A stretch of DNA of 64,000 bases from Malacoraja senta. Its lineage: Eukaryota. The DNA lies in the NCBI GenBank assembly GCA_038087875.1, contig JAXLNO010000106.1, forward strand, positions 1 through 64,000, in the 5' to 3' direction. Shown piece after piece: positions 1-64,000 of the stretch (the stretch's first letter is position 1; every line of letters starts with the position of its first letter). The position numbers and the translations under genes are program-made. The notes below the pieces were generated by a model, which searched no databases, had not been told where the DNA came from, and saw only the letters and a list, made by a program, of their open reading frames with translations.

Positions 1-300
1 TGGCACGGTCGTGCCGGGGGGGTGTTTATGGTGAGTGACCTTTGACAAATCCCATGATTCCTTTTGTTTTTCGGAATACCAAACTCGCTTATTGAATTTC
101 GATCACAAAAATAACCTATTATACCTAGGGGTCAGGATCAAGGAGTCGGTCAGGTGCTTTTTATTCTTGCAATTTCTTAACTTTACTCACAAGGATTCTA
201 CATCTTCTGACCCTATGTCATTTATTGCTACAAATTGGTTTTTATTCCTTACCAACAGTGCCAACGCCCACTGCCTGCACTGTACAGTAAGCTCATCCAT

Positions 301-2330
301 CTTGTTTCAGTTCAGTTTATTGTCACATGTACCGAGGTACAGTGAAAAGCTTTTTGTTGCGTGCCAACCAGTTAGCAGAAAGACAATACATGATTACAAT
401 CAATGCATTTATTTATCATTACACTTATGGGCGCCTTTCAAAGACTCTCAAGGACGCCTTGCAGATAAGCAGATTACAAAACATATAAGCAGAATAAAAA
501 AACTAAAAAAATAGTAGGGACATCAACAACATCACAATACACAAATTAAGGACAGAATTCATTCTAAAGGCACAAAAAAGAAAATCAGAAACACAATTTG
601 AGGCGAGAGCAGCGGCAGCTAAACCGCGCCAGCGTCCACTCTCCCCTCCGACCGCCATCTTGAACACAGACTAACAAGACAGTACACACAAAATCATCCC
701 CCCACAATGATTACCACTGTGGGGGAAGGCACAATGTCCAGTCCCCAACCCCAGTTCTCCCCAAAGTCAGCCTATTGAGGGCCTCCACAGTGCCTGCCTC
801 TACGGAGGCCCGATGTTCCTGGCCGTTCTCGCCGGGTGCTGTTGCCCCGGCGTCGGGAGAGTCCTCGCAGCGGCTGGGACGGCTGGAACGGCCGATTCCC
901 TACCGGAGGCCGCGGCTTCCGAAGCCAACAAGGCCGCGCCGGTTTGGAGCTCCCAGGCTCCCGATGGTGAAGTCGGCGCCGCCCACTCCTCTCCGCAGTC
1001 CCGCAGCCCAGAGGTGTTGAGCTCGGCCGGTCACAGCTCACCGGAGCTCCAGCGCGTTGATCCAGCGCGGCGACCCAGGCAAGGCATCGCCCGCTCCGCT
1101 CCGCGATAGCGCTCCAGCGCTGTGCCGCCACCGAAGCTGAAGGTGCTGGGCGCCCCCCGCCAGGAACGGCGCTCCAAGCCCGCTGGTAGGCCGCAAGGAC
1201 GGGTCGACGGGGCAGCCCGGAGAAAAGGCTGCCTCACCGACCAGGTAGGGACCTAGAAATGAGGTTACCCCCTTCACCCTACATTAAAAAGTCGGATTAC
1301 TCCCACAGGACAAACGCAGGACTCACTAAAAACTATTAAAAAAGTGAATTAAACGGACGGCGTGCTGATTAGCAGCCGTCCCCCAAGATGGCTCCTCTTG
1401 AATTTAATGTATTGATAGATGATAAGGGAATGTTTAGTGCAAGGTAAAGCTAGCAAAGTCCAGTCATGAATAGTCTAAGTGACATCAAAGAGGTAGATAG
1501 TGGTTCAGCACTGTTGTGATAGGATTATTCAGTTGCCTGATAACAACTGGGAAGAAACTGTCCCAGAATCTGGAAGTGTGCATTTTTACACTTCTGTACC
1601 TCGAGTCTGAAGGGCCAGGTGTCACTGCCTGTTGGCCTTCTGATCAAAGCGAGCATAGAAAGACAGCATTCAGGTCATCGGCTGTGTCGCACTGTCACCA
1701 ATGATGTCGCTAGACCATGCTTAGCAGCCATTTATCTTATTTATACTGTGCCACATTCTCCTTGTGTCCGAGTGATTATACTGGGACTCAAGTTTGTCCC
1801 GGTATTGTCTCTTGGCATCCTTGATGGCTTTGCGGAGATCAGAGCGGTTCTTGTACACTCTGGATCGTTTCTTGACTTGTAGCAGCGGACCTGGCCTTAA
1901 TCTGCAAATGTGCCATGGTTGGGGAACACTCGGATTGACTTCGTCGGCAGTCTTCCACGCACTTGTGATGAAGTCGTTACCGCAACGGTTTTCTCATTCA
2001 GGTTTGCTGCAGAATCCCTGAATATGGACCAGTCCACCAACCCAAAACTGTCTCGTAAGATGTTTTCTGTGTCCGTTCACCAGCATTTCACAACTCTCTG
2101 TTCTGGACAACTGGGTAAACGTGCAACACCTTCAGTTCACCACCCTTCCTCTCGAAGTGGTCACCTGCTACAAACAACAATTGAAGTAGGAGGATCCGGT
2201 GCAGAGAGTTGATAAATGCTGGTCAAATAAGCAGATGCAGAATTGATGCAGTGTAATGGGAATAGATGAGGCAGTAACAGGGTGGACAGTTTATTATATG
2301 AATTGGGGTGAGGGTGGGTCTTTGTGGGAG
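301..2330 (-). mobile_element. Decayed Rex1/Babar-like LINE, interrupted by another insertion at about 405-1400
   Basis: 3' end tttcactgtacctcggtacatgtgacaataaactgaac. Minus-strand remnants resembling ILRDSFGLVDWSIFRDSAANLNE and DLRKAIKDAKRQYRDKLESQ. Confidence 0.65.
405..1400 (-). mobile_element. GC-rich non-autonomous retroelement with an L2-type 3' tail
   Basis: 3' end gcgtccttgagagtctttgaaaggcgcccataa...aataaat resembles L2 tails; GC-rich non-coding body. Confidence 0.5.
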
Positions 2331-3054
2331 GAGAGGTGGGGACTTCCTTACATCTGTTCGGTGACCATCTGTCAGTAGGATCGAACATCGATTTTCTGGC
2401 AACTGGTTGGTCCAGCCCCTCCTCTAATCTGGACAAAATCACGAGAGCGTACTTGAATTTGCCGCCTACGATCGGGCCTCTGGAACTCGGGCCCGGCTGG
2501 GGCCGGCAGATCCGTTCCCATAGCCGACTTCCAAGGACGACTATGCAGGCCGGTATCTTGGCTCCTCGCCAGTGTAGGTGGATTGTTCCAGTACCGTTGG
2601 ACACCTCTTGGAGGCCCTTGTCAGACAGCAGTGGCGAGGGGCATGCCCGGCCTACCGCATTTTCAACAGATTTGGACAAATTATGGCAAGGTTTGGCCCG
2701 GTTGTCCAGCTGCGAAGCGTTGACTTGGCCCCGTCAATCCCACTCGCATTGGGACTTCCAAAGGCAACTGATTAACTGCCCTAAAATAATTTACACTTAA
2801 TTGTTTTATTTGAGCTTCTAGCACTCCATGGTGCTTTAGAGATGGTGCAAGGGTATATTTAGTGGATCAGAGGTGTAGAGGCTCGAGAAGGGTTTATTTT
2901 GTGGATTATGTAAAAATAATCTAATTATTATTACGTGACCTCTGATCTGGGAAAACTGATAACATGGGAAGGTTCTGGAAATAGGGGTGCTGGAAAATTG
3001 GTGTTCGACCTTATTGCTTGGTGTCCCACAGTTCATGTTAAACCTTGTATTGTA

Positions 3055-3530
3055 TGTAGACACAAAATGCTGGAGTAACTGTTGCAACATCTCTGGAGAG
3101 AAGGAATGGGTGACATTTCGAGTCGAGACCCTTCTTCAGACTGATGTCAGGGGAGTGGGCGAGACAGAGATAGAATGTAGTCAGAGACAGTAAGACTGGT
3201 AGGAGAACTGGGAAGGGGGGAGGGGATGGAGACAAGAGGGAAAGCAAGGGCTATTTGAAGTTAGAGAAGTCAATGCTTATACCACTGGGGTGTAAGCTAC
3301 CCAAGCGAAATATGAGGTGCTGTTCCTCCAATTTGCGCTGGGTCTCACTTTGACAATGGAGGAGGCCCAGGACAGAAAGGTCAGTGTGGGAATGGGAGGG
3401 TGAGTTAAAGTGTTGAGCAACTGGAGAACAAGTAGGTTTAGGCGGACCGAGCGGAGGTGTTCGGCGAAACAATCGCCGAGCCTGCGCTTGGTCTCACCAA
3501 TATACAGGAGATATACCACCCATCCTTGTA
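3055..3530 (-). mobile_element. Penelope-like element 3' fragment (GIY-YIG endonuclease plus pLTR)
   Basis: LYIGETKRRLGDCFAEHLR ... KLEEQHLIFRLGSLHPSG; hammerhead-like core at 3110-3141. Confidence 0.85.
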
Positions 3531-3694
3531 TTGTATGTATTGTCATTCCACTGATTTGTTAGCATGCACCAAAAGCTTTTCACTGCACCTTGTGACATGT
3601 TACACTGTGAGCTGCTCTGAGCAATCCCAGAGGTAAATGTGTGGCATGAATATGAGGGAGAATCTTGCCCACTGAGTCAGGTTTAGAGTGCAGG

Positions 3695-3910
3695 AAAGAA
3701 CTTCAGATGCTGGTTTAAATCGAAGGTCGACACAAAATGCTGGAATCACTCAGCGGGACAGGCAGCATCTCTGGAGAGAAGGAATGTGCGACGTTTCAGG
3801 TCATTACCCTTCTTCAGTCTGAATAACGGTCTCGACCCGATACGATACCCATTCCTTCTATCCAGAGATGCTGGCTGTCCCGCTGAGTTACTCCAGCATT
3901 TTTGTTCTCT
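3695..3910. repeat. Palindrome made of two inverted Penelope pLTR ends
   Basis: aaaatgctgg...cccttcttcag mirrored by ctgaataacgg...ccagcatttt, centred near 3818. Confidence 0.7.
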
Positions 3911-4119
3911 ACCTTTGAGTCCGGGTAAGTATTGTTTGGCAAATTTCAGACACTTCAGTAATGGGTGACTTATTGTAACAATGCGGAGGATGGTCTCCAG
4001 GAGGACAGGTTGGTGGATGAAATACATCTGATCATGGAATTAGTACTGGGTTGCTAGTTTTTCTCACTTGATGCTGCAATTCAATGTATCACCACTAAAT
4101 ATTTACACTTTCCTTTCAG

Positions 4120-4430
4120 TCAATACGGAAGACGTGGATGGAATTCTGGGTTCATCAGTTTTACTGGATCCCAAAGTTAAAGGTGACGACAGGAAGAAGG
4201 ACATTATTTGGGAGTTCATTTCATCCCTGTCTATGGAAGTGCTATCACCATTTTGCATCATATCCCAGGTGTGTGGTTGGAGGAACCAAGTGATCATTTC
4301 AAGTCCCGATTACAGTATACTCCTTCTAATGCCTCTTTAATGGTAAAAGGATTAGGACACGGAGACCAAGGAGAATACAGACTCACAATCAATGACCAAG
4401 TGGTGAAAATCATACAGTTGTACCTCTTTG
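4120..4430 (+). pseudogene. Gene A exon: N-terminal IgV-like domain of CD2/SLAM/CEACAM type (no Cys), with an apparent 1-bp frameshift near 4210-4240
   Basis: Acceptor tttcctttcAG|, donor TTTG|GTGAGT. One frame reads VNTEDVDGILGSSVLLDPKVKGDDRKKDIIWEF; another reads ITILHHIPGVWLEEPSDHFKSRLQYTPSNASLMVKGLGHGDQGEYRLTI (FxxRL..NASL..DxGxY motif). Length is 311 bp, one short of a phase 1-1 exon. Confidence 0.85.
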
Positions 4431-4650
4431 GTGAGTAGTTTCACTTGTTTATGATGCACATAAACGTGGCAGATCCTCAGGGCCGGATTTACGTACAAGC
4501 TTGACAAGCTTAAGCTTAGGGCCTCGAGATCTAGGGGGGCCTCGCAGAGCTGGATTTATCACTAGGCTTCATAGGCTGAAGCCTAGGGCCTCGAAATCTA
4601 GGGGGCCTCTGGCCAAGGCAGGACACCTGCCGTTCAACTCTGAGCGGGTC

Positions 4651-4696
<46 letters not shown>

Positions 4697-5802
4697 ACTC
4701 TCCATCTCCGCCTGCCATCCGTATCCATGTCCGGGCCGCCGGGTCTCCGCTCTCCGCTCGCTCCTCATCTGCTGGCACGGCCGGCCGCCTTGCACATGCA
4801 CACTGCTACGGCCAGCACATCCTCCCTCTGCTCATGCGCACTGCTACAGCCAGCACATCATCGGCCGCCCTGCGCATGCGCGCTGCCACAGCAACTGGTC
4901 GGCGCTGGGCACTTTCCCCCTCGCTTTGAATTGTGGGAGATCTGGCCGCCATTGCTGTCCGGTCGCCGCCTCGCCACGACCGCTGAAAACCAATGCAGAA
5001 TCACTCCCTGACCCTGGATCTGGTGTAACCCCCTGAAGTAACTCTTGCTTCTGGTGTCCGGGTCCTCCATAAATATTCTAAATGGAATTTAAACTGGAGG
5101 TGGTGGAGGGCTGAACAATAACAGCCTATTGCATTTTATCTGTTTATTTATTCTGTATATATATGGTCTATGGTATATAAACACACTGAACTTTTTTCTC
5201 CTGTTCTGTATTATATTTACATATTCTGTTGTGCTGCAGCAAGCAAGAATTTCATTGTCCTATCTGGGACACATGACAATAAAACTCTCTTGACTCTTGA
5301 CTCGGACTTAAGCAAAGAAGGGTTCTTGGGGAAAAAAGAGGTACCTTAAATTTAGTTGCGCCTGGTTGGGTAACTATGGTAGGGTGAAGACTATGCCATG
5401 CTTTAATTGTGTGGGGGAACTCCATGGAGCAGCCAGCAACTCTGGGTAGAAGAAATTGGGTGATGTTTCGGGTAGAAACCCTTCTTTAGACCCTCTGGTT
5501 TTTTGTGTTTTTAGTTTAATTTAAAGATGCAGCATGGAAACAGGCCCTTCGGCCCACCGAGTCCACGCCGACCACCGATCACCCGTACACTAGTTCTATC
5601 CCACACATTAACGGAGTAAGTCAAGAGTCAATTCTATCATGTCCCAATGAAATCCTTACCTGCAGCAGCACAACAGAATATGTAAACATAGTACTCTGTA
5701 AACAATGTTATAAATGAGAAAACAAAACAATGTATATTTATATATGAATATATAAATATATATGTGTTTCTGTATGTGTATATATAATATCTATACCCCC
5801 CC

Positions 5803-5833
<31 letters not shown>

Positions 5834-6029
5834 ACACACACAATTTCCCTCCTGGGATCAATAAAGTTTTATCGTATAGTATCATGTGTTTCGGAAGGAA
5901 CTGCAGATGCTGGTAGATAGATAGATACAAAAAGCTGGAGTAACTCAACAGGTCAGACAGAATCTCTGGACAAAAGGAAAATATTGTGTTTTGGGTTGGG
6001 TCTGAAATAGGTTCCTGCACACCTTTGGA

Positions 6030-6540
6030 ATGTGGAAGGAAACAAGAGCACCCGGAGAAATCCCATGCGATCAAAGGAAAAAGGAGCAAACTCTATACAG
6101 ACAGCACCCATATTCAGGATCAATTCCGGGCCTCTGGCACTTTTAGGCAGCAACTTTATGGCCAATGTACTGCCCCATAATCTTGAACTTAATTAAAACA
6201 TACAGTAGCTGTAAAGGGGGGACATAGCGTCACTTGGAGATTTAAAACTGAAAATGCATATTTTCATTTTTTTAGTAACCAAAGTTATCAACGTATAATT
6301 TTTTGTGCGTTGGAAAACAAAATATTCTGGCACAGCTGGTAGACTTGCTGCCTCACATGCCAGGGATATGTGTTCGGGCACTGTCTGCGTTGAATTTGCA
6401 CATTCTCCCTGCAAGTGTTAGTCTCCTCCCACATCCCAAAGATGCATTGGCTTTGTAGGTTAACTTGTCTCTGTAAAATTGACCCTAATGTGTAGGGAGT
6501 GGGTGAGGAAAGTGGGATAACAGAACTTGTGTGAATGGGT
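6030..6540. mobile_element. Two head-to-head tRNA-derived SINE copies (V-SINE/HE1-like)
   Basis: A-box-like tggcacagctggtaga followed by gaatttgcacattctccc...cccacatcccaaag (+); inverted copy at 6030-6180. Confidence 0.6.
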
Positions 6541-6982
6541 AGACAAAAATGCTGGAGAAACTCAGCGGGTGAGGCAGCATCTATGGAACGAAGGAATAGA
6601 CAACGTTTCGGGTCGAGACCCTTCTTCAGATTGATGTCGAGGGGGGGGCACGAAAAAGAATGGAAGAGGCGGAGACAGTGGGCTGTGGGAGAGCTGGGAA
6701 TGGGAGGGGAAGGAGGGAGAAAGCAAGGACTACCTGAAATTAGGGTAGCTAATGTTCATACCGCTGGGGTGTAAACTACCCAAGCAAATATGAGGTGCTG
6801 CTCCTCCAATTTGTGGTGGGCCTCACTCTGGCCATGGAGGAGGCCCAGGACAGAAAGGTCGGATTCGGAATGGGAAGGGGAGTTGAAGTGTTGAGCCACC
6901 GGGAGATCAGGTTGGTTATTGCAAACTGAGTGGAGGTGTTGTGCGAAGCGATCGCCAAGCCTGCGCTTGGTCTCACCGAGAT
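6540..6982 (-). mobile_element. Penelope-like 3' fragment nested in the hAT composite
   Basis: LGETKRRLGDRFAQHL...KLEEQHLIF; intact CTGAAGA-stem-GAAACGTT core at 6601-6630 (-). Confidence 0.85.
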
Positions 6983-7559
6983 TGATCATACGCTGAATAA
7001 TCCAACCACATTTTTGTTTGGAAGTGGAAAGAAATAATAGAAATTGCATTCATTGCAATGTGTAAAAAGAGTTGAGATAGTGTATTATAATTTTGCTGCA
7101 TGTCATTGTGGGATATATCATGGCTTGATGGTGAATATGTTTAGTTTGTGACTTTATTTGAAGCAGAAATAATATGTGAATGCTTCATTGAGCATAATTC
7201 CGACTGGTTACTACGCACTTCGTCCGAGCACATTATCGCACGCGTCATGCAAGCCATCTGAATTGACCACCTAAACTGTCATTTGGCAACCTAAAAAGCT
7301 GCAAGGTTGCCGGGCTGACAACAGTGAAAAAAAAGTAAGTGAGAGCCCTTCAAAGCGGTGTCAATCTGGTGGACAATCTTCCTCTACTCGTGGGGGTGTG
7401 GGATTGGGAGGGGCCTCACAAGTGGAACAGCTTAGGGCCTCTCTTCATCTATATCCGGCCCTGCAGATCCTGCAGTTGGTGAAAATCGGAAAAGAATCTC
7501 AGATGCTTGAATCTGAAAAAGCCAGAAAATTCAGGGAAAGCTAACTGAGGCCATCGACA

Positions 7560-9470
7560 GAGGTTACAATGAGGAGGTCACGCCTAGGGATCGGACAGAA
7601 AGTAGTTGGGTGATCACCATTCGGGCAGAAAGTAGATGGGTGATCACCAGGAAAGGGATTAGGCAGAAAGTGCTGGATTCCTCTGTGGCCATTGCCCCTG
7701 ACAATAGGTACATCTCTTTGAAAACTGCTGGCGGGGAGGGGGAAGGATCAGCAACAGTCAGGTCTGAGGCATTGGGCTTGACTGAAGCACAGCGGGAAGG
7801 GTGACGTAAGGCAGAGCAATCTTGATAGGAGATCCGTTAGTGAGGGGGAGAGGCAGGAGATTCTGTAGCAGCAAAAGAGACTCGAGGATGTAATGTTACT
7901 CCCTTATGACGGGGCCCAGGGTGTCTCCAAAACATTTTCAAGCGGGAGGGTGAATAGCTGGAAGTCTGAATGAGGTCCTGCAATTGGAGTGGATACAGGG
8001 AATTAGGCAGAAGGTGAACAAACAGGATCTTTAGGGTAGTGATCTTTGGATTGTCCTAGTGCTATGTGCTAGTGAGGGTAGGAATAGGAAGGTGAATGCA
8101 TGACTGAGGAGTTAGTGTAAGGGACGGGGATTTAGATTTTTAGAACATTGGGATCTCCTCTGGGGGCAGAAGTGACCTGTACCAGGGGGACGGGTTGCGA
8201 CTGAACTGGAGGGAACCAATGGCCTGGTAGGCAGCTTTGCCAGTGCTAATCGGGATCATTGCATCTAGATGGCAGGAGGTGGGATCGAAAGCAGGAGTGA
8301 GGCAGGTGAAAGGCGGGAAGTTGATGAAAGCAATCCCTCAGCAGGATAGACAGGAGCACAGTGGGCAGTGAGGAAGGACTGTAGAATTAACTGATGGGGT
8401 AGGAGGATGAACTCTGCATGGACAGTACATATGACTGGGAATTACTGTTAAGGAAACCTGGGTAAGGAAGGAATAGAACTGGCAACTTAATATTCCAGGG
8501 TACAGGTGTGGCAGGTGAGACACAGGAGGGGGAGTTACTTTACTGATTAAGGAAAATGTCACAGCAATCGTCTGAGATGACATTCCTGATTGGTCATCCA
8601 GTGAAGCTGTAGAGGTGGAGCTGAGGGGGGGAAATGAGGATGATCACCTCTTTGGATGTGTAGTAAAGGTCCCAAATAGTCAAGGGCAATTAGAAGCATA
8701 AATATGCTGGGGGACTGCAAAACTCTTGTCAAAGTTGTGGATTTTAACTTTCCCAATGTAGATTGGGACTGCCACAGTTCCAAGGGCAAAGTGGAATACG
8801 CCAAATGTATTTGACTAAGTTTCCTTAGCCAATATATAGAGGGCCCTACAAGGAGTGGGCAAAGATTGGCCTACTCTTAGGAAAGGCAAGTGACTGAAGT
8901 ATCAGTGATCAAATGTTTTGGGACCAGCAATCACAATTCTATTAGCTTCAACATAGTTATAGATAAGGACAGGCTAATGTTGTGCCACTATTTAAGACGA
9001 GCTGCAAGGAAAAGCCTGGGAACTATAGACCAGTGGACTCAATATCTGTGGTAGGTGAATTACTGGAGAGGATTAGGTAGATGAAGCATTTTAGCATTTG
9101 GATAGACAGAAGCTGATTAGGGATAGTCAACATGTGCGAGATCGTCTTTGATTGAATTTTTTGAAGTAACAAGGTTGACAAGGACAAGACTGTGGATGTT
9201 TCCTACATGGATTTCGGAAAGGCCTTCGATAAGGTTCTGCCTGGTAAGCTGCTCTAGAAGGTTAGATCGTATGGCATCCATATAGAGCTAGCTGCCCTTG
9301 GATACAGAATTTGATTCATGGAAGGAAGCAGAGAATGGTGGTGGTGGATTGTGTATCAAACTAGAGGCCTGTGACTAGTGGTGTGCCTCAGAGATTGGTG
9401 CAGGGCCCAATTGCTGTTCATGGTTTAAATCAACAATCAGATGAGAATGTGCAAGGCATGATTAGCAAGT
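7560..9470 (+). mobile_element. Heavily decayed CR1 LINE (ORF1/endonuclease/RT remnants)
   Basis: CR1-like motifs (ETW..DWQLNIPGY; MDFGKAFDKV; VTSGVPQ) with many stops and deletions. Confidence 0.7.
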
Positions 9471-12400
9471 TAACGGCCTTTCCTGCCGGAGACCGGCCAG
9501 AGCTTCAGCAGCGGCGCAGCACTGAATTCCATCGCGGAGCGGGCGATGCTTTACCGGGGATCACCGTGTTGGAGCTCCGGAGGGCCTGCCGACTTTAACA
9601 CTGTGGAGCTGTGGTCTGTGAAGCGTCCAACCGCGGACGGCGCTGACTTTAACATCGCAGAGGCCTGGGATCATTTGCCGAGGAACGCCAGTGTTGGAGC
9701 TCCGCCCAGCTTGGCCTGTGGACTTCGGAAGCTGCGGTCTCCGGTAAGAAGCGGCCGATTCGGAACTCCAAGCCGCTGAGAGTGTTCTTCCATTCTGACA
9801 CCGGTGCTTCGATCATCTCGGCGAGAGGGCCTGAACAGTAGCGGCGACTGCGGAGGGCTCAATAGGCCCCGACCACGGGTGATGGAGATGATTGCCTTCC
9901 CTCACAGTGGGAAACGTTGATTCCGCTGTGGGGGATGTTCATGTTAAAATCTATAGTGTTGGGTTCATTTCATTTTATTTGTGTGACTGCATGGTAACTC
10001 AAATTTCACTGCACCAATTGGTGTATGTGACAATAAATGTAACTTGAATTTGACACTAAAGTAGGTAGTCTTGGAGATAATTAAGTGGTTATCAAAATTA
10101 GAGCAAGATCTTAATCAGCTGGGCAAGTGGGCTGAACAATAGCTAATGGAGATTAATGCAGATAACCATGCTGTGTTATATATTGGGAAGTCAAACCAGG
10201 GCAGGACTTTCACAATGAATGGTAGGGTCCTGGGGAGTGTTGTAAAGGACAGGGATCTAGGAGTTCAGGTACAGTTTCCTGTTGGATTAACTGGACTGTT
10301 CACAGAACAAAAATGGATGGCAGGGGAACTGATTCTTGCATTGGAAGACAAAGCATATTATCTAGAGTTGGAGAAGTCAATATTGAGTCCAGAAAGTTGC
10401 AAACTGACCAGATGGCAGATGATGTGATGTTCCTTGAACTTGTGTTGGGCCTTATTGTAACAGTGTGGAAGGTCACAGATGGAGAGGTCAAGCTTCGGGT
10501 CACTCCTGCAGACTGAGTCCAGGAGTACCAGAAAGTGATCGCTCAATCTCCATTAGGTTTCTCCAGTGTAGAGACTACGTTGCAAATACAGAATGCAGTG
10601 CACTAGATTGAGAGAAACAAGGTGAAAGGATAGGCACGGACATGTTAGGGATAGTCAGCATGGCTTGTGTGGGAAATCATGCCTCACAGGATTGATGAGG
10701 AACACACGGCAGTGGATGTTGTCCACATGGATTTAAGCAAGGCATTTGACCAGATCTCATGTGGTAGGCATGTCTAGAAGGTGAAATTGCATGGAAGCCA
10801 AGGTGAGCTAGCCAATTAGATTCAAAATTAGTTTGGAGAAAATTCAAAGTGTTGTTATGAAGGCTTGTTTTTCTAATTGGAGTCCTGTGATCAGAGGTGT
10901 GCCACGGAGGTGTGGCACAGTGGTTTGTTAAATACATTAGCAATTTGGAAGACAATGTGGTAAATTGTTAGAACATTTGCAGATTACGTAAACATTGGGG
11001 TTATACTAGACAGTAGGAAAGGATGTCTAAGTTTGCAACAAGATCCAAATCAGTTGGGATGGTGGGCAAGGAATGGCAAATTAAATGTAATTCTAACAAG
11101 TGTGAGGTATTGGTCTTTAGATTCTAGACCAGGACTTGCACAGAATGTGGTAGAGCCTGGAGAGTGCTCCAGAACAGAGATCAAGTGGATTATAAAGCTA
11201 CCTCTCAAAGATTCCTGTTGTACTGAATCGATATATAATTATTCATATCACTCCCAAAACACTAATCTCCACCAATAAACTGTGCTGCATCAGTGATGTC
11301 AAACTCATGAATGATGGGTTGAAGGGCCTGTCTCAGAGCTGTGTCTCTCCACGAATCTCAGAGAAAGATCTTTGCCGAGGAAGTCATTCTCAAAGTCCAC
11401 GGGTCATCATGGTGCAGCAGAGCCTGATGAAAGGTTGGGGGAAGAGGAGGGAGTGAGCTTGATTTTACAAGGGGAGGTGGAAACTGGACATAATCCTGCC
11501 AATTTACAGCAACATTTTGTGTTTTGTTCATTGCAAGTCATTACAGTTCAATAATCAACATTTCCCCCTTTAGCTGAGCTGACAGAAGCTTGGATATCGA
11601 CCAACTCCAGCTCCGTGGGTTCCACTATCCAGCTCACCTGTAATGTCAGTGGAGATGTTGACGAGTATCGGTGGTGGAAAGATGGAGGGGAAATCTCCCG
11701 GCATCACCAGCTAATAGATCAGAACAGGAATCTTGTGATTCCAGGAGCTTCAAGACGTGACTGTGGAACATACACCTGTGTTGCAACCAATCCCGTCAGC
11801 CGCATCCAGAAAAATTACACGCTGACTATTCACGGTGAGCTTGGTTTATGGATGACATTCACAGGTTAAATCTTGTCATCATCTGCTATTGGTGAGCTTT
11901 AGAAAGCGATCTGTCAACACTGCTGCTGAGAAAACCTGGAGGAAAATTAGACTTCAGAGAAATAATGCGACACATTCAGTCAACCTAGCCTGGTCAATCT
12001 GGTCTATGCTGGCCTAGCCTGTGAAATCCAGCCAGTCCCTCTCCTCTGCCCTTTCCCCACTGCCAGACAATGTTTCTTCCAGATACTTATCCAGCTCTCC
12101 AAATATTACAATTAAATAAATCTCCACAATGACCCCTGGTAAATCTAACCTAACCCTAACCAGCTTTGATTCTTGTGACAATTCCTCAATCTTTGTCCTG
12201 TTCATTACCCTCTCTATCTACCTGGTCCATAATAGATGTTTAAATACCTCTATTGGATCTTCTCAACTTCCTCTGTTCGAAGAACAACCTTGGCCCTCTC
12301 CAATCTGCCCACATAACCAAGACATCTCATTCCAGGAATCATTATGGTAAATCTCTCCGAATCACCCCTTCCAAAGTCTTTTTTTGTCCTAAACTCCAGC

Positions 12401-12694
12401 ATTTTGTTTCCTAAAGGTTCATCATGACTTACTTCATCTGGTGTTCTGTGCCTCCAATTATGTACCCAGGAACCTATGTGGTTTCAATGTGCTCTGCCAC
12501 TTTCAATGAATCTTATACTTGTACATTCCAGATCTGGCTGTTCTTCCCAATTCACTCTGGTTGTCATTGCATCTTATTATTCCTATCATAATGTAAGACT
12601 CCACATTGCGCTGCATTACAATTATCTGCCACGGATATGCCTATTCCAGCAGCTTGTCTACATCTTAACAGCTTTCATTATCCTGCTTTCCATT
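8064..12694 (+). repeat. Tandem segmental duplication, copy A (includes C2 exon 1)
   Basis: Collinear with 13483-18301 from atgtgctagtgagggtagg to atcctgctttccatt. Confidence 0.92.
11574..11834 (+). CDS. Gene A exon: C2/I-type Ig domain, copy 1
   Basis: Acceptor cccctttAG|, donor CACG|GTGAGC, 261 bp, phase 1-1. Reads IQLTCNVSG..YRWWKDG..LVIPGASRRDCGTYTCVATNPVS. Confidence 0.9.
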
Positions 12695-13482
12695 GTCTTC
12701 CCTCACAGTGGGAAACTCCTGTTTTGTGCGTGGGCATCACCCTGGTGTGGAGGTTGGGGTCCGATGGCGATGCATCACGGTCAGTGACTGTGGGACGCTC
12801 CCACGGGTGGAGACGGAGAAGGGGGAGAGAGAGAGAGAGGGGGAGAGAGAGAGGGGGAGAGGAGAGGGAGAGAGAAGAGGAGAGAGAAGAGGGGAGAGAG
12901 AGAAGGGACAGAGTGAGGGGTAGAGAGAGAAGGGGAGACGGGAGCGTGGGGTTCATTTTCCCACACAAGCCATCGGTGACTGGGCAATCTGAACCCAAGC
13001 ACCAAGTTGAAAGCGGCCGAAGATGTGCAGCCCCCACTCTCCCACGGCCACCCTCCGCGGGCTGCGGGTCGGGTGGAGCGGAGGTTTGGGACAATGTTCA
13101 TGCCTTCACAGTGATGTGATGGACGCGGGGGTCTGGACTAATCGCTGACAAGTCCCGCCCCCCGGCAACGTCATGTCTGATATTGGACTTTTCTGTTGAG
13201 CGGCAGTCGGTCCTTTGGCCTGTAGGCGACGCCGCCTTTAGGGTAGGTGGCGTTTCGACAGAGCGGCCATTCGGTAAGTTTGATTTTAGGCGACGCAACT
13301 TTTCGGTTAGTTGGCTTTTAGGCGTCCCGCCCTTTCGGTTAGTTTGCATTTAGGCATCCCATCCTTTCGGTTAGTAGGCATTTCGTCTTCGGACTCTTTC
13401 GGTTTATTGGCGTTTCGGCCTCGTTTCCGTTCGGTTCTTTGGCTTCAACTTCATGTCTGTCGGCGCCATGTCCGGGTACCCA
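12695..13482 (-). mobile_element. Orphan DNA-transposon-like end at the duplication junction (possibly MULE/Ricksha-like)
   Basis: Minus-strand terminus GGGTACCCGGACATGGCGCCG followed by many short ccgaaa/cgaaa subterminal repeats; GA-rich tract at 12814-12940. Confidence 0.4.
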
Positions 13483-15758
13483 ATGTGCTAGTGAGGGTAG
13501 GAATAGGAAGGTGAATGCGTGACTGACGGGTTAGTGTAAGGGACGGGGATTCCGATTTTTAGAACATTGAGATCTCCTCTGGGGGCAGAAGTGACCTGTA
13601 CCAGGGGGATGGGTTGCACCTGAACTGGAGGGAATAAATGGCCTGGTAGGCAGGTTTGCCAGTGCTAATCGGGATCATTGAATCTAGATGGCAGGAGCTG
13701 GGATCCAAAGCAGGAGTGAGACAGGTGAAAGGCGGGAAGTTGATAGCAGGATAGACAGGAGCACAGTGGGCAGTGAGGAAGGACTGTAGAATTAACTGAT
13801 GGGGTAGGAGGATAAACTCTGCATGGATAGTACATGTGACTGGGAATTACTGTTGTTAAGGAAACCTGAGTAAGGAAGGAATAGGACTGGCAACTTAATA
13901 TTCCAGGGTACAGGTGTGGCAGGTGAGATACGGGAGGGGGAGTTACTTCACTGATTAAGGAAAATGTCACAGCAATCGTCTGAGATGACATTCCTGATGG
14001 GTTATCCAGTAAAGCTGTAGAGGTGGAGCTGAGGGAAAAATGGGGATGATCACCTCTTTGGGTGTGTACTAAAAGTCCCAAATAGTCATGGGGAATTATA
14101 AGAATAAATATGCTGGGGGACTGCAAAGCTGTTGTCAAAGTTGTGGATCTTAACTTTCCCAATGTATATTGGGACTGCCATTGTTCCAAGGACAAAGTGG
14201 AATATGCCAAATGTATTTGGCAAGTTTCCTTAGCCAATATATAGAGGGCCCTACAAGGAGTGGGCAAAGATTGGCCTACTCTTTGGAAAGGCAAGTGACT
14301 GAAGTATCAGTGATCACATGTTTTGGGACCAGCAATCACAATTCTATTAGCTTCAACATAGTTATAGATAAGGACAGGCTAATGTTGTGCCACTATTTAA
14401 GACGAGCTGCAAGGAAAAGCCTGGGAACTATAGACCAGTGGACTCAATACTTGTGGTAGGTGAATTACTGGAGAGGATTAGGTGGCTGAAACATTTTAGC
14501 ATTTGGATAGACAGAAGCTGATTAGGGATAGTCAACATGTATGAGATCGTGTCTCACGACTTTGATTGAATTTTTTGAAGTAACAAGGTTGACAAGGACA
14601 AGACTGTGGATGTTTTCTACACGGACTTCGGAAAGGCCTTTGATAAAGTTCTGCATGGTAAGCTGCTCTAGAAGGTTAGATCGTATGGCATCCATATAAA
14701 GCTAGCTGCCCCTGGATACAGAATTTGATTCATGGAAGGAAGCAGAGAATGGTGGTGGTGGATTGTTTATCAAACTACAGGCCTGTGACTAGTGGTGTGC
14801 CTCAGAGATTGGTGCAGGGCCCAATTGCTGTTCATGGTTTAAATCAACAATCAGATGAGAATGTGCAAGGCATGATTAGCAAGTTAATGGCCTTTCCTGC
14901 CGGAGACCGGCCAGAGTTTCAGCAGTGGTGCAGCAGTGAATTCCATCGCGGAGCGGGCGATGCTTTACCGGGGATCACCGTGTTGGAGCTCCGGTGGGCC
15001 TGCCGACTTTAACACTGTGGTGCTGTGGTCTGTGAAGCGTCCAACCGCGGACGGCGCTGACTTTAACATCACAGAGGCCTGGGATCTTTTGCCGAGGAAC
15101 ACCAGTGTTGGAGCTCCGCCCAGCTTGGCCTGTGGACTTCGGAGACTACGTTGCAAACACAGAATGCAGTGCACTAGATTGAGAGAAACAAGGTGAAAGG
15201 ATAGGCATGGACATGTTATGGATAGTCAGCATGGCTTGTGTGGGAAATCATGCCTCACAGGATTGATGAGGAAGACACGGCAGTGGATGTTGTCCACATG
15301 GATTTAAGCAAGGCATTTGACCAGATCTCATGTGGTAGGCATGTCTAGAAGGTGAGATTGCATGGAAGCCAAGGTGAGCTAGGCAATTGGATTCAAAATT
15401 AGTTTGGAGAACATTCAAAGTGTAGTTATGAAGGCTTGTTTTTCTAATTGGAGTCCTGTGATCAGAGGTGTGCCACAGAGGTGGGCCACAGTGGTTTGTT
15501 AAATACATTAGCAATTTGGAAGACAATGTGGTAAATTGTTAGAACATTTGCAGATTACTTCAAAATTGGGGTTATACTAGACAGTAAGAAAGGATGTCTA
15601 AGTTTGCAACAAGATCCAAATCAGTTGGGATGGTGGGCTAAGGAATGGCAAATAAATTGTAAGTTTAACAAGTGTGAGGTATTGGTCTGTAGACTCTAGA
15701 CCAGGACTTGCACAGTAAATAGTAGAGCCTGGAGAGTGCTCCAGAACAGAGATCAAGT

Positions 15759-16806
15759 TTGAAACAAGTTTATTCATGGATAACCCCTTGAGATGGACAG
15801 CCATCTCGTTTTCGAGGGGGTCCAACATAGAACATACAGCACAAGACATAACATACATAAAGGCTCTCATTGACCCACCTACCCACACACCAATCCCAAA
15901 ACCCCTCCATCCCCACTTGTTATAGTTTATAACAATTGTTAATTAGCTTTACATATCCAATAATAACAATAGTTATGTGTTACAGCATAATGTTAGTGCA
16001 CAATACCATATACCACCTATCATACATCATACGTTAATACATACTATCAACATTATTACATAATATATTATTTCATGATATTGTGACATAATACAATATA
16101 AGACCTTGTTACACTATGCAATACAATAATACATAAGTGTAATGGCCATGCATATACAATAGTTATGCCAAATGATCACACTCAGAGCAAGCTAGATAAA
16201 GGAGCTCGAAGACTCTAATACTAGAAACAGGTACATGGTTTTATAAGGAAGGGTAAAAGTGTATTTTTAAATAGACGAAATGAGCTAATAGTTCTTATGG
16301 TACTAGGCAGAGTGTTCCAGTCAGAAGGAGCTTTGTATTTAAATGCACGTCTCCCAATTTCTTTGTTAGTTCTTGGAATGAAAAAGAAGGGTTGCTGAAT
16401 ATGTCTTAGTGAATATGAGGGTGTGTATGGTAATAGGTCTTGTTTTAAATAAGAAGGGTAATTGAGGTGGATGCATTTAAAGATGAACTGGAACCAGTGG
16501 TAGCATCTTCGAGCGTGGGGGGATAACCAGTTTAGAGTTTCGTACATAGAACAGTGGTGAGTTTTTTTATGGACACCTTAAAATATATCTGCAAAGACTA
16601 TTATAAACTACATTAAGGGGTTGAAGAAGTATATCAAATGTATTCTGTTAGGCAATATCAGCATAATCCAGTGTTGGTAGTAGTAGTTGAGAGACAATTA
16701 TTTTTCTCATCTGAAAGGTGAAACAATTTATATGGCGGTAAAGAATAGATAGATTACAGCTACGTTTTTTAGTAATCGTCTCACTATGCTGCGACGATTA
16801 CTAAAT
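15759..16806 (-). mobile_element. 5'-truncated L2-clade LINE inserted only in duplicate B
   Basis: ORF 16221-16547 GRRAFKYKAPSDWNTLP..FKNTL; tail aataaacttgtttcaaacttg; aagt on both sides; empty site at about 11186 in copy A. Confidence 0.75.
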
Positions 16807-17197
16807 AAGTGGATTATAAAGCTACCTCTCAAAGATTCCTGTTGTACTGAATCGATATATAATTATTCATATCACTCCCAAAACACTAATCTCCACTAAT
16901 AAACGGTGCTGCATCAGTGATGTCAAACTCATGAATGATGGGTTGAAGGGCCTGTCTCAGAGCTGTATCTCTCCACGAATCTCAGAGAAAGATCTTTGCT
17001 GAGGAAGTTATTCTCGAAGTCCACGGGTCATCATGGTGCAGCAGAGCCTGATGAAAGGTTGGGGGAAGCGGAGGGAGTGAGCTTGATTTTCCAAGGGGAG
17101 GTGGAAACTGGAAATAATCCTGCTAATTTACAGCAACATTTTGTGTTTTGTTCATTGCAAGTGATTACAGTTCATTAATCAACATCTCCCTCTTCAG

Positions 17198-17458
17198 ATA
17201 AGCTGTTAGAAGCTTTGATATCGACCAACTCCAGCTCCCTGGGTTCCACCATCCAGCTCACCTGTAATGTCAGTGGAGATGTTGACGAGTATCAGTGGTG
17301 GAAAGATGGAGGGGAAATCTCCCGGCATCACCAGCTAATAGATCAGAACAGGAATCTTGTGATTCCAGGAGCTTCAAGACGTGACTGTGGAACATACACC
17401 TGTGTTGCAAACAATCCCCTCAGCCGCATCCAGAAAAATTACACGCTGACTATTCACG
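17198..17458 (+). CDS. Gene A exon: C2/I-type Ig domain, copy 2 (tandem duplicate)
   Basis: Acceptor ctcttcAG|, donor CACG|GTGAGC, 261 bp, open frame; about 10 nt differences from copy 1. Confidence 0.88.
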
Positions 17459-18560
17459 GTGAGCTTGGTTTATGGATGACATTCAAGAGGTTAAATGTTG
17501 TCATCATCTGCTATTGGTGAGCTTTAGAAAGCAATCTGTCAAAACTGCTGATGAGAAAACCTAGAGGAAAATTAGACTTCAGAGAAATAATGCAACACAT
17601 TCAGTCAACCTAGCCTGGTCAATCTGGTCTATGCTGGCCTAGCCTGTGAATTCCAGCCAGTCCCTCTCCTCTGCCCTTCCCCCACTGCCCGACAATATTT
17701 TTTCCAGACACTTATCCAGCTCTCCAAATGTTACAATTCAATAAATCTCCACAATGACCCCTGGTAAATCTGACCTAACCCTAACCAGCTTTGATTCTTT
17801 GTCCTCTTGTACTTTACCCTCTCTATCTACTCGGTCCATAACAGTTGTTTAAATATCTCCATTGGATCTTCTCAACTTCCTCTGTTCGAAGAACAACCTT
17901 GGCCTCTCCAATCTGCCCACATAACCAAGACATCTCATTCCAGGAATCATTATGGTAAATCTCTCCGATTCCCTCTTCCAAAGCCTTTCTTTTTGTCCTA
18001 AACTCCAGCATTTTGTTTCCCAAAGGTTCATCATGACTTACATCATCTGGTGTTCTGTGCCTCCAATTATGTACCCAGGAACCTAAGTGGTTTCAATGTG
18101 CTCTGCCACTTTCAATGAATCTTATACTTGTACATTCTAGATCTGGATGTTCTTCCCAATTCACTCTGGTTTTCATTGCCTTATTATTCCTATCATAATG
18201 TAAGACTCCACATTGCGCTGCATTACAATTATCTGCCACGGATATGCCTATTCCAGCAGCTTGTCTACATCTTAACAGCTTTTATTATCCTGCTTTCCAT
18301 TCGGCACACCTCCCAAGTTTTGTATCATCCACAACATTGGATTTGGTGCTGTGAATCACCAATAAATTATTCTGTCTCGTTGACTCATCTTGGAGGGAAC
18401 ATACAGGCCTTATGTTACAGGTTGATAAGACTGCAGGAGTTGGTACATTCACGTCTCTGCAGCAGATAGGGAAGCCGTTCACTTTCTACGGGTATTGTCA
18501 ACTTTAGCACATATTTTTCTGATGCGCTGATACATAACTCCAATTTACTTTTAATTGCAG

Positions 18561-18677
18561 GCTTTCCCCGTCTGGATATCACAATTGTTATTCTTTCGAT
18601 CATAAACCTGGTGATTTATTCAGCCTATCTAATTGCCTGCCTGTCTCAGCACTGCCAGAAGACTAAATTGGACAAAG
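18561..18677 (+). CDS. Gene A exon: TM1 plus basic cytoplasmic loop
   Basis: ttttaattgcAG| ... AAAG|GTATCT, 117 bp, phase 1-1. GFPRLDITIVILSIINLVIYSAYLIACLSQHCQKTKLDK. Confidence 0.8.
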
Positions 18678-18689
18678 GTATCTGTCATT

Positions 18690-20300
18690 GTATGGTGTCT
18701 AAGGTAGATGGGGCAGTCAAGGAGGCTTCCGGCTCATTAGCCTTCATCAGTCCTGAAGGGTCTCAGCTCAAAACATCACCCATTACTTCTCTCTAAAGAT
18801 GCTGCCTGCACCACTGAGTTACTCCAGCATTTTGTGTCTATCTTCGGTGTAAACCAGCATCTGCAGTTCCTTCCTAAACATACCAGGTATAGAAGTTGGG
18901 ATGTTATGTTACAGTTGAGCAAGATGTCGGTGAGGCTACATTTGGAGTATTGTTCAGATTGAGTCACAAAAGAAAGATGTTGTTAAACTGGAAAGAATGC
19001 AGGGAAAATTTACGAGAATGTTGCCAGGACGCGAGAGCCTAAGCCAAAGGGAGAGGTTGGGCAGGCTAGGACTTTATTCCTTAAAGTATAAGAGGATGAG
19101 GGGTGATTTTATAGAGATGTATAAGATCATGAGGGGAATACATGGGACATCTGAGATGTCCTCAATCTTTAGGGAGCGGGGTCCCCTATCCCATTGTAGA
19201 TGAGGCCCTCACTCGTGTCTCCTAGATGCTCCGCCCTTGCTCCACCTCGCCCTAGTCGCAACAGAGACTGAGTCCTCATAGTCCTTGCCTTCCACCCATT
19301 CAGATGACGCATACAACACATAGTCCTCCAAAACTTCCGCCACCTCGAACGGAATCCCGCCACGAGCCACATTTTCCCATCTCCACCCCTTTCCGCCTTC
19401 TGCAGACACCATTTTCTCCGCAACTCCCTGGTTAACTCATCCCTTCCCACCCAAACCACCCCTCCCCAGATACCTTCCCCTGTAACCGCAGAAGATGCAA
19501 CACCTGTCAACTCTGTCCAGGGACCCCAACAGTCCTTTCAGGTTGGATAGAGGTTCACTTGCACCACCTCCAACTATCTACTGTATCCGTTGTTCAAGAT
19601 GTGGGCTCTTATGCAGCGGCGAGACCAAACGTAGACTGGGCGATCGTTTCTCTGAACACATTTGGTCAGCCTGCCTGAACCTACCCGATCTCATGGTTGC
19701 TAAACACTTTAATTCTCCTTCCCATTCCCACACAATTTCTGTTCTAAGTCTCCTCCATTGTCAGAGTGAGGCTAAACGCAAATTAGAGGAACAGCATCTC
19801 ATATTTCGCTTGGGCAAAATTGATTTCTCTCACTTCAGGTAGCCCTGGCATTGCCTCTCTCTTTATCCCTTCTCCACCCAAGTCCCACTAGCTTCTCATT
19901 TTCACCCAACAAACAGCTAACGATGGGCCTGTTTCCTTTATCATCATTACTTTTTTGCATATCTTTTATTCATTGTTCTTTATATCTCTCTACATCACTG
20001 TCTATATTTTTAATTTCCCTAATCCCTAACCAGTCTGAAGAAGGGTCTCAACCCAAAACGTCACCCATTCCTTCTCTTCGGAGATGCTGCCTGTCTCGCT
20101 GAGTTACTCCAGCTTTGTGTCTAGCTTCGGAGAATAGATAGGGTAGATGCAAAAACTTTTACCCAGAGTAGGAAAATCAAGAACCAGATGTCATAGGTTT
20201 AAGGTGAGAAGGGAAAGATTTAATAGGAATCTAAGGGGCAACTGTTTCACACATAGTGGTGGGTATATGGAATGTGTTGCCAGAGGGAGTAGGATGATGT
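18690..20300 (+). mobile_element. CR1 3' fragment with a nested Penelope fragment (about 19140-20130)
   Basis: FTRMLPG..ERLGRLGLYSL (CR1) flanks IYCIRCSRCGLL..GETKRRLGDRF (Penelope GIY-YIG). Confidence 0.8.
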
Positions 20301-21153
20301 GATTTAAATGTGGATACATGGATGGAATTTGAAAATGTCACAGGAAGTGATTTGAGGGAATAACTTTTGCAGGGGTGAGATTGAAGAGGGTGGGAATATG
20401 GGTGGGGAAGCTTGGAAGGAAGCTCACCACAACTGTCTTGCAGAACTGAAGATGAATAATAAATGCAGGACCCACCAGTGACAAGTGAATGAACCAAGAG
20501 ACACCTGGCAAAGCAGATGTGTCCCTTGGGTCTGTGCATGATGGACTTCTTGCATCTGAGTCACTGTTTACCACTCGACTCCCTGGGTAACTACTCTTTT
20601 TACATTAAGTGTACCTGCATGAAGACAGATCAGCCTGCACCTTGGTCAAAGTTTCCATCCTGGACCAGACCATTGCCCAGTGCCGGCGAGCATCTGTGGG
20701 CAGTGATGTTCCAATTCATGACATCACAACATGCTTCAGGGTTGAACAGTAACTTTGTTGCTGCCCTGGGGTGATTATTGTCACCACTAGCAAGACCATG
20801 TCAGTTACCCCTCACTAGATCATGAGTGTAACACACTGGCCTGATTCACGGTAGGCTCTGGCCTGCTAGTTCCATGTTCACAGCCAGAAGTTGATATCAA
20901 ATGGAAAGATTTCCCTATGGTGTTTTTTTTTCCTTGTCTCTCTTCTTGCTGCCAGAGTATGAGCTCTCTGAACCTCTTACATCCAGTGCTCTGGTGCCTA
21001 CTCAATTTCTGGAATGATATTTAAGCATTCGGTGACTCAGCAGCCTGACCAACCCATAGTCCATCTTCAATACCAGCAACATTTTCTCTGACACATGCGT
21101 TGAACTGTGTGCATGGATTTCACATTCTGAATTTCTTCATTGTTTCTCTGTAG

Positions 21154-21243
21154 CTGTGAAGAGGGTCAAACATTGGTTACTTGGCCTGCATATCTGTAAC
21201 ATTGTGGTTCTAGGTGCCATCCTTCATTGGATCACAATTAAAG
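21154..21243 (+). CDS. Gene A exon: TM2
   Basis: tttctctgtAG| ... AAAG|GTAAGT, 90 bp, phase 1-1. AVKRVKHWLLGLHICNIVVLGAILHWITIK. Confidence 0.78.
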
Positions 21244-21779
21244 GTAAGTGCATGCATAATCTTTACTCAAATTAGAATAATCACTGTGGTAGTCTGGAGA
21301 GTTTGGATTAGAATGAATATCTCAGTCAGTACACTGAACTGCACAATCTGGACCACCAGCAACTATAGTCCTTGGGGTAGGATACTTGCGGGAGGTTTGG
21401 ACTTTAATGGCAGAAGGTCAGATATTCAGAGTTGGAGACCACACCCCACACAGTTCAGCACAATGGTGATCAGTTATGGAAGGCAGATTGTATGTCTTGA
21501 CTGCAAAAGGTATTTTAAGAAATACCCGAGTAATTGAAGGCATATTGATTAACTGATAATCTGCAGAGGTAGAAATTGGCAGGATGCAACTGATAGTAGC
21601 CTGCAAGGATTTCTGATGGGGGTGTAATCAGACTCCATATTTAATCAAATTATGGGATGGAAAGTGGCAATTACGAGATCACCATTGATTCAAAGATAGA
21701 TTACATTTTAAACAGTGAAGAGCAATGCGATTAATTGTGCAATGGATAAACTGTGACAAATGCATTTAATTACAGGGAA

Positions 21780-22410
21780 TGATAGAATCAGTCACAGTGT
21801 GTGGAATCAAACCCTTCGGCCCAACTTGCCCACACCAACCAACATGCTCAATCAACACTAGTTCTAATGCCTGCATTTGGCCCATATTCCTCCATACCAG
21901 TCCTATCCATGTACCCGCCCAATTGCTTAAACATTGTGATAACCCCTGCTTCAACTACCTTCTCTGGCAGCTCGTTCCATACACCCACCATCCTTTGTGT
22001 GAAACTGTCCCCCTCAGATTCCCATCAAATCTTTCCTCCTTCACCTTTAACCAATGCCTTCCGGTTCTCGATTCCCCTACTCTGGGCAAGAGACTCTGTG
22101 CGTCTGCCCGATCTATTCCTCTCATGATTTTGTACACCTCTATAAGAGCACCCCTCATCTTCCTGCTCTCTAAGGAATAGAGTCCCAGCTTGCTCAACCT
22201 CTCCCAATAGCTCAGACCCTCGAGTCCTGGCAATATCCTTGTAAATCTTCTCTGCACCCTTTTCAACTTAACAACATCTTTCCATTAACATGTTGCCCAG
22301 AACTGAACACAATGCTCTAAATGTGGCCTCACCAACGTCTTATATAACTGCAACATGACCTCCCAACATCGTCTTACCGATGAAGGCCAATGTGCCAAAA
22401 GCTTTTTTGG
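21780..22410 (-). mobile_element. CR1 3' fragment
   Basis: RVQRRFTRILPGLEGLSYWERLSKLGLYSLE. Confidence 0.85.
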
Positions 22411-23984
22411 AATCCTAGAGTGATACAGTGTGGAAACGGGCCCTTCGGCCCAACAATGTCCCAGCTACACTAGTCCCACTTGCCTGCGCCAGGTCCATAT
22501 CCCTCCAAACCTGTCTAACTGTCTCTTAAACTATGGGATAGTCCCAGCCTCCTCTGGCAGCTTGTTCCATACACCCACCACTCTTTGTGTGAAAATGTTA
22601 TCCCTTGGATAAAATCTTTTCCCCTTCACCTTGAACCTATGTCTTCTGGTCCTTGATTCCCCTACTCTGGGCAAAAGACTGTGCATCTACGTGATCTATT
22701 CCTCTCATGATTTTGTACACCTCCACAAGATCCCCCCTCATCCTCCTGCACCCCATGGAATAGAGACCCAGCCTTCTCAATCTCTCCCTATACCTCACAC
22801 CCTCTAGTCCTGGCAAAATCATCGTAAATCTTCTCTGAACCCTTTCGAGCTTGACAATATCTTTCCTATAACATGGTGCCCAGAACTGAACACAATAATC
22901 TAAATGCGGTCTCACCAACGTCTTATACAACTGCAACATGACCTCCCAAATTCTATAATACTCTGACTGATGAAGGCCAAAGTGCCAAAAGCCTTTTTGA
23001 CCACCTTATCTACCTGCGAAGCGACCTTCAAGTAACCATGTACCTGTACTCCTAGATCCCTCTGCTCTACATTACCCAGAGGCCTATCATTTACTATGTA
23101 GGTTCTGCCCTTGTTCGATGTCCCAAAATGCAACACCTCACACTTCTCTGTATTAAATTCCATCAACCATTCCTCAGACCACAGGGCTCGAAATTAGAGG
23201 TTGCCCGGGTGCCACTGACCACTCAAAGTGCTGCCGGGCAACCTAAACACCGAGTCATTTTGCCCGGCTTGGCATCCAGATACTGGTTTGTACCGAAGAT
23301 AGACACAAAAAACTGGAGTAACTCCGCGGGTCAGGCAGCATCTCTGGAGAGAAGGAACGCGACGTTACGTGTCGGTGGCGGCTGTACGGGGCAAAGATAC
23401 TAGGTGCGAGGTGACGAAGGGTCGGAGCGAATGATGGGCCACGAACAGCGGCCGCGACAGCGGCTCCATCTCGTCCTCCCGTCCCCCGCCCGCCCTGATA
23501 ATGGCCGCTGCTTGTAAATTCGCTAACGGCGATAACCGCTTTCAAAACAAACCCTCCCGCACGCCGAGGCCGGGAGGAGGGAGGGAGGGGGAGGCCTCGG
23601 CGTGCGGGAGGGTTTGTTTTGCGCTGTTACCAAATTTACAAGCAGAGGCCCTTATCAGGGCGGGCGGGAGGAGGAGGCGGTGGAGCCGCTGTCGCGGCCG
23701 CTGCTGCCGCTGTGCGGGGCCCGTCATTCGCTCCGACTCGTCTGAAGCAGCTGCACCAAAGATCTTATAGCTATGGGATCTCTGAGCTGCACCGCCCGGC
23801 CCCGCACCTTGCTGTTGGCTGGCGGAGGAGGGAGGCGGTGGCGAGGAATTCCCAACGGCCAAGGCAGCGGGGCGATGTTGTCCGAGGAGCGCTGACCTTC
23901 TTTCCTCCCCACCTCGCCCCCCCTCCCTCTCTCTCTCTCTCTCTCTTGTACGCCCCCTCCACCCCTTATCCTGTGACCCCTCCA

Positions 23985-24600
23985 CTCCATCCCGCACTGA
24001 TCCCCATTCCCGCATCTATTCAGTCCTCACTGACATCCCCTATGCTCCCCTCCACATCTACCCCCCCCCATCTATTCATCCTGCACTGATCACCCTATCC
24101 ACCTCGCATTCATTCTCCTGCCACCCACCTCCCCCCCACCCCCGTCCATCCTACACTGGTTCCCCAATTCACCCTGTACTTACCCCTTTCCCATCCATCC
24201 TGCACTTCTCCATCCATCCTGTACTGATCCCCCATCCATCCTGTACTAATCCACGCATTCATCCCGTACTGACCCACCCTCCATTTACCCTGCACCTTCC
24301 CCCCTTCATCCTGTAGTGATCCCCCATTCATTCTGCACACCCTCCGATCCACACTGTACTGACCCCCCCCATTCATCCTGCGCTGATCTTCCCCCCCCCC
24401 ATCCATCCTGTACTGATCCTCCCATTCAAGAAGAATGGGGGAACAATCTGAAGAAGGGTCTCGACCCGAAACGTTGCCGATTTCCTTCGCTCCATAGATG
24501 CTGCCTCACCCGCTGAGTTTCTCCAGCACTTTTGTCTACCCCCATCCATCCCGTACTGAATCCCCCCATTCAACACCACTGACATCCCCGGTGCTCTCCC
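23985..24600. repeat. Degenerate C-rich minisatellite (catcctgtactgatccccc-like units)
   Basis: Repeated ~20-bp units visible directly. Confidence 0.75.
24448..24475 (+). ncRNA. Minimal hammerhead-ribozyme-like core in a Penelope pLTR (representative copy)
   Basis: CTGAAGA-A-GGGTC-TC-GACCC-GAAA-CGTT; related copies at 6601(-), 43328(+), 59260(-) and 60602(+). Stem I is weak. Confidence 0.55.
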
Positions 24601-27207
24601 TCACAAGTTTACCTACTCCAACCAACACGTACTAATTCACCTTCCTTAATCCATCCATTCTGCACCTACTGCCTTCTAACCGCCCCACCCCCGCCATCTA
24701 TCCACCCCGCCCTGATTCACACACACCCCCCTCCCTGACCCTATTGTGCTGGAAATGTCTTCAGAGCGAACATTGACTATGTTTGATAACGGAATGCAAT
24801 CAAATGTGTTTTAATTCCCAATGTTATTATTTGTTTTAATCCATAAAGATGGATTAATTAAATTGTGAACACGTGAAACATTAAAACCGCAGTGTTCGAT
24901 TGTCACAGCTGCCGTTGACACGTTATTACAGAATTCATTTTAACAGCAAATCAATGCTCTTAATATGGAGTATCAGTACTGTATTTATTTAATGAGCAAC
25001 ATTCACAACTATACGTACGCATATATGTTATCATGGTCCAGGATTTATTGACACAGGTTGGTCATACGCTGAATAATCCAACCACATTTTTGTTTGGAAG
25101 TGGAAAGAACTAAAAGTGTAAAAAGAGTTGAGATACTGTCTTATAATTTTGCTGCATGTCATTGTGGGATATATCATGTCTTGATTGGTGAATATGTTTA
25201 GTTTGTGACTTTATTTGAAGCAGAAATAATATGTGAATGCTTCATTGAGTATAATTCCGACTGGTAACTACGCACTTCGTCCGAGCACATTATCGCACAC
25301 GTCATGCAAGCCATCTTAAATGACCACCTAAACTGTCGTTTGGCAACCTAAAAAGCTGCCAAGGTTGCCCGGCTGGCAACAGGGGGGAAAAAGTTAAGCG
25401 GGAGCCCTGGACCACCTGGCCATTCAATCACGATCCTGCTGCAATTATTGACAACCACTTTCTGCAATATCACCCACTTTTGTATCATTAGCAAACTTAC
25501 TAATCTTGCCGTGTATATTCTCATCCAAATCATTGAAAAATATGACAAATAGCCCAGCACCACTAGTCACAAGCCTCCAGTCCAAGAAGCAACCTTTCAC
25601 CATTACCCTCTGATTCCTGCCATGAAGCCATTTTTCTATCCATTCAGCTATTTCTCCTTGGATCCCATGGGATCGGACCTTCCAGAGCAGCCGACAATAT
25701 GGAATCTAGTCAAATGCTTAGCCAAAATCCATATATATAAATAACATCCGCAGCTCTGCCCTCATCAACCTCTTTGGTCAAATCAGATTCCTGAGACATA
25801 AAAACACCCATGTACAAAGCCATGCTGACTATCCTTAATCAGCTCTTGTCCATCTAAAGCCCTTGTGTATGTATATCTATCCCTCAGAATACTCTTCTGT
25901 AACTTTATGATTACAAATGTTGAGCTCACTGGTCTATAGTTCCCAGCCCTTTTTGAATAGGCACAATACCCTCCAGTCTTCTGGCACCTCACCTATATTT
26001 AATGATACTCATAAATTTCAGCCAGGGCTCCTGCAATGTCCTCTCTAGTTTCCCCACAGTGTCCTCGCACATATCTGATCTGGCCCAGATTTGTCAACCT
26101 TCATAAGCATCAGTACCTTCAGCACCTGCTCTAACTGCTCTCAAGATACTTCTATTGAACGCCCCAAGTTTCTCAGTCCTCAGTACAAAGATGTATCATT
26201 TGTCCTAAAGACAGAACAGTGTAGTTTCTAATTTGTGAAAAGCAGTGAGGGCTCAATAAACATATGCGGAGGATGTGTTTATTGATCATTAAAATGTAAT
26301 TGAGGGCTACAGAAAGTCATCACCATAGCCCATGGAATAAATGTCTTTAAACCCAAGCACAGATTTCAGTTATGCTGCAGCATCCTGGTTTGACCACACT
26401 TGGAGAATGGAGTGGTTTGGGGGCCCTGCAGATGTAATTTGTCCTTTTTGTGTAGATTTACAAAATGTAGAGTACAGGAAGTGGGTCTGCGTTCCATGGA
26501 GTTCAGACGGACAGTGTGTGACGTGATGGAAGTTGTTGACGCATTCATGCTGACCATAGGTAGAAACCATTTCTGTTGTTTGAGATGTGTGGGATAGGGA
26601 AGCTTGGCTCGATCAATTGGGGCACGATTCTGTTTTTATAATTGGTAATCACAACTCCTGGAGTGGTTGACTTGGTGATGCCACTTTTTATTCCATCATC
26701 TGAGTCAATCTGGAGAAATAGTGGTTCAGGTTGGTGACCTATCATCAGACGGAGTGAAGAGAGAAATAATTTCATTTTCAGAGATGAGTCAAAGGATTGA
26801 GGAAACAAAAGGGCATCTCTGTGAAGGTGGAGACCAGGAGAGGTTTCTGAGTTCCCGCCACTGGTCTCCCCACGGCTAGTGAACGCATTGCCCTCTGTCA
26901 CTCTTCATTTGATGAAGATGTCAGACTGACACACACAGAATGGGTCAGCAGTGATTTCAGTATCAGTGTACGTGCACTCACACCAGTTTCCTATCATGGG
27001 TTAGTTTCCCAGAGGCCTCACCCACTACAGTGAAAACAGCATATGTTCCAGTGGGGAAACAAGCCTTGCAGAGTTACCTATGTTCCTAGGACCAATATAT
27101 AAATTGTGTATTCCAATATTGAGGAGTAGGATTATTGCATTTTATGTTTAATTTCCTGGCAATCACTGTGTAAATTGCAGACCTTTAATGTTGGATCTTT
27201 GCTCCAG

Positions 27208-27330
27208 GTGCTGAAAGTGTACTGGTGGCAGGTTTATGCATCGTGTCCATCCAGTTTCTGGCTTCGATTCTACCATTCGCTGTTCCGATGTTAGGCAACC
27301 TGTGTATGAACAGATTCCAAAAAAAGAACA
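27208..27330 (+). CDS. Gene A exon: TM3 plus basic loop
   Basis: ctttgctccAG| ... AACA|GTAAGG, 123 bp, phase 1-1. GAESVLVAGLCIVSIQFLASILPFAVPMLGNLCMNRFQKKN. Confidence 0.76.
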
Positions 27331-27419
27331 GTAAGGAGCAGATCATGAATTGATTTTAACATTTCCAATCTTATCAATGAAACATGTTCTCTAACCCTCA
27401 CGTCATCTGTACTTGACAG

Positions 27420-27503
27420 GATTTAGGAATCTTGTATGTGGATTGCAGGTCATTGTGATGGTCATCTCAATCATTTCCTTAACAATGGTGATTCATCAAA
27501 ACA
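27420..27503 (+). CDS. Gene A exon: TM4
   Basis: Branch-like ctaac upstream; gtacttgacAG| ... AACA|GTGAGT, 84 bp, phase 1-1. RFRNLVCGLQVIVMVISIISLTMVIHQN. Confidence 0.76.
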
Positions 27504-28386
27504 GTGAGTTTGCCCGGAGCTTTTCATTACCGTTTTGTAACACAAGCTTATGATCAGTATTTCCTGTCTCTCACAATGAGCCCGAGGTGGTCACTCCTAG
27601 CAATGTTGTTGTCAGATCTATGTGCAGAAACAAGATTTGTGTGGATGACATTAAGGAGTTTTATTCTCATGTAGACTGTCTCTACACCTTCTGCTGGCTC
27701 AGTAACAGATGCATCCTTGGAACCACATAAGTTGGTCAGCAGGGTTAGAACAGTCTTAGTACACAGGCCTGTTACCAAGCCCTTCCATTTTAACAAGTTG
27801 CACCTAAACATACTACAAAAAGCAAAGAACTGACCAGCGACAGATCCCTGCATCAGGAGAAAAGACAAGGGCACCCTGATTGGATTTTATAGTGAAGATC
27901 TTGCCTAATCATTGAAGAGGTAACAGGGTAGATATGGAAAAAATAAACATATTGTTAAGGCATGTAAAGTAAGAAGTGGTATATGCTAATTGACTGACTA
28001 AGATCAGAAAATGTAACGGGTGGGAGGGGAGATAGAGAAATGAATAGAATGTGCAGCAAGGAACTGCAGATGCTGGTTTAAACCGAAGATGACACAAAAT
28101 GCTGGAGTGACTCAGCAGGACAGGCAGCACCTATGGAGAAGGAATTCAGGTCTAGTCCCTTCTTCAGACTGAAATTCACGGGAAAGGGAAACGAGCAATG
28201 TGGATGATGATGTAGATATAGAACAAATTAATGAAAAATAACAATGATAAGGAAACCGGCCATTGTTTGCAAGGTGAGAATTAAGAGCTGGTGTGACTTA
28301 GGTTAGGGAGGGATGGAGTGAGGGAATGCAGGGGTTACTTGAAGCTAGAGAAATCAATATTCATACCGCTGGGTTGTAACCCGCCC

Positions 28387-30645
28387 AATAACCATATAAC
28401 CATATAACTATAACAGCACGGAAACAGGCCATCTCGGCCCTTCAAGTCCGTGCCGAACATTAAAAAAAAAAATGTTTTTTTAATAAAAAATAAATACTTC
28501 CCCCTAGTCCCATCTACCTGCACTCAGACCATAACCCTCCATTCCCTTCCCGTCCATATACCCATCCAATCTATTTTTAATGGATAACATCGAACCTGCC
28601 TCCACCACTTCCACTGGAAGCTCATTCCACACAGCCACCACTCTCTGAGTAAAGAAGTTCCCCCTAATGTTCCCCCTAAACTTCTGTCCCTTAATTCTCA
28701 AGTCATGTCCCCTTGTTTGAATCTTCCCTACTCTCAATGGGAAAAGCTTATCCACGTCCACTCTGTCTAATCCGCTCATAATTTTAAAGACCTCTATCAA
28801 GTCCCCTCTTAACCTTCTGCGCTCCAAAGAATAAAGACCTAACTTGTTCAACCTTTCTCTGTAACTTAGTTGCTGAAACCCAGGCAACATTCTAGTAAAT
28901 CTCCTCTGTACTCTCTCTATTTTGTTGACATCCTTCCTATAATTAGGTGACCAAAATTGTACTCCATACTCCAGAATTGGTCTCACCAATGCCTTGTACA
29001 ATTTTAACATTACATCCCAACTTCTATATTCAATGCTCTGATTTATAAAGGCCAGCACACCAAAAGCTTTCTTTACTACCCTATCTACATGAGATTCCAC
29101 CTTCAGGGAACTATGCACAGTTATTCCTAGATCCCTCTGTTCAACTGCATTCCTCAATTCGCTACCATTTACCGTGTACGTCCTATTTTGATTTGTCCTG
29201 CCGAGATGTAGCACCTCACATTTGTCAGCATTAAACTCCATCTGCCATCTTTCAGCCCACTCTTCCAAATGGCCTAAATCTCTCTGTAGACTTTGAAAAT
29301 CTACTTCATTATCCACAACACCACCTATCTTAGTATCATCTGCATACTTACTAATCCAATTTTCCACACCATCATCCAGATCATTGATGTACATGACAAA
29401 CAACAGTGGACCCAACACAGACCCCTGAGGCACCCCACTAGTCACCGGCCTCCAACCTGACAAACAGCCATCCACCATTACTCTCTGGCATCTCCCATTC
29501 AGCCACTGTTGAATCCATCTTGCTACTCCACCATTAATACCCAACAATTGAATCTTCTTAACCAACCTTCCATGAGGAACCTTGTCAAAGGCCTTACTGA
29601 AGTCCATATAGACAACATCCACTGCTTTACCCTCATCAATTTCCCTAGTAACCTCTTCGAAAAATTCAAGATTAGTCAAGCATGACCTTCCAGGCACAAA
29701 TCCATGTTGACTGTTCCTAATCAGACCCTGCTTATCCAGATGCTTATATATATTATCTTTAAGTATCCTTTCCATTAATTTGCCCACCACTGACGTCAAA
29801 CTAACAGGTCTATAATTGCTAGGTTTATTCTTCGAACCCTTTTTAAACAACGGAACAACATGCGCAGTACGCCAATCCTCCGGCACTATTCACGTTTCTA
29901 ATGACATTTGAAATATTTCTGTCATAGCCCCTGCTATTTCTACACTAACTTCCCTCAATGTCCTAGGGAATATCCTGTCAGGACCTGGAGACTTATCCGT
30001 TTTCATATTTTTCAAAAGTGTCCGCACCTCCTCTTCTTTGAATCTCACAGTTTCCATTGCTACTCTGCTTGTTTCCCTTACCTCACATAATTCCATATCC
30101 TTCTCCTTCGTAAATACCGAAGAAAAGAAATTGTTCAATATCTCCCCCATCTCTTTTGGCTCTGCAGATAGCTGTCCACTCTGACTCTCTAATGGACCAA
30201 TTTTATTCCTTGTTATCCTTTTGCTATTAATATAGCTGTAGAAACCCTTTGGATTTACTTTCACCTTACTTGCCAAAGCAACCTCATATCTTCTTTTAGC
30301 TTTTCTAATTTCTTTCTTAATATTCTTTTTACATTCTTTATACTCCTCAAGCACCTCATTTACTCCATGCTGCCTATAATTATTGTAGATCTCTCTCTTT
30401 TTCCGAACCAAGTGTCCAATTTCCCTTGAAAACCATGGCTCTTTCCATTTTTTACTATTTCCTTTCAACCAAACAGGGACATAAAGATTCTGTACTCTTA
30501 AAATTTCACCCTTAGATGTCCTCCATTTTTCTTCTACATCCTTCCCATAAAAAACATGTCCCAATTCACTCCTTTTAAATCCTTTCGCATCTCCTCAAAG
30601 TTAGCCTTTCTCCAAACAAAAATCTCAACCCTAGGTCCAGTTCTG
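28387..30645 (-). mobile_element. Young 5'-truncated CR1 LINE with a near-intact RT, nested in a Penelope fragment (28050-28390 and about 30720-30870)
   Basis: ORFs 29890-30564 and 28504-29886 separated by one in-frame stop; YMDFSKAFDKV, GVPQGSVLGP, YADD; (ataaccat)n tail. Confidence 0.95.
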
Positions 30646-31249
30646 GAATGGAATGATTGGGATTGTGGAGGAGGGGGAGGGGACAGCCAATAATGGAGAC
30701 TCAAGTATATTACAAGAGATGTAAGGGTTAGATCTAAGGTGGACACAAAATGCTGGAGTAACTCAGCGGGACAGGCAGCATCTCTGGAGAGAAGGAATGG
30801 GTGACGTTTCGGATCGTGACCCTTCATACTGATGTCAGGGGAGTGGGCAGGACAGAGATCTGACAGGAACGGTAAATAAGAGCAAATAATGGCAGATGGG
30901 GTCAAGGCAGGGAAACTGATTTTGTACGTTTTAGTAGGAAATCTACTGAAAAACAACACTAATTTTCAAGTGGAAAAGCACTAATCACTAAAATCATTAG
31001 AAAGAAGCCATCCAAACACTGGTGTTTATTTCTAGAGGTAGAATTATACAGTGGGGAGATGGTGTTGAACGATAAATCTGGATATCCTTTATCTCTAGGA
31101 TCTCTTGTTAATGTGTATAGAGAATAAACGTGGCTTTGTGATCAGATAAATCCCACCGAGTGTCAGTTCTACTTCAGGTCCTTGCTGCACTGTGCAAACT
31201 GTATGTGAGGCTGTTTTGGACAGTGCCATTGAATCAGACATAGTCTTGC

Positions 31250-31692
31250 AGCATAGAAACAGGCCTTTTGGCCCAACCGGTCAACATGTCTCATCTACAC
31301 TTGTCCCACCTACCTGTGTTTGGTCAATTTCCCACTAAATCTGTGCTGTCCCATCCATGTGCTTGCCTAAATGTTTCTTAAACATTGCGATAATAACTGT
31401 CTCAACAACATCCTCTGGCAGCTCGTTCCATAGACCTACCACCCTTAGTGTGAACAAGTTACCCCTCAGATTCTTATTAAATCTTTTCCTCCTCACCTAA
31501 ACATATGTCCTCTGGTTCTCAATTCCCCTACTCTGTGCAAGAGACTCTGTGTGTCTCCCTGATCTATTCTTCTCATGATTTTATACACCTCTAAGATCAC
31601 CCCTCATCCTCCTGCACTTTAAGGAATAGAGCTCTCGCATGCTTAACCTCTCCCCATAGTTCAGGCCCTCAAGTCCTGGCAACATCTTCGTA
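31250..31692 (-). mobile_element. CR1 3' fragment
   Basis: Similar to the 21780-22260 CR1 3' end. Confidence 0.7.
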
Positions 31693-31794
31693 CAGTGCTG
31701 CTGGCTGTTTTATTGTGTTTCAGATGTGGAGACTGCTGCTGCATTACAGATGTGGTGTTGGTTTACTCAGTGGCTTCACTTTGTACATTCCTAG

Positions 31795-31887
31795 GTTGTG
31801 ACAGCAGCCTTACAACCTGGGGAATATTTTTCACTTCAAGGATCGTGTGTGTGGTGATCTTCATCTCTCTTAGTGTGTTCCTTCACT
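31795..31887 (+). CDS. Gene A exon: extracellular loop Cys plus TM5
   Basis: tacattcctAG| ... CACT|GTAAGT, 93 bp, phase 1-1. SCDSSLTTWGIFFTSRIVCVVIFISLSVFLH; aligns without gaps to the paralog exon at 62490-62588. Confidence 0.82.
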
Positions 31888-32703
31888 GTAAGTAGCAAAA
31901 TTATCTAAGCATTCACCAGTGCCATCACTTTCAGTTAAACCATTTACTTGTGTCATTCTGTCACTTCTGTTCTGAAAGGGAGCAGTTGTCTAATCTACAG
32001 CACTTTACCAGTCTGTTGCTGGCTGGATGCTGGCATTTGGGAACAGTTCTGGGCTGGATTTTGCTGAACCTTGCTGGAAACTCTGCTTGGAGCTCCCTGT
32101 ATTTCACAGCATCATCCTGATGGCTGTTGGGACTCTTGCAGGAGCAAGGAAACCCTAAACTTCCTGGCTGAGTCTGTAGTTTCCCACACTGGTGACCCAG
32201 TGTGTGTTTGGTTTCTGAAGTAGAGCAGACCACAATGTGAACACCGAGTGCAGTACACTCAATTGGAAAAAGTGCAATTGCATCATTAAATGGGTATTTG
32301 GTGGAATAAACTTGTTGAAACCTGGAGAAACTGCAGAGGATGATCAGTTGAAACCAATGAGTGTGAGTACCAGGGACATTGTGCTCTGTCTAGGACAGAG
32401 GGTAGAAGCTGAGGTGTGGGAGGTAGAAGATATGTCAACTGTCTTGGGTCACCTGTTGCATTGATGATTGAACACTTTCACACTGTCTGATCCTGGAATC
32501 GCCCCAATCGGTTAATCAGAGGGACCATCTGCACTAAGTATTCAAGCTCAACTGTAGTAAAGACATTGTGAGTAAAATATGACACAAGGAGTAAAATATG
32601 AGTTTAGTCAATTGTAACATTTTAAAGTCCTGTGATGAGACAAGTAACCTCTGACAATATTGTGCCTTATGTCAACAATTTACAAATATTTTATTCATTC
32701 CAG

Positions 32704-32747
32704 GCAAAGATACAAGTGGGAACATCAACACTGTTAAAGGAAAGCAG
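32704..32747 (+). CDS. Gene A exon: short cytoplasmic tail exon
   Basis: ttttattcattccAG| ... GCAG|GTATTT, 44 bp, phase 1-0. CKDTSGNINTVKGKQ; homologous exon at 57252-57298 (-). Confidence 0.78.
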
Positions 32748-33117
32748 GTATTTTGATAATGAAGTCCTGTAGTTTTGTTTTAAAGCTCATTTAGAGTTCT
32801 AAACTAACAGACTCGTATCCAGGTACGAGCACAAATCATTCTACTGTGTTCTTACTGCTGCTCTCTGACACTGACAACCCAGTCCAGAGGGAATCGTAAT
32901 TTCTCTGGTGCACATTTTATTTCGCTGTTTCAGAACCTGTGCTCGGGCGCATTCCCATTGATTGACATTTTCTAACTGTAATATTTTATCCAAGTTTGTA
33001 CCTGATTCAAATTGATGTCTGCATTAGTCTTCTGATTCCATCTCCCTCTATGAATCATATTTCTGTTGATTAACTGAAATTTACCACTGCATGTAACAAA
33101 TGCACTCTTTATTTTAG

Positions 33118-33195
33118 GATATTATAGAATTGCAACAATTGAAAACAACCACACCAGACTACACAACTGATCCTGGATCCCTGCCACCCGATTGA
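33118..33195 (+). CDS. Gene A terminal coding exon
   Basis: ctttattttAG|GAT, phase 0. DIIELQQLKTTTPDYTTDPGSLPPD*; homologous to 56627-56743 (-). Confidence 0.75.
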   Translation, partial: DIIELQQLKTTTPDYTTDPGSLPPD

Positions 33196-33737
33196 GAATG
33201 GACACAACAGCCTTCAATTTCAGATGTATTCTCAGCTCAAAGCCTTATAGAAAGATTTCTGAGGATCAATGCCTCTGTACACAAGGCTTCATGCAACTAA
33301 ATGTGTTAAGGTCTCCTCTAAGTTGGATGCACTTATGCACATGGCTGCACTTTCAAAGGTCTTTAGTGATTCGTTGTTCAACAATCTAGACCTCAACAAA
33401 ACGTTTGTACTTATTTATCACTTTAAAGCTTTGTAAACTTTAATCTTATTTAAAAATTTAGCACTTTTTACACATTTCCATAAAGTTCAGTTTAAAAAAA
33501 AAAAAAAATCACACTCCTGATTTGCTGTGGTTGATAATTCTGCAATGCGATTGGCTGTTCACATAACCAACTGCTGGGACTGGGATCTTGCTGTGCAGCC
33601 TGTTCTTTTCATATCTGCCATTCATTTGTTATTTGTACCTTTTCATACCTCTAGTTTCCCTTCTCCCCGGACTCTCAGTCTGAAGAAGGATTCAACCTGA
33701 GACCCCAGAGATGCTGCTTGACCCAGAGTTACTCCAG

Positions 33738-35311
33738 CACATGCTCACTGCCACTGCAACTGGTCGGCGTCGGCCACTTTCTCACTCCCTTTGCATGGTG
33801 GGAGATCTGGCTTCCATTGCTGTCCACTCGCCGCGACCGCTGAAAACCAACGCAGAATCACTCGCTGGAGCTGGAGTAACTCCCTGGAGTAACTCTTGCT
33901 TCTTGGTTTCCTGGTCCTCCAAAAATATTCGAAATGGAATTTAAACACCACCACCAAACTCTGAAAAATAATAGCCTATTGCATTTTATCTGTGGAAGGA
34001 AACAAGAGCACCCGGAGAAAACCCATGCGATCAAAGGGAAAAGGAGCAAACTCCATACAGACCGTACCCATATTCACAATCAATTCCGGGTCTCTGGCAA
34101 TTTTAGGCAGCAACTTTATGGCCAATGTACTTCCCCATAGTCTTGAACCGAATTAAAACATACAGTAGCTGTAAAGGGGGACATAGGATCACTTAGAGAT
34201 TTAAGACTGAAAATGGATAGTTTCTTTTTTTTTAGTAACCAAAGTTATCAATGTATAATTTTTTGTGTGTTGGAAAATAAAATATAGCGGCACAGCTGGT
34301 GGACTTGATGCCTCACACGCCTGAGATCTGTGTTCGATCCTGTCCTCGGGCACTGTCTGTGTTGAATTTGCACATTCTCCCTGCAAGCATGTAGGTTTCC
34401 TCCCACATCCCAAAGGTGCATTGGCTTTGTAGGTTAACTTGTCTCTGTAAAATTGCCCCTAATGTGTAGGGAGTGGGTGGGGAAAGTGGGATAACAGAAC
34501 TTGTGTGAATGGAGAGACAAGAATGCTGGAGAAACTCAGCGGGTGAGGCAGGATCTATGGAGCGAAGGAAATAGATGACATTTTGGGTCGAGACCCTTCT
34601 TCAAACTGATGTGAGGTGCAGTGGGTGGGAAGAAGAAAGGAAGAGGCGGAGACAGTGGGCTGAGGGAGAGCTGGGAAGCAGAGGAGAAAGCAGGGACTAC
34701 CTGAAATTGGAGGTCAATTTTCATACCTCTGGGGTGTAAACTGCCCAAGCAAAATATGAGGCGCTGCTCCTCCAATTTACGGTGGGCCTCACTCTGGCCA
34801 TGGAGGAGGCCCAGGACAGAAAAGTCGGATTCGGAATGGGAGGGGGAGTTGAAGTGCTGAGCCACCGGGAGATCAGGTTGGTTAATGCGAACCGAGCGGA
34901 GGTGTTGGGCAAAGCGATCGCCAAGCATGCACTTGGTCTCACTGAGGTTGATCATACGCTGAATAATCCAACCAGAATTTTGTTTGGAAGTGGAAAGAAA
35001 TAATAGAATTTGCATTCATTGCAACGTGTAAAAAGAGATGAGATACTGTATTGTAATTTTGCTGCATGTCATTGTGGTATATCTTGTCTTGATTGGTGAA
35101 TATGTTTAGTTTGTGACGTTATTTGAAGGAGAAATAATATGCGAATGCTTCATTGACCATAATTCTGACTGGTAACTACGCACTTCGTCAGAGCACATTA
35201 TCGCACGTGTCAAGCAAGCAGTTATGACCACCTAAACTGTCATTTGGCAACCTAAAAGGCTGCCTAGGTTGCCCGGCTGGCAACAGGGGAAAAAAGTTAA
35301 GCGAGAGCCCT
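33738..35311 (+). mobile_element. Second, partial copy of the 4478-7463 composite (SINE pair, Penelope fragment, TIR end)
   Basis: Collinear with about 4870-5140 and 6030-7350, with the same nested junctions. Confidence 0.8.
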
Positions 35312-35643
35312 GGTAGTACTGTCCCATCACCACTGACTGCACAATCTGTGCCGATCTCTGTCTTCATTGACACAAATGTCAGGCTGTGTTTGTTTATACT
35401 TCTGTAATGTGCTGTGGGACTGTATGCAGTATTAAAGGTGCTGAGTAGAATGATGTTGTTGTTTTGTCTCCAACTCCTTCCAATGATCTTAGGCTTTAAA
35501 ATAAAAAGCCTTCTAAACAACAAATGCTCTATTCAGCCACGATATTGCTGTCTTGTATTTCCCTCACATGATAACCTGACTGTGGATTAATTTGCATTTT
35601 CAGTGCAAACAAAATTCTTCAGACTAGCCTGGAGGAATCCTAA

Positions 35644-36671
35644 AGGTACAAAATTTTGAGATTTTAAAAATAATTCTGCAATTTATCCCATCAGATAAAG
35701 CATAAAAAGAAGTTGAATTTGACACCTAATTCACTTTCATATCTTCAGTATTAAAAAAGTTATGGCCATTGTCATACTCTGAAATTAGCATCTTGTTCCC
35801 TATTGCTTTTCCATTGACTTAACACAAAAGCTGTGATCGAGGACAGTCAAAAGCCCATAACTTTCTTAAAAATTAAGAGAACTGAAAGAAATTTTCAGTT
35901 ATTATAGATTGAAGCATTCTGAAACAAATATGAAACAATCTTACTTGGATGACCTCAAATTAAAGCATATAATTAGTTAGTTACCTAATTGTAGCTAATT
36001 ACAAAATTCAATTACTAGATCTAAACATCTATCCATTTCTTAAGAAAAGGTTAACATTTTTAAATAGCCTAAGTGTCCAAATAACATTCACACAAGAATT
36101 CACAATATAACATGATTTTTAAATCTCATTGTCATGAATTTATAGGCCAAATGGAAGGAATGTTTAATTCCCGTAAATTAATGGGCATTTAAATCATCTT
36201 ACGAGTGGGTTTTTGTGGAACGCGATCGATTGGAATGTTGTAGTTGCAGTGAATTTGAACCCCATATCGGCAGGGAAAACACTGCCGGTTCGTATGGGGC
36301 CAAAATCAAATTTTCGCCAAGGAAATTTAGATTAAAGTCATCCTAAGAAGCAAGTTTATATGTAAAATACAGGACTTACACCGTGTTTTGTCCCCTACGT
36401 GAGATCCATCCCATTGGAGGCGTTGAGGGCGTTAGAAGTTTTTATTTTTATTTTAATCCAGCGATAAAATTGTCCCGCGATTTTTTTTTTTAACTTCCGA
36501 GAACGGAAGTCGGAATAATTTTTCTGCATCAGCTGGCAGGCCGAGGAAATCCATCTCGGACTGGCAGGAGAAATGGCATTTTAATCCCGCCCCCCTCCCT
36601 CAAAGGCGCCAAAGTCGCGCACACGGCCAGTGGCAGAACTGCAACTGAAGGTATGTTTTGTAACATCGCTA
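35644..36671. mobile_element. Non-autonomous TIR DNA transposon (possibly Kolobok-like)
   Basis: Ends aggtacaaaattttg... and ...gttttgtaacatcgct; the right end recurs inverted at 37997. Confidence 0.55.
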
Positions 36672-37189
36672 CGAGAGGACTTTTTCATTTATTATATAGT
36701 TTAGATTAGTTTCCATAATCTGTTGTGTTGCTGGTAATACAAATTTAATTTCTGTTTGGGACAGATGACAAAGCTCGCTTGACTCCTGACTGCTCATGGG
36801 CCTGGCCAAGGTGGCCTTTCACTAGTCTGGGCAGTAGCCCATCCAAGCTTTTGCCTGAGCTGACCACATGACTCTCTTCTGAGGATGTGTGAATGCCTGG
36901 TGTCTTCAGAGAGAGTGTAAGCACGCATCACTGACTCTCTGAAGGACTTCATAAACTAGTGAGTGCTGCAAAGGCTGAAGTGCATCGTGATAAGGATGTT
37001 GTAATTTATTCTGGATTATTTAATTAAATTGAAAATGTAAATATGTTTTTAAAACGTTTAAGTGATTGAATTTGGAATTACATAGACAGCTGCCTTAAGG
37101 AACTGTCTATGACTCACATTGCAAGTCCTCTGACAAAAAATTAGACACAGTGCTGTAGTAATGCAGTGGGCCAATAAAAAAGGATAGGT

Positions 37190-37740
37190 GATGTTTCAGG
37201 TTGTGACCCTTCTTCAGGATAAAAAGAGGGGCTGGGTGGAGAAAGAGCTGGAGGCAAGAAAAGACCAGGTAAAAAAAACAGTGCAGGCAAAAAATTGGTG
37301 GTGGTGGATGGTGCCCAATTGTTGGGTCGGGAAGGTGTAATCTCAAGAGGAATGCAATATGGTGAACTATGGAACTGCAAAATGACTAGAGTGGGGGGGG
37401 GAGGGAATGTTAGAAGCTGCTTAAAATTGGGATATTCAATGTTCATACTGTTGGGTTGTGAGCTACCCAAGCAGAATGAGGTACTGTTACTCCAATTTGT
37501 GTGTGGCCTCACTCTGGCAATGGAGGAGTCTTGGGAGAGAAAGGTCAGTTGAAATGGTTAGCTTCTAGGAGAACCCACAGGCCTTAGCAGACCGAGTGCA
37601 AGTGTTCAGTGAAACGGTCCCCACGTCTTTGTTTAATCTCGTTGATGTACTGGAGCCCACATTAAGAACACTGGATGCAGTAGAAGAGATTAGAGAAGGT
37701 ACATGTGAACCACTGTTTAACCTGAAAAGACTGAGGTGAC
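37190..37740 (-). mobile_element. Decayed Penelope 3' fragment
   Basis: Similar to GIY-YIG and pLTR regions of the other copies. Confidence 0.7.
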
Positions 37741-37996
37741 GGTGAGGACCAGGGGAACACTTTCCTTGTTGCATACATTGAAATAAAGTACACAAATAGT
37801 AGGTGCCCCTAAGTGCTGAGGTTCTACCTATTCCCAGTGGTGAAGGATGGACTTGGGTCTGCTGCCAGGCAACATCAGTCAGATGGATAATGCGGCACTA
37901 ACCATCCTTCAGACCAACTCCTGTCTCCACGTCCATCAAGTAGAGGTCAGCATGGAACATCCTGCGGATATTGGGGGAGAATCACACACTGGATCT

Positions 37997-38756
37997 AGGT
38001 ATGTTACAATACTTACCTTCAGCGGCTCTGCAATTCTTCCACTGGCCGTGTGCGCGATTTTGGCGCCTTTGGGTGCGTGGGGGGGGGCGGGGTTAAAACG
38101 CGGGTTTCTCCTACCGTTAAAACGGCGACTTCTCCCGCCCGAGTTGCGGGGTTGAAGAGCACCTGGAGCGGGGCTTTATCCCCCCGCGCGGCTTGGAATG
38201 GCCACCGGACTTTGCGGGCGCGCGCCGGGGCTCTAACACCAAGACCCGGTGCGCGACCTTGCATCACCCGGCGTGGCTTTAATGGCTGCGGGACAATCAC
38301 CATCGCCCGCCGGGGGCTTTGACTTTGACTCTGACATCGGGGGGGGGGGGGAGTGCAGTGGAGAGATACGTTTTTTTGCCTTCCATCACAGCGTTGTGAT
38401 GGATGTATGTGTAAATTGTGTTGTGTCTCGGGTCTTCTTCGTTTTGTATTGTATGGCTGCAGAAACGACATTTCGTTTGGACCTCAAGGGGTCCAAATGA
38501 CAAATTTGTCCAAAAGACAAATAAATTGAATTGAAAATTGAATTGAATTGAATTGTCCTGTATTATATTTTGTTGGAGTGCAAGCTTTTGCTGAAGAGTC
38601 ATTCCGACGGGCGTTCTGTGTATTTTTTTTTTTTAATCGCCCGACAAGTTCAGTGCTGGAGTTATTTTAAAATCAGCTTCTAAAGCCGTCAACGCCGACA
38701 ACGGGGACGGATTTCACGCACGGGACAGGTAAACGAAAGCCGTTTATTTTATGTTA
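37997..38756. mobile_element. Truncated relative of the 35644-36671 element, with a nested retroelement fragment at about 38215-38560
   Basis: aggtatgttacaatacttaccttcag...ccactggccgtgtgcgcgattttggcgcc is an inverted match to 36605-36670. Confidence 0.55.
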
Positions 38757-38768
38757 AAAAGATCAAGA

Positions 38769-41700
38769 GGGGTATTATAATTTCATATCAAGCTTTTCAA
38801 AATAAAAAGAATAAGAATGAACAAAAACAGTTAGATGAACTTATTAGACAAATGGATATAGATAATGCTAAAGATCCATCAATAGATAAACAATAAAATA
38901 ATAATTTTTAAATTTAAATTAAATAAATGATTATCTGCCAAACTTATAAGACTTTTTCAAATTACAACACGAGCACTTTGAATTTGGGGATAAACCGCAT
39001 AAACCTTTGGCTCGCCAGCTAAAAAAACGAGAAAAGGAACATACTATACCAAAGATTAAATCAGATAAAGGGGAATTATTAACAACACCGAAGGATATTA
39101 ATAAAAGATTTGCGCAATTTTATGAGAATTTGTATACATCTAAAACGACAATTGATTCCAATAATATCACAAAGTTTTTGGATAATTGTAATCTTCCATA
39201 GTTAGAGTTGAAGGAACAAGAGGAATTGGGTGCACAAATTTCAATTAAGGAATTAGAAGATACAATAAACTCACTAAAGAATGGAAAAACACCAGGCCCT
39301 GATGGATTTAATAATGAATTTTATAAAAGCTTTTATGATAAAATAATACCAAGATTACAAAAAAATGTACCAATATGCTTTTAAAAAACAAATACTACCT
39401 GATACATTAGCGGAATCAACGATTACACTAATACTTAAGAAAGACAAAGATTTAGAAGAACCGGGTTCATATAGAGCTATAGCATTGTTAAACACAGATC
39501 AAAAAATATTAGCGAAAACATTAGCTAGAAGATTAAGTAAATACATTAGTAAATTAATAAACCCAGATCAGACGGGGTTTATCCCTAAGAGATATTCATC
39601 TAACAATATGAGACGGTTACTCAACATAATGCACTCACACACATCTGAAGATCAAGAATTATCAATTATTTCGCTGGATGCTGAAAAAGCATTTGATCAA
39701 GTAGAATGGAATTATATGGATAAAGTATTACAAAAATTCCAACTGGGAGAGAATTTTATCCTATGGATCAAGTTACTATATAATAAACCTACAGCTAGAA
39801 TACTAACTAATAACATATTATCCTTGAACTTCCAACTATCAAGGGGAAATAGACAAGGATGCTCATTATCACGACAGCCGTTTGCTCTCATTATTGAACC
39901 GCTAGCAGAAAAAATTAGAATACACCCTGATATCCATGGATATAATACTAAAGATTCATAAAATAAAATATCTTTATACGCGGATGATATATTACTGTAC
40001 ATTACAAAACCTCAAATCACTATACCAAATATATTAAATGTAATTGAAGACTTTGGATCTTTTTCTGGATATAGAATAAATTGGAATAAAAGTGAAATTA
40101 TGTCAATAAAACTGAAAGATTCAACACATCTTTTAAAATTCCCTTTTAAAATAGCTACAGAAAAATTTAAATACTTGGGAATCGAAATTACTAGAACATA
40201 TCAAGGTATGTTTAAGGCAAATTTTGATCCCCGACTTAATAAATTAAACACACTAATTAAATTCTGGAAAATGCTCCTGATGTCTTTAATAGGCCGAATA
40301 AATGCAATAAAAATGATCTTTCTACCACAAATTTTATACCTATTTCAATCGATTCCTATATACTTACCAAAGAAGTTTTTTTAAAAACTCGACTCAGATA
40401 TCACTAATTTTATATGGGACTATAAATCACATAGAATACAATAAACTCATCTGAATAAACCTAAAGTATTAGGGGGTTAAGCACTACCTAATTTTATGTA
40501 TTATTATTGGTCAGTAAATATTAAAAATATGATTCAACTGATGGATAATTCCGCCCAGCAAGTGGACTGGATTGTAATGGAGAAAGAGGATTGCTCCTCT
40601 GGAAACATTGGAGCGATCCTCCTCTCTCCAATGAAACTGAATAATATAAATTATAATAAGAACCCAATTATTCATAGTACAATCCGAATTTGGAAACAAA
40701 TAAAACAAAATTTAAAATTAAGAAATTTATCAATTTTATTACCCATAGTTAATAACCCTTCGTTTAATCCCTCTATTATAGATAAAGCTTTTACACATTG
40801 GGATAGACTAGGAATTAAAACGTTCGGTGACTTGTATGAAACTGGAAAATTACTTTCATTTCAACAATTACAAATAAAATATAAACTCGGAAATAATCAA
40901 TATTTTAAATATTTTCAAATATGCGACTATTTGAAAAAATATACAAAAGATCATTATAATAACCCAGCAGATGTATTGGATGAGGCAATGCAGATAAAAG
41001 CTGAATCAGCAAACTTAATATCATATTTGTATAATATTATCTTAAATGTACAAATACCATCTACGGAGGGTATCAGAAGAGACTGGGAACAAGAGTTAGC
41101 TATTAAAATTTCAAAGGAAAGTTGGAATGAACACTTATTAAACGTGCATAAATGTTCGATTAATGGAAGACACACTTTAATACAATTTAAAATTTTACAT
41201 AGATTATATTATTCCAAAACTAAAATTCATAAAATTTTCCCAAATGTATCATCTATTTGTGATAAATGTCAATCCCAAGAAGCTACTATAGCGCACTCAT
41301 TCATTTTCTGTACAAAAATTCAAAAATTTTGGAATTAAATTTTCAAAATCTTTACAAAATTATTTAAAATAAAACTGATACCCAAAGCAGAATGGATTAT
41401 CTTCGGAATAACGGAAGATGGTCCAGAACTAAATGTGTTTCAAAAGAAACTAATAGACTATGGGTTAATAACTGGGGAAAAGCTAATCCTAAAATTTTGG
41501 AAGGCTCCAATACCAACTATAAACATGTGGATTTCAAATATGTTCGAAACATTACACCTAGAAGAGATAAGACTCCTCCTAGCAGGTAAACCAGATCACT
41601 TCCACCTGACGTGGTCTGCATTTATAGAATTATTACAAATATAGGGTGCAAAGGTACCTGAAAAAAATTGAGGTCAGGTAATGGGGGATGATAGTTGAAG

Positions 41701-42038
41701 AGTTGGTATGTCCCATTTGCGTAATGCTCATAAAAAATATTTGTTTCTCTCTTTTTCCTCTTTCTCTTTCTCCTTCTTTTCTAGGGTCTATTTCTTAACT
41801 CTTTTTCTTTTGTTTTTAATTTTGTTCTTATAGGGTCTTCGTCCTTTTTTGTTGTCACATTTTCCACACTCTCAATTTTTCCTTCACTTTCTTCTTTCTT
41901 TCAATCTTATCCTTTCCTTTTACTAGTGTAAAAAACAAATGGAGTACATTAATTGTAAGAAGATATAAGTGACGAGTACTAATGTATGTGGTTGTAATGT
42001 AATGTACTCCTAATAAATTAAAAACAATTTTTTTTTTT
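38769..42038 (+). mobile_element. 5'-truncated L1-clade LINE ORF2 (RT plus C-terminal Cys-rich domain), with frameshifts and stops
   Basis: SYRAIALLNTDQKIL, ISLDAEKAFDQVEW, RGNRQGCSLS, LYADD, CDKC..H..C; AATAAA near the end; 12-bp TSD aaaagatcaaga at 38757-38768 and 42039-42050 (TT/AAAA-type site). Confidence 0.93.
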
Positions 42039-42099
42039 AAAAGATCAAGAATATTTGGCACCTCATTGCAGAACTCAACAACAAGCACCAAGAATCAAT

Positions 42100-43419
42100 C
42101 CTTGTTCAATGCGTACCAGGGCCCCATCCCCGACCTCTACCTCCGCTACATCGATGATTGTTTGGTGCCACATCCTGCACCCACACACAACTGACTGACT
42201 TCATCTGCTTCACCACCAACTTCCATCCGGCACTCAAATACACCTGGACCATTTCCGACACTTCCCTACCATTCCTTGACCTCACTATCTCCATCGCAGG
42301 TGATAGACATCTTACCGACATCCACTACAAACCTACCGACTCCCATGGCTATCTGGACTACACTTCTTCCCAACCTGCTTCCTGTAAGGACTCCATCCCC
42401 CACTCCCAATTCCTCCGTCTACGCCGCATCTGCTCCCAGGATGAGGCGTTCCACACCAGGGCATCTGAAATGTCCTCATTCTTCAGGGAACGGGGGTTCC
42501 CCTCCTCCACCATAGATGAGGCTCGCACCAGGGTCTCTGCCATACCCCGCAACACTGCTCTCTCTCCCCATCCCCCCACTCACAACAAGGGCAGAGTTCC
42601 CCTAGTCCTCACCTTTCACCCCACCAGCTGTCACATACAACAAGTGATCCTCCGTCAGTTTCGCCACCTCCAACATGACCCCACCACTCGCCACATCTTC
42701 CCATCTCCCCCCATGTCTGCCTTCCGCAAAGACCGCTCCCTCCGTAACTCCCTTGTCAATTCTTCCCTTCCCTCCCATACCACCCCCTCCCCTGGTACTT
42801 TCCCTTGCAACCGCAAGAGATGCAACACTTGTCCCTTCACCTCCCCCCTCTACTCCATTCAGGGACCTAAGCAGTCGTTCCAGGTGCGACAGAGGTTCAC
42901 CTGCATCTCCTCCAACCTCATCTATTGCATCCGCTGCTCTAGATGCCAGCTGATCTACATCGGTGAGACCAAGCGGAGGCTTGGCGATCGTTTCGCCGAA
43001 CACCTCCGGTCGGTCCGCAATAACCAACCTGACCTCCCGGTGGCTCAGCACTTCAACTCCCCCTCCCATTCCGTATCTGACCTCTCTGTCCTGGGTCTCC
43101 TCCATGGCCACAGCGAGCAACACTGTAAATTGGAGGAAATGCACCTCATATTCCGCTTGGGCAGTCTACATCCTGGGGGCTTGAACATTGAATTCTCCCA
43201 ATTCTGCTAGCCCTTGCTGTCCCCTCCCCTTCATCAGCCATCTGGTTGTCTCCTCCCCTCCCCCAGCCCTCGGGCTCCTCCTCCGCCTTTTTCCTTTTTT
43301 ACTTTCTTCTCCCCACCCCCTATCAGTCTGAAGAAGGGTTTCGGCCCGAAACGTTACCTATTTCCTTCGCTCCATAGATGCTGCTGCACCCGCTGAGTTT
43401 CTCCAGCATTTTTGTGTAC
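42100..43419 (+). mobile_element. Penelope-like element: C-terminal RT plus GIY-YIG ORF (42158-43210) and pLTR
   Basis: YLRYIDD, LPFLDL, CNRKRCNTC, IYCIRC..YIGETKR; 14-bp direct repeat caccaagaatcaat at 42086-42099 and 43420-43433. Confidence 0.93.
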
Positions 43420-43859
43420 CACCAAGAATCAATTGCTTGGCAGTGAAAGAAACCCTTCCCATCAGAGTTTTCCTCCTACAGACAGAGTCTCACTGCCGAC
43501 ACGTGCTGCCCTCATGAGCGCTGCGAAGGGGAAACAGTAAACAACTCTTAAAAGACAGTGGATTTACAAAGATGCTGCGGAAAAGGATGCAGGAGTCCTT
43601 GGTGCTTACCGAGGTCCATCGCAAGCAGCTGGTTAACAGAGGACTCCCTGATCTTCGTGCTGTTCCCAGGGCCACACATCAAATGTTGCATCAGTGGGTG
43701 AGAGACGCCTCTGTTCTGCCCACAGCTGGTGCTATTCCAGCGCAACGAGATGTCCGGGGGGGGGGGGGGGGGGTGGGAGGGGTCCAGGAGTCGTGTGGGG
43801 AAGGTCCGCAGCAAAGATACTCGTGTCCGCAGTCTGAGCTCCTTCTCCATCTGGAATCG

Positions 43860-45370
43860 TTTGGTCCGTTATCTCCCTCCCTCCTCCTCCGTTCGCAGCC
43901 GCTAAGTGCGGCCGCTTGCCCACATCCTCCACCCACCCGGGCCTCGCGCCGCCTCTCCTCTCCTCGCCTCACTCTCCCCGTTCTCTCCTCCTCCGCCCGC
44001 AGCCGCTCGCGCCGCCACCTTTGGGCTTCGAGCGCCCGGGTCCTCGCGCCACCGCTCTGCTCCAATCACAGCCTCTTCTACTTCTTCTTCTTGTAGGATT
44101 CCGGCAGTGTAGACGCTGCTAAGCGTATTACTGCCCTCCACAGGTCAAAGTTTGAACTAAATTCTTACAGACAGTCCTGTAACTTGCAGGAATTGAAGAA
44201 CAGCCCTGGATATCAGTTGCTGTTTCTCATTGTGTCCAAACAAAGTTAAAACAGAAAAAGCCTCAACTCCAAGTCCTGTCAGTCTAACAAACAATACTTT
44301 TCTTTCTACCCTATACTTTTTACATTCTGGGAAAACATGCTTAACTGTCTCATTACTCCCACATTCACACAAGCCAGAAACATGTTTCCCTACAATGCAC
44401 AAATAGTAATTTAACCCACAGTGTCCCAACCTCAATCTACACAGTTTAACTGAGCCCCTACGGGACAGAGATGTACAGAAACATATTTTCCTAACTTCAG
44501 ATTGTATAGAAAAGTAGTGTCTACCCCTGACTTCCATTTCCCATCCTCTCTGCCATTCTTTTGTTAAGCCCTCTTTAATTATTTTTCTCAGTTCCACTCT
44601 CCCCAATGATACATGGATATCTATTTCTCTTCTTAAACTCTCCTTTGCTATGAGGTCCACCTGCTCATTCCCCCTCACCCCAGCATGCCCAGGAACCCAG
44701 CAAAAAGTGATGTCACACGCAAACCCAATTCTAGAAAACACACTCAAGATTTCATTTAGAATGTCAGGCCGAGCTTTAGATTTCCCTACTCTTAAAGTTT
44801 CAAGAGCAGCTGCAGAATCAGAACAGATAATGACTTCTCTAAAACTGGCTTCCTCAATTGCCATTAATTCAGTCGTGAGAACAGAACTTCCATCAGAAAT
44901 GCGCCGGCCAATCTTCAACCCAAGCTGCTCCACATACACTCCAAACCCAGCTCTCCCACTAACTGGATCTTTAGATCCATCTGTAAAAACAATCAAAGTA
45001 CTCTCACTGATTGAATTAAGATATTCCACTATTCTTGGAGTCACAGCCTCGCCCTCTCCCGCCCGCCTCTTTCAAATGGCTCACGTGCTCCTCATCCTGG
45101 CCGCCGCTGATTGGCTGTTGGCGCAGCTGCAGCCCCGCCCCCCCGCATCCTGCCGCTCGCGCCCCGCGCTCCACCAATCACAGCCTCTCTCTCTCTCTCT
45201 CTGTCTCTCTCCTCCCGCGCCCCTCGCGCACCGCCCGTTGCATCCGAGCAGCGCGCGCTCGCGCTCAGTCACTCGCTGACGGCGCCGGGATGGAGGGATG
45301 GAGGGAGGGAGGGAGGGAGGAGGTGGTGGAGGAGGAAAGTCAGCGGCCGCCCTGACACCACAGCCCGGCA
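43860..45370. promoter_or_regulatory. CpG island with CCAAT and GC boxes, split by a LINE insertion
   Basis: CpG-dense on both sides of 44076-45040; CCAAT at 44062 and 45174, ATTGG at 45110, ccccgccccc at 45133. Confidence 0.45.
44076..45040 (-). mobile_element. 5'-truncated I/Nimb-like non-LTR element: RNase H plus C-terminal zinc-binding region
   Basis: VFTDGSK, ELMAI, ICSDS, WVPGHAGVRGNEQVD (RNase H); RLRLGH, CECG..ETVKHV..C; (AAG)n tail; 10-bp TSD tcacagcctc at 44066-44075 and 45041-45050. Confidence 0.88.
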
Positions 45371-45389
45371 CCGCAGGCAACCAGGCACC

Positions 45390-46870
45390 GAATCCCAGGG
45401 CCATTGGCACTGAGTGGACAGATGCAGGCGCCATTGATACAGAGCACTGAAATCCAGTGGTCACTGACACCGATGAAGTGAAATCCAGGCTTCACTGACT
45501 GACACCCAGAAACCTGATATCGAAGGACGAAACCCATGAACTATTAACAGACATGGATGGGCAGGATTCAGGGACCACTGCCAGTGATGGACCGAATTTC
45601 AAGGATATGGCAGGCGATCAAACGAGCCACGCGTGGTGAAAACAAATAACTTCCTCAGGTGAAGAGATCAACACACAGGCGAATGGGGGAGGGCTGACCC
45701 CAGGTCTCCATTCTTATACTAGGGCACACCCCTAAACCTCGTGACAACTACTTCCCGCCATTATTCAGTCACGTGACCCTACCCCCCCCCACCCCACCCA
45801 AATTGCCATGGGTTCCAATACAGGCGGCCTAACCACCGGGTGGACCCACAGGATCCCCCCCAGAACCCGAAGCACAAAAACCAAAAGAGTATGCAAATCT
45901 TGTACACACATCCCCCCCGTAGGGGACTCCCGCAAGGAAGGCTAAGATGGGAGCGGTGAGGACCGTGGACGCCCACAACGACTAGGCAGGGCCACCAACA
46001 CAGGGTTGACTCAGGTCGACATGGGCAGGCTTCAACTGAGCCACCGACACAGTCTCACGTCCAAAATAGAAGTCGCAAGACCCCTCTGCAGCACACGGAA
46101 GGGCCCCTCAAAGGCTGCAGCAGCAGCGAGCGATGCACGTCACGGTGCATGAACACAAAAGCACAGTCCTGAAGAGCAGCTGAAGGCACCACACCATGGC
46201 GAGACGTCAGAACCGGAGCAAGTGTGCCCACCTGCCAAGGCAGCAAATGACCAATTTGGATCGTCGGGGTCACCAATATTGTGGGCGAATAAACGAGCCA
46301 TGCGTGATGAAAACAAAGAGAACTTTATTGCTCAGGTAAATAGATCAACACACACACGAATGGGGGAGAGCTGACCCAGGTCTTCATACTTATACTAGGG
46401 CACACCCCTAAACCTCGTGACAACTGCTTCCTGCCATTACCCAGTCATGTGACCCTATCCCCGACTGCCAAAGGTTAGAATACAGGTGGCGCCACAAGGA
46501 CCGTCGGCAATGATGAATGGCCTAAAATCCAGAAGTTGATTGAATAAACCCGAGGATCATTGATACAAATGGAATAATATTCAGGCACCATTAACATACA
46601 TCAGTGGACTAAATCCAGAGACTGTTGACATATCAAATTCAGGGGACTACTGATACAAAGGGACTAAGGTTTGGGGCCCTTGACAGACATCAATGGACTG
46701 AATCTAGGGACCATTGACAGTAATGGATTGAAGTACAAGAAACATCGGCAGATGTGGATGTATCAAATCCAGAGACTTGATAGATATTGATGGATCAAAT
46801 CCAGATGGATCACTGATATAAATGGACTAAAGTTCAAGGGCAATTGACAGACATCGATGGACTAAATGCA
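45390..46870. repeat. Degenerate ~30-bp minisatellite (gggaccattgac..atggactaaatcca-like), interrupted by a mini-LTR element
   Basis: Recurring units at 45390-45605 and 46500-46870. Confidence 0.6.
45606..46496 (-). mobile_element. Internally deleted (TRIM-like) Gypsy LTR element
   Basis: Two related LTRs (45606-45850, 46280-46496); PBS TGGTGACCCCGACG at 46262-46275; PPT-like tract at about 45851-45865; 4-bp TSD agga; integrase C-terminal remnant inside. Confidence 0.85.
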
Positions 46871-47269
46871 AAGAGCATTAATAGTCATTAACTTCATTAA
46901 TATTGACTGGGACCGGGGGAACAACTTGTTAGATGCACCCAGGATAGTTTTCTCAAGCAGTATGTTGATGGCCGGACTAGATAAAGGGATATACGCGACC
47001 TCCTCTCGGGAAATGATGCTGAGCAAATGGCTGAAGTGTCAATGCACTTTGTGACCAGTGCACTCTATTATTTTTTTAATAGTTATGGAAAATATTAATA
47101 GATGATCCTGAAGTTAAAGTCCGAAATCAGAGCAAAGTTAATTTTGATGGCATTGGGCAGGAACTTACAAAGTTTGATTGGGAGAGGCTGTTAGCAGGTA
47201 AAGGAATATCTGACAACTGGGGTACTTTTAAAAGAGAGGTAGGATGTTGCGTACAGTACACCACAGGAA

Positions 47270-48057
47270 CAGCCCTTCGAGCTGCAATGTTTATGCCGAA
47301 CATGATGCCAAGTTAAACTGATCTCATCTACTTGTACATGATCCATATCCCTCTATTTCCTGCACTCCAGTGGTCCAATATAAAATCCTCAAACAACACT
47401 ATTGTATCTGTGTCCACCACCACCCCTGGCAGTGTTCCGGGCCCCCGCAATCTCTGTAAAATACTTGTCCCGCTCATCTCCATTAAACTTACTCCTCTCG
47501 CCTTACAGCTATGCCCTCTGGTGGGACATTTCCACCCTATGATAAAGGTTCTGACTGTGTACCCTATCCATGCCTCTCACAATTTTACATACTTTCAGAT
47601 CTCCACTCAACCTCCAACGTTCCAGAGAAAACAATGCATATCTATCGAACCTCTCCCTGTAGCTGAAACCCTCTAATCTAGGCAACATTCCAGTAAATCT
47701 CTGCATCCTAAGGCTCCACATCATTCCTCCAATGGGGCACCAGAGCTATATGCAATACTTCAAACATGACTTCGCCAAAATACTCATCCTTTCTACGTCA
47801 TGCCACCTTCAGTGAACTATGAATGTGGACTCCAAGATCACTTTGCACATTAATGCTATTAAGGGCCTTGCCATTAACTGTATACTCTCTCGTTATATGC
47901 AACCTCCCAAAGTGCATCACCTCACTCTTGCTCAGGTTAACCTCCATCTGCCATTTCTCCACCTATTTCTTTACATCCCACAGTATCTTCTGATCGCATT
48001 CTTCACTCTCTGCAACTCCTCCAATTTTGGTGAGATCCAACTTACTTACCAACCCAT
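47270..48057 (-). mobile_element. Decayed CR1 3' fragment
   Basis: QRFTGMLPRLEGFSYRERFDRYALFSLE. Confidence 0.75.
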
Positions 48058-49975
48058 TGTAGTGGCTTGGACATGGTCAGAAAAAGGCTAGACGCAAGGC
48101 AGGTTCAAAAGTTGTTTAATGTTGGTTGTGAGCATCCACTCACAACGAGTTCCACCGAAGGAATGAAAAACTGCCAGAAAACCCCTGAGCAGGAACCGGA
48201 AGCCTGTGTGCAGACCCTCGTCCCTGTCCCTCAAGTGCCGAGGGGGATGACCCAAGGAGTGGCCTAATATCCAGGGACCGCCACAGGAACCCCGCCCCCC
48301 TCCCCCAAGAACTGGAGGCACGAAACGTACCAGCCCGGGTGCGCGCCATACCCGGCACAGGAATCGGCAACCGACCTGCAGGTGGAGGGGACGGAGCAGC
48401 CACTGGAGGAGGTACCATAGACGGAGGGCGCCCTCGCAGGTGGGGCCACGCGATGTCAACATGCGCCGGCTTCAGCCGCGCACCCGAAATGGTCTCACGC
48501 CAACCCCCCATGTCCAGGACGAATGTGGACCAGCCATGTTCCAGGTCCTGGAAGGGACCCTCGTACGGCCGCTGGAGAGGTGTCCGATGAGCATCCCTAT
48601 GCAGGACCATGAACTGGCAGTCCTCCAGAACAGAGGGACTGTGCGGACGGAAGGACCCATGACGAGACGTGGGCACCGGCGCCAGCTTGCCCACCGTGTG
48701 ACGAAGGCCGAAGGCTGCTCCACCTGGCTTTGTGCCGGTGGGATGAACTCCCCGGGCACCGTCAACCAACCCATACACCAACTCGGCGGAGGAGGAGGCC
48801 GAGTCCTCTTTGGGTGCGGTGCGGATCCCCAGCAGAACACACGGCAGGGCATCTACCCAGTCCGGGTCAGTGAGCCGTGCCTTGAGGGCAGCCTTGAGTT
48901 GGCGGTGAAACCGTTCGCCTGCGGATGATATGCCGTAGTGTGGTGTAGGCGAACCCCCAGGAGGCGTGCCATGGCCGACCACAGTTCCGATGTGAACTGA
49001 AGTGCCGGTGGATGTTATGTCCAAAGGCAGCCCGAACCGGGAGATCCAGTGCGCCGCCAAGGCCCGAGCGCAAGTGGCCGTCGAGGTGTCAGTCAGCGAA
49101 ATGACTTCAGGTCACCGTGTGAAGCGGTCCACCAAGGTGAAGAGGTGGGTCATGCGTGAAGCGGTCCACCAAGGTGAAGAGGTGGGTCATGCGTGAAGCG
49201 GTCCACCAAGGTGAAGAGGCGGCAGCGGCCCCACGATGTCCACGTGAATGTGGTCGAACTGCTGCCAAGGGATGGTGAACCCCTGCTGCGGCGCACGCAT
49301 GTGTCGCTGCACCTGGGCGGTCTGGCATGGGATGCAGGTGCGTGCCCAATGTCCAGCCTGCTCGCGGAGCCCGTGCCACATGAAGCGGGAGGCTACAAGG
49401 GCCGTCGTCGCCCAAATGGAGGGATGGGCGAGCCCGTGGAGCACCTTGAACACCCTGCGCCGCCAGGCGATGGGGGCGATGGGTCGCGGAAGGCTGGTGG
49501 AGACATCGCACAGCAGCGTTGCTCCCCAAGGACCACAGACAATGTCCTCCAACTACAGGCCTGAAACTGCCATGAGATAGGCGGCCACTTCCTCGTCCAC
49601 CAGCTGTGTGGCTGCCAAGGCGGAATAATCAATACCCTCGGCCACCCGGAGAACGGCCTGGACCGCGGGTCACGGTAAGGTGTCAGCCACCTTGTTGTAT
49701 TTGCCCTCCACGAAGCGGATTGAGGTGGTGTACTCCGACATGTACGCCAACTGCCTCTGCTGCCGCGCAGACCACGGGTCTAAAACCTTGGCAAATGCGA
49801 ACGTGAGCGGCTTGTGATCTGTGAAGGCAGTGAAGGGCCTCCCCTCCAGGAAGTACCGAAAGTGGCGTATGCGAGGTACAGGGCAAGCAGCTCACAGTCA
49901 AAAGCGCTGTAACGGCGCTGAGCACCACTGAGGTGCCTGCTGTAGAAGGCGAATGGTCGCCAGCACCCGTCACCC
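48058..49975 (-). mobile_element. Gypsy LTR retrotransposon 3' part (RNase H, integrase, PPT, 3' LTR 48058-48285), frameshifted
   Basis: RRYSAFDCELLALYLA; LHGLAHP..WARTCIPCQ..FDHIHVDIVGPLP; [11 protein letters not shown]; PYEGPF; G-rich PPT next to a TG..CA LTR. Confidence 0.9.
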
Positions 49976-50476
49976 GTCAGTGCATTTTCCCTGCAGCCCT
50001 TCTTGAAGAGGCACAACATTTGCCACCCCCAGTCTTCCGGCACCTCGCCTGTATTTAACAACGACTCATACATCTTAGTGAGGGCATCTGTAATTTCCTC
50101 TTTAGCTTCCCAGTGTCCTCGGATATATCTGATCAGATCAGGTCATTGATAGGTTTCTTGTACTGCTCGGGATCATTTGACTTGAGTACTGCAGACTTGG
50201 ACTTCACCTGGGAGTGGACCTCAAGGTTCATCCATAGTTTCTGGTTATGGAATATGTCTTTGGTATACAGTCCTCTACACACTTGCTGATAAAGTCTGTG
50301 ACAGCAATGGAATATTCATCCAGATTAGCTGCAGATTTCTTGAATACCTTGAGGTCTTGAAACTCTGCATCAGGAGCTGGAACTGAGTGTTCTTCATGTT
50401 TCAAAAGTTTCTCATTCAGTGACAGGACCTGAAATTACAGACGTGGATCATGTCACTGTTTTCTGCACAGATCTAG

Positions 50477-53400
50477 GGTTGGTCCGCAGATGGCCGCGCC
50501 GTTGTGTCTGACTGCCCGTCGTCGCCCGTCTGGACATCAGCATGATCCACAGGCAGTTTTAGCCTACGAACGGCAGGCTCTCCTGAAGATCAGAGCGTCT
50601 GTCGTCGACTTCTTTGTCCGAGCCTCTGGACAAAACTTCCTCCAGCGATCGTTCCTCGCGCGACTCACGGTAGGTGTGTGGGCCCGGCTTTACAGTTATC
50701 GCCATACGAACCGAACCAGGAGGCGGAATAATCGAGCGGGCGCCTTGGAAAAGCTGAAGAATCTCGCCCGCGCTCGCCCAGCTCTGCGAAGTCGGATCTG
50801 GTCGGCCCTACCGCTCCATCCATCGGCGGTCCCTCGAGCTCAGGTATGCCTCTCTCAGTTTGATTATTCCGGTCCCCGATCTGTCGGCCCGCGGGCTCCC
50901 AGCCAGGCCATCTGTAAAACGCAGTGGCGTGGTCTCCCTGAACCTCCGCCCGCTGGCGTGGGAGCCGCTAACGGACCACAACTCACCTGCTGTCCCTTCT
51001 AAAGTGCCCCTGATCAACGCAAGATCCATATCAAACAAAACCTTCATTCTCAACGACTTCTTCACCGTCCGTGGATTGGACTGTTTACTGGTCACAGAAA
51101 CCTGGCTTAATCCTGGTGAGCTTGCTCCACTCGTGGAACTCTGTCCTGATAACTGTAACTTTTTCAGCTCGCCCAAGCTCTCCGGATGCGGTGGGGGCCT
51201 AGCCACTGTGTTTAAGAAACATTTCAACTGCCGCCTCCTGAACGCTGATCATTTCTCCAGTTTCGAAGTGGAACTAATTATAGGAGGTTTAGTCTATCCC
51301 CTCTTAATTGTTCATGTGTAACGCCCACCAAAAATGCATAAAGACTTCATCACCCAATTTGCTGATCTTATCTCTAGCCTTTCGCCCAAATTTGACCAAG
51401 TCTTGATTCTTGGTTATTTTAACATTCATGTCTGCTGTCCTACCAAGCCTCTGGTGAGTGAATTTATGCACCTGGTTGAGTCCTTCAATCTGACCCTACT
51501 TACCACTGGACCCACTCACAAGCTTGGCCATACACTGGACCTAGTGCTATCTCTTATCTATATTACAAATTGGTTTCCCAATTTGTAATATAGAAATTAT
51601 TGATGCTTGTCTGTCAGATCATAGTGCAATTATATTTGATGCATATCTGCCTCTCTCTCCCTCAAAATCTCATCTCCCTGTTCGCTACTCCCGCTACATA
51701 AACTCATTGATTGCCAGTAAGTTCTCTGAGGCTCTCATAGCTGCTCCCGACATCTGCACCATCGAGGCTTCTCATCCCCATCTCAGCACCGACAATCTCA
51801 TTTTTTAATTCAATAGTACTTGCTCTTCCATCCTGGATTCTGTTGCTCCTCTTAAATGGTTTGCCTTGGCTCAATGACACTACCAGAGCCCTAATAAGAG
51901 AGTGCAGAAAATCAGAACGGAAGTATAAATGTGATAAGCTTCAAATTTCCTTCGAATTTCTGAAACAATCTTCTCAAATACCAGGAAGCACTAACGTGCG
52001 AGAACACAATACTTTTCCAACCTTATTTCCAAAAACGCTCAAAATTCCAAGGTCCTATTTAGTACTATTACCTCTGTCATATGTCTCGCCCCCAGTACCA
52101 GCTTAGCTGGGTCCCCTGCCAAGTGCGAAGAATTCTCTACTTTTTTTCACCAGTAAAGTTGAGAACATTAGAACAAATATTTCACCCCCCACCCGTGACT
52201 TAGCTGTCTCTTTGGTCTGTTCTTCTAAATTAGACTGCTTCCAATCCGTTACTCTATCCTCCCTTGTAAAGCTTGTCTCCACTATGAAACGTTGTTTCCA
52301 CTGCCCTTCTGAAGGATGTATTTGCAATAGTCGGTCCCAGTATCCTCTCTATCATCAACAGTTCTCTGGCCACTGGCGCTGTTCAAACCTGTTTCAAGCA
52401 CGCGGTGGTCCAGCCCCTCCTGAAAAAACCTAACCTAGACCCCACCTTGCCTAGTAACTACAGACCTATTTCCAAACTGCCTTTCCTCTCAAAAGTCCTT
52501 GAAAAGGTAATTCTAGACCTTATCTACTCCAAAATTCCATCCTGGAAAGTTTCCAATCAGGTTTCAGGGCCCACCACAGCACAGAGTCTGGCTTGTTGAA
52601 GGTACACAACGACCTCCTTCTCGCCATCGACTCCGGCGACTGTGCAATCCTGCTCCTTCTCGACCTCAGCGCAGCGTTTGATACAGTGGACCATTTCTCT
52701 ACTAACATAGGCAATTCTTTCTCTTCCCCAGCTAGCCTTTTCTGCGGGGTTCCACAAGGCTCCGTGCTAGGCCCCATTCTCTTCTCTCTGAACCTGCTCC
52801 CTCTCGGCCGTCATTCAAAGTCATGGCATTTCTTTCCATTGTTATGCAGATGTCACACAGCTCTATCTCCCCCTGAAACCCAACAACCGGTCTAATTTAA
52901 ACAGCCTCATGCACTGCCTCGATGACTTAAAATGTTGGATGGCTCAGAACTTCCTCCAACTTAACGAGAGCAAGTCTGAGGTCATCCTACTCGGCCCCTC
53001 CGACTCCATCAAACCGATAACAGGCAGCCTTGGAAGCATGTCAAAAACCTTGGCGTGATATTTGACTCCACATTAAAGTTTGACAAGCAAGTCAACTCTG
53101 CGGTAAAAGCTGGTTTCTTCCAGCTTCGTACCATAGCTAAAATCAAATCATTCCTCAAATTCGACGACCTGGAAAAAAACATCTACGCATTCATCTTCTC
53201 CCGCCTTGACTACTGCAACTCCCTATACACTGGCATCAGCCAATCATCCCTGTCCCATCTGCAATTGGTCCAAAACGCTGCAGCAAGACTTCTGACGGGT
53301 ACCCGTAACTAGATCCTGGCCTCTCTCCACTGGCTCCCAGTACGGTACAGAATCAACTTCAAGCTCCTCTTATATGTATACAAAGCCCTTAACGTATTTG

Positions 53401-53810
53401 TCCCCCCCCCCCCCCATATCAAAAATCTTCTAACCCACCATTCTACCTCCAGGTCCCTCAGGTCGGCTGACTTGGGGCTACTGACTATCCCGCGGTCTAG
53501 GTTTAAGCTCAGGGGCCACCGCGCTTTTGCGGGGTTGCAGCACATAGACTGTGGAATAGCATCCCGCTCCTTATCAGAACTGCCCCCACCATCGACTCCT
53601 TTAAGTCACGACTCAAAACCTATTTCTACTCCCTAGCGTTTTTGAGCCCCTCTGAGGGGGCGCTGTAAACAGTTTATGTATGCATTGTTAGATCTGTCAA
53701 CCATTGTATGTATCAAATTAGTACCTGCACTGAAGTGACGCACTTTGGTCAACGTGAGTTGTTTTTAAATGTGCTATACAAATAAATGTATTATTATTAT
53801 TATTATTATT
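50477..53810 (+). mobile_element. L2 LINE, probably near full length, with APE endonuclease and RT remnants; internally deleted and frameshifted
   Basis: INARSI, VTETWL, GHTLDLV; NYRPISKLPFLSKVLEK, LLDLSAAFDTVDH, GVPQGSVLGP; (att)n tail. Confidence 0.92.
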
Positions 53811-53909
53811 GATAAGCATCTACGACCAGCTTGTGATGGCAACAGGAGCCAAGCTACAAACTGGGCATAGAACCAAAAAACACAAGCCCCAGGTGTCACT
53901 CAGTGCTGG

Positions 53910-54790
53910 GTTTCAAGGTCAGTTTATTGTCACGTGTACCAATTAAGGTACAGTGAAATTTTAATTACGATACAGCCATACAAAAATAAGCAACAAGACA
54001 CAAAATTACATAAACGTTAGCATAAGCATCCACCACAGCTGATTCCCCATGTTCCTCACTGTGATGGAAAGCAATAAGGGCCAATCTCCTTCCTCTTTAT
54101 TCTCCCGTGGTCGGGGCAGTCTTCTTCTTGCGTATGGCGTGCACAGCCTAAAGTTGTAGGGCAACTTGTTCTATTTGATCTTAATTGATTGTGCACGCCG
54201 GGTTGATTGCATTCCTGGAAATAGGGTGGACCACGTGAAGGTTGCAATCTTCCAGCCCGACGGGGCAGTCGAACCATTCGCAGTCGGGGTGATCGAAGCT
54301 CCCGCAGCCGGCAGTTGAAGCCCCTGCGTTGGGGCGATCGAAACTCCAGTGTCAGGGCAATCGACACTCCCACGCCGGGGCGGTCAAAGCTCCTGCGACT
54401 TTAAGTCCCTGATGTCGGTCTCTAACCAGAGACCACAGGCTCTGTGAAGCTCCACGAAGTCCCGCAGGCTCCCACAGTTGGAGCCCCAAAGACAACCCCT
54501 GGCAGGGTTTGCAAACTCCAGGATGGTAGTCCGCAGCCTCCCGCGATGGCGCTCCCGGTCTATCTCCAGCAAAGGTCGCCAAATCCATGATGTTAGGCTG
54601 CAGTGCGGACAGAGATACGATACGGAAAAAATTGTATCTCCATCGAGGTAAGAGCTTAGAAAAAGTCTCCCCCAACCTCCCACATAAAACAAGCTAAAGA
54701 ACACTAAAAACATACATTTAACACATACAAAACAGACACAAAGAAGGAAAGGACAGGCAGACTTGGCGAAGCAGCCATTGCTGGTGCCAA
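53910..54790 (-). mobile_element. GC-rich non-autonomous retroelement with a Rex1-type 3' tail
   Basis: 3' end tttcactgtaccttaattggtacacgtgacaataaactgacc. Confidence 0.5.
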
Positions 54791-55162
54791 CTGGTGGACT
54801 TGTCCCCAACGTTGCTCAGAATGCTGCACTACCTGCCCTTTGTGGAAATTTTCTTCAATAAAATACATTGGACCACAGGCATGGATTACCGTCAGGGCTG
54901 TGCCGATGAAGCACACAGAGTGTCACGATTATATCTTGGAAATTTTGGCAGATTCACAAGAATCAAATTTTCTGCTGGAGGCAGAGAGATGAAATGAGTG
55001 GGTTAATGTTTTCGTCCGGGATACGTCTAGTTACAAAGGCAGGGCAACCTGTTTCCCACTGCTGGATATCCCAGTTTGCATTGACTGTGCCGAAGTAGAG
55101 ATGATTGAAAACTTTAAATTCCTAGGAGTCAATATCGCCGACAACGTCTGGACCACCCATAT

Positions 55163-56072
55163 AAGCGAGTTCGGTATTCCGACCAGGTCATAGGTCACTA
55201 GCTATAAAACAGTCTTGGCAACAGTGGTGCTGCATTGTGTGCAGGCTTGCGTTTCGTCCATAGTGTGGATCGGGGTCGGTTCTCCGTCGCTGCGGGTGCT
55301 GTTGAGTAGCTGTTGGGCCGTCCCTGTCCCCTCCCCAGTGTCCCGTCCCTGTCCGGGGTGGCCCTGGGCTTGCAGGGCAGTCCCGGACTTGCAGCCGGCG
55401 CTGCAGAGCCGGGTTGGCCGGCAGCCCTCCACCTCCACCCCACTGCCCTCCCCTCAGTCCGACACCAAAATCCTGCTGAAGATGGGCAGCCGCCGGCTGC
55501 CCTTGTAAACGGGCGACTCGGAGCCGCTGCTGCTGGAGTCATCCTGGTCGGAGAGTCTGCGGACGGGGTCCTGCCGGCATGGGCAGGCCCGGTGCCCACT
55601 GGAGCTGCGGGTATTGCTGGTGAGGTGGTACTGGCGGCAGCAGAAACCTCCTCCCCCTCCCTTGCCCAGCCCCAAGCCCTGAGTCTGGGCGAGCTCCAAC
55701 TCCAGATCGGGGCTGAAGGCAGCCCGCAGCATGGCCCAGTCCGAGGGCCGGAGGAGGCTGAGCCCAGGCTGGCGCAGGCGAGGCCGGGGCCCTCGCTCAT
55801 CGGGGTTGTGGATGAAGTGGCAGCGGGTACCGTAGGGGCAGAAGTCAGTGGCGTGCAGGGTGCGGCTTGTACTTGGGGTAGCGGCGAGCTGGCATTTGTC
55901 GCTGTAGCGGCCCATCGGGGAGCGGGGTCCTCTGGAGTTGGAGCAGGGCTGGGCTGGAGTTGACGCTGGCTGTGGGTTCTGAGGGTCTGGGGCCGCTGTT
56001 GTCGGTCCGGGCTGTCGGTTGGCCCGGCGGGAGAGGCGGAGGTGAGCTGGGGTTGGCTTACCGAACTCGCTT
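55163..56072. mobile_element. Non-autonomous TIR element (AT TSD, ISL2EU-like) carrying a captured host gene fragment
   Basis: Perfect 14-bp TIRs AAGCGAGTTCGGTA at 55163-55176 and 56059-56072; AT duplicated at 55161-55162 and 56073-56074. Confidence 0.78.
55454..56040 (-). pseudogene. ZFP36: Decayed ZFP36-family (tristetraprolin/TIS11) fragment: damaged second CCCH finger and C-terminal CNOT1-binding motif
   Basis: FCPYGTRCHFIHNPDER and SGSESPV..SRRLPIFSRILVSD*; YPKYK remnant out of frame; first finger largely deleted. The symbol denotes the family; the paralog (ZFP36/L1/L2) is not resolved. Confidence 0.88.
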
Positions 56073-56626
56073 ATTAACACAACAACCAAAAAAGCACACC
56101 AACACCTTTACCTCCTTAGTAGGCTTAGGAAATTTGGCATGTCCCCTACAACTCTCACCAACTTCTACATATGCACCATAGAGGCCAGCAGCGTAACCAA
56201 GGACAAGTCGCACCCTGGCCAACTACCTCTTCTCCCCTCTCCCATCAGACAAAAGGTATAGATTAAGTATGAAAACACACACCACCAGATTCAGGGACAG
56301 TTTCTTCCCTGCAGTTATCAGGCAACTGAATCATCCTACCACAACCAGAGAGCAGTGCTGAACTGCTATCTACTTCATTGGTGACCCTCGGAATATCCTT
56401 GATAGGACTTTGCTGGCTTTACCTTGCACTAAACCATATTCCCTTATCATGTATCTATACACTGTAAATGGTTCGATTGTAATCATGTATTGTCCATCTG
56501 CTGACTGGTTAGCATGTAACAAAAGCTTGTCACTGTACCTCAGTGAGCGTGACAATAAACTAAATTAAACTAAACTGAACCGGAGGGAAGATTTTCCAGG
56601 CCACATCAGGAACACAGTAGCTGCCC

Positions 56627-56743
56627 TCACAGTGACATCTGAAACCGAAGGCTGTCGGGGTTTCTCTGATCCTGCTGAAGGTTTTGGGGTCCCGCTTCAT
56701 GATCTGGTCTGATAGTTTGTAATTCTTGCAATTCTCCATTATC
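56627..56743 (-). CDS. Gene B terminal coding exon
   Basis: tttattctAG|GAT. DNGELQELQTIRPDHEAGPQNLQQDQRNPDSLRFQMSL*; similar at the nucleotide level to 33118-33230. Confidence 0.75.
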   Translation of the reverse strand, partial: DNGELQELQTIRPDHEAGPQNLQQDQRNPDSLRFQMSL

Positions 56744-57251
56744 CTAGAATAAACAGAATCCATTTGTTATTTGAATGGCAAATCTTCACATTCAAACTAC
56801 AGAGATAAGGGCAGGACAAGACAGGCAGGGGGGAAAGAACATGGAGAGAGGGTGTAGTAGAGGTACAAACGGGACAGAACAAATGATGCAAAGGGAGACA
56901 AACAAAGAGGCCACAGCCTGCAGAACCAGATCCAGACTGGGAGAGACAGTGAATGTCCACATGTTGCATGGAGAACATGTCCAGACATGGCCGTAAATAA
57001 AGTACTGAGAGAAACTGAACACTACATTAAATCCCACCAGATACTGTATCATGTACATTAACAGAGGCTAAGATTCCCTCTGGGTTATGTGTGTCAATGT
57101 CTGTCAGACCGTGGTGATATAAATATAGTAGCAGATTTTGATGAATGTGTACGTGCATGAGAGCAAGAGGAAGGGGAAGATATCAGTAGATTTATAAACT
57201 CATTAAACAATCCTCTACAGAATTCAACAGAACGTTATCTTAACAAAATAC

Positions 57252-57298
57252 CTGTTTTCTTTCTGCACAGCTGTCTCTGTTAGTTACTTCATGTCTGC
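57252..57298 (-). CDS. Gene B exon: short cytoplasmic tail exon
   Basis: ttttattcattatAG|GC ... ACAG|GTATTTTG, 47 bp, phase 1-0. SRHEVTNRDSCAERKQ; splice contexts nearly identical to gene A 32704-32747. Confidence 0.78.
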
Positions 57299-58300
57299 CT
57301 ATAATGAATAAAAGAACCTTTCACAACTCTGCACACATACACAATATTGTCAGATTATTTATGGCTCATTCTAGTCTCTAAACAGTAGCAACTCACCCTT
57401 GCTCTTTCACTTTAACCAATATCAGTGCATCCAGGTGTGTTTGAACAGTAAGTGCAGAGTCGGTATCTCTGGGTAACCGACTAGAAGGTGCAGGATCAGA
57501 CCTTGGGAAACGGTTAACCGATCAATGAGTGAATCGCTTTACCTACAGGGCCCTAAAGGTCACTTCCTGAGGACAATCACACAGAGCAAATCAGGAACTT
57601 CTGCATCCCCGGCCTGAGACAGTCCCCTGGGCTCGGAGAGCATGGAGACTGGATAAAGGCTCCCAACCTGCACCAGGAGCCGGGTCAGGAAATCTGCCTT
57701 CTCACTGCTCGTCTTTCCCATGAGGTCAATCATCTCATTCCCATTCCCTTCATTATTCCCTGTACCCTTGCTCCAGGCAGAGCCTCATCAATCCAACAGG
57801 AGGGCAATCAAGCAGCAAATCATTGGCCAATTCCCCACATCTGCTCCCATTGACCAAGGTTCCCTTCACCAGCCATCCTGAGAATGTGTGGAAACCCAAA
57901 TTTACTCTTGTCACAAGCGGGATGACAGATGAAAGATGTCCGTCAGCTCATTGATCTAATCCCAGAACCCCATCCCTGCCATCCCCCCACTGGAGCATCC
58001 AGCTGTTCCTTCCAATAACCCAGGGCTGGGTCTCCCCCATCCATCCCCTCCTGGGAAAGGTTCCAACCACTGATTGGCCTCCATGGGATGGAAAACCTAT
58101 GTTTTCTCTTTGTGGCTCAAACATGCCCCTCAAACGACTGCTCCCGTCTCTCTGCCTGCAGGATTGCTGGAATTTCCAGATAGGAAATGACAAGGCCCAT
58201 CAACCTGTTTCAATCATCCCCGCTGTCTGATGTTCTAGTGATGACAGAGACCAGATTTTCCCAAATGGGGTCCCCGCCTGCACTCACCACTCTTCCAGAC

Positions 58301-58934
58301 CAGGCACGTGCCAACAGGGTAGGCAAGGTAGGCAGTGCCTACCCTGACTAAAATTATAAAAAGGTAATTATTAAATATAAGTAGTAAAGATTTCCAATTC
58401 ATTTACTATTGGCAACTTAATGCACGAAATTACATGCATAATTTATAAAATGGTTATTATTTTCATGATTTCATCGATCTCTAAGGTAGGCATAATTCTC
58501 CCGTGCCTCTAATCCGCAGTACATGTAATACGTGAAACTATGTGCAACTCATGTGCCATGGATGCTACTTCAAGCCTTCACTTACAGCGGACAATAAAGG
58601 CAGCTGAAATTCTGCCTTTGCACCGTGGACTGCACGCATGTGTGCTGCGCAGCCTGCGCGCAAGGTGTTGCGCACGTGTTCATCTTCCGCCTGTTTTCTT
58701 GGCGGATTTTTCAAACAAAGTGAAGAATGGAGTTTGTGTACAAATAATGTGGTAAGTACATTTTCTGTTTTTAAAATATTTTATTAAGAGATAAGGCTTT
58801 TGAAGACAAATTACTTTAAATAAGTCGACTGACTGCCTACTGGAGAGGAGACCAATCTGCGCATGCGCGGTTTTTCAGATTTTTAAAAGTCGACTGACTG
58901 CCTACGCTGAGTAATTACTCATGGCACATGCCTG
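58301..58934. mobile_element. hAT-type MITE in a gene B intron
   Basis: TIRs CAGGCACGTGCCA / TGGCACATGCCTG; 8-bp TSD ttccagac / ctccagac (7 of 8 match). Confidence 0.8.
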
Positions 58935-59195
58935 CTCCAGACGTACCCTCTTCGGATCAGGAACACCAATCCTGATGCCCGACAGTCCCGGAGCAGAGGC
59001 ACAAGGCTTTGGATTGGGTGATGTAGGCCTTCTGGAGCAAGACCCACATACAAACACCTCTGGAAACCTCAGGCATCCACAGCCCTCACCCAATGACAGA
59101 CATTACAACTATTAACTTTGAAATAAACGTGATCAAAATGAAAATATTTAAATTATTCGAAACTAAAATGATTAAAATATATAGTTTATTCCACC

Positions 59196-60726
59196 GTACA
59201 CAAAAATGATGGAGAAACTCAGCGGGTGCAGCAGCATCTGTGGAGCGAAGGAAATAGGCAACGTTTCGGGCCGAAACCATTCTTCAGACTTATAGGGGAT
59301 GGGGAGAAGAAAGAAAAAAAGGCAGAGGAGGAGCCCGAGGGCTAAGGGATGGGAGGAGACAACCAGAGGGCTGAGGAAGGGGAGGAGACAGCAAGGGCTA
59401 GCAAAATTGGGAGAATTCAATGTTCATGCCCCCAGGATGTAGACTGCCCAAGCTGAATACGAGGTGCATTTCCTCCAATTTCCGGTGTTGCTCGCTGTGG
59501 CCCTGGAGGAGACCCAGGACAGAGAGGTCAGATACGGAATGGGAGGGGGAGTTGAAGTGCTGAGCCACCGGGAGGTCAGGTTGGTTATTGCGGACCGACC
59601 GGAGGTGTTCGGCGAAACGATCGCCAAGCCTCCGCTTGGTCTCACCGATGTAGATCAGATGACATCTAGAGCAGCGGATGCAATAGATGAGGTTGGAGGA
59701 GATGCAGGTGAACCTCTGTCGCACCTGGAATGATTGCTTGGGTCCTTGAATGGAGTCGAGGGGGGAGGTGAAGGGACAAGTGTTGCATCTCTTGCGGTTG
59801 CAAGGGAAAGTACACGGGGAGGGGGTGGTACGGGAGGGAAGGGAAGAATTGACAAGGGAGTTACGGAGGGAGCGGTCTTTGCGGAAGGCAGACATGGGGG
59901 GAGATGGGAAGATGTGGCGAGTGGTGGGGTCACGTTGGAGGTGCGAAACTGACGGAGGATGACTTGTATGTGACGGCTGGTGGGGTGAAAGGTGAGGACT
60001 AGGGGGACTCTGCCCTTGCTGTGAGTGGGGGGATGGGGAGAGAGAGCAGTGTTGCGGGGTATGGCAGAGACCCTGGTGCGAGCCTCATCTATGGTGGAGG
60101 AGGCGAACCCCTGTTCCCTGAAGAATGAGGACATTTCGGATGCCCTGGTGTGGAACGCCTCATCCTGGGAGCAGATGCGGCGTAGACGGAGGAATTGGGA
60201 GTGGGGGATGGAGCCCTTACAGGAAGCAGGGTGGGAAGAAGTGTAGTCCAGATAGCCATGGGAGTCAGTAGGTTTGTAGTGGATGTCGGTAAGATGTCTA
60301 TCACCTGCGATGGAGATAGTGAGGTCAAGGAATGGTTGGGAAGTGTCGGAAATGGTCCAGGTGTATTTTGAGTGCCAACTCCTCCCCTTCCTCAGCCCTC
60401 TGGTTGTCTCCTCCCCTTCCTCAGCCCTCTGGTTGTCTCCTCCCCTTCCTCAGCCCTCTGGTTGTCTCCTCCCCTTCCTCAGCCCTCTGGTTGTCTCCTC
60501 CCATCTCCTCCCCTTCCTCAGCCCTCTGGTTGTCTCCTCCCATCCCTTAGCCCTCGGGCTCCTCCTCCGCCATTTTTCCTTTCTTCACACCCCCTATCAG
60601 TCTGAAGAAGGGTTTCGCCCGAAACGTTGCCTATTTCCTTCGCTCCATAGATGCTGCTGCACCCGCTGAGTTTCTCCAGCATTTTTGTGTACCTTCGATT
60701 TTCCAGCATCTGCAGTTCCTTCTTTA
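59196..60726 (-). mobile_element. Penelope-like element with an inverted pLTR at its 5' side
   Basis: RT C-terminus and GIY-YIG on - (59398-60370); inverted pLTR on + (60380-60726); 15-bp TSD atagtttattccacc at 59181-59195 and 60727-60741. Confidence 0.92.
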
Positions 60727-60959
60727 ATAGTTTATTCCACCACCTTGGCACAGAGTCTGAGAGCAGATTCCTCAACCAGGAAAGCTCAGTTAGTTTCTGC
60801 TCCACCTGTATTTCCATGCATAGTGCAGCAGCCATGCAATGGGGAATTCAGCCAGAAAGTTCAAGGATATTGACATTGCATGGCCTATCATGTTTACTGA
60901 CCACCCAGCCATCAAAGGGATTCACAGAAGGTGTTGCCTCTAAAAAAAACTAATATTCA

Positions 60960-61885
60960 AAGATATATATAAATGACTTGGATGTATTTGTAGACAGTTT
61001 GGTTGGAAAGTCTGCAGATGACACCATGGTCATGGAGTGTGAGGAAGGCCATCACGGATTCTGAGGAAAGTATACAGCGGGATGTAGGCCAGGTACAGAA
61101 AATGGCAGATGGAGTTTAATCTGTGCGTGATGTGTTGCATTTTGGGAGGTCAAATGTAAGGGCAAAATATAATTAATGGCATGATCCGTAGCAGCTTTGA
61201 TGTACAGGGGGTCTTGGGGGTCTACGTCCACAACTCCTTAAAAGTGGTAACACAAGTAGATAGAGGGGTAAGGAAGTCATGTGGTATGCTTGCCTTCATT
61301 GGTCAGGGTATTGAACATGAGAGTCAGGAGGTCATGTTGAAGCTTTATAGCATCTTGGTTAGGCTGCAATTGGAGTATTGCGTGCAGTTGTGGTCACCCC
61401 ATTACAGAAAGGATGTGGAGACTTTGGAAAGGGTGCAGAGGAGGATTACCAGAATGATGCTTGGATTGGAGGGTATTAGCTACAGGGAGAGGTTGGAGGG
61501 ACTTGGCTTGCTTTCCCTGGACAGCTGGAGGTTGCAGGGAGACGTGTTAGAAGCATATGAATTGATAGGGTATAGTCAGAACTTTTTTTGACAGGATGGA
61601 AATATCAAATACTAGAGGGCTTTAAGGTGAAGGGGGCATAGTTTAAAGGAAATATTCTGGGCAAGTTATTTTTAACAAAGAGGTTGGTGAGTATCTGGAA
61701 TGCGTCTGGATGGTGCTGCAGACAAGATACAATAGTGGCAATAATGAGACTTTGGACAAGCACATTGATATACAGGGACTGGAGGTATATGGACTATGTG
61801 CAAGCAGATATGGGTTGGTCCTGGCATCTTGATCGGCATAGACATTGTGAGCCGAAGGGCTTATTCCTGTGCTGTAGTGTTCTAC
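60960..61885 (+). mobile_element. Decayed CR1 3' fragment
   Basis: LYSILVRLQLEYCVQLWSPHYRKDVETLERVQRR. Confidence 0.85.
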
Positions 61886-62489
61886 ATTCTATCCACACCG
61901 GCTGGGCCATACTCTCATCTCGGTGCTACCATCAGGAAGAAGGTATAGGAACATGAAAACCATGATCTCCATGTTCAAAAACAACTTCCTCCCAGCAACC
62001 ATCAGGCTCTTGAATACTGCACAACACTAATCACTGCCTCAGCAACAATAATCTACCTGGACTTTGTTTTGGTTGCACCATTTCGGCATTACACTATTAT
62101 GATCAGGTATTATTGATTATTAAATTATTGTTTTATTGATTATAGTATACTTACTTGTGTATTTTCCATTAATGGCCGGTAAAGCTGCAGCAAGTAAGGA
62201 TTTAATTGTTCCATTGCAGTACATATGGCAAATAAACACTCTCAACTTGATCTCTATATTCCAGACGAATCCTGACCCCCACTGGCATTTGTGCTGGAAA
62301 TATCAGCAGCCAAGAGTGGAATTTCCAGCAGGACCTAGCAAATTCCAGGCTGGAGCAGTTCCTGAATGCCGACAGACAGTCAGGGACAGACTGGGAATAA
62401 GCTGGAGGTTTCCCCATAACTGCTGTTTTGAAGGCAAGACCAGGGGGGAGACCATATTCTTTAGAAAATGCCTGTATTTTGAGACTTAC

Positions 62490-62588
62490 TTTGGCAAACC
62501 GGGAAGGACCTGGATAATGCTATCACACATGTGACCATTGATACAATGGGTATGATCCAGATGGGAATGTTGGTGTCACAGTCTTGAT
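62490..62588 (-). CDS. Gene B (paralog) exon: loop Cys plus TM5
   Basis: On the - strand, tatatttcAG| ... CAAA|GTAAGT, 99 bp, phase 1-1. QDCDTNIPIWIIPIVSMVTCVIALSRSFPVCQ shares CD.....W.I...S...CV with gene A TM5. Confidence 0.8.
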
Positions 62589-62849
62589 CTGAAATATATA
62601 ACAGTACACACAACAAGTAAATTCACAAGTTGCCCCACACCTGCTCAACATTTTAACTGCACATGTCCATTAGCACTTTCTGGAACAGCATTGTTAAATA
62701 GTATCTGACACAAAGCAATGAGTTAATAAAAGTGTGGTGGACAATTTTATCCCTGATAAATCAGTTATTAATCAAACAATGTGATTTTTAAAAACCATAA
62801 TAAACATTAGATGGACAATAAACTTCACTTAGCCACTTCCAACTTTGCA

Positions 62850-64000
62850 CATAGAAACATAGAAACATAGAAAATAGGTGCAGGAGTAGGCCATTCGGCC
62901 CTTCGAGTATGATCATTCAATATGATCATGGCTGATCATCCAACTCGGTATCCTGTACCTGCCTACTCTCCATACCCCCTGATCCCTTTAGCCACAAGGG
63001 CCACATCTCCCTCTTAAATATAGCCAATGAACTGGCCTCAACTACATTCTGTGGCAGAGAATTCCAGAGATTCACCACTCTCTGTGTAAAAAATGTTTTT
63101 CTCATCTCAGTCCTAAAAGATTTCCCCTTTATCCTTAAACTGTGACCCCTTGTTCTGGACTTCCCCAACATCGGGAACAATCTTCCTGCATCTAGCGTGT
63201 CCAACCCCTTAAGAATTTTGTAAGTTTCTATAAGATCCCCCTCAATCTTCTAAATTCTAGCGAGTACAAGCCGCGTCTATCCAGTCTTTCTTCATATGAA
63301 AGTCCTGACATCCCAGGAATCAATCTGGTGAACCTTCTCTGTACTCCCTCTATGGCAAGAATGTCCTTCCTCAGATTAGTAGACCAAAACTGTACGCAAT
63401 ACTCCATGTGTGGTCTCACCAGGACCCTGTACAACTGCAGTAGAACCTCCCTGCTCCTATACTCAAATCCTTTTGCTATGAATGCTAACATACCATTCGC
63501 TTTCTTCACTGCCTGCTGCACCTGCATGCCTACTTTCAATGACTGGTGTACCATGACACCCAGGTCTCGTTGCATCTCCCCTTTTCCTAATCGGCCACCA
63601 TTCAGGTAATAGTCTACTTTCCTGTTTTTGCCACCAAAGTGGATAACCTCACATTTATCCACATTATACTGCATCTGCCATGCATTTGCCCACTCACCCA
63701 GCCTATCCAAGTCATCTTGCAGCCTCCTAGCACCCTCCTCACAGCTAACACTGCCCCCCAGCTTCGTGTCATCCACAAACTTGGAGATGTTGCATTCAAT
63801 TCCCTCATCCAAATCAATATATATTGTAAATAGCTGGGGTCCCAGCACTGAGCCTTGCGGTACCCCACTAGTCACTGCCTGCCATTCTGAAAAGGACCCG
63901 TTTATCCTACTCTTTGCTTCCTGTCTGCCAGCCAGTTCTCTATCCATATGAACCCCCAATACCGTGTGCTTTAAGTTTGTATATTAATCTCTTATGTGAG
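62850..64000 (-). mobile_element. CR1 LINE RT and 3' end
   Basis: SGVPQGSVLGP, FVDD, LYRVLVRPHMEYCVQFW; (atagaaac)n tail at 62850-62875. Confidence 0.93.

Follow-up and report, generated by a model that had tools for sequence, protein, structure and literature searches.

The window that we analysed, the first 64,000 nucleotides of contig JAXLNO010000106.1 of Malacoraja senta, contains a ten-exon immunoglobulin (Ig) gene on the forward strand and the end of a second gene of the same family in convergent orientation (Table 1). The ten exons of the first gene are all present where an earlier note on this DNA had placed them, they have AG acceptors and GT donors, and each is matched, in the same order, by an exon of the Amblyraja radiata protein XP_032903651 (LOC116990216); the multi-exon Ig gene described in that note is therefore real at the level of coordinates, splice sites and order, and the five membrane-helix exons have precisely the lengths given there. 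Each of the five helices lies on its own symmetrical phase-1 exon, and the internal exons are all phase 1-1, so that duplicating or skipping a helix exon would leave the frame unbroken.

Table 1. Features of the two Ig genes in the window. Identities are to the corresponding A. radiata sequence unless another genus is named.
Feature	Position	Strand	Remarks
V exon (CD2/CEACAM-type, no cysteine)	4120..4430	+	311 nt, frameshifted
Tandem duplication, ~5.5 kb	8064..18301	+	8064-12694 versus 13483-18301; self-BLAST, ~94-95% identity
C2 exon, copy a	11574..11834	+	261 nt, phase 1-1, open; splice sites intact
C2 exon, copy b	17198..17458	+	261 nt, phase 1-1, open
TM1 exon: helix 1 and start of basic cytoplasmic loop	18561..18677	+	117 nt; 68% identity
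TM2 exon: helix 2	21154..21243	+	90 nt; 59% identity
TM3 exon: helix 3 and basic cytoplasmic loop	27208..27330	+	123 nt; 72% identity over 25 residues
TM4 exon: helix 4	27420..27503	+	84 nt; 85% identity (isoform X1)
TM5 exon: outer loop with conserved cysteine (CDSS) and helix 5	31795..31887	+	93 nt; 90% identity
Cytoplasmic tail exon	32704..32747	+	44 nt, phase 1 in, phase 0 out; 78-80% identity
Last coding exon	33118..33195	+	stop TGA 33193-33195; Pristis tail 72%, A. radiata 60%
Last coding exon of convergent paralog	56627..56743	-	stop 56629-56627
Last membrane-helix exon of second family gene	62490..62588	-	convergent orientation; upstream exons past window end

When spliced, the exons from C2 copy b to the last coding exon form a single open frame of 295 residues, which fits the profile of the family's membrane module from end to end (198 bits, E 6e-63). 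The compatible phases that had been claimed for the whole gene thus hold from this C2 exon onward, and they fail at the V exon, because its length is not a multiple of three and it carries a frameshift. We also scanned both strands (128 kb) blindly for open, hydrophobic, phase 1-1 exons of 78–129 nt flanked by AG and GT, and recovered the five TM exons, one minus-strand paralogous TM exon and two strays. That minus-strand gene is a relative: long family members of Mobula, Hemitrygon and Hypanus share 61–71% identity in their last helix with its exon at 62490..62588 (E 1e-9 to 1e-11). A signal-peptide exon, already reported as missing, was not found within the window when the A. radiata exon was used as a query at either the DNA or the protein level. 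The donor of the TM1 exon (GTATCT) is weak, and an alternative in-phase donor follows position 18689.

A frameshift and a recent duplication in the window copy

The V exon contains a 5-bp tandem duplication (TTCAT TTCAT, positions 4215–4224 of the forward strand) of a motif that is present only once in the DNA alignment of A. radiata. The duplication shifts the frame, and the exon read from its acceptor consequently reaches an in-frame stop at 4338–4340. The reading frame of the window copy is therefore not intact and, as assembled, this copy is unable to make the full protein. This copy has also gained a C2 exon. Copies a and b differ at 10 nucleotides (96% identity), and the A. radiata locus has one C2 exon only; the second C2 exon was created by the recent 5.5-kb tandem duplication. 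Both changes, the frameshifted V exon and the duplicated C2 exon, are found in the window copy but not in the A. radiata gene. Neither the frameshift nor the fact that the second C2 exon arose recently had been noticed when the locus was first read.

These observations indicate that the window copy is probably a young pseudogene or null allele. We think it rather unlikely that the gene is functional, which would be the case if the extra TTCAT were an assembly or sequencing error or were confined to a single allele, or if a V-less form were made by skipping the V exon. The nine other exons are all open with intact splice sites, skipping of the V exon would retain the frame because the internal exons are all phase 1-1, and exon-skipped isoforms of relatives are listed in RefSeq. 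However, the 5 extra bp form a clean tandem duplication rather than a homopolymer length error, a predicted protein from the window locus was not among the database search matches, and the differences from A. radiata are near neutral. Because the extra repeat could be an assembly error or belong to one allele, and because a V-exon skip would keep the frame, the label 'pseudogene' is provisional.

An elasmobranch family with a CEACAM/CD2-type ectodomain

Database, Pfam and structure comparisons of the full protein were made with relatives of the window gene, and the spliced product of the window itself was compared by script. The relatives are computer-predicted RefSeq models, and the exon joins described here are predicted from genomic sequence together with such models. 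The A. radiata locus is colinear with the window, with 82–92% DNA identity in unique stretches, and the plan of one helix per exon is common to Amblyraja (a skate), Pristis (a sawfish) and Cetorhinus (the basking shark). Judged by its colinear V, C2, five helix and tail exons and by the profile match given above, the window gene belongs to an elasmobranch family of V-C2-five-helix proteins that also includes A. radiata LOC116990216 (XP_032903651/2) and Pristis pectinata LOC127585900, which match it in exons, exon order, exon plan and membrane module.

The family is tandemly expanded, with many loci per genome, and was seen in 16 elasmobranch species. Its members came from Amblyraja, Rhinoraja, Hemitrygon, Hypanus, two Mobula species, Pristis and Mustelus, as well as from Scyliorhinus, Cetorhinus, Rhincodon, Chiloscyllium, Heterodontus and Heptranchias. 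The next matches beyond the family were Ig-only teleost proteins, with E going from 1.6e-68 to 4e-17. This elasmobranch-only range is based on one full-database search with half of the V domain and one word-indexed search. A separate word-indexed search, made with the membrane region of one protein, returned four near relatives only, and another, with the 86-residue C2 exon, yielded no candidate within the length band allowed. The number of helices differs between members, and one Hypanus isoform carries its V domain directly on five helices. We found no description of a V-C2-five-helix family in the literature, in line with the earlier note, whose author knew of no such family, and the pentaspan Ig family is apparently undescribed; yet many of its predicted members carry uninformative RefSeq names ('uncharacterized', 'hepatocyte cell adhesion molecule-like' (HEPACAM-like), 'CEACAM1-like', 'contactin-like' and 'VEGFR2-like').

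The ectodomain, which had been assigned to the CD2/SLAM/CEACAM type, keeps that assignment. The V exon encodes no cysteine and is 76–89% identical at the protein level to the V exon of A. radiata LOC116990216, and the C2 exons match Pfam Ig_3/I-set at about 1e-14 (Ig_3 2.6e-14 and I-set 2.6e-13 for copy a, Ig_3 3.7e-14 for copy b). With the V and C2 domains of relatives taken together, the best solved match was CEA (E 2.3e-23), followed by CEACAM1 and CEACAM6, and family members gave weak matches to Pfam 2B4, down to 2.8e-7. Sequence comparison thus classes the ectodomain as CEACAM/CD2/SLAM-type, with a V domain predicted to lack the canonical disulfide at the N terminus followed by a predicted disulfide-bonded C2.

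The resemblance to CEACAM, CD2 and SLAM proteins extends to their organization as clustered, fast-evolving gene families, the change in the V domain of the skate gene being mostly non-synonymous (18 non-synonymous versus 1 synonymous differences between the window and A. radiata). It ends at the membrane: CEACAM, CD2 and SLAM proteins are single-pass or GPI-anchored, whereas the elasmobranch proteins have a five-helix anchor. The tails also differ, in that CEACAM1 and SLAM receptors typically carry ITIM and ITSM motifs and the elasmobranch family does not, with an ITIM-like motif in 2 of 43 distinct tails and an ITSM in none of the 43. For the membrane exons, constraint as measured by dN/dS is weak: the ratio was ~1.3 for the window against A. 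radiata, where misaligned ends raise the value in part, and 0.88 for Amblyraja against Pristis.

The five-helix module and its relation to CD47

An AlphaFold2 model built from 26 sequences is a five-helix bundle (pLDDT 78.7, pTM 0.76); a first model, from 13 sequences, had a pLDDT of 62.8 and was unusable, and the fold searches made with it returned noise. The loops after helices 1 and 3 are strongly basic, as had been claimed. Loops 1 and 3 have 7.5 lysines and arginines on average, loops 2 and 4 have 2.1, and the inside loops exceed the outside loops in all 26 family sequences, as the positive-inside rule would have it. The hydrophobic exons, the model and the charge distribution uphold the five helices proposed earlier and, with them, a predicted N-out/C-in topology. 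When the five helix exon blocks were compared profile to profile, as a test of repeated duplication of one exon, the probabilities were at most 7%, no better than those of reversed controls. The TM2 exon alone had no match among PDB sequences, and Pfam returned nothing useful for single helix exons.

In the gene for CD47 (integrin-associated protein), which together with the CD47-like proteins of poxviruses is among the nearest known systems, each membrane helix occupies one exon, and several small exons encode the tail. CD47 has been described as the immune system's sole five-span receptor, and humans lack a paralogue of it (PMC8410850, PMC8327215); a full-length structure of CD47 has been published, and the human protein has an inter-domain disulfide between Cys15 and Cys245 (PMC8410850). 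The elasmobranch proteins resemble it in placing Ig outside, followed by five helices in the N-out/C-in arrangement, in having a short cytoplasmic tail that is encoded on small exons and lacks a tyrosine signalling motif, and in the cysteine of the outer loop that precedes helix 5, which is kept across the family. They differ from it in most other respects. CD47 has a single CD47-type IgV, whereas the elasmobranch V is CD2/CEACAM-type and cysteine-free, and at least one C2 usually separates the V domain from the membrane. A single gene encodes CD47, whereas the elasmobranch family is large and tandemly expanded and varies in its number of helices.

These likenesses raise the possibility, improbable in our judgement, that the module and the five-helix domain of CD47 are related but greatly diverged, through shared ancestry or because exon shuffling placed a CD47-type module on a CEACAM/CD2-type ectodomain. 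In its favour are the overall design, the position of the conserved cysteine, where CD47 has Cys245 (PMC8410850), and the Hypanus isoform in which no C2 domain intervenes. The sequence searches argue against it. The CD47 transmembrane model PF04549 had no match in ten full-length family members (E up to 1) or in the single helix exons of the window (E up to 10), and PF08204 (V-set_CD47) gave sub-threshold matches only, on the C2 domain. Up to E 10, the family membrane profile had no match in a set of 177,635 PDB sequences, which may not include a full-length CD47 chain. CD47 was likewise absent from the top 50 PDB and top 30 Swiss-Prot AlphaFold matches of Foldseek and from the top 50 of VIA-align, a Foldseek-independent search, although none of these matches rose above noise and such tools have difficulty with helical bundles. 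Moreover, a V domain without cysteine could not form the inter-domain bond of CD47.

Language-model features provided one further lead, which we rejected. For the membrane part considered within the whole protein, the CD47/OPG166 cluster came first for two distant members of the elasmobranch family, with scores of 0.69 and 0.66, but the module queried alone returned unrelated multi-pass families with low recognition; because the CD47 match disappeared together with the Ig domains, it reflected the Ig context and not the module. A 'CD47-like membrane domain' in the sense of kinship was thus not recovered by Pfam, profile or fold searches, and of the two origins suggested in the earlier note, an independent pentaspan Ig-receptor family fits better than shuffling of a CD47-like module. 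Very old common ancestry with CD47 may nevertheless lie beyond the reach of sequence and fold searches, which handle helical bundles poorly, and the module is best treated as family-specific and CD47-analogous. A single-pass receptor (V-C2-C2-TM1) with chance open frames that mimic further helices can be set aside with near certainty, its only support being the prior expectation of one membrane span or a lipid anchor, as in most CD2/CEACAM-type proteins, against five hydrophobic phase 1-1 exons in a 13-kb stretch where the blind scan would return ~0.2 by chance, the 59–90% identity of TM2–TM5 to A. radiata counterparts in the same order, the fit of the full module to the family profile and the exon plan common to sawfish and shark.

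Our preferred reading, to which we assign a probability of roughly three in four, is that the window gene is a member of a multigene pentaspan Ig family of sharks and rays that is analogous, and not demonstrably related, to CD47, and that this copy is probably defective.

Possible function and wider meaning

In such a family the protein would present outward a CEACAM/CD2-type ectodomain composed of a cysteine-free V and one or more C2 domains, held by a five-helix bundle and followed by a cytoplasmic tail of ~40 residues; the window copy departs from this plan by its gained C2 exon and its broken V exon. By analogy to CEACAM, SLAM and CD2 proteins and to CD47, a role in cell-to-cell recognition is probable for the family, with the fast-changing V domain as the putative ligand-binding part. 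Because the tails are without the usual tyrosine motifs, the helical bundle itself would support lateral association or signalling.

A broader proposal, which we advance tentatively and could see going either way, is that sharks and rays possess a large and so far undescribed class of multi-pass Ig receptors whose origin is independent of CD47, with a CEACAM/CD2-type head, one-helix exons whose duplication or skipping yields three, five, seven or more helices, and fast-evolving tandem clusters like those of immune recognition genes. If true, this would be a second vertebrate invention of an Ig domain on a helical bundle. A second and large five-helix Ig family across sharks and rays would alter the picture of CD47 as the sole five-span receptor, and suggests that the design either has several origins or is far older and more diverged than thought. 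The family also provides a natural setting in which to study how a helical bundle contributes to an Ig recognition domain, and its variable helix number illustrates the building of membrane domains at the level of exons. Dozens of elasmobranch RefSeq entries now called 'HEPACAM-like', 'contactin-like' or 'VEGFR2-like' are misnamed members of this family.

Exon structure of the window gene

The earlier note had read from this DNA a gene for a five-pass Ig receptor, an observation that is real and needs two corrections, a frameshift in the V exon and a tandem duplication behind the second C2 exon. The proposed exon positions fall on genuine plus-strand splice acceptors preceded by pyrimidine tracts, with frames running to GT donors, and splicing from C2b to the last exon gives a single open frame of 295 residues that includes the basic loops quoted in that note. 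We then ran a blind exon scan on both strands of the whole window, requiring AG..GT intervals of 78–129 nt that were open in phase 1-1, had an upstream pyrimidine tract and encoded a 19-residue hydrophobic stretch. The scan returned all five proposed helix exons (TM1–TM5), one minus-strand exon belonging to a paralog and only two strays; chance would give ~0.2 such exons in the stretch of 13 kb past the Ig exons, where five are present. The signal-peptide exon, reported as missing, was indeed not found in the window. It precedes the V exon by 5.1 kb in the skate Amblyraja radiata, and the window leaves just 4.1 kb ahead of the V exon.

Coordinates of the features in the window
Feature	Position	Strand	Remarks
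V exon	4120-4430	+	AG acceptor, GT donor; frame changes inside exon
C2a exon	11574-11834	+	AG acceptor, GT donor
C2b exon	17198-17458	+	AG acceptor, GT donor
TM1 exon	18561-18677	+	AG acceptor, GT donor
TM2 exon	21154-21243	+	AG acceptor, GT donor
TM3 exon	27208-27330	+	AG acceptor, GT donor
TM4 exon	27420-27503	+	AG acceptor, GT donor
Reverse-transcriptase frame	28507-30594	-	461 residues; in TM4–TM5 intron
TM5 exon	31795-31887	+	AG acceptor, GT donor
Tail exon	32704-32747	+	44 nt
Last exon	33118-33195	+	ends in TGA
LINE-like element	38684-41641	+	AT-rich (29% GC); downstream of gene
Retrovirus-like pol/integrase frame	48143-50142	-
Open frame with CCCH zinc-finger motif	55200-56110	-	CPYGTRCHFIH; proline-rich surroundings
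Last coding exon of convergent second family gene	56627-56743	-
Last helix exon of convergent second family gene	62490-62588	-	61-71% identical to 'long' subfamily of Mobula, Hemitrygon and Hypanus

A family of five-pass Ig proteins in elasmobranchs

A search of all 1.84 billion representative proteins, queried with just the latter half of the V domain, gave 86 matches, the closest being A. radiata LOC116990216. The 431-residue isoform X1 of this gene aligns to every window exon in the same order, with identities of 76–89% in V, 84% in C2, 68% in TM1, 59% in TM2, 72% in TM3, 85% in TM4, 90% in TM5 and 60–79% in the tail exons. The two loci are colinear, with 82–92% DNA identity in unique stretches, which places the window in a skate; its gene is either the LOC116990216 orthologue of a second species or a closely related paralog. 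Many more of the matches have about five hydrophobic segments past V and C2, and a profile of the family's membrane region picks these up as far as distant shark members; the window's spliced product matches the family profile from end to end (198 bits, E 6e-63). Members occur in the two skates Amblyraja and Rhinoraja, in Hemitrygon, Hypanus, Pristis and two species of Mobula, and, among sharks, in Mustelus, Scyliorhinus, Cetorhinus, Rhincodon, Chiloscyllium, Heterodontus and Heptranchias, often as numerous neighbouring loci on a single chromosome. In the profile search, significance dropped between the last elasmobranch member (E 1.6e-68) and teleost NCAM2 (E 4e-17), which matched in its Ig domains only, and the teleost matches of the V-domain search were multi-Ig proteins that lack the membrane module. 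As far as these searches reach, the five-helix module is restricted to elasmobranchs. The family members are named 'uncharacterized protein' or carry automatic guesses (HEPACAM-like, CEACAM1-like, contactin-like, VEGFR2-like), none of those looked up bearing a CD47-like name, and the family is apparently undescribed, as had been suspected.

Mapping three RefSeq proteins (skate, sawfish and basking shark) onto their loci showed a common plan: signal exon, V, C2, five separate one-helix exons and small tail exons. A. radiata isoform X1 includes an additional exon of 54 nt (41863-41916 of its locus) that separates the helix 1 exon from the helix 2 exon; it has no counterpart in the window, Pristis or Cetorhinus and may be a prediction artefact. 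An AlphaFold2 model of the membrane region built from a 26-sequence alignment (mean pLDDT 78.7, pTM 0.76) contains five helices of 26–36 residues each. Across these sequences, loops 1 and 3 carry a mean of 7.5 Lys + Arg and loops 2 and 4 a mean of 2.1, with the inside exceeding the outside in 26 of 26, which fits the predicted topology of extracellular Ig domains and a cytoplasmic tail. Median tail length is 44 residues; an ITIM-like motif occurs in only 2 of 43 distinct tails, and an ITSM in none of them.

The label 'CD2/CEACAM-type' for the ectodomain proved sound. The C2 exons match Pfam Ig_3 and I-set at ~1e-14, and the V domain, which contains no cysteine, has weak 2B4-type Pfam matches. 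Among the solved structures that match a full-length relative across V and C2 without a break, CEA was the best (E 2.3e-23), ahead of CEACAM1 and CEACAM6. The family would act in cell-surface recognition through a fast-changing V head, and the helical bundle may provide lateral association or signalling.

Family members differ in their number of spans. Exon-type profiles showed helix-1 and helix-2 type units repeated several times in long members (P0010, P0119, P0122, P0132 and P0133; P-numbers are working labels of database relatives) and, in P0120, P0121 and P0124, what seems to be just a helix 1–helix 2–helix 5 arrangement, which suggests that the membrane domain grew and shrank by exon duplication and loss. 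The five helix exon blocks had no detectable similarity when compared with each other. The RefSeq isoforms P0003, P0019, P0074, P0058 and P0081 each skip one helix exon and retain four spans, which would flip the orientation of everything downstream. They are products of non-productive splicing or else annotation artefacts.

Relationship of the membrane module to CD47

CD47 has the same overall design, with Ig outside and a five-helix anchor, and its full-length structure has been solved (PMC8410850). Kinship with it, as implied by the earlier description of a CD47-like membrane domain, found no support. The Pfam CD47 transmembrane model (PF04549) matched neither ten members (E up to 1) nor the window's single exons, and the family profile had no match in the PDB sequences (E up to 10). 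Comparison of the AlphaFold2 model by Foldseek against PDB and against Swiss-Prot AlphaFold models, as well as by a Foldseek-independent fold search, returned noise-level helical matches only, with CD47 not among the best 50, 30 and 50 matches, respectively. Language-model features of the membrane part of two distant members did rank the CD47/OPG166 cluster first (scores 0.69 and 0.66), but the remaining matches were Ig proteins, suggesting that the features carried Ig context, and the lead disappeared when the module was queried alone, which returned unrelated multi-pass families with low recognition. Moreover, CD47 is defined by a bond from its IgV to the loop before helix 5, which is impossible in this family, given its cysteine-free V domain; the outer-loop cysteine before helix 5 is itself nearly invariant (CDSS in rays, GCEP in sharks). 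We conclude that the module works like the anchor of CD47 but is not demonstrably a member of the CD47 family; a very old common ancestry of the two domains is still compatible with the results of the sequence and fold tools used.

Frameshift, C2 duplication and sequence change in the window copy

The ten exons stood as to position and splice sites, but the V exon is 311 nt long, and its frame, followed from the acceptor, shifts around position 4215 and runs into a stop at 4338. DNA alignment with the A. radiata gene revealed, in sequence that is otherwise ~94% identical, a clean 5-bp tandem duplication (TTCAT TTCAT, 4215-4224), without which the exon would be 306 nt long and in phase. Likewise, both C2 exons of the proposed V–C2–C2 arrangement are present, but the second stems from a 5.5-kb tandem duplication (8064-12694 versus 13483-18301, ~94–95% identical) that holds both; they differ at 10 of 261 nt, and only one C2 exon exists in the A. 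radiata gene. The ectodomain, too, is modular: forms among relatives include V directly on five helices (P0151), V-V-C2 (P0008, P0102) and, in Heterodontus P0117, V-C2-C2 with two near-identical C2 domains, marking the window duplication as a recurring kind of event in the family. Within this apparently undescribed family of five-pass Ig receptors in elasmobranchs, the window copy probably represents a gene disabled not long ago, a null allele or an error of assembly.

The V domain of the window copy differs from its A. radiata counterpart by 18 non-synonymous changes and 1 synonymous change, and overall pN/pS is near 1. This is consistent with diversifying change, as is usual for genes of immune recognition, and also with a dead copy under relaxed constraint. 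A comparison of Amblyraja with Pristis gave dN/dS values of 0.54 (Ig exons) and 0.88 (helix exons), implying that the helices are constrained mainly in character and less in exact sequence.

The convergent paralog is a long-type member, present with its 3′ end; its remainder lies past the window end. The reverse-transcriptase frame, LINE-like element and pol/integrase frame are transposon remains, and the CCCH motif is, by its sequence, of a kind typical of ZFP36/tristetraprolin proteins.

Follow-up and report, generated by a model that had tools for sequence, protein, structure and literature searches.

The 3' end of a second, probably long-form, gene of an immunoglobulin-domain multi-pass membrane protein family of sharks and rays, tail to tail with a short-form paralog in a skate

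The minus-strand segment 56627-62588 of the window (the whole stretch of 64,000 nucleotides from Malacoraja senta that was analyzed here) very probably holds the final three coding exons of a gene that is live and transcribed and belongs to a long-form subfamily; this gene, here called gene B, lies tail to tail with the plus-strand gene A at a distance of 23.4 kb. Genes A and B are members of one multigene family that is restricted to sharks and rays, whose entries carry only "uncharacterized" or misleading automatic names, and of which we found no description in the literature searched. To judge from the kinship of its C-terminus, gene B appears not to be a mirror or copy of the 5-pass gene A but a representative of a branch with about 11 membrane passes. 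The relevant features of the two genes are the following:

62490..62588, minus strand: last-transmembrane exon of gene B; 99 nt, phase 1 in and phase 1 out; product (x)QDCDTNIPIWIIPIVSMVTCVIALSRSFPVCQ(S)
62319..62410, minus strand: intron block about 80 nt downstream of the last-transmembrane exon of gene B; 70.7% identical to the equivalent place in the gene A intron, 31992-32083
57299..62489, minus strand: intron of gene B between the last-transmembrane exon and the tail exon; 5191 bp, enlarged by transposon pieces; the splice joint skips 5191 nt
~59196-60376: Penelope-like fragment with a GIY-YIG domain (Pfam), inside the 5191-bp intron of gene B
57432..57527, minus strand: second collinear intron block, about 135-230 nt upstream of the gene B tail exon; 69.4% identical to positions 572-667 of the gene A intron (window 32459-32554)
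57252..57298, minus strand: small cytoplasmic-tail exon of gene B; 47 nt, phase 1 in and phase 0 out; product (S)RHEVTNRDSCAERKQ; ends CAG|GTATTT, as in gene A
56744..57251, minus strand: intron of gene B between the tail exon and the terminal exon; 508 bp; the splice joint skips 508 nt, GT..AG
56627..56743, minus strand: terminal coding exon of gene B; product DNGELQELQTIRPDHEAGPQNLQQDQRNPDSLRFQMSL; stop codon at 56627-56629; 3' UTR below 56627
31795..31887, plus strand: TM5 exon of gene A, counterpart of the last-transmembrane exon of gene B
32704..32747, plus strand: small tail exon of gene A, counterpart of the tail exon of gene B
33118..33195, plus strand: terminal coding exon of gene A; its stop stands where gene B reads CAG, and the next ~40 nt still align to gene B coding sequence

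The peptides quoted in the first-pass annotation, like its splice contexts and its coordinates of the minus-strand exons, proved exact throughout: CDTNIPIW... and DNGELQELQT of gene B lie at exactly 62512-62580 and 56714-56743 on the minus strand, and CDSSLTTW... and DIIELQQLKT of gene A at exactly 31797-31865 and 33118-33147 on the plus strand. Transcription of gene B is visible in contigs of the runs X5 and X11, which contain the joints 56742|57251 and 57297|62489 exactly at the predicted gene B splice sites, with CT..AC corresponding to GT..AG on the minus strand. The contigs span 62489-62590 and then join to 57297, leaving out the intron block at 62319-62410, and they span 56603-56742, with the X11 contig extending for 169 nt more. 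One transcript contig also has, 5' of the first gene B exon and through a proper acceptor, 126 nt that are absent from the window. These contigs come from Logan assemblies, the type of the runs being given as "RNA?" and nothing more, and their source organisms show a few base differences from the window, so that for the window's own species they are indirect evidence of expression; the useful runs were chosen by a search with the terminal exon, the whole-6-kb query having returned mostly transposon words. The joints confirm that the three exons are transcribed and spliced as predicted and form the 3' end of another gene of the family.

The relationship of this gene to gene A had been read from the correspondence of their 3' ends, and this correspondence holds: the three minus-strand exons match the last three exons of gene A in order, in intron phases (1/1/0 in both genes) and in splice context, both tail exons ending in KQ with the junction ...AARCAG|GTATTTTG. 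The concatenated C-termini reach a local alignment score of 89 against 22.4±4.1 for shuffled sequences, a combined score attained by 0 of 5000 shuffles. Taken singly, the terminal exon pair scores 51 (reached by 0 of 5000 shuffles) and the last-transmembrane pair 46 (1 of 5000), and the 15-residue middle pair is not significant by itself (10 versus 10.2 for shuffles). When the whole window was searched by six-frame tblastn, the best non-self match of each A exon was the corresponding B exon and vice versa, with E-values of 0.015 and 0.002. The similarity extends to the DNA itself, where the terminal exons of B and A (56703-56788 versus 33158-33075) are 77% identical (blastn, E 2e-9), and it continues past the stop codon of gene A, which comes 12 codons earlier than that of gene B, into the 3' UTR of A. 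The UTR stretch common to A and B is also found in the Amblyraja ortholog of gene A and thus predates the split of the two skates; likewise, the gene A intron stretch at 31992-32083 also matches an intron of a Pristis paralog. Of the 71 residues that align between the two C-termini, 22 are identical, or about 31%; at this level, over some 70 codons, synonymous sites are saturated and a dN/dS ratio for A and B would carry no meaning. Such patterns of sequence conservation support gene B being a true paralog of A that separated from it long ago. Their convergent arrangement may go back to an inverted duplication as the original event or to a later rearrangement.

Gene A, a short form with 5 passes, is orthologous to Amblyraja radiata LOC116990216 (P0082, P0151), with which it is collinear at 80-92% DNA identity (the Amblyraja sequence compared, the locus and 10 kb of flank, ends about 21 kb before the place expected for a gene B); in the maximum-likelihood (ML) tree it groups with P0082 at a support of 100/99, inside a short clade supported at 98/86. 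Gene A and LOC116990216 resemble gene B in the three-exon 3' end, its phases, and the conserved Cys and Trp, but carry a single V domain, one I-set domain and 5 helices, where the long-form clade of gene B has 2-3 V domains, again one I-set domain, and about 11 helices. The support that the convergent paralog was thought to lend to the gene A model is mixed: the exon limits of A stand, whereas its V exon carries an apparent 5-bp frameshifting insertion, TTCAT, in the region 4119-4435.

The placement of gene B in the long-form branch comes from its 87-residue C-terminus, for which more than 25 long-form proteins give matches of 70-84 residues at 55-63% identity; these alignments include the tail exon and end within a few residues of the end of each protein, and the short forms reach at most 41% identity. 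For P0208 the identity is 58% along 84 aa (E 6.5e-29 in the search of the family set) and, for the terminal exon by tblastn, 54% over 35 aa (E 7e-6). By the same program, 25 of the 25 long forms tested match both gene B exons, the last-transmembrane exon with E-values down to 4e-10 and at the C-terminal end of the protein. The ML tree, with 72 columns from a short region, bears on clade placement and not on the inner order; within this scope, gene B falls in the long-form clade in sets of 20 and 23 rows, nearly all of them long forms, with supports of 99/84 and 99/88, and a branch supported at 99/88 sets gene B, with stingray and manta proteins, apart from gene A with its Amblyraja ortholog. 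The same clade contains the long forms Mobula hypostoma LOC134346684 (P0208) and Hypanus sabinus LOC132394520 and LOC132394515 (P0170, P0209), together with "uncharacterized protein" entries of Hemitrygon akajei and Mobula birostris. The ray long forms and gene B have in common the signatures Cys-x6-Trp, LSRSFPVC and GE(L/M)QELQT..P(D/G)H. The ray proteins are automatic predictions of undescribed function, whereas gene B is known from its last three exons only, and the long-form architecture attributed to it is taken from such predictions in other species.

This placement recasts part of the earlier picture. The helix that had been labeled "TM5" of gene B would be the last of about 11 rather than a fifth one, and the expectation of "TM4-TM1 and Ig exons" understates the upstream part of the gene. 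The description of the family as fast-evolving is doubtful for the last-transmembrane exon and tail of gene B, given their 55-63% identity to stingray proteins. The proposal of old paralogs in a clustered multigene family, on the other hand, is borne out by the 99/88 branch and by the genomic arrangement in other rays: one 19.9 Mb Pristis chromosome carries at least 10 family loci, and the Hypanus genes form runs of consecutive LOC numbers. At the Pristis locus examined, the neighbor lies on the same strand only.

On the minus strand of 33.2-64 kb, tblastn with family proteins detected no upstream gene B exons of the family, that is, no V exons, no I-set (DCGxYxC) exon and no further helix exons of the long-form type. 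This would suit a 3' gene relic, in which nothing but the final exons was duplicated or has survived, to be transcribed in a non-coding or chimeric RNA, as would the transposon pieces that fill the flanking introns (the Penelope-like fragment is 95% identical by blastn to a copy at 42229-43419 in the window) and the frameshift in the neighboring gene A, a sign that decay occurs at the locus. However, the reading frames are open in all three gene B exons, with canonical splice sites, and the CxxxxxxW, LSRSFPVC and GELQELQT motifs are retained relative to the stingray proteins, which argues for purifying selection; moreover, the transcript contigs go on upstream through a proper acceptor. We therefore regard a relic as improbable and favor a live gene, the remaining exons of which would be placed beyond position 64000, as the first-pass annotation had anticipated; both the lack of an upstream exon in the window and the 126 nt of 5' contig sequence are consistent with this.

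A recent inverted duplication of the 3' end of A, or gene conversion from A, would be in line with the convergent neighborhood of the two genes and with the patches of intron and 3' UTR that are 70-77% identical between them. Yet gene B is far closer to the stingray and manta long forms than to A, from which the tree also separates it, the shared UTR stretch recurs in the Amblyraja ortholog, and the intron block of A is conserved in the Pristis paralog. Cartilaginous fishes are generally reported to have slow substitution rates; at such rates, about 70% identity in unconstrained DNA would fit an old split of A and B. A recent origin is accordingly very improbable, less so only than a chance similarity of hydrophobic or low-complexity frames, to which one might be led by the modest E-values of single exon pairs at window scale (0.002-0.015) and by the middle exon. 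Chance, to which we give practically no weight, does not produce collinear order, strand and phases with DNA similarity running into introns, and it is refuted by the spliced contigs and by the strong C-terminal matches to the whole protein family. The old paralog with a transcribed 3' end remains as the reading that we adopt.

Proteins throughout the family have V domains that are CD2/SLAM-like and lack the usual disulfide, and a single I-set domain in which an additional cysteine is invariant; their membrane helices are odd in number, and the cytoplasmic tail is short and acidic. The long forms measure 650-1040 aa. Among 20 family members, two extra cysteines never vary, one ahead of the last helix and the other in the DCG of the I-set domain, and the Trp is at least 90% conserved. 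A crude count gives 5 helices in short forms and about 11 in long forms; AF2 secondary structure of the long-form membrane region, from a low-confidence model (pLDDT 48), likewise has 11 helices, and the AF2 model of a short form has good Ig domains and a poor membrane part (pLDDT 40-60). Foldseek of the short-form model against the PDB recovers only V-C2 ectodomains (among them CAR, JAM-A, LAG-3, CEACAM1 and B7). The short-form module can be aligned with the long-form membrane region in several registers, and that region looks like an internally duplicated version of the module. A search with the I-set exon returned mostly giant multi-Ig proteins and four high-identity matches (P0082, P0143, P0128, P0144), Pfam scans of single transmembrane exons gave no match, and a word-based search with the short-form membrane region found its own isoform only.

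In the protein, the gene B exon 62588-62490 would contribute the Cys-x6-Trp, which has a Cys invariant and a Trp nearly invariant in the family and sits immediately outside the last helix, together with that helix, and the two small exons would make up a tail with the conserved GE(L/M)QELQT..P(D/G)H. The predicted long-form topology, with about 11 passes, would leave the cysteine extracellular, where it could form a CD47-style disulfide with the "DCG" cysteine of the I-set domain. The translated 54-residue tail of gene B contains no tyrosine and hence no ITIM, ITSM or ITAM. A role in cell-surface recognition or adhesion would be compatible with such an architecture, and the immune-receptor role hinted at in the first-pass annotation is a conjecture.

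For annotators, the end of gene B is now verified, its exon limits being exact and its splicing backed by evidence. More generally, the skate locus places two anciently separated branches side by side in a family that has greatly expanded in rays. Its 5-pass and ~11-pass versions, candidate Ig-to-membrane disulfide and tyrosine-free tail make it a concrete target for comparative immunology and membrane-protein biology, and raise the questions of its ligand, its site of expression and the activity of its membrane domain.

The closest analogies are with CD47 and the CD2/SLAM proteins. CD47 is, to our knowledge, the only other case of Ig domains joined to a multi-pass membrane domain that is not of the GPCR type (7TM). 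What CD47 and the poxvirus CD47-like proteins share with this family is architecture only: an Ig ectodomain on a multi-pass domain, a short cytoplasmic tail encoded by very small exons, and, ahead of the last helix, a cysteine that faces outward and could tie the Ig domain to the membrane domain. However, CD47 has a single CD47-type V domain, as against a V+C2 ectodomain of the CD2/SLAM/CAR/JAM type, and five helices, as against about 11 in the type to which gene B belongs by kinship. Kinship with CD47 was rejected at the sequence level: with a limit of E 1, Pfam CD47 (PF04549) matched none of 4 short forms and none of 19 long-form membrane regions, and with a limit of E 10, profiles of the family's membrane regions retrieved no CD47 chain from the PDB sequences. 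In an Atlas protein-language-model search with the long-form membrane region, the first match was a CD47/OPG166 cluster, at 0.68, a value often exceeded by shuffled sequences. The CD2/SLAM proteins (2B4) offer the likeness of a membrane-distal V domain without cysteines, next to which comes a C2/I-set domain. A match to Pfam Receptor_2B4 was weak (E 0.0015, below the cut-off), and many long forms have Pfam 2B4 among their listed domains. In contrast to the multi-pass family and the tail of gene B, however, they are single-pass or GPI-anchored and use tyrosine switch motifs, TxYxx(V/I). We tentatively suggest, as a possibility short of an even chance, that the long-form branch represents a new kind of membrane protein, in which a disulfide tethers CD2/SLAM-like Ig domains to a domain of 11 helices; the latter would derive from internal duplication of a 5-helix module and is without relatives in Pfam and among solved structures. 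Along with the 5-pass forms, these would amount to dozens of clustered ray and skate genes, which could serve lineage-specific self/non-self or cell-contact recognition through the membrane domain, in the manner of CD47, rather than through tyrosine-based signaling by the tail.

The minus-strand gene B is represented in the window by three short 3' exons, all with canonical splice sites and open frames, which pair with the last three exons of the plus-strand gene A.

62588-62490, minus strand: gene B last-TM exon, ttcag/AT CAA GAC TGT GAC ... CAA A/gtaagt
57298-57252, minus strand: gene B small tail exon, tatag/GC AGA CAT ... AAA CAG/gtattt
56743-56627, minus strand: gene B terminal exon, ttctag/GAT AAT GGA ... 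CTG TGA
31795-31887, 32704-32747, and 33118-33195, plus strand: gene A counterparts of these exons

The two genes are convergent, with 23.4 kb between their stop codons. The first-pass annotation had matched the exons in order, phase, and splice context, and both the coordinates and the shared intron phases (1, 1, and 0, with frames read across the junctions) agree with this; every peptide that it quoted was found in its place. The alignment is also significant, as that pairing supposed: with their C-termini concatenated, A (70 residues) and B (86 residues) align locally with a BLOSUM62 score of 89, as against 22.4±4.1 for shuffled sequences (n = 5000). Taken singly, the score of the last-TM exon pair was reached by 1 of 5000 shuffles and that of the terminal pair by none of 5000; the 15-residue middle pair showed no significance in this test. 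When all six frames of the window are searched, the matching exons are reciprocal best non-self matches, and 56703-56788 is 77% identical to 33158-33075 at the DNA level (E = 2e-9), inclusive of about 45 nt of pre-acceptor intron.

Sequencing runs were chosen for containing the B terminal exon and were then aligned to 56595-62594. Two of them, X5 and X11, typed "RNA?" and derived from two different organisms, each a few bases off the window sequence, yield contigs that span 62590-62489, the small exon, and 56742-56603. These contigs join 57297 to 62489 (5191 nt skipped) and 56742 to 57251 (508 nt skipped), in both cases with CT..AC ends, which read as GT..AG in the minus-strand direction. The B introns have zero depth in both runs, transposon parts excepted; coverage is unbroken across them in a third run, X20, most likely a genomic one. 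The contig from X11 is 584 nt long, at a depth of 198; it continues for 169 nt 3' of position 56603 and carries, 5' of the first B exon, 126 nt absent from the whole window. The joints, together with this upstream sequence, indicate that splicing uses the three B exons just as predicted and links them to further sequence upstream. They are confirmed as the end of a real, expressed paralog. The 5.2-kb intron of B houses a piece of a Penelope-like retroelement that includes a GIY-YIG endonuclease domain (59196-60376, minus strand), 95% identical to another at 42229-43419 (plus strand). Non-LTR reverse-transcriptase fragments (Pfam RVT_1, zf-RVT) occur at 63231-63983 (minus strand), in the intron upstream of the first visible B exon, and at 38684-41641 (plus strand).

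With the I-set exon of gene A as query, four close proteins are recovered amid very many giant Ig proteins. The closest is the product of Amblyraja radiata LOC116990216 (P0082 and P0151), annotated as "uncharacterized," and tblastn of P0151 locates the following exons of gene A.

4119-4435, plus strand: V exon
11576-11860 and 17197-17460, plus strand: I-set exons
18.5, 21.2, 27.2, 27.4, and 31.8 kb, plus strand: five TM exons

At the tblastn threshold used, P0151 did not match the two small tail exons, whose positions come from reading the sequence. Collinearity with the Amblyraja locus, at 80-92% DNA identity, takes in the introns too, and the window therefore contains the ortholog of that locus in another skate. 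Relative to the Amblyraja ortholog, the V exon bears a 5-bp tandem insertion (TTCAT TTCAT, 4215-4224) that puts the second part of the domain out of frame; the gene may have become a pseudogene in the sequenced animal, or this may be a small assembly error. A block of about 5 kb with the I-set exon is doubled in tandem (8189-12694 and 13608-18487), both copies aligning to a single Amblyraja stretch (23777-34271 of the locus DNA, L001), which reflects either an exon duplication specific to this lineage or an artefact of the assembly.

Word-based searches recovered 36 proteins with P0151 and 66 with P0159, almost all from rays, skates, sawfish, and sharks, the few weakest matches being CEACAM proteins of bony fish and snakes. 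Nearly all the relatives are either labelled "uncharacterized" or misnamed by automatic annotation (for example, contactin-6-like, HEPACAM2-like, or CEACAM1-like), and the family is nowhere described in the literature that we searched. Within a species, many of its genes share one chromosome, bearing out the proposal of a multigene cluster. The 87-residue C-terminus of B is 55-63% identical to the extreme end, always, of more than 25 long proteins (650-1040 residues), with its best match against the family set in P0208 of Mobula hypostoma (58% over 84 residues, E = 6.5e-29), versus at most 41% to short forms and 34% to the ortholog of A. The C-terminus of A is 75% identical to P0082, 57% to a Pristis short form, and at most 34% to long forms. 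Both larger B exons were matched by 25 of 25 long forms in tblastn; beyond these two, the same queries found no convincing match in 33.2-64 kb. In a maximum-likelihood tree of the last helix and tail (72 columns, 51 rows), a short region for which only the coarse placement of A and B is trustworthy, B lies within the long-form clade (support 99/84 and 99/88), and A pairs with P0082 (100/99) within the short-form clade (98/86). This placement makes the A/B split older than the skate-stingray separation. Thus, the earlier reading of B as a paralog of A stands, but the identities and the tree put it in a different, larger-bodied branch of the family.

Similarity between the two genes extends beyond the shared exons. 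An intron block directly downstream of the last-TM exon (62319-62410 in B, 31992-32083 in A) is 70.7% identical, and a second collinear block lies upstream of the tail exons (57432-57527 in B, 32459-32554 in A). The TGA stop codon of A aligns to CAG in B (33193-33240 region), and about 40 nt of the 3' UTR of A past the stop still align to the coding tail of B (ACAGCCTTC..TTTCAGATGT). Such patches of about 70% identity are unexpected between paralogs this old. Recent gene conversion is ruled out as their source because the post-stop similarity is common to the Amblyraja ortholog of A (L001, ~78895-78945); it is further countered by the intron block of A, which also matches an intron of a Pristis paralog (44870-45051 of the locus DNA, L002). 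The patches could be either constrained, as flanks of alternative exons or regulatory elements, or the product of slow neutral decay. Cartilaginous fishes are generally reported to have slow substitution rates; it is exactly at the tail exons that several annotated isoforms differ. In the stingray short forms P0161, P0164, P0165, and P0169, some annotated isoforms have 19 additional residues (SLGTGLAFNIWRRYIQRND) separating the last helix from the tail, which suggests that the intron with the conserved blocks contains an alternative cassette exon.

Of gene B, only the 3' end is visible. The long-form architecture, drawn from automatic gene predictions, comprises V domains (two or three, free of cysteines), a single I-set domain containing DCGxYxC, and about 11 hydrophobic segments versus five in short forms by a crude hydropathy count. 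AF2, whose models are of poor quality in the membrane part, gives the long-form membrane region 11 long helices at low confidence. The membrane module of the short form can be aligned with this region in two or three registers, suggesting that the region may have arisen by internal duplication. Among the residues invariant across 20 aligned short forms are the canonical pair of I-set cysteines, an extra one in DCG, and a cysteine before the last helix, seven residues ahead of a conserved tryptophan at the helix start; this Cys-x6-Trp is retained in gene B. Given the odd number of helices, the pre-helix cysteine would face outward and the tail inward. The tail of B has zero tyrosines and hence none of the tyrosine-based motifs of immune signalling.

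If the two extra cysteines were paired in a disulfide, it would tether the Ig domain nearest the membrane to the membrane domain. In CD47, a disulfide likewise ties the Ig domain to the membrane domain. The likeness is in architecture only: the Pfam CD47 membrane model had no matches among the family members scanned, and profiles built on the membrane regions of short and long forms retrieved no CD47 chain from the PDB sequence set at E values up to 10. A poxvirus CD47-like cluster, the first match in the Atlas, was rejected, its score of 0.68 lying well inside the shuffled-sequence range. The family ectodomain model matches V-C2 pairs, among them those of CAR, JAM-A, LAG-3, CEACAM1, and B7, and the ectodomain also has a weak Pfam match to 2B4.
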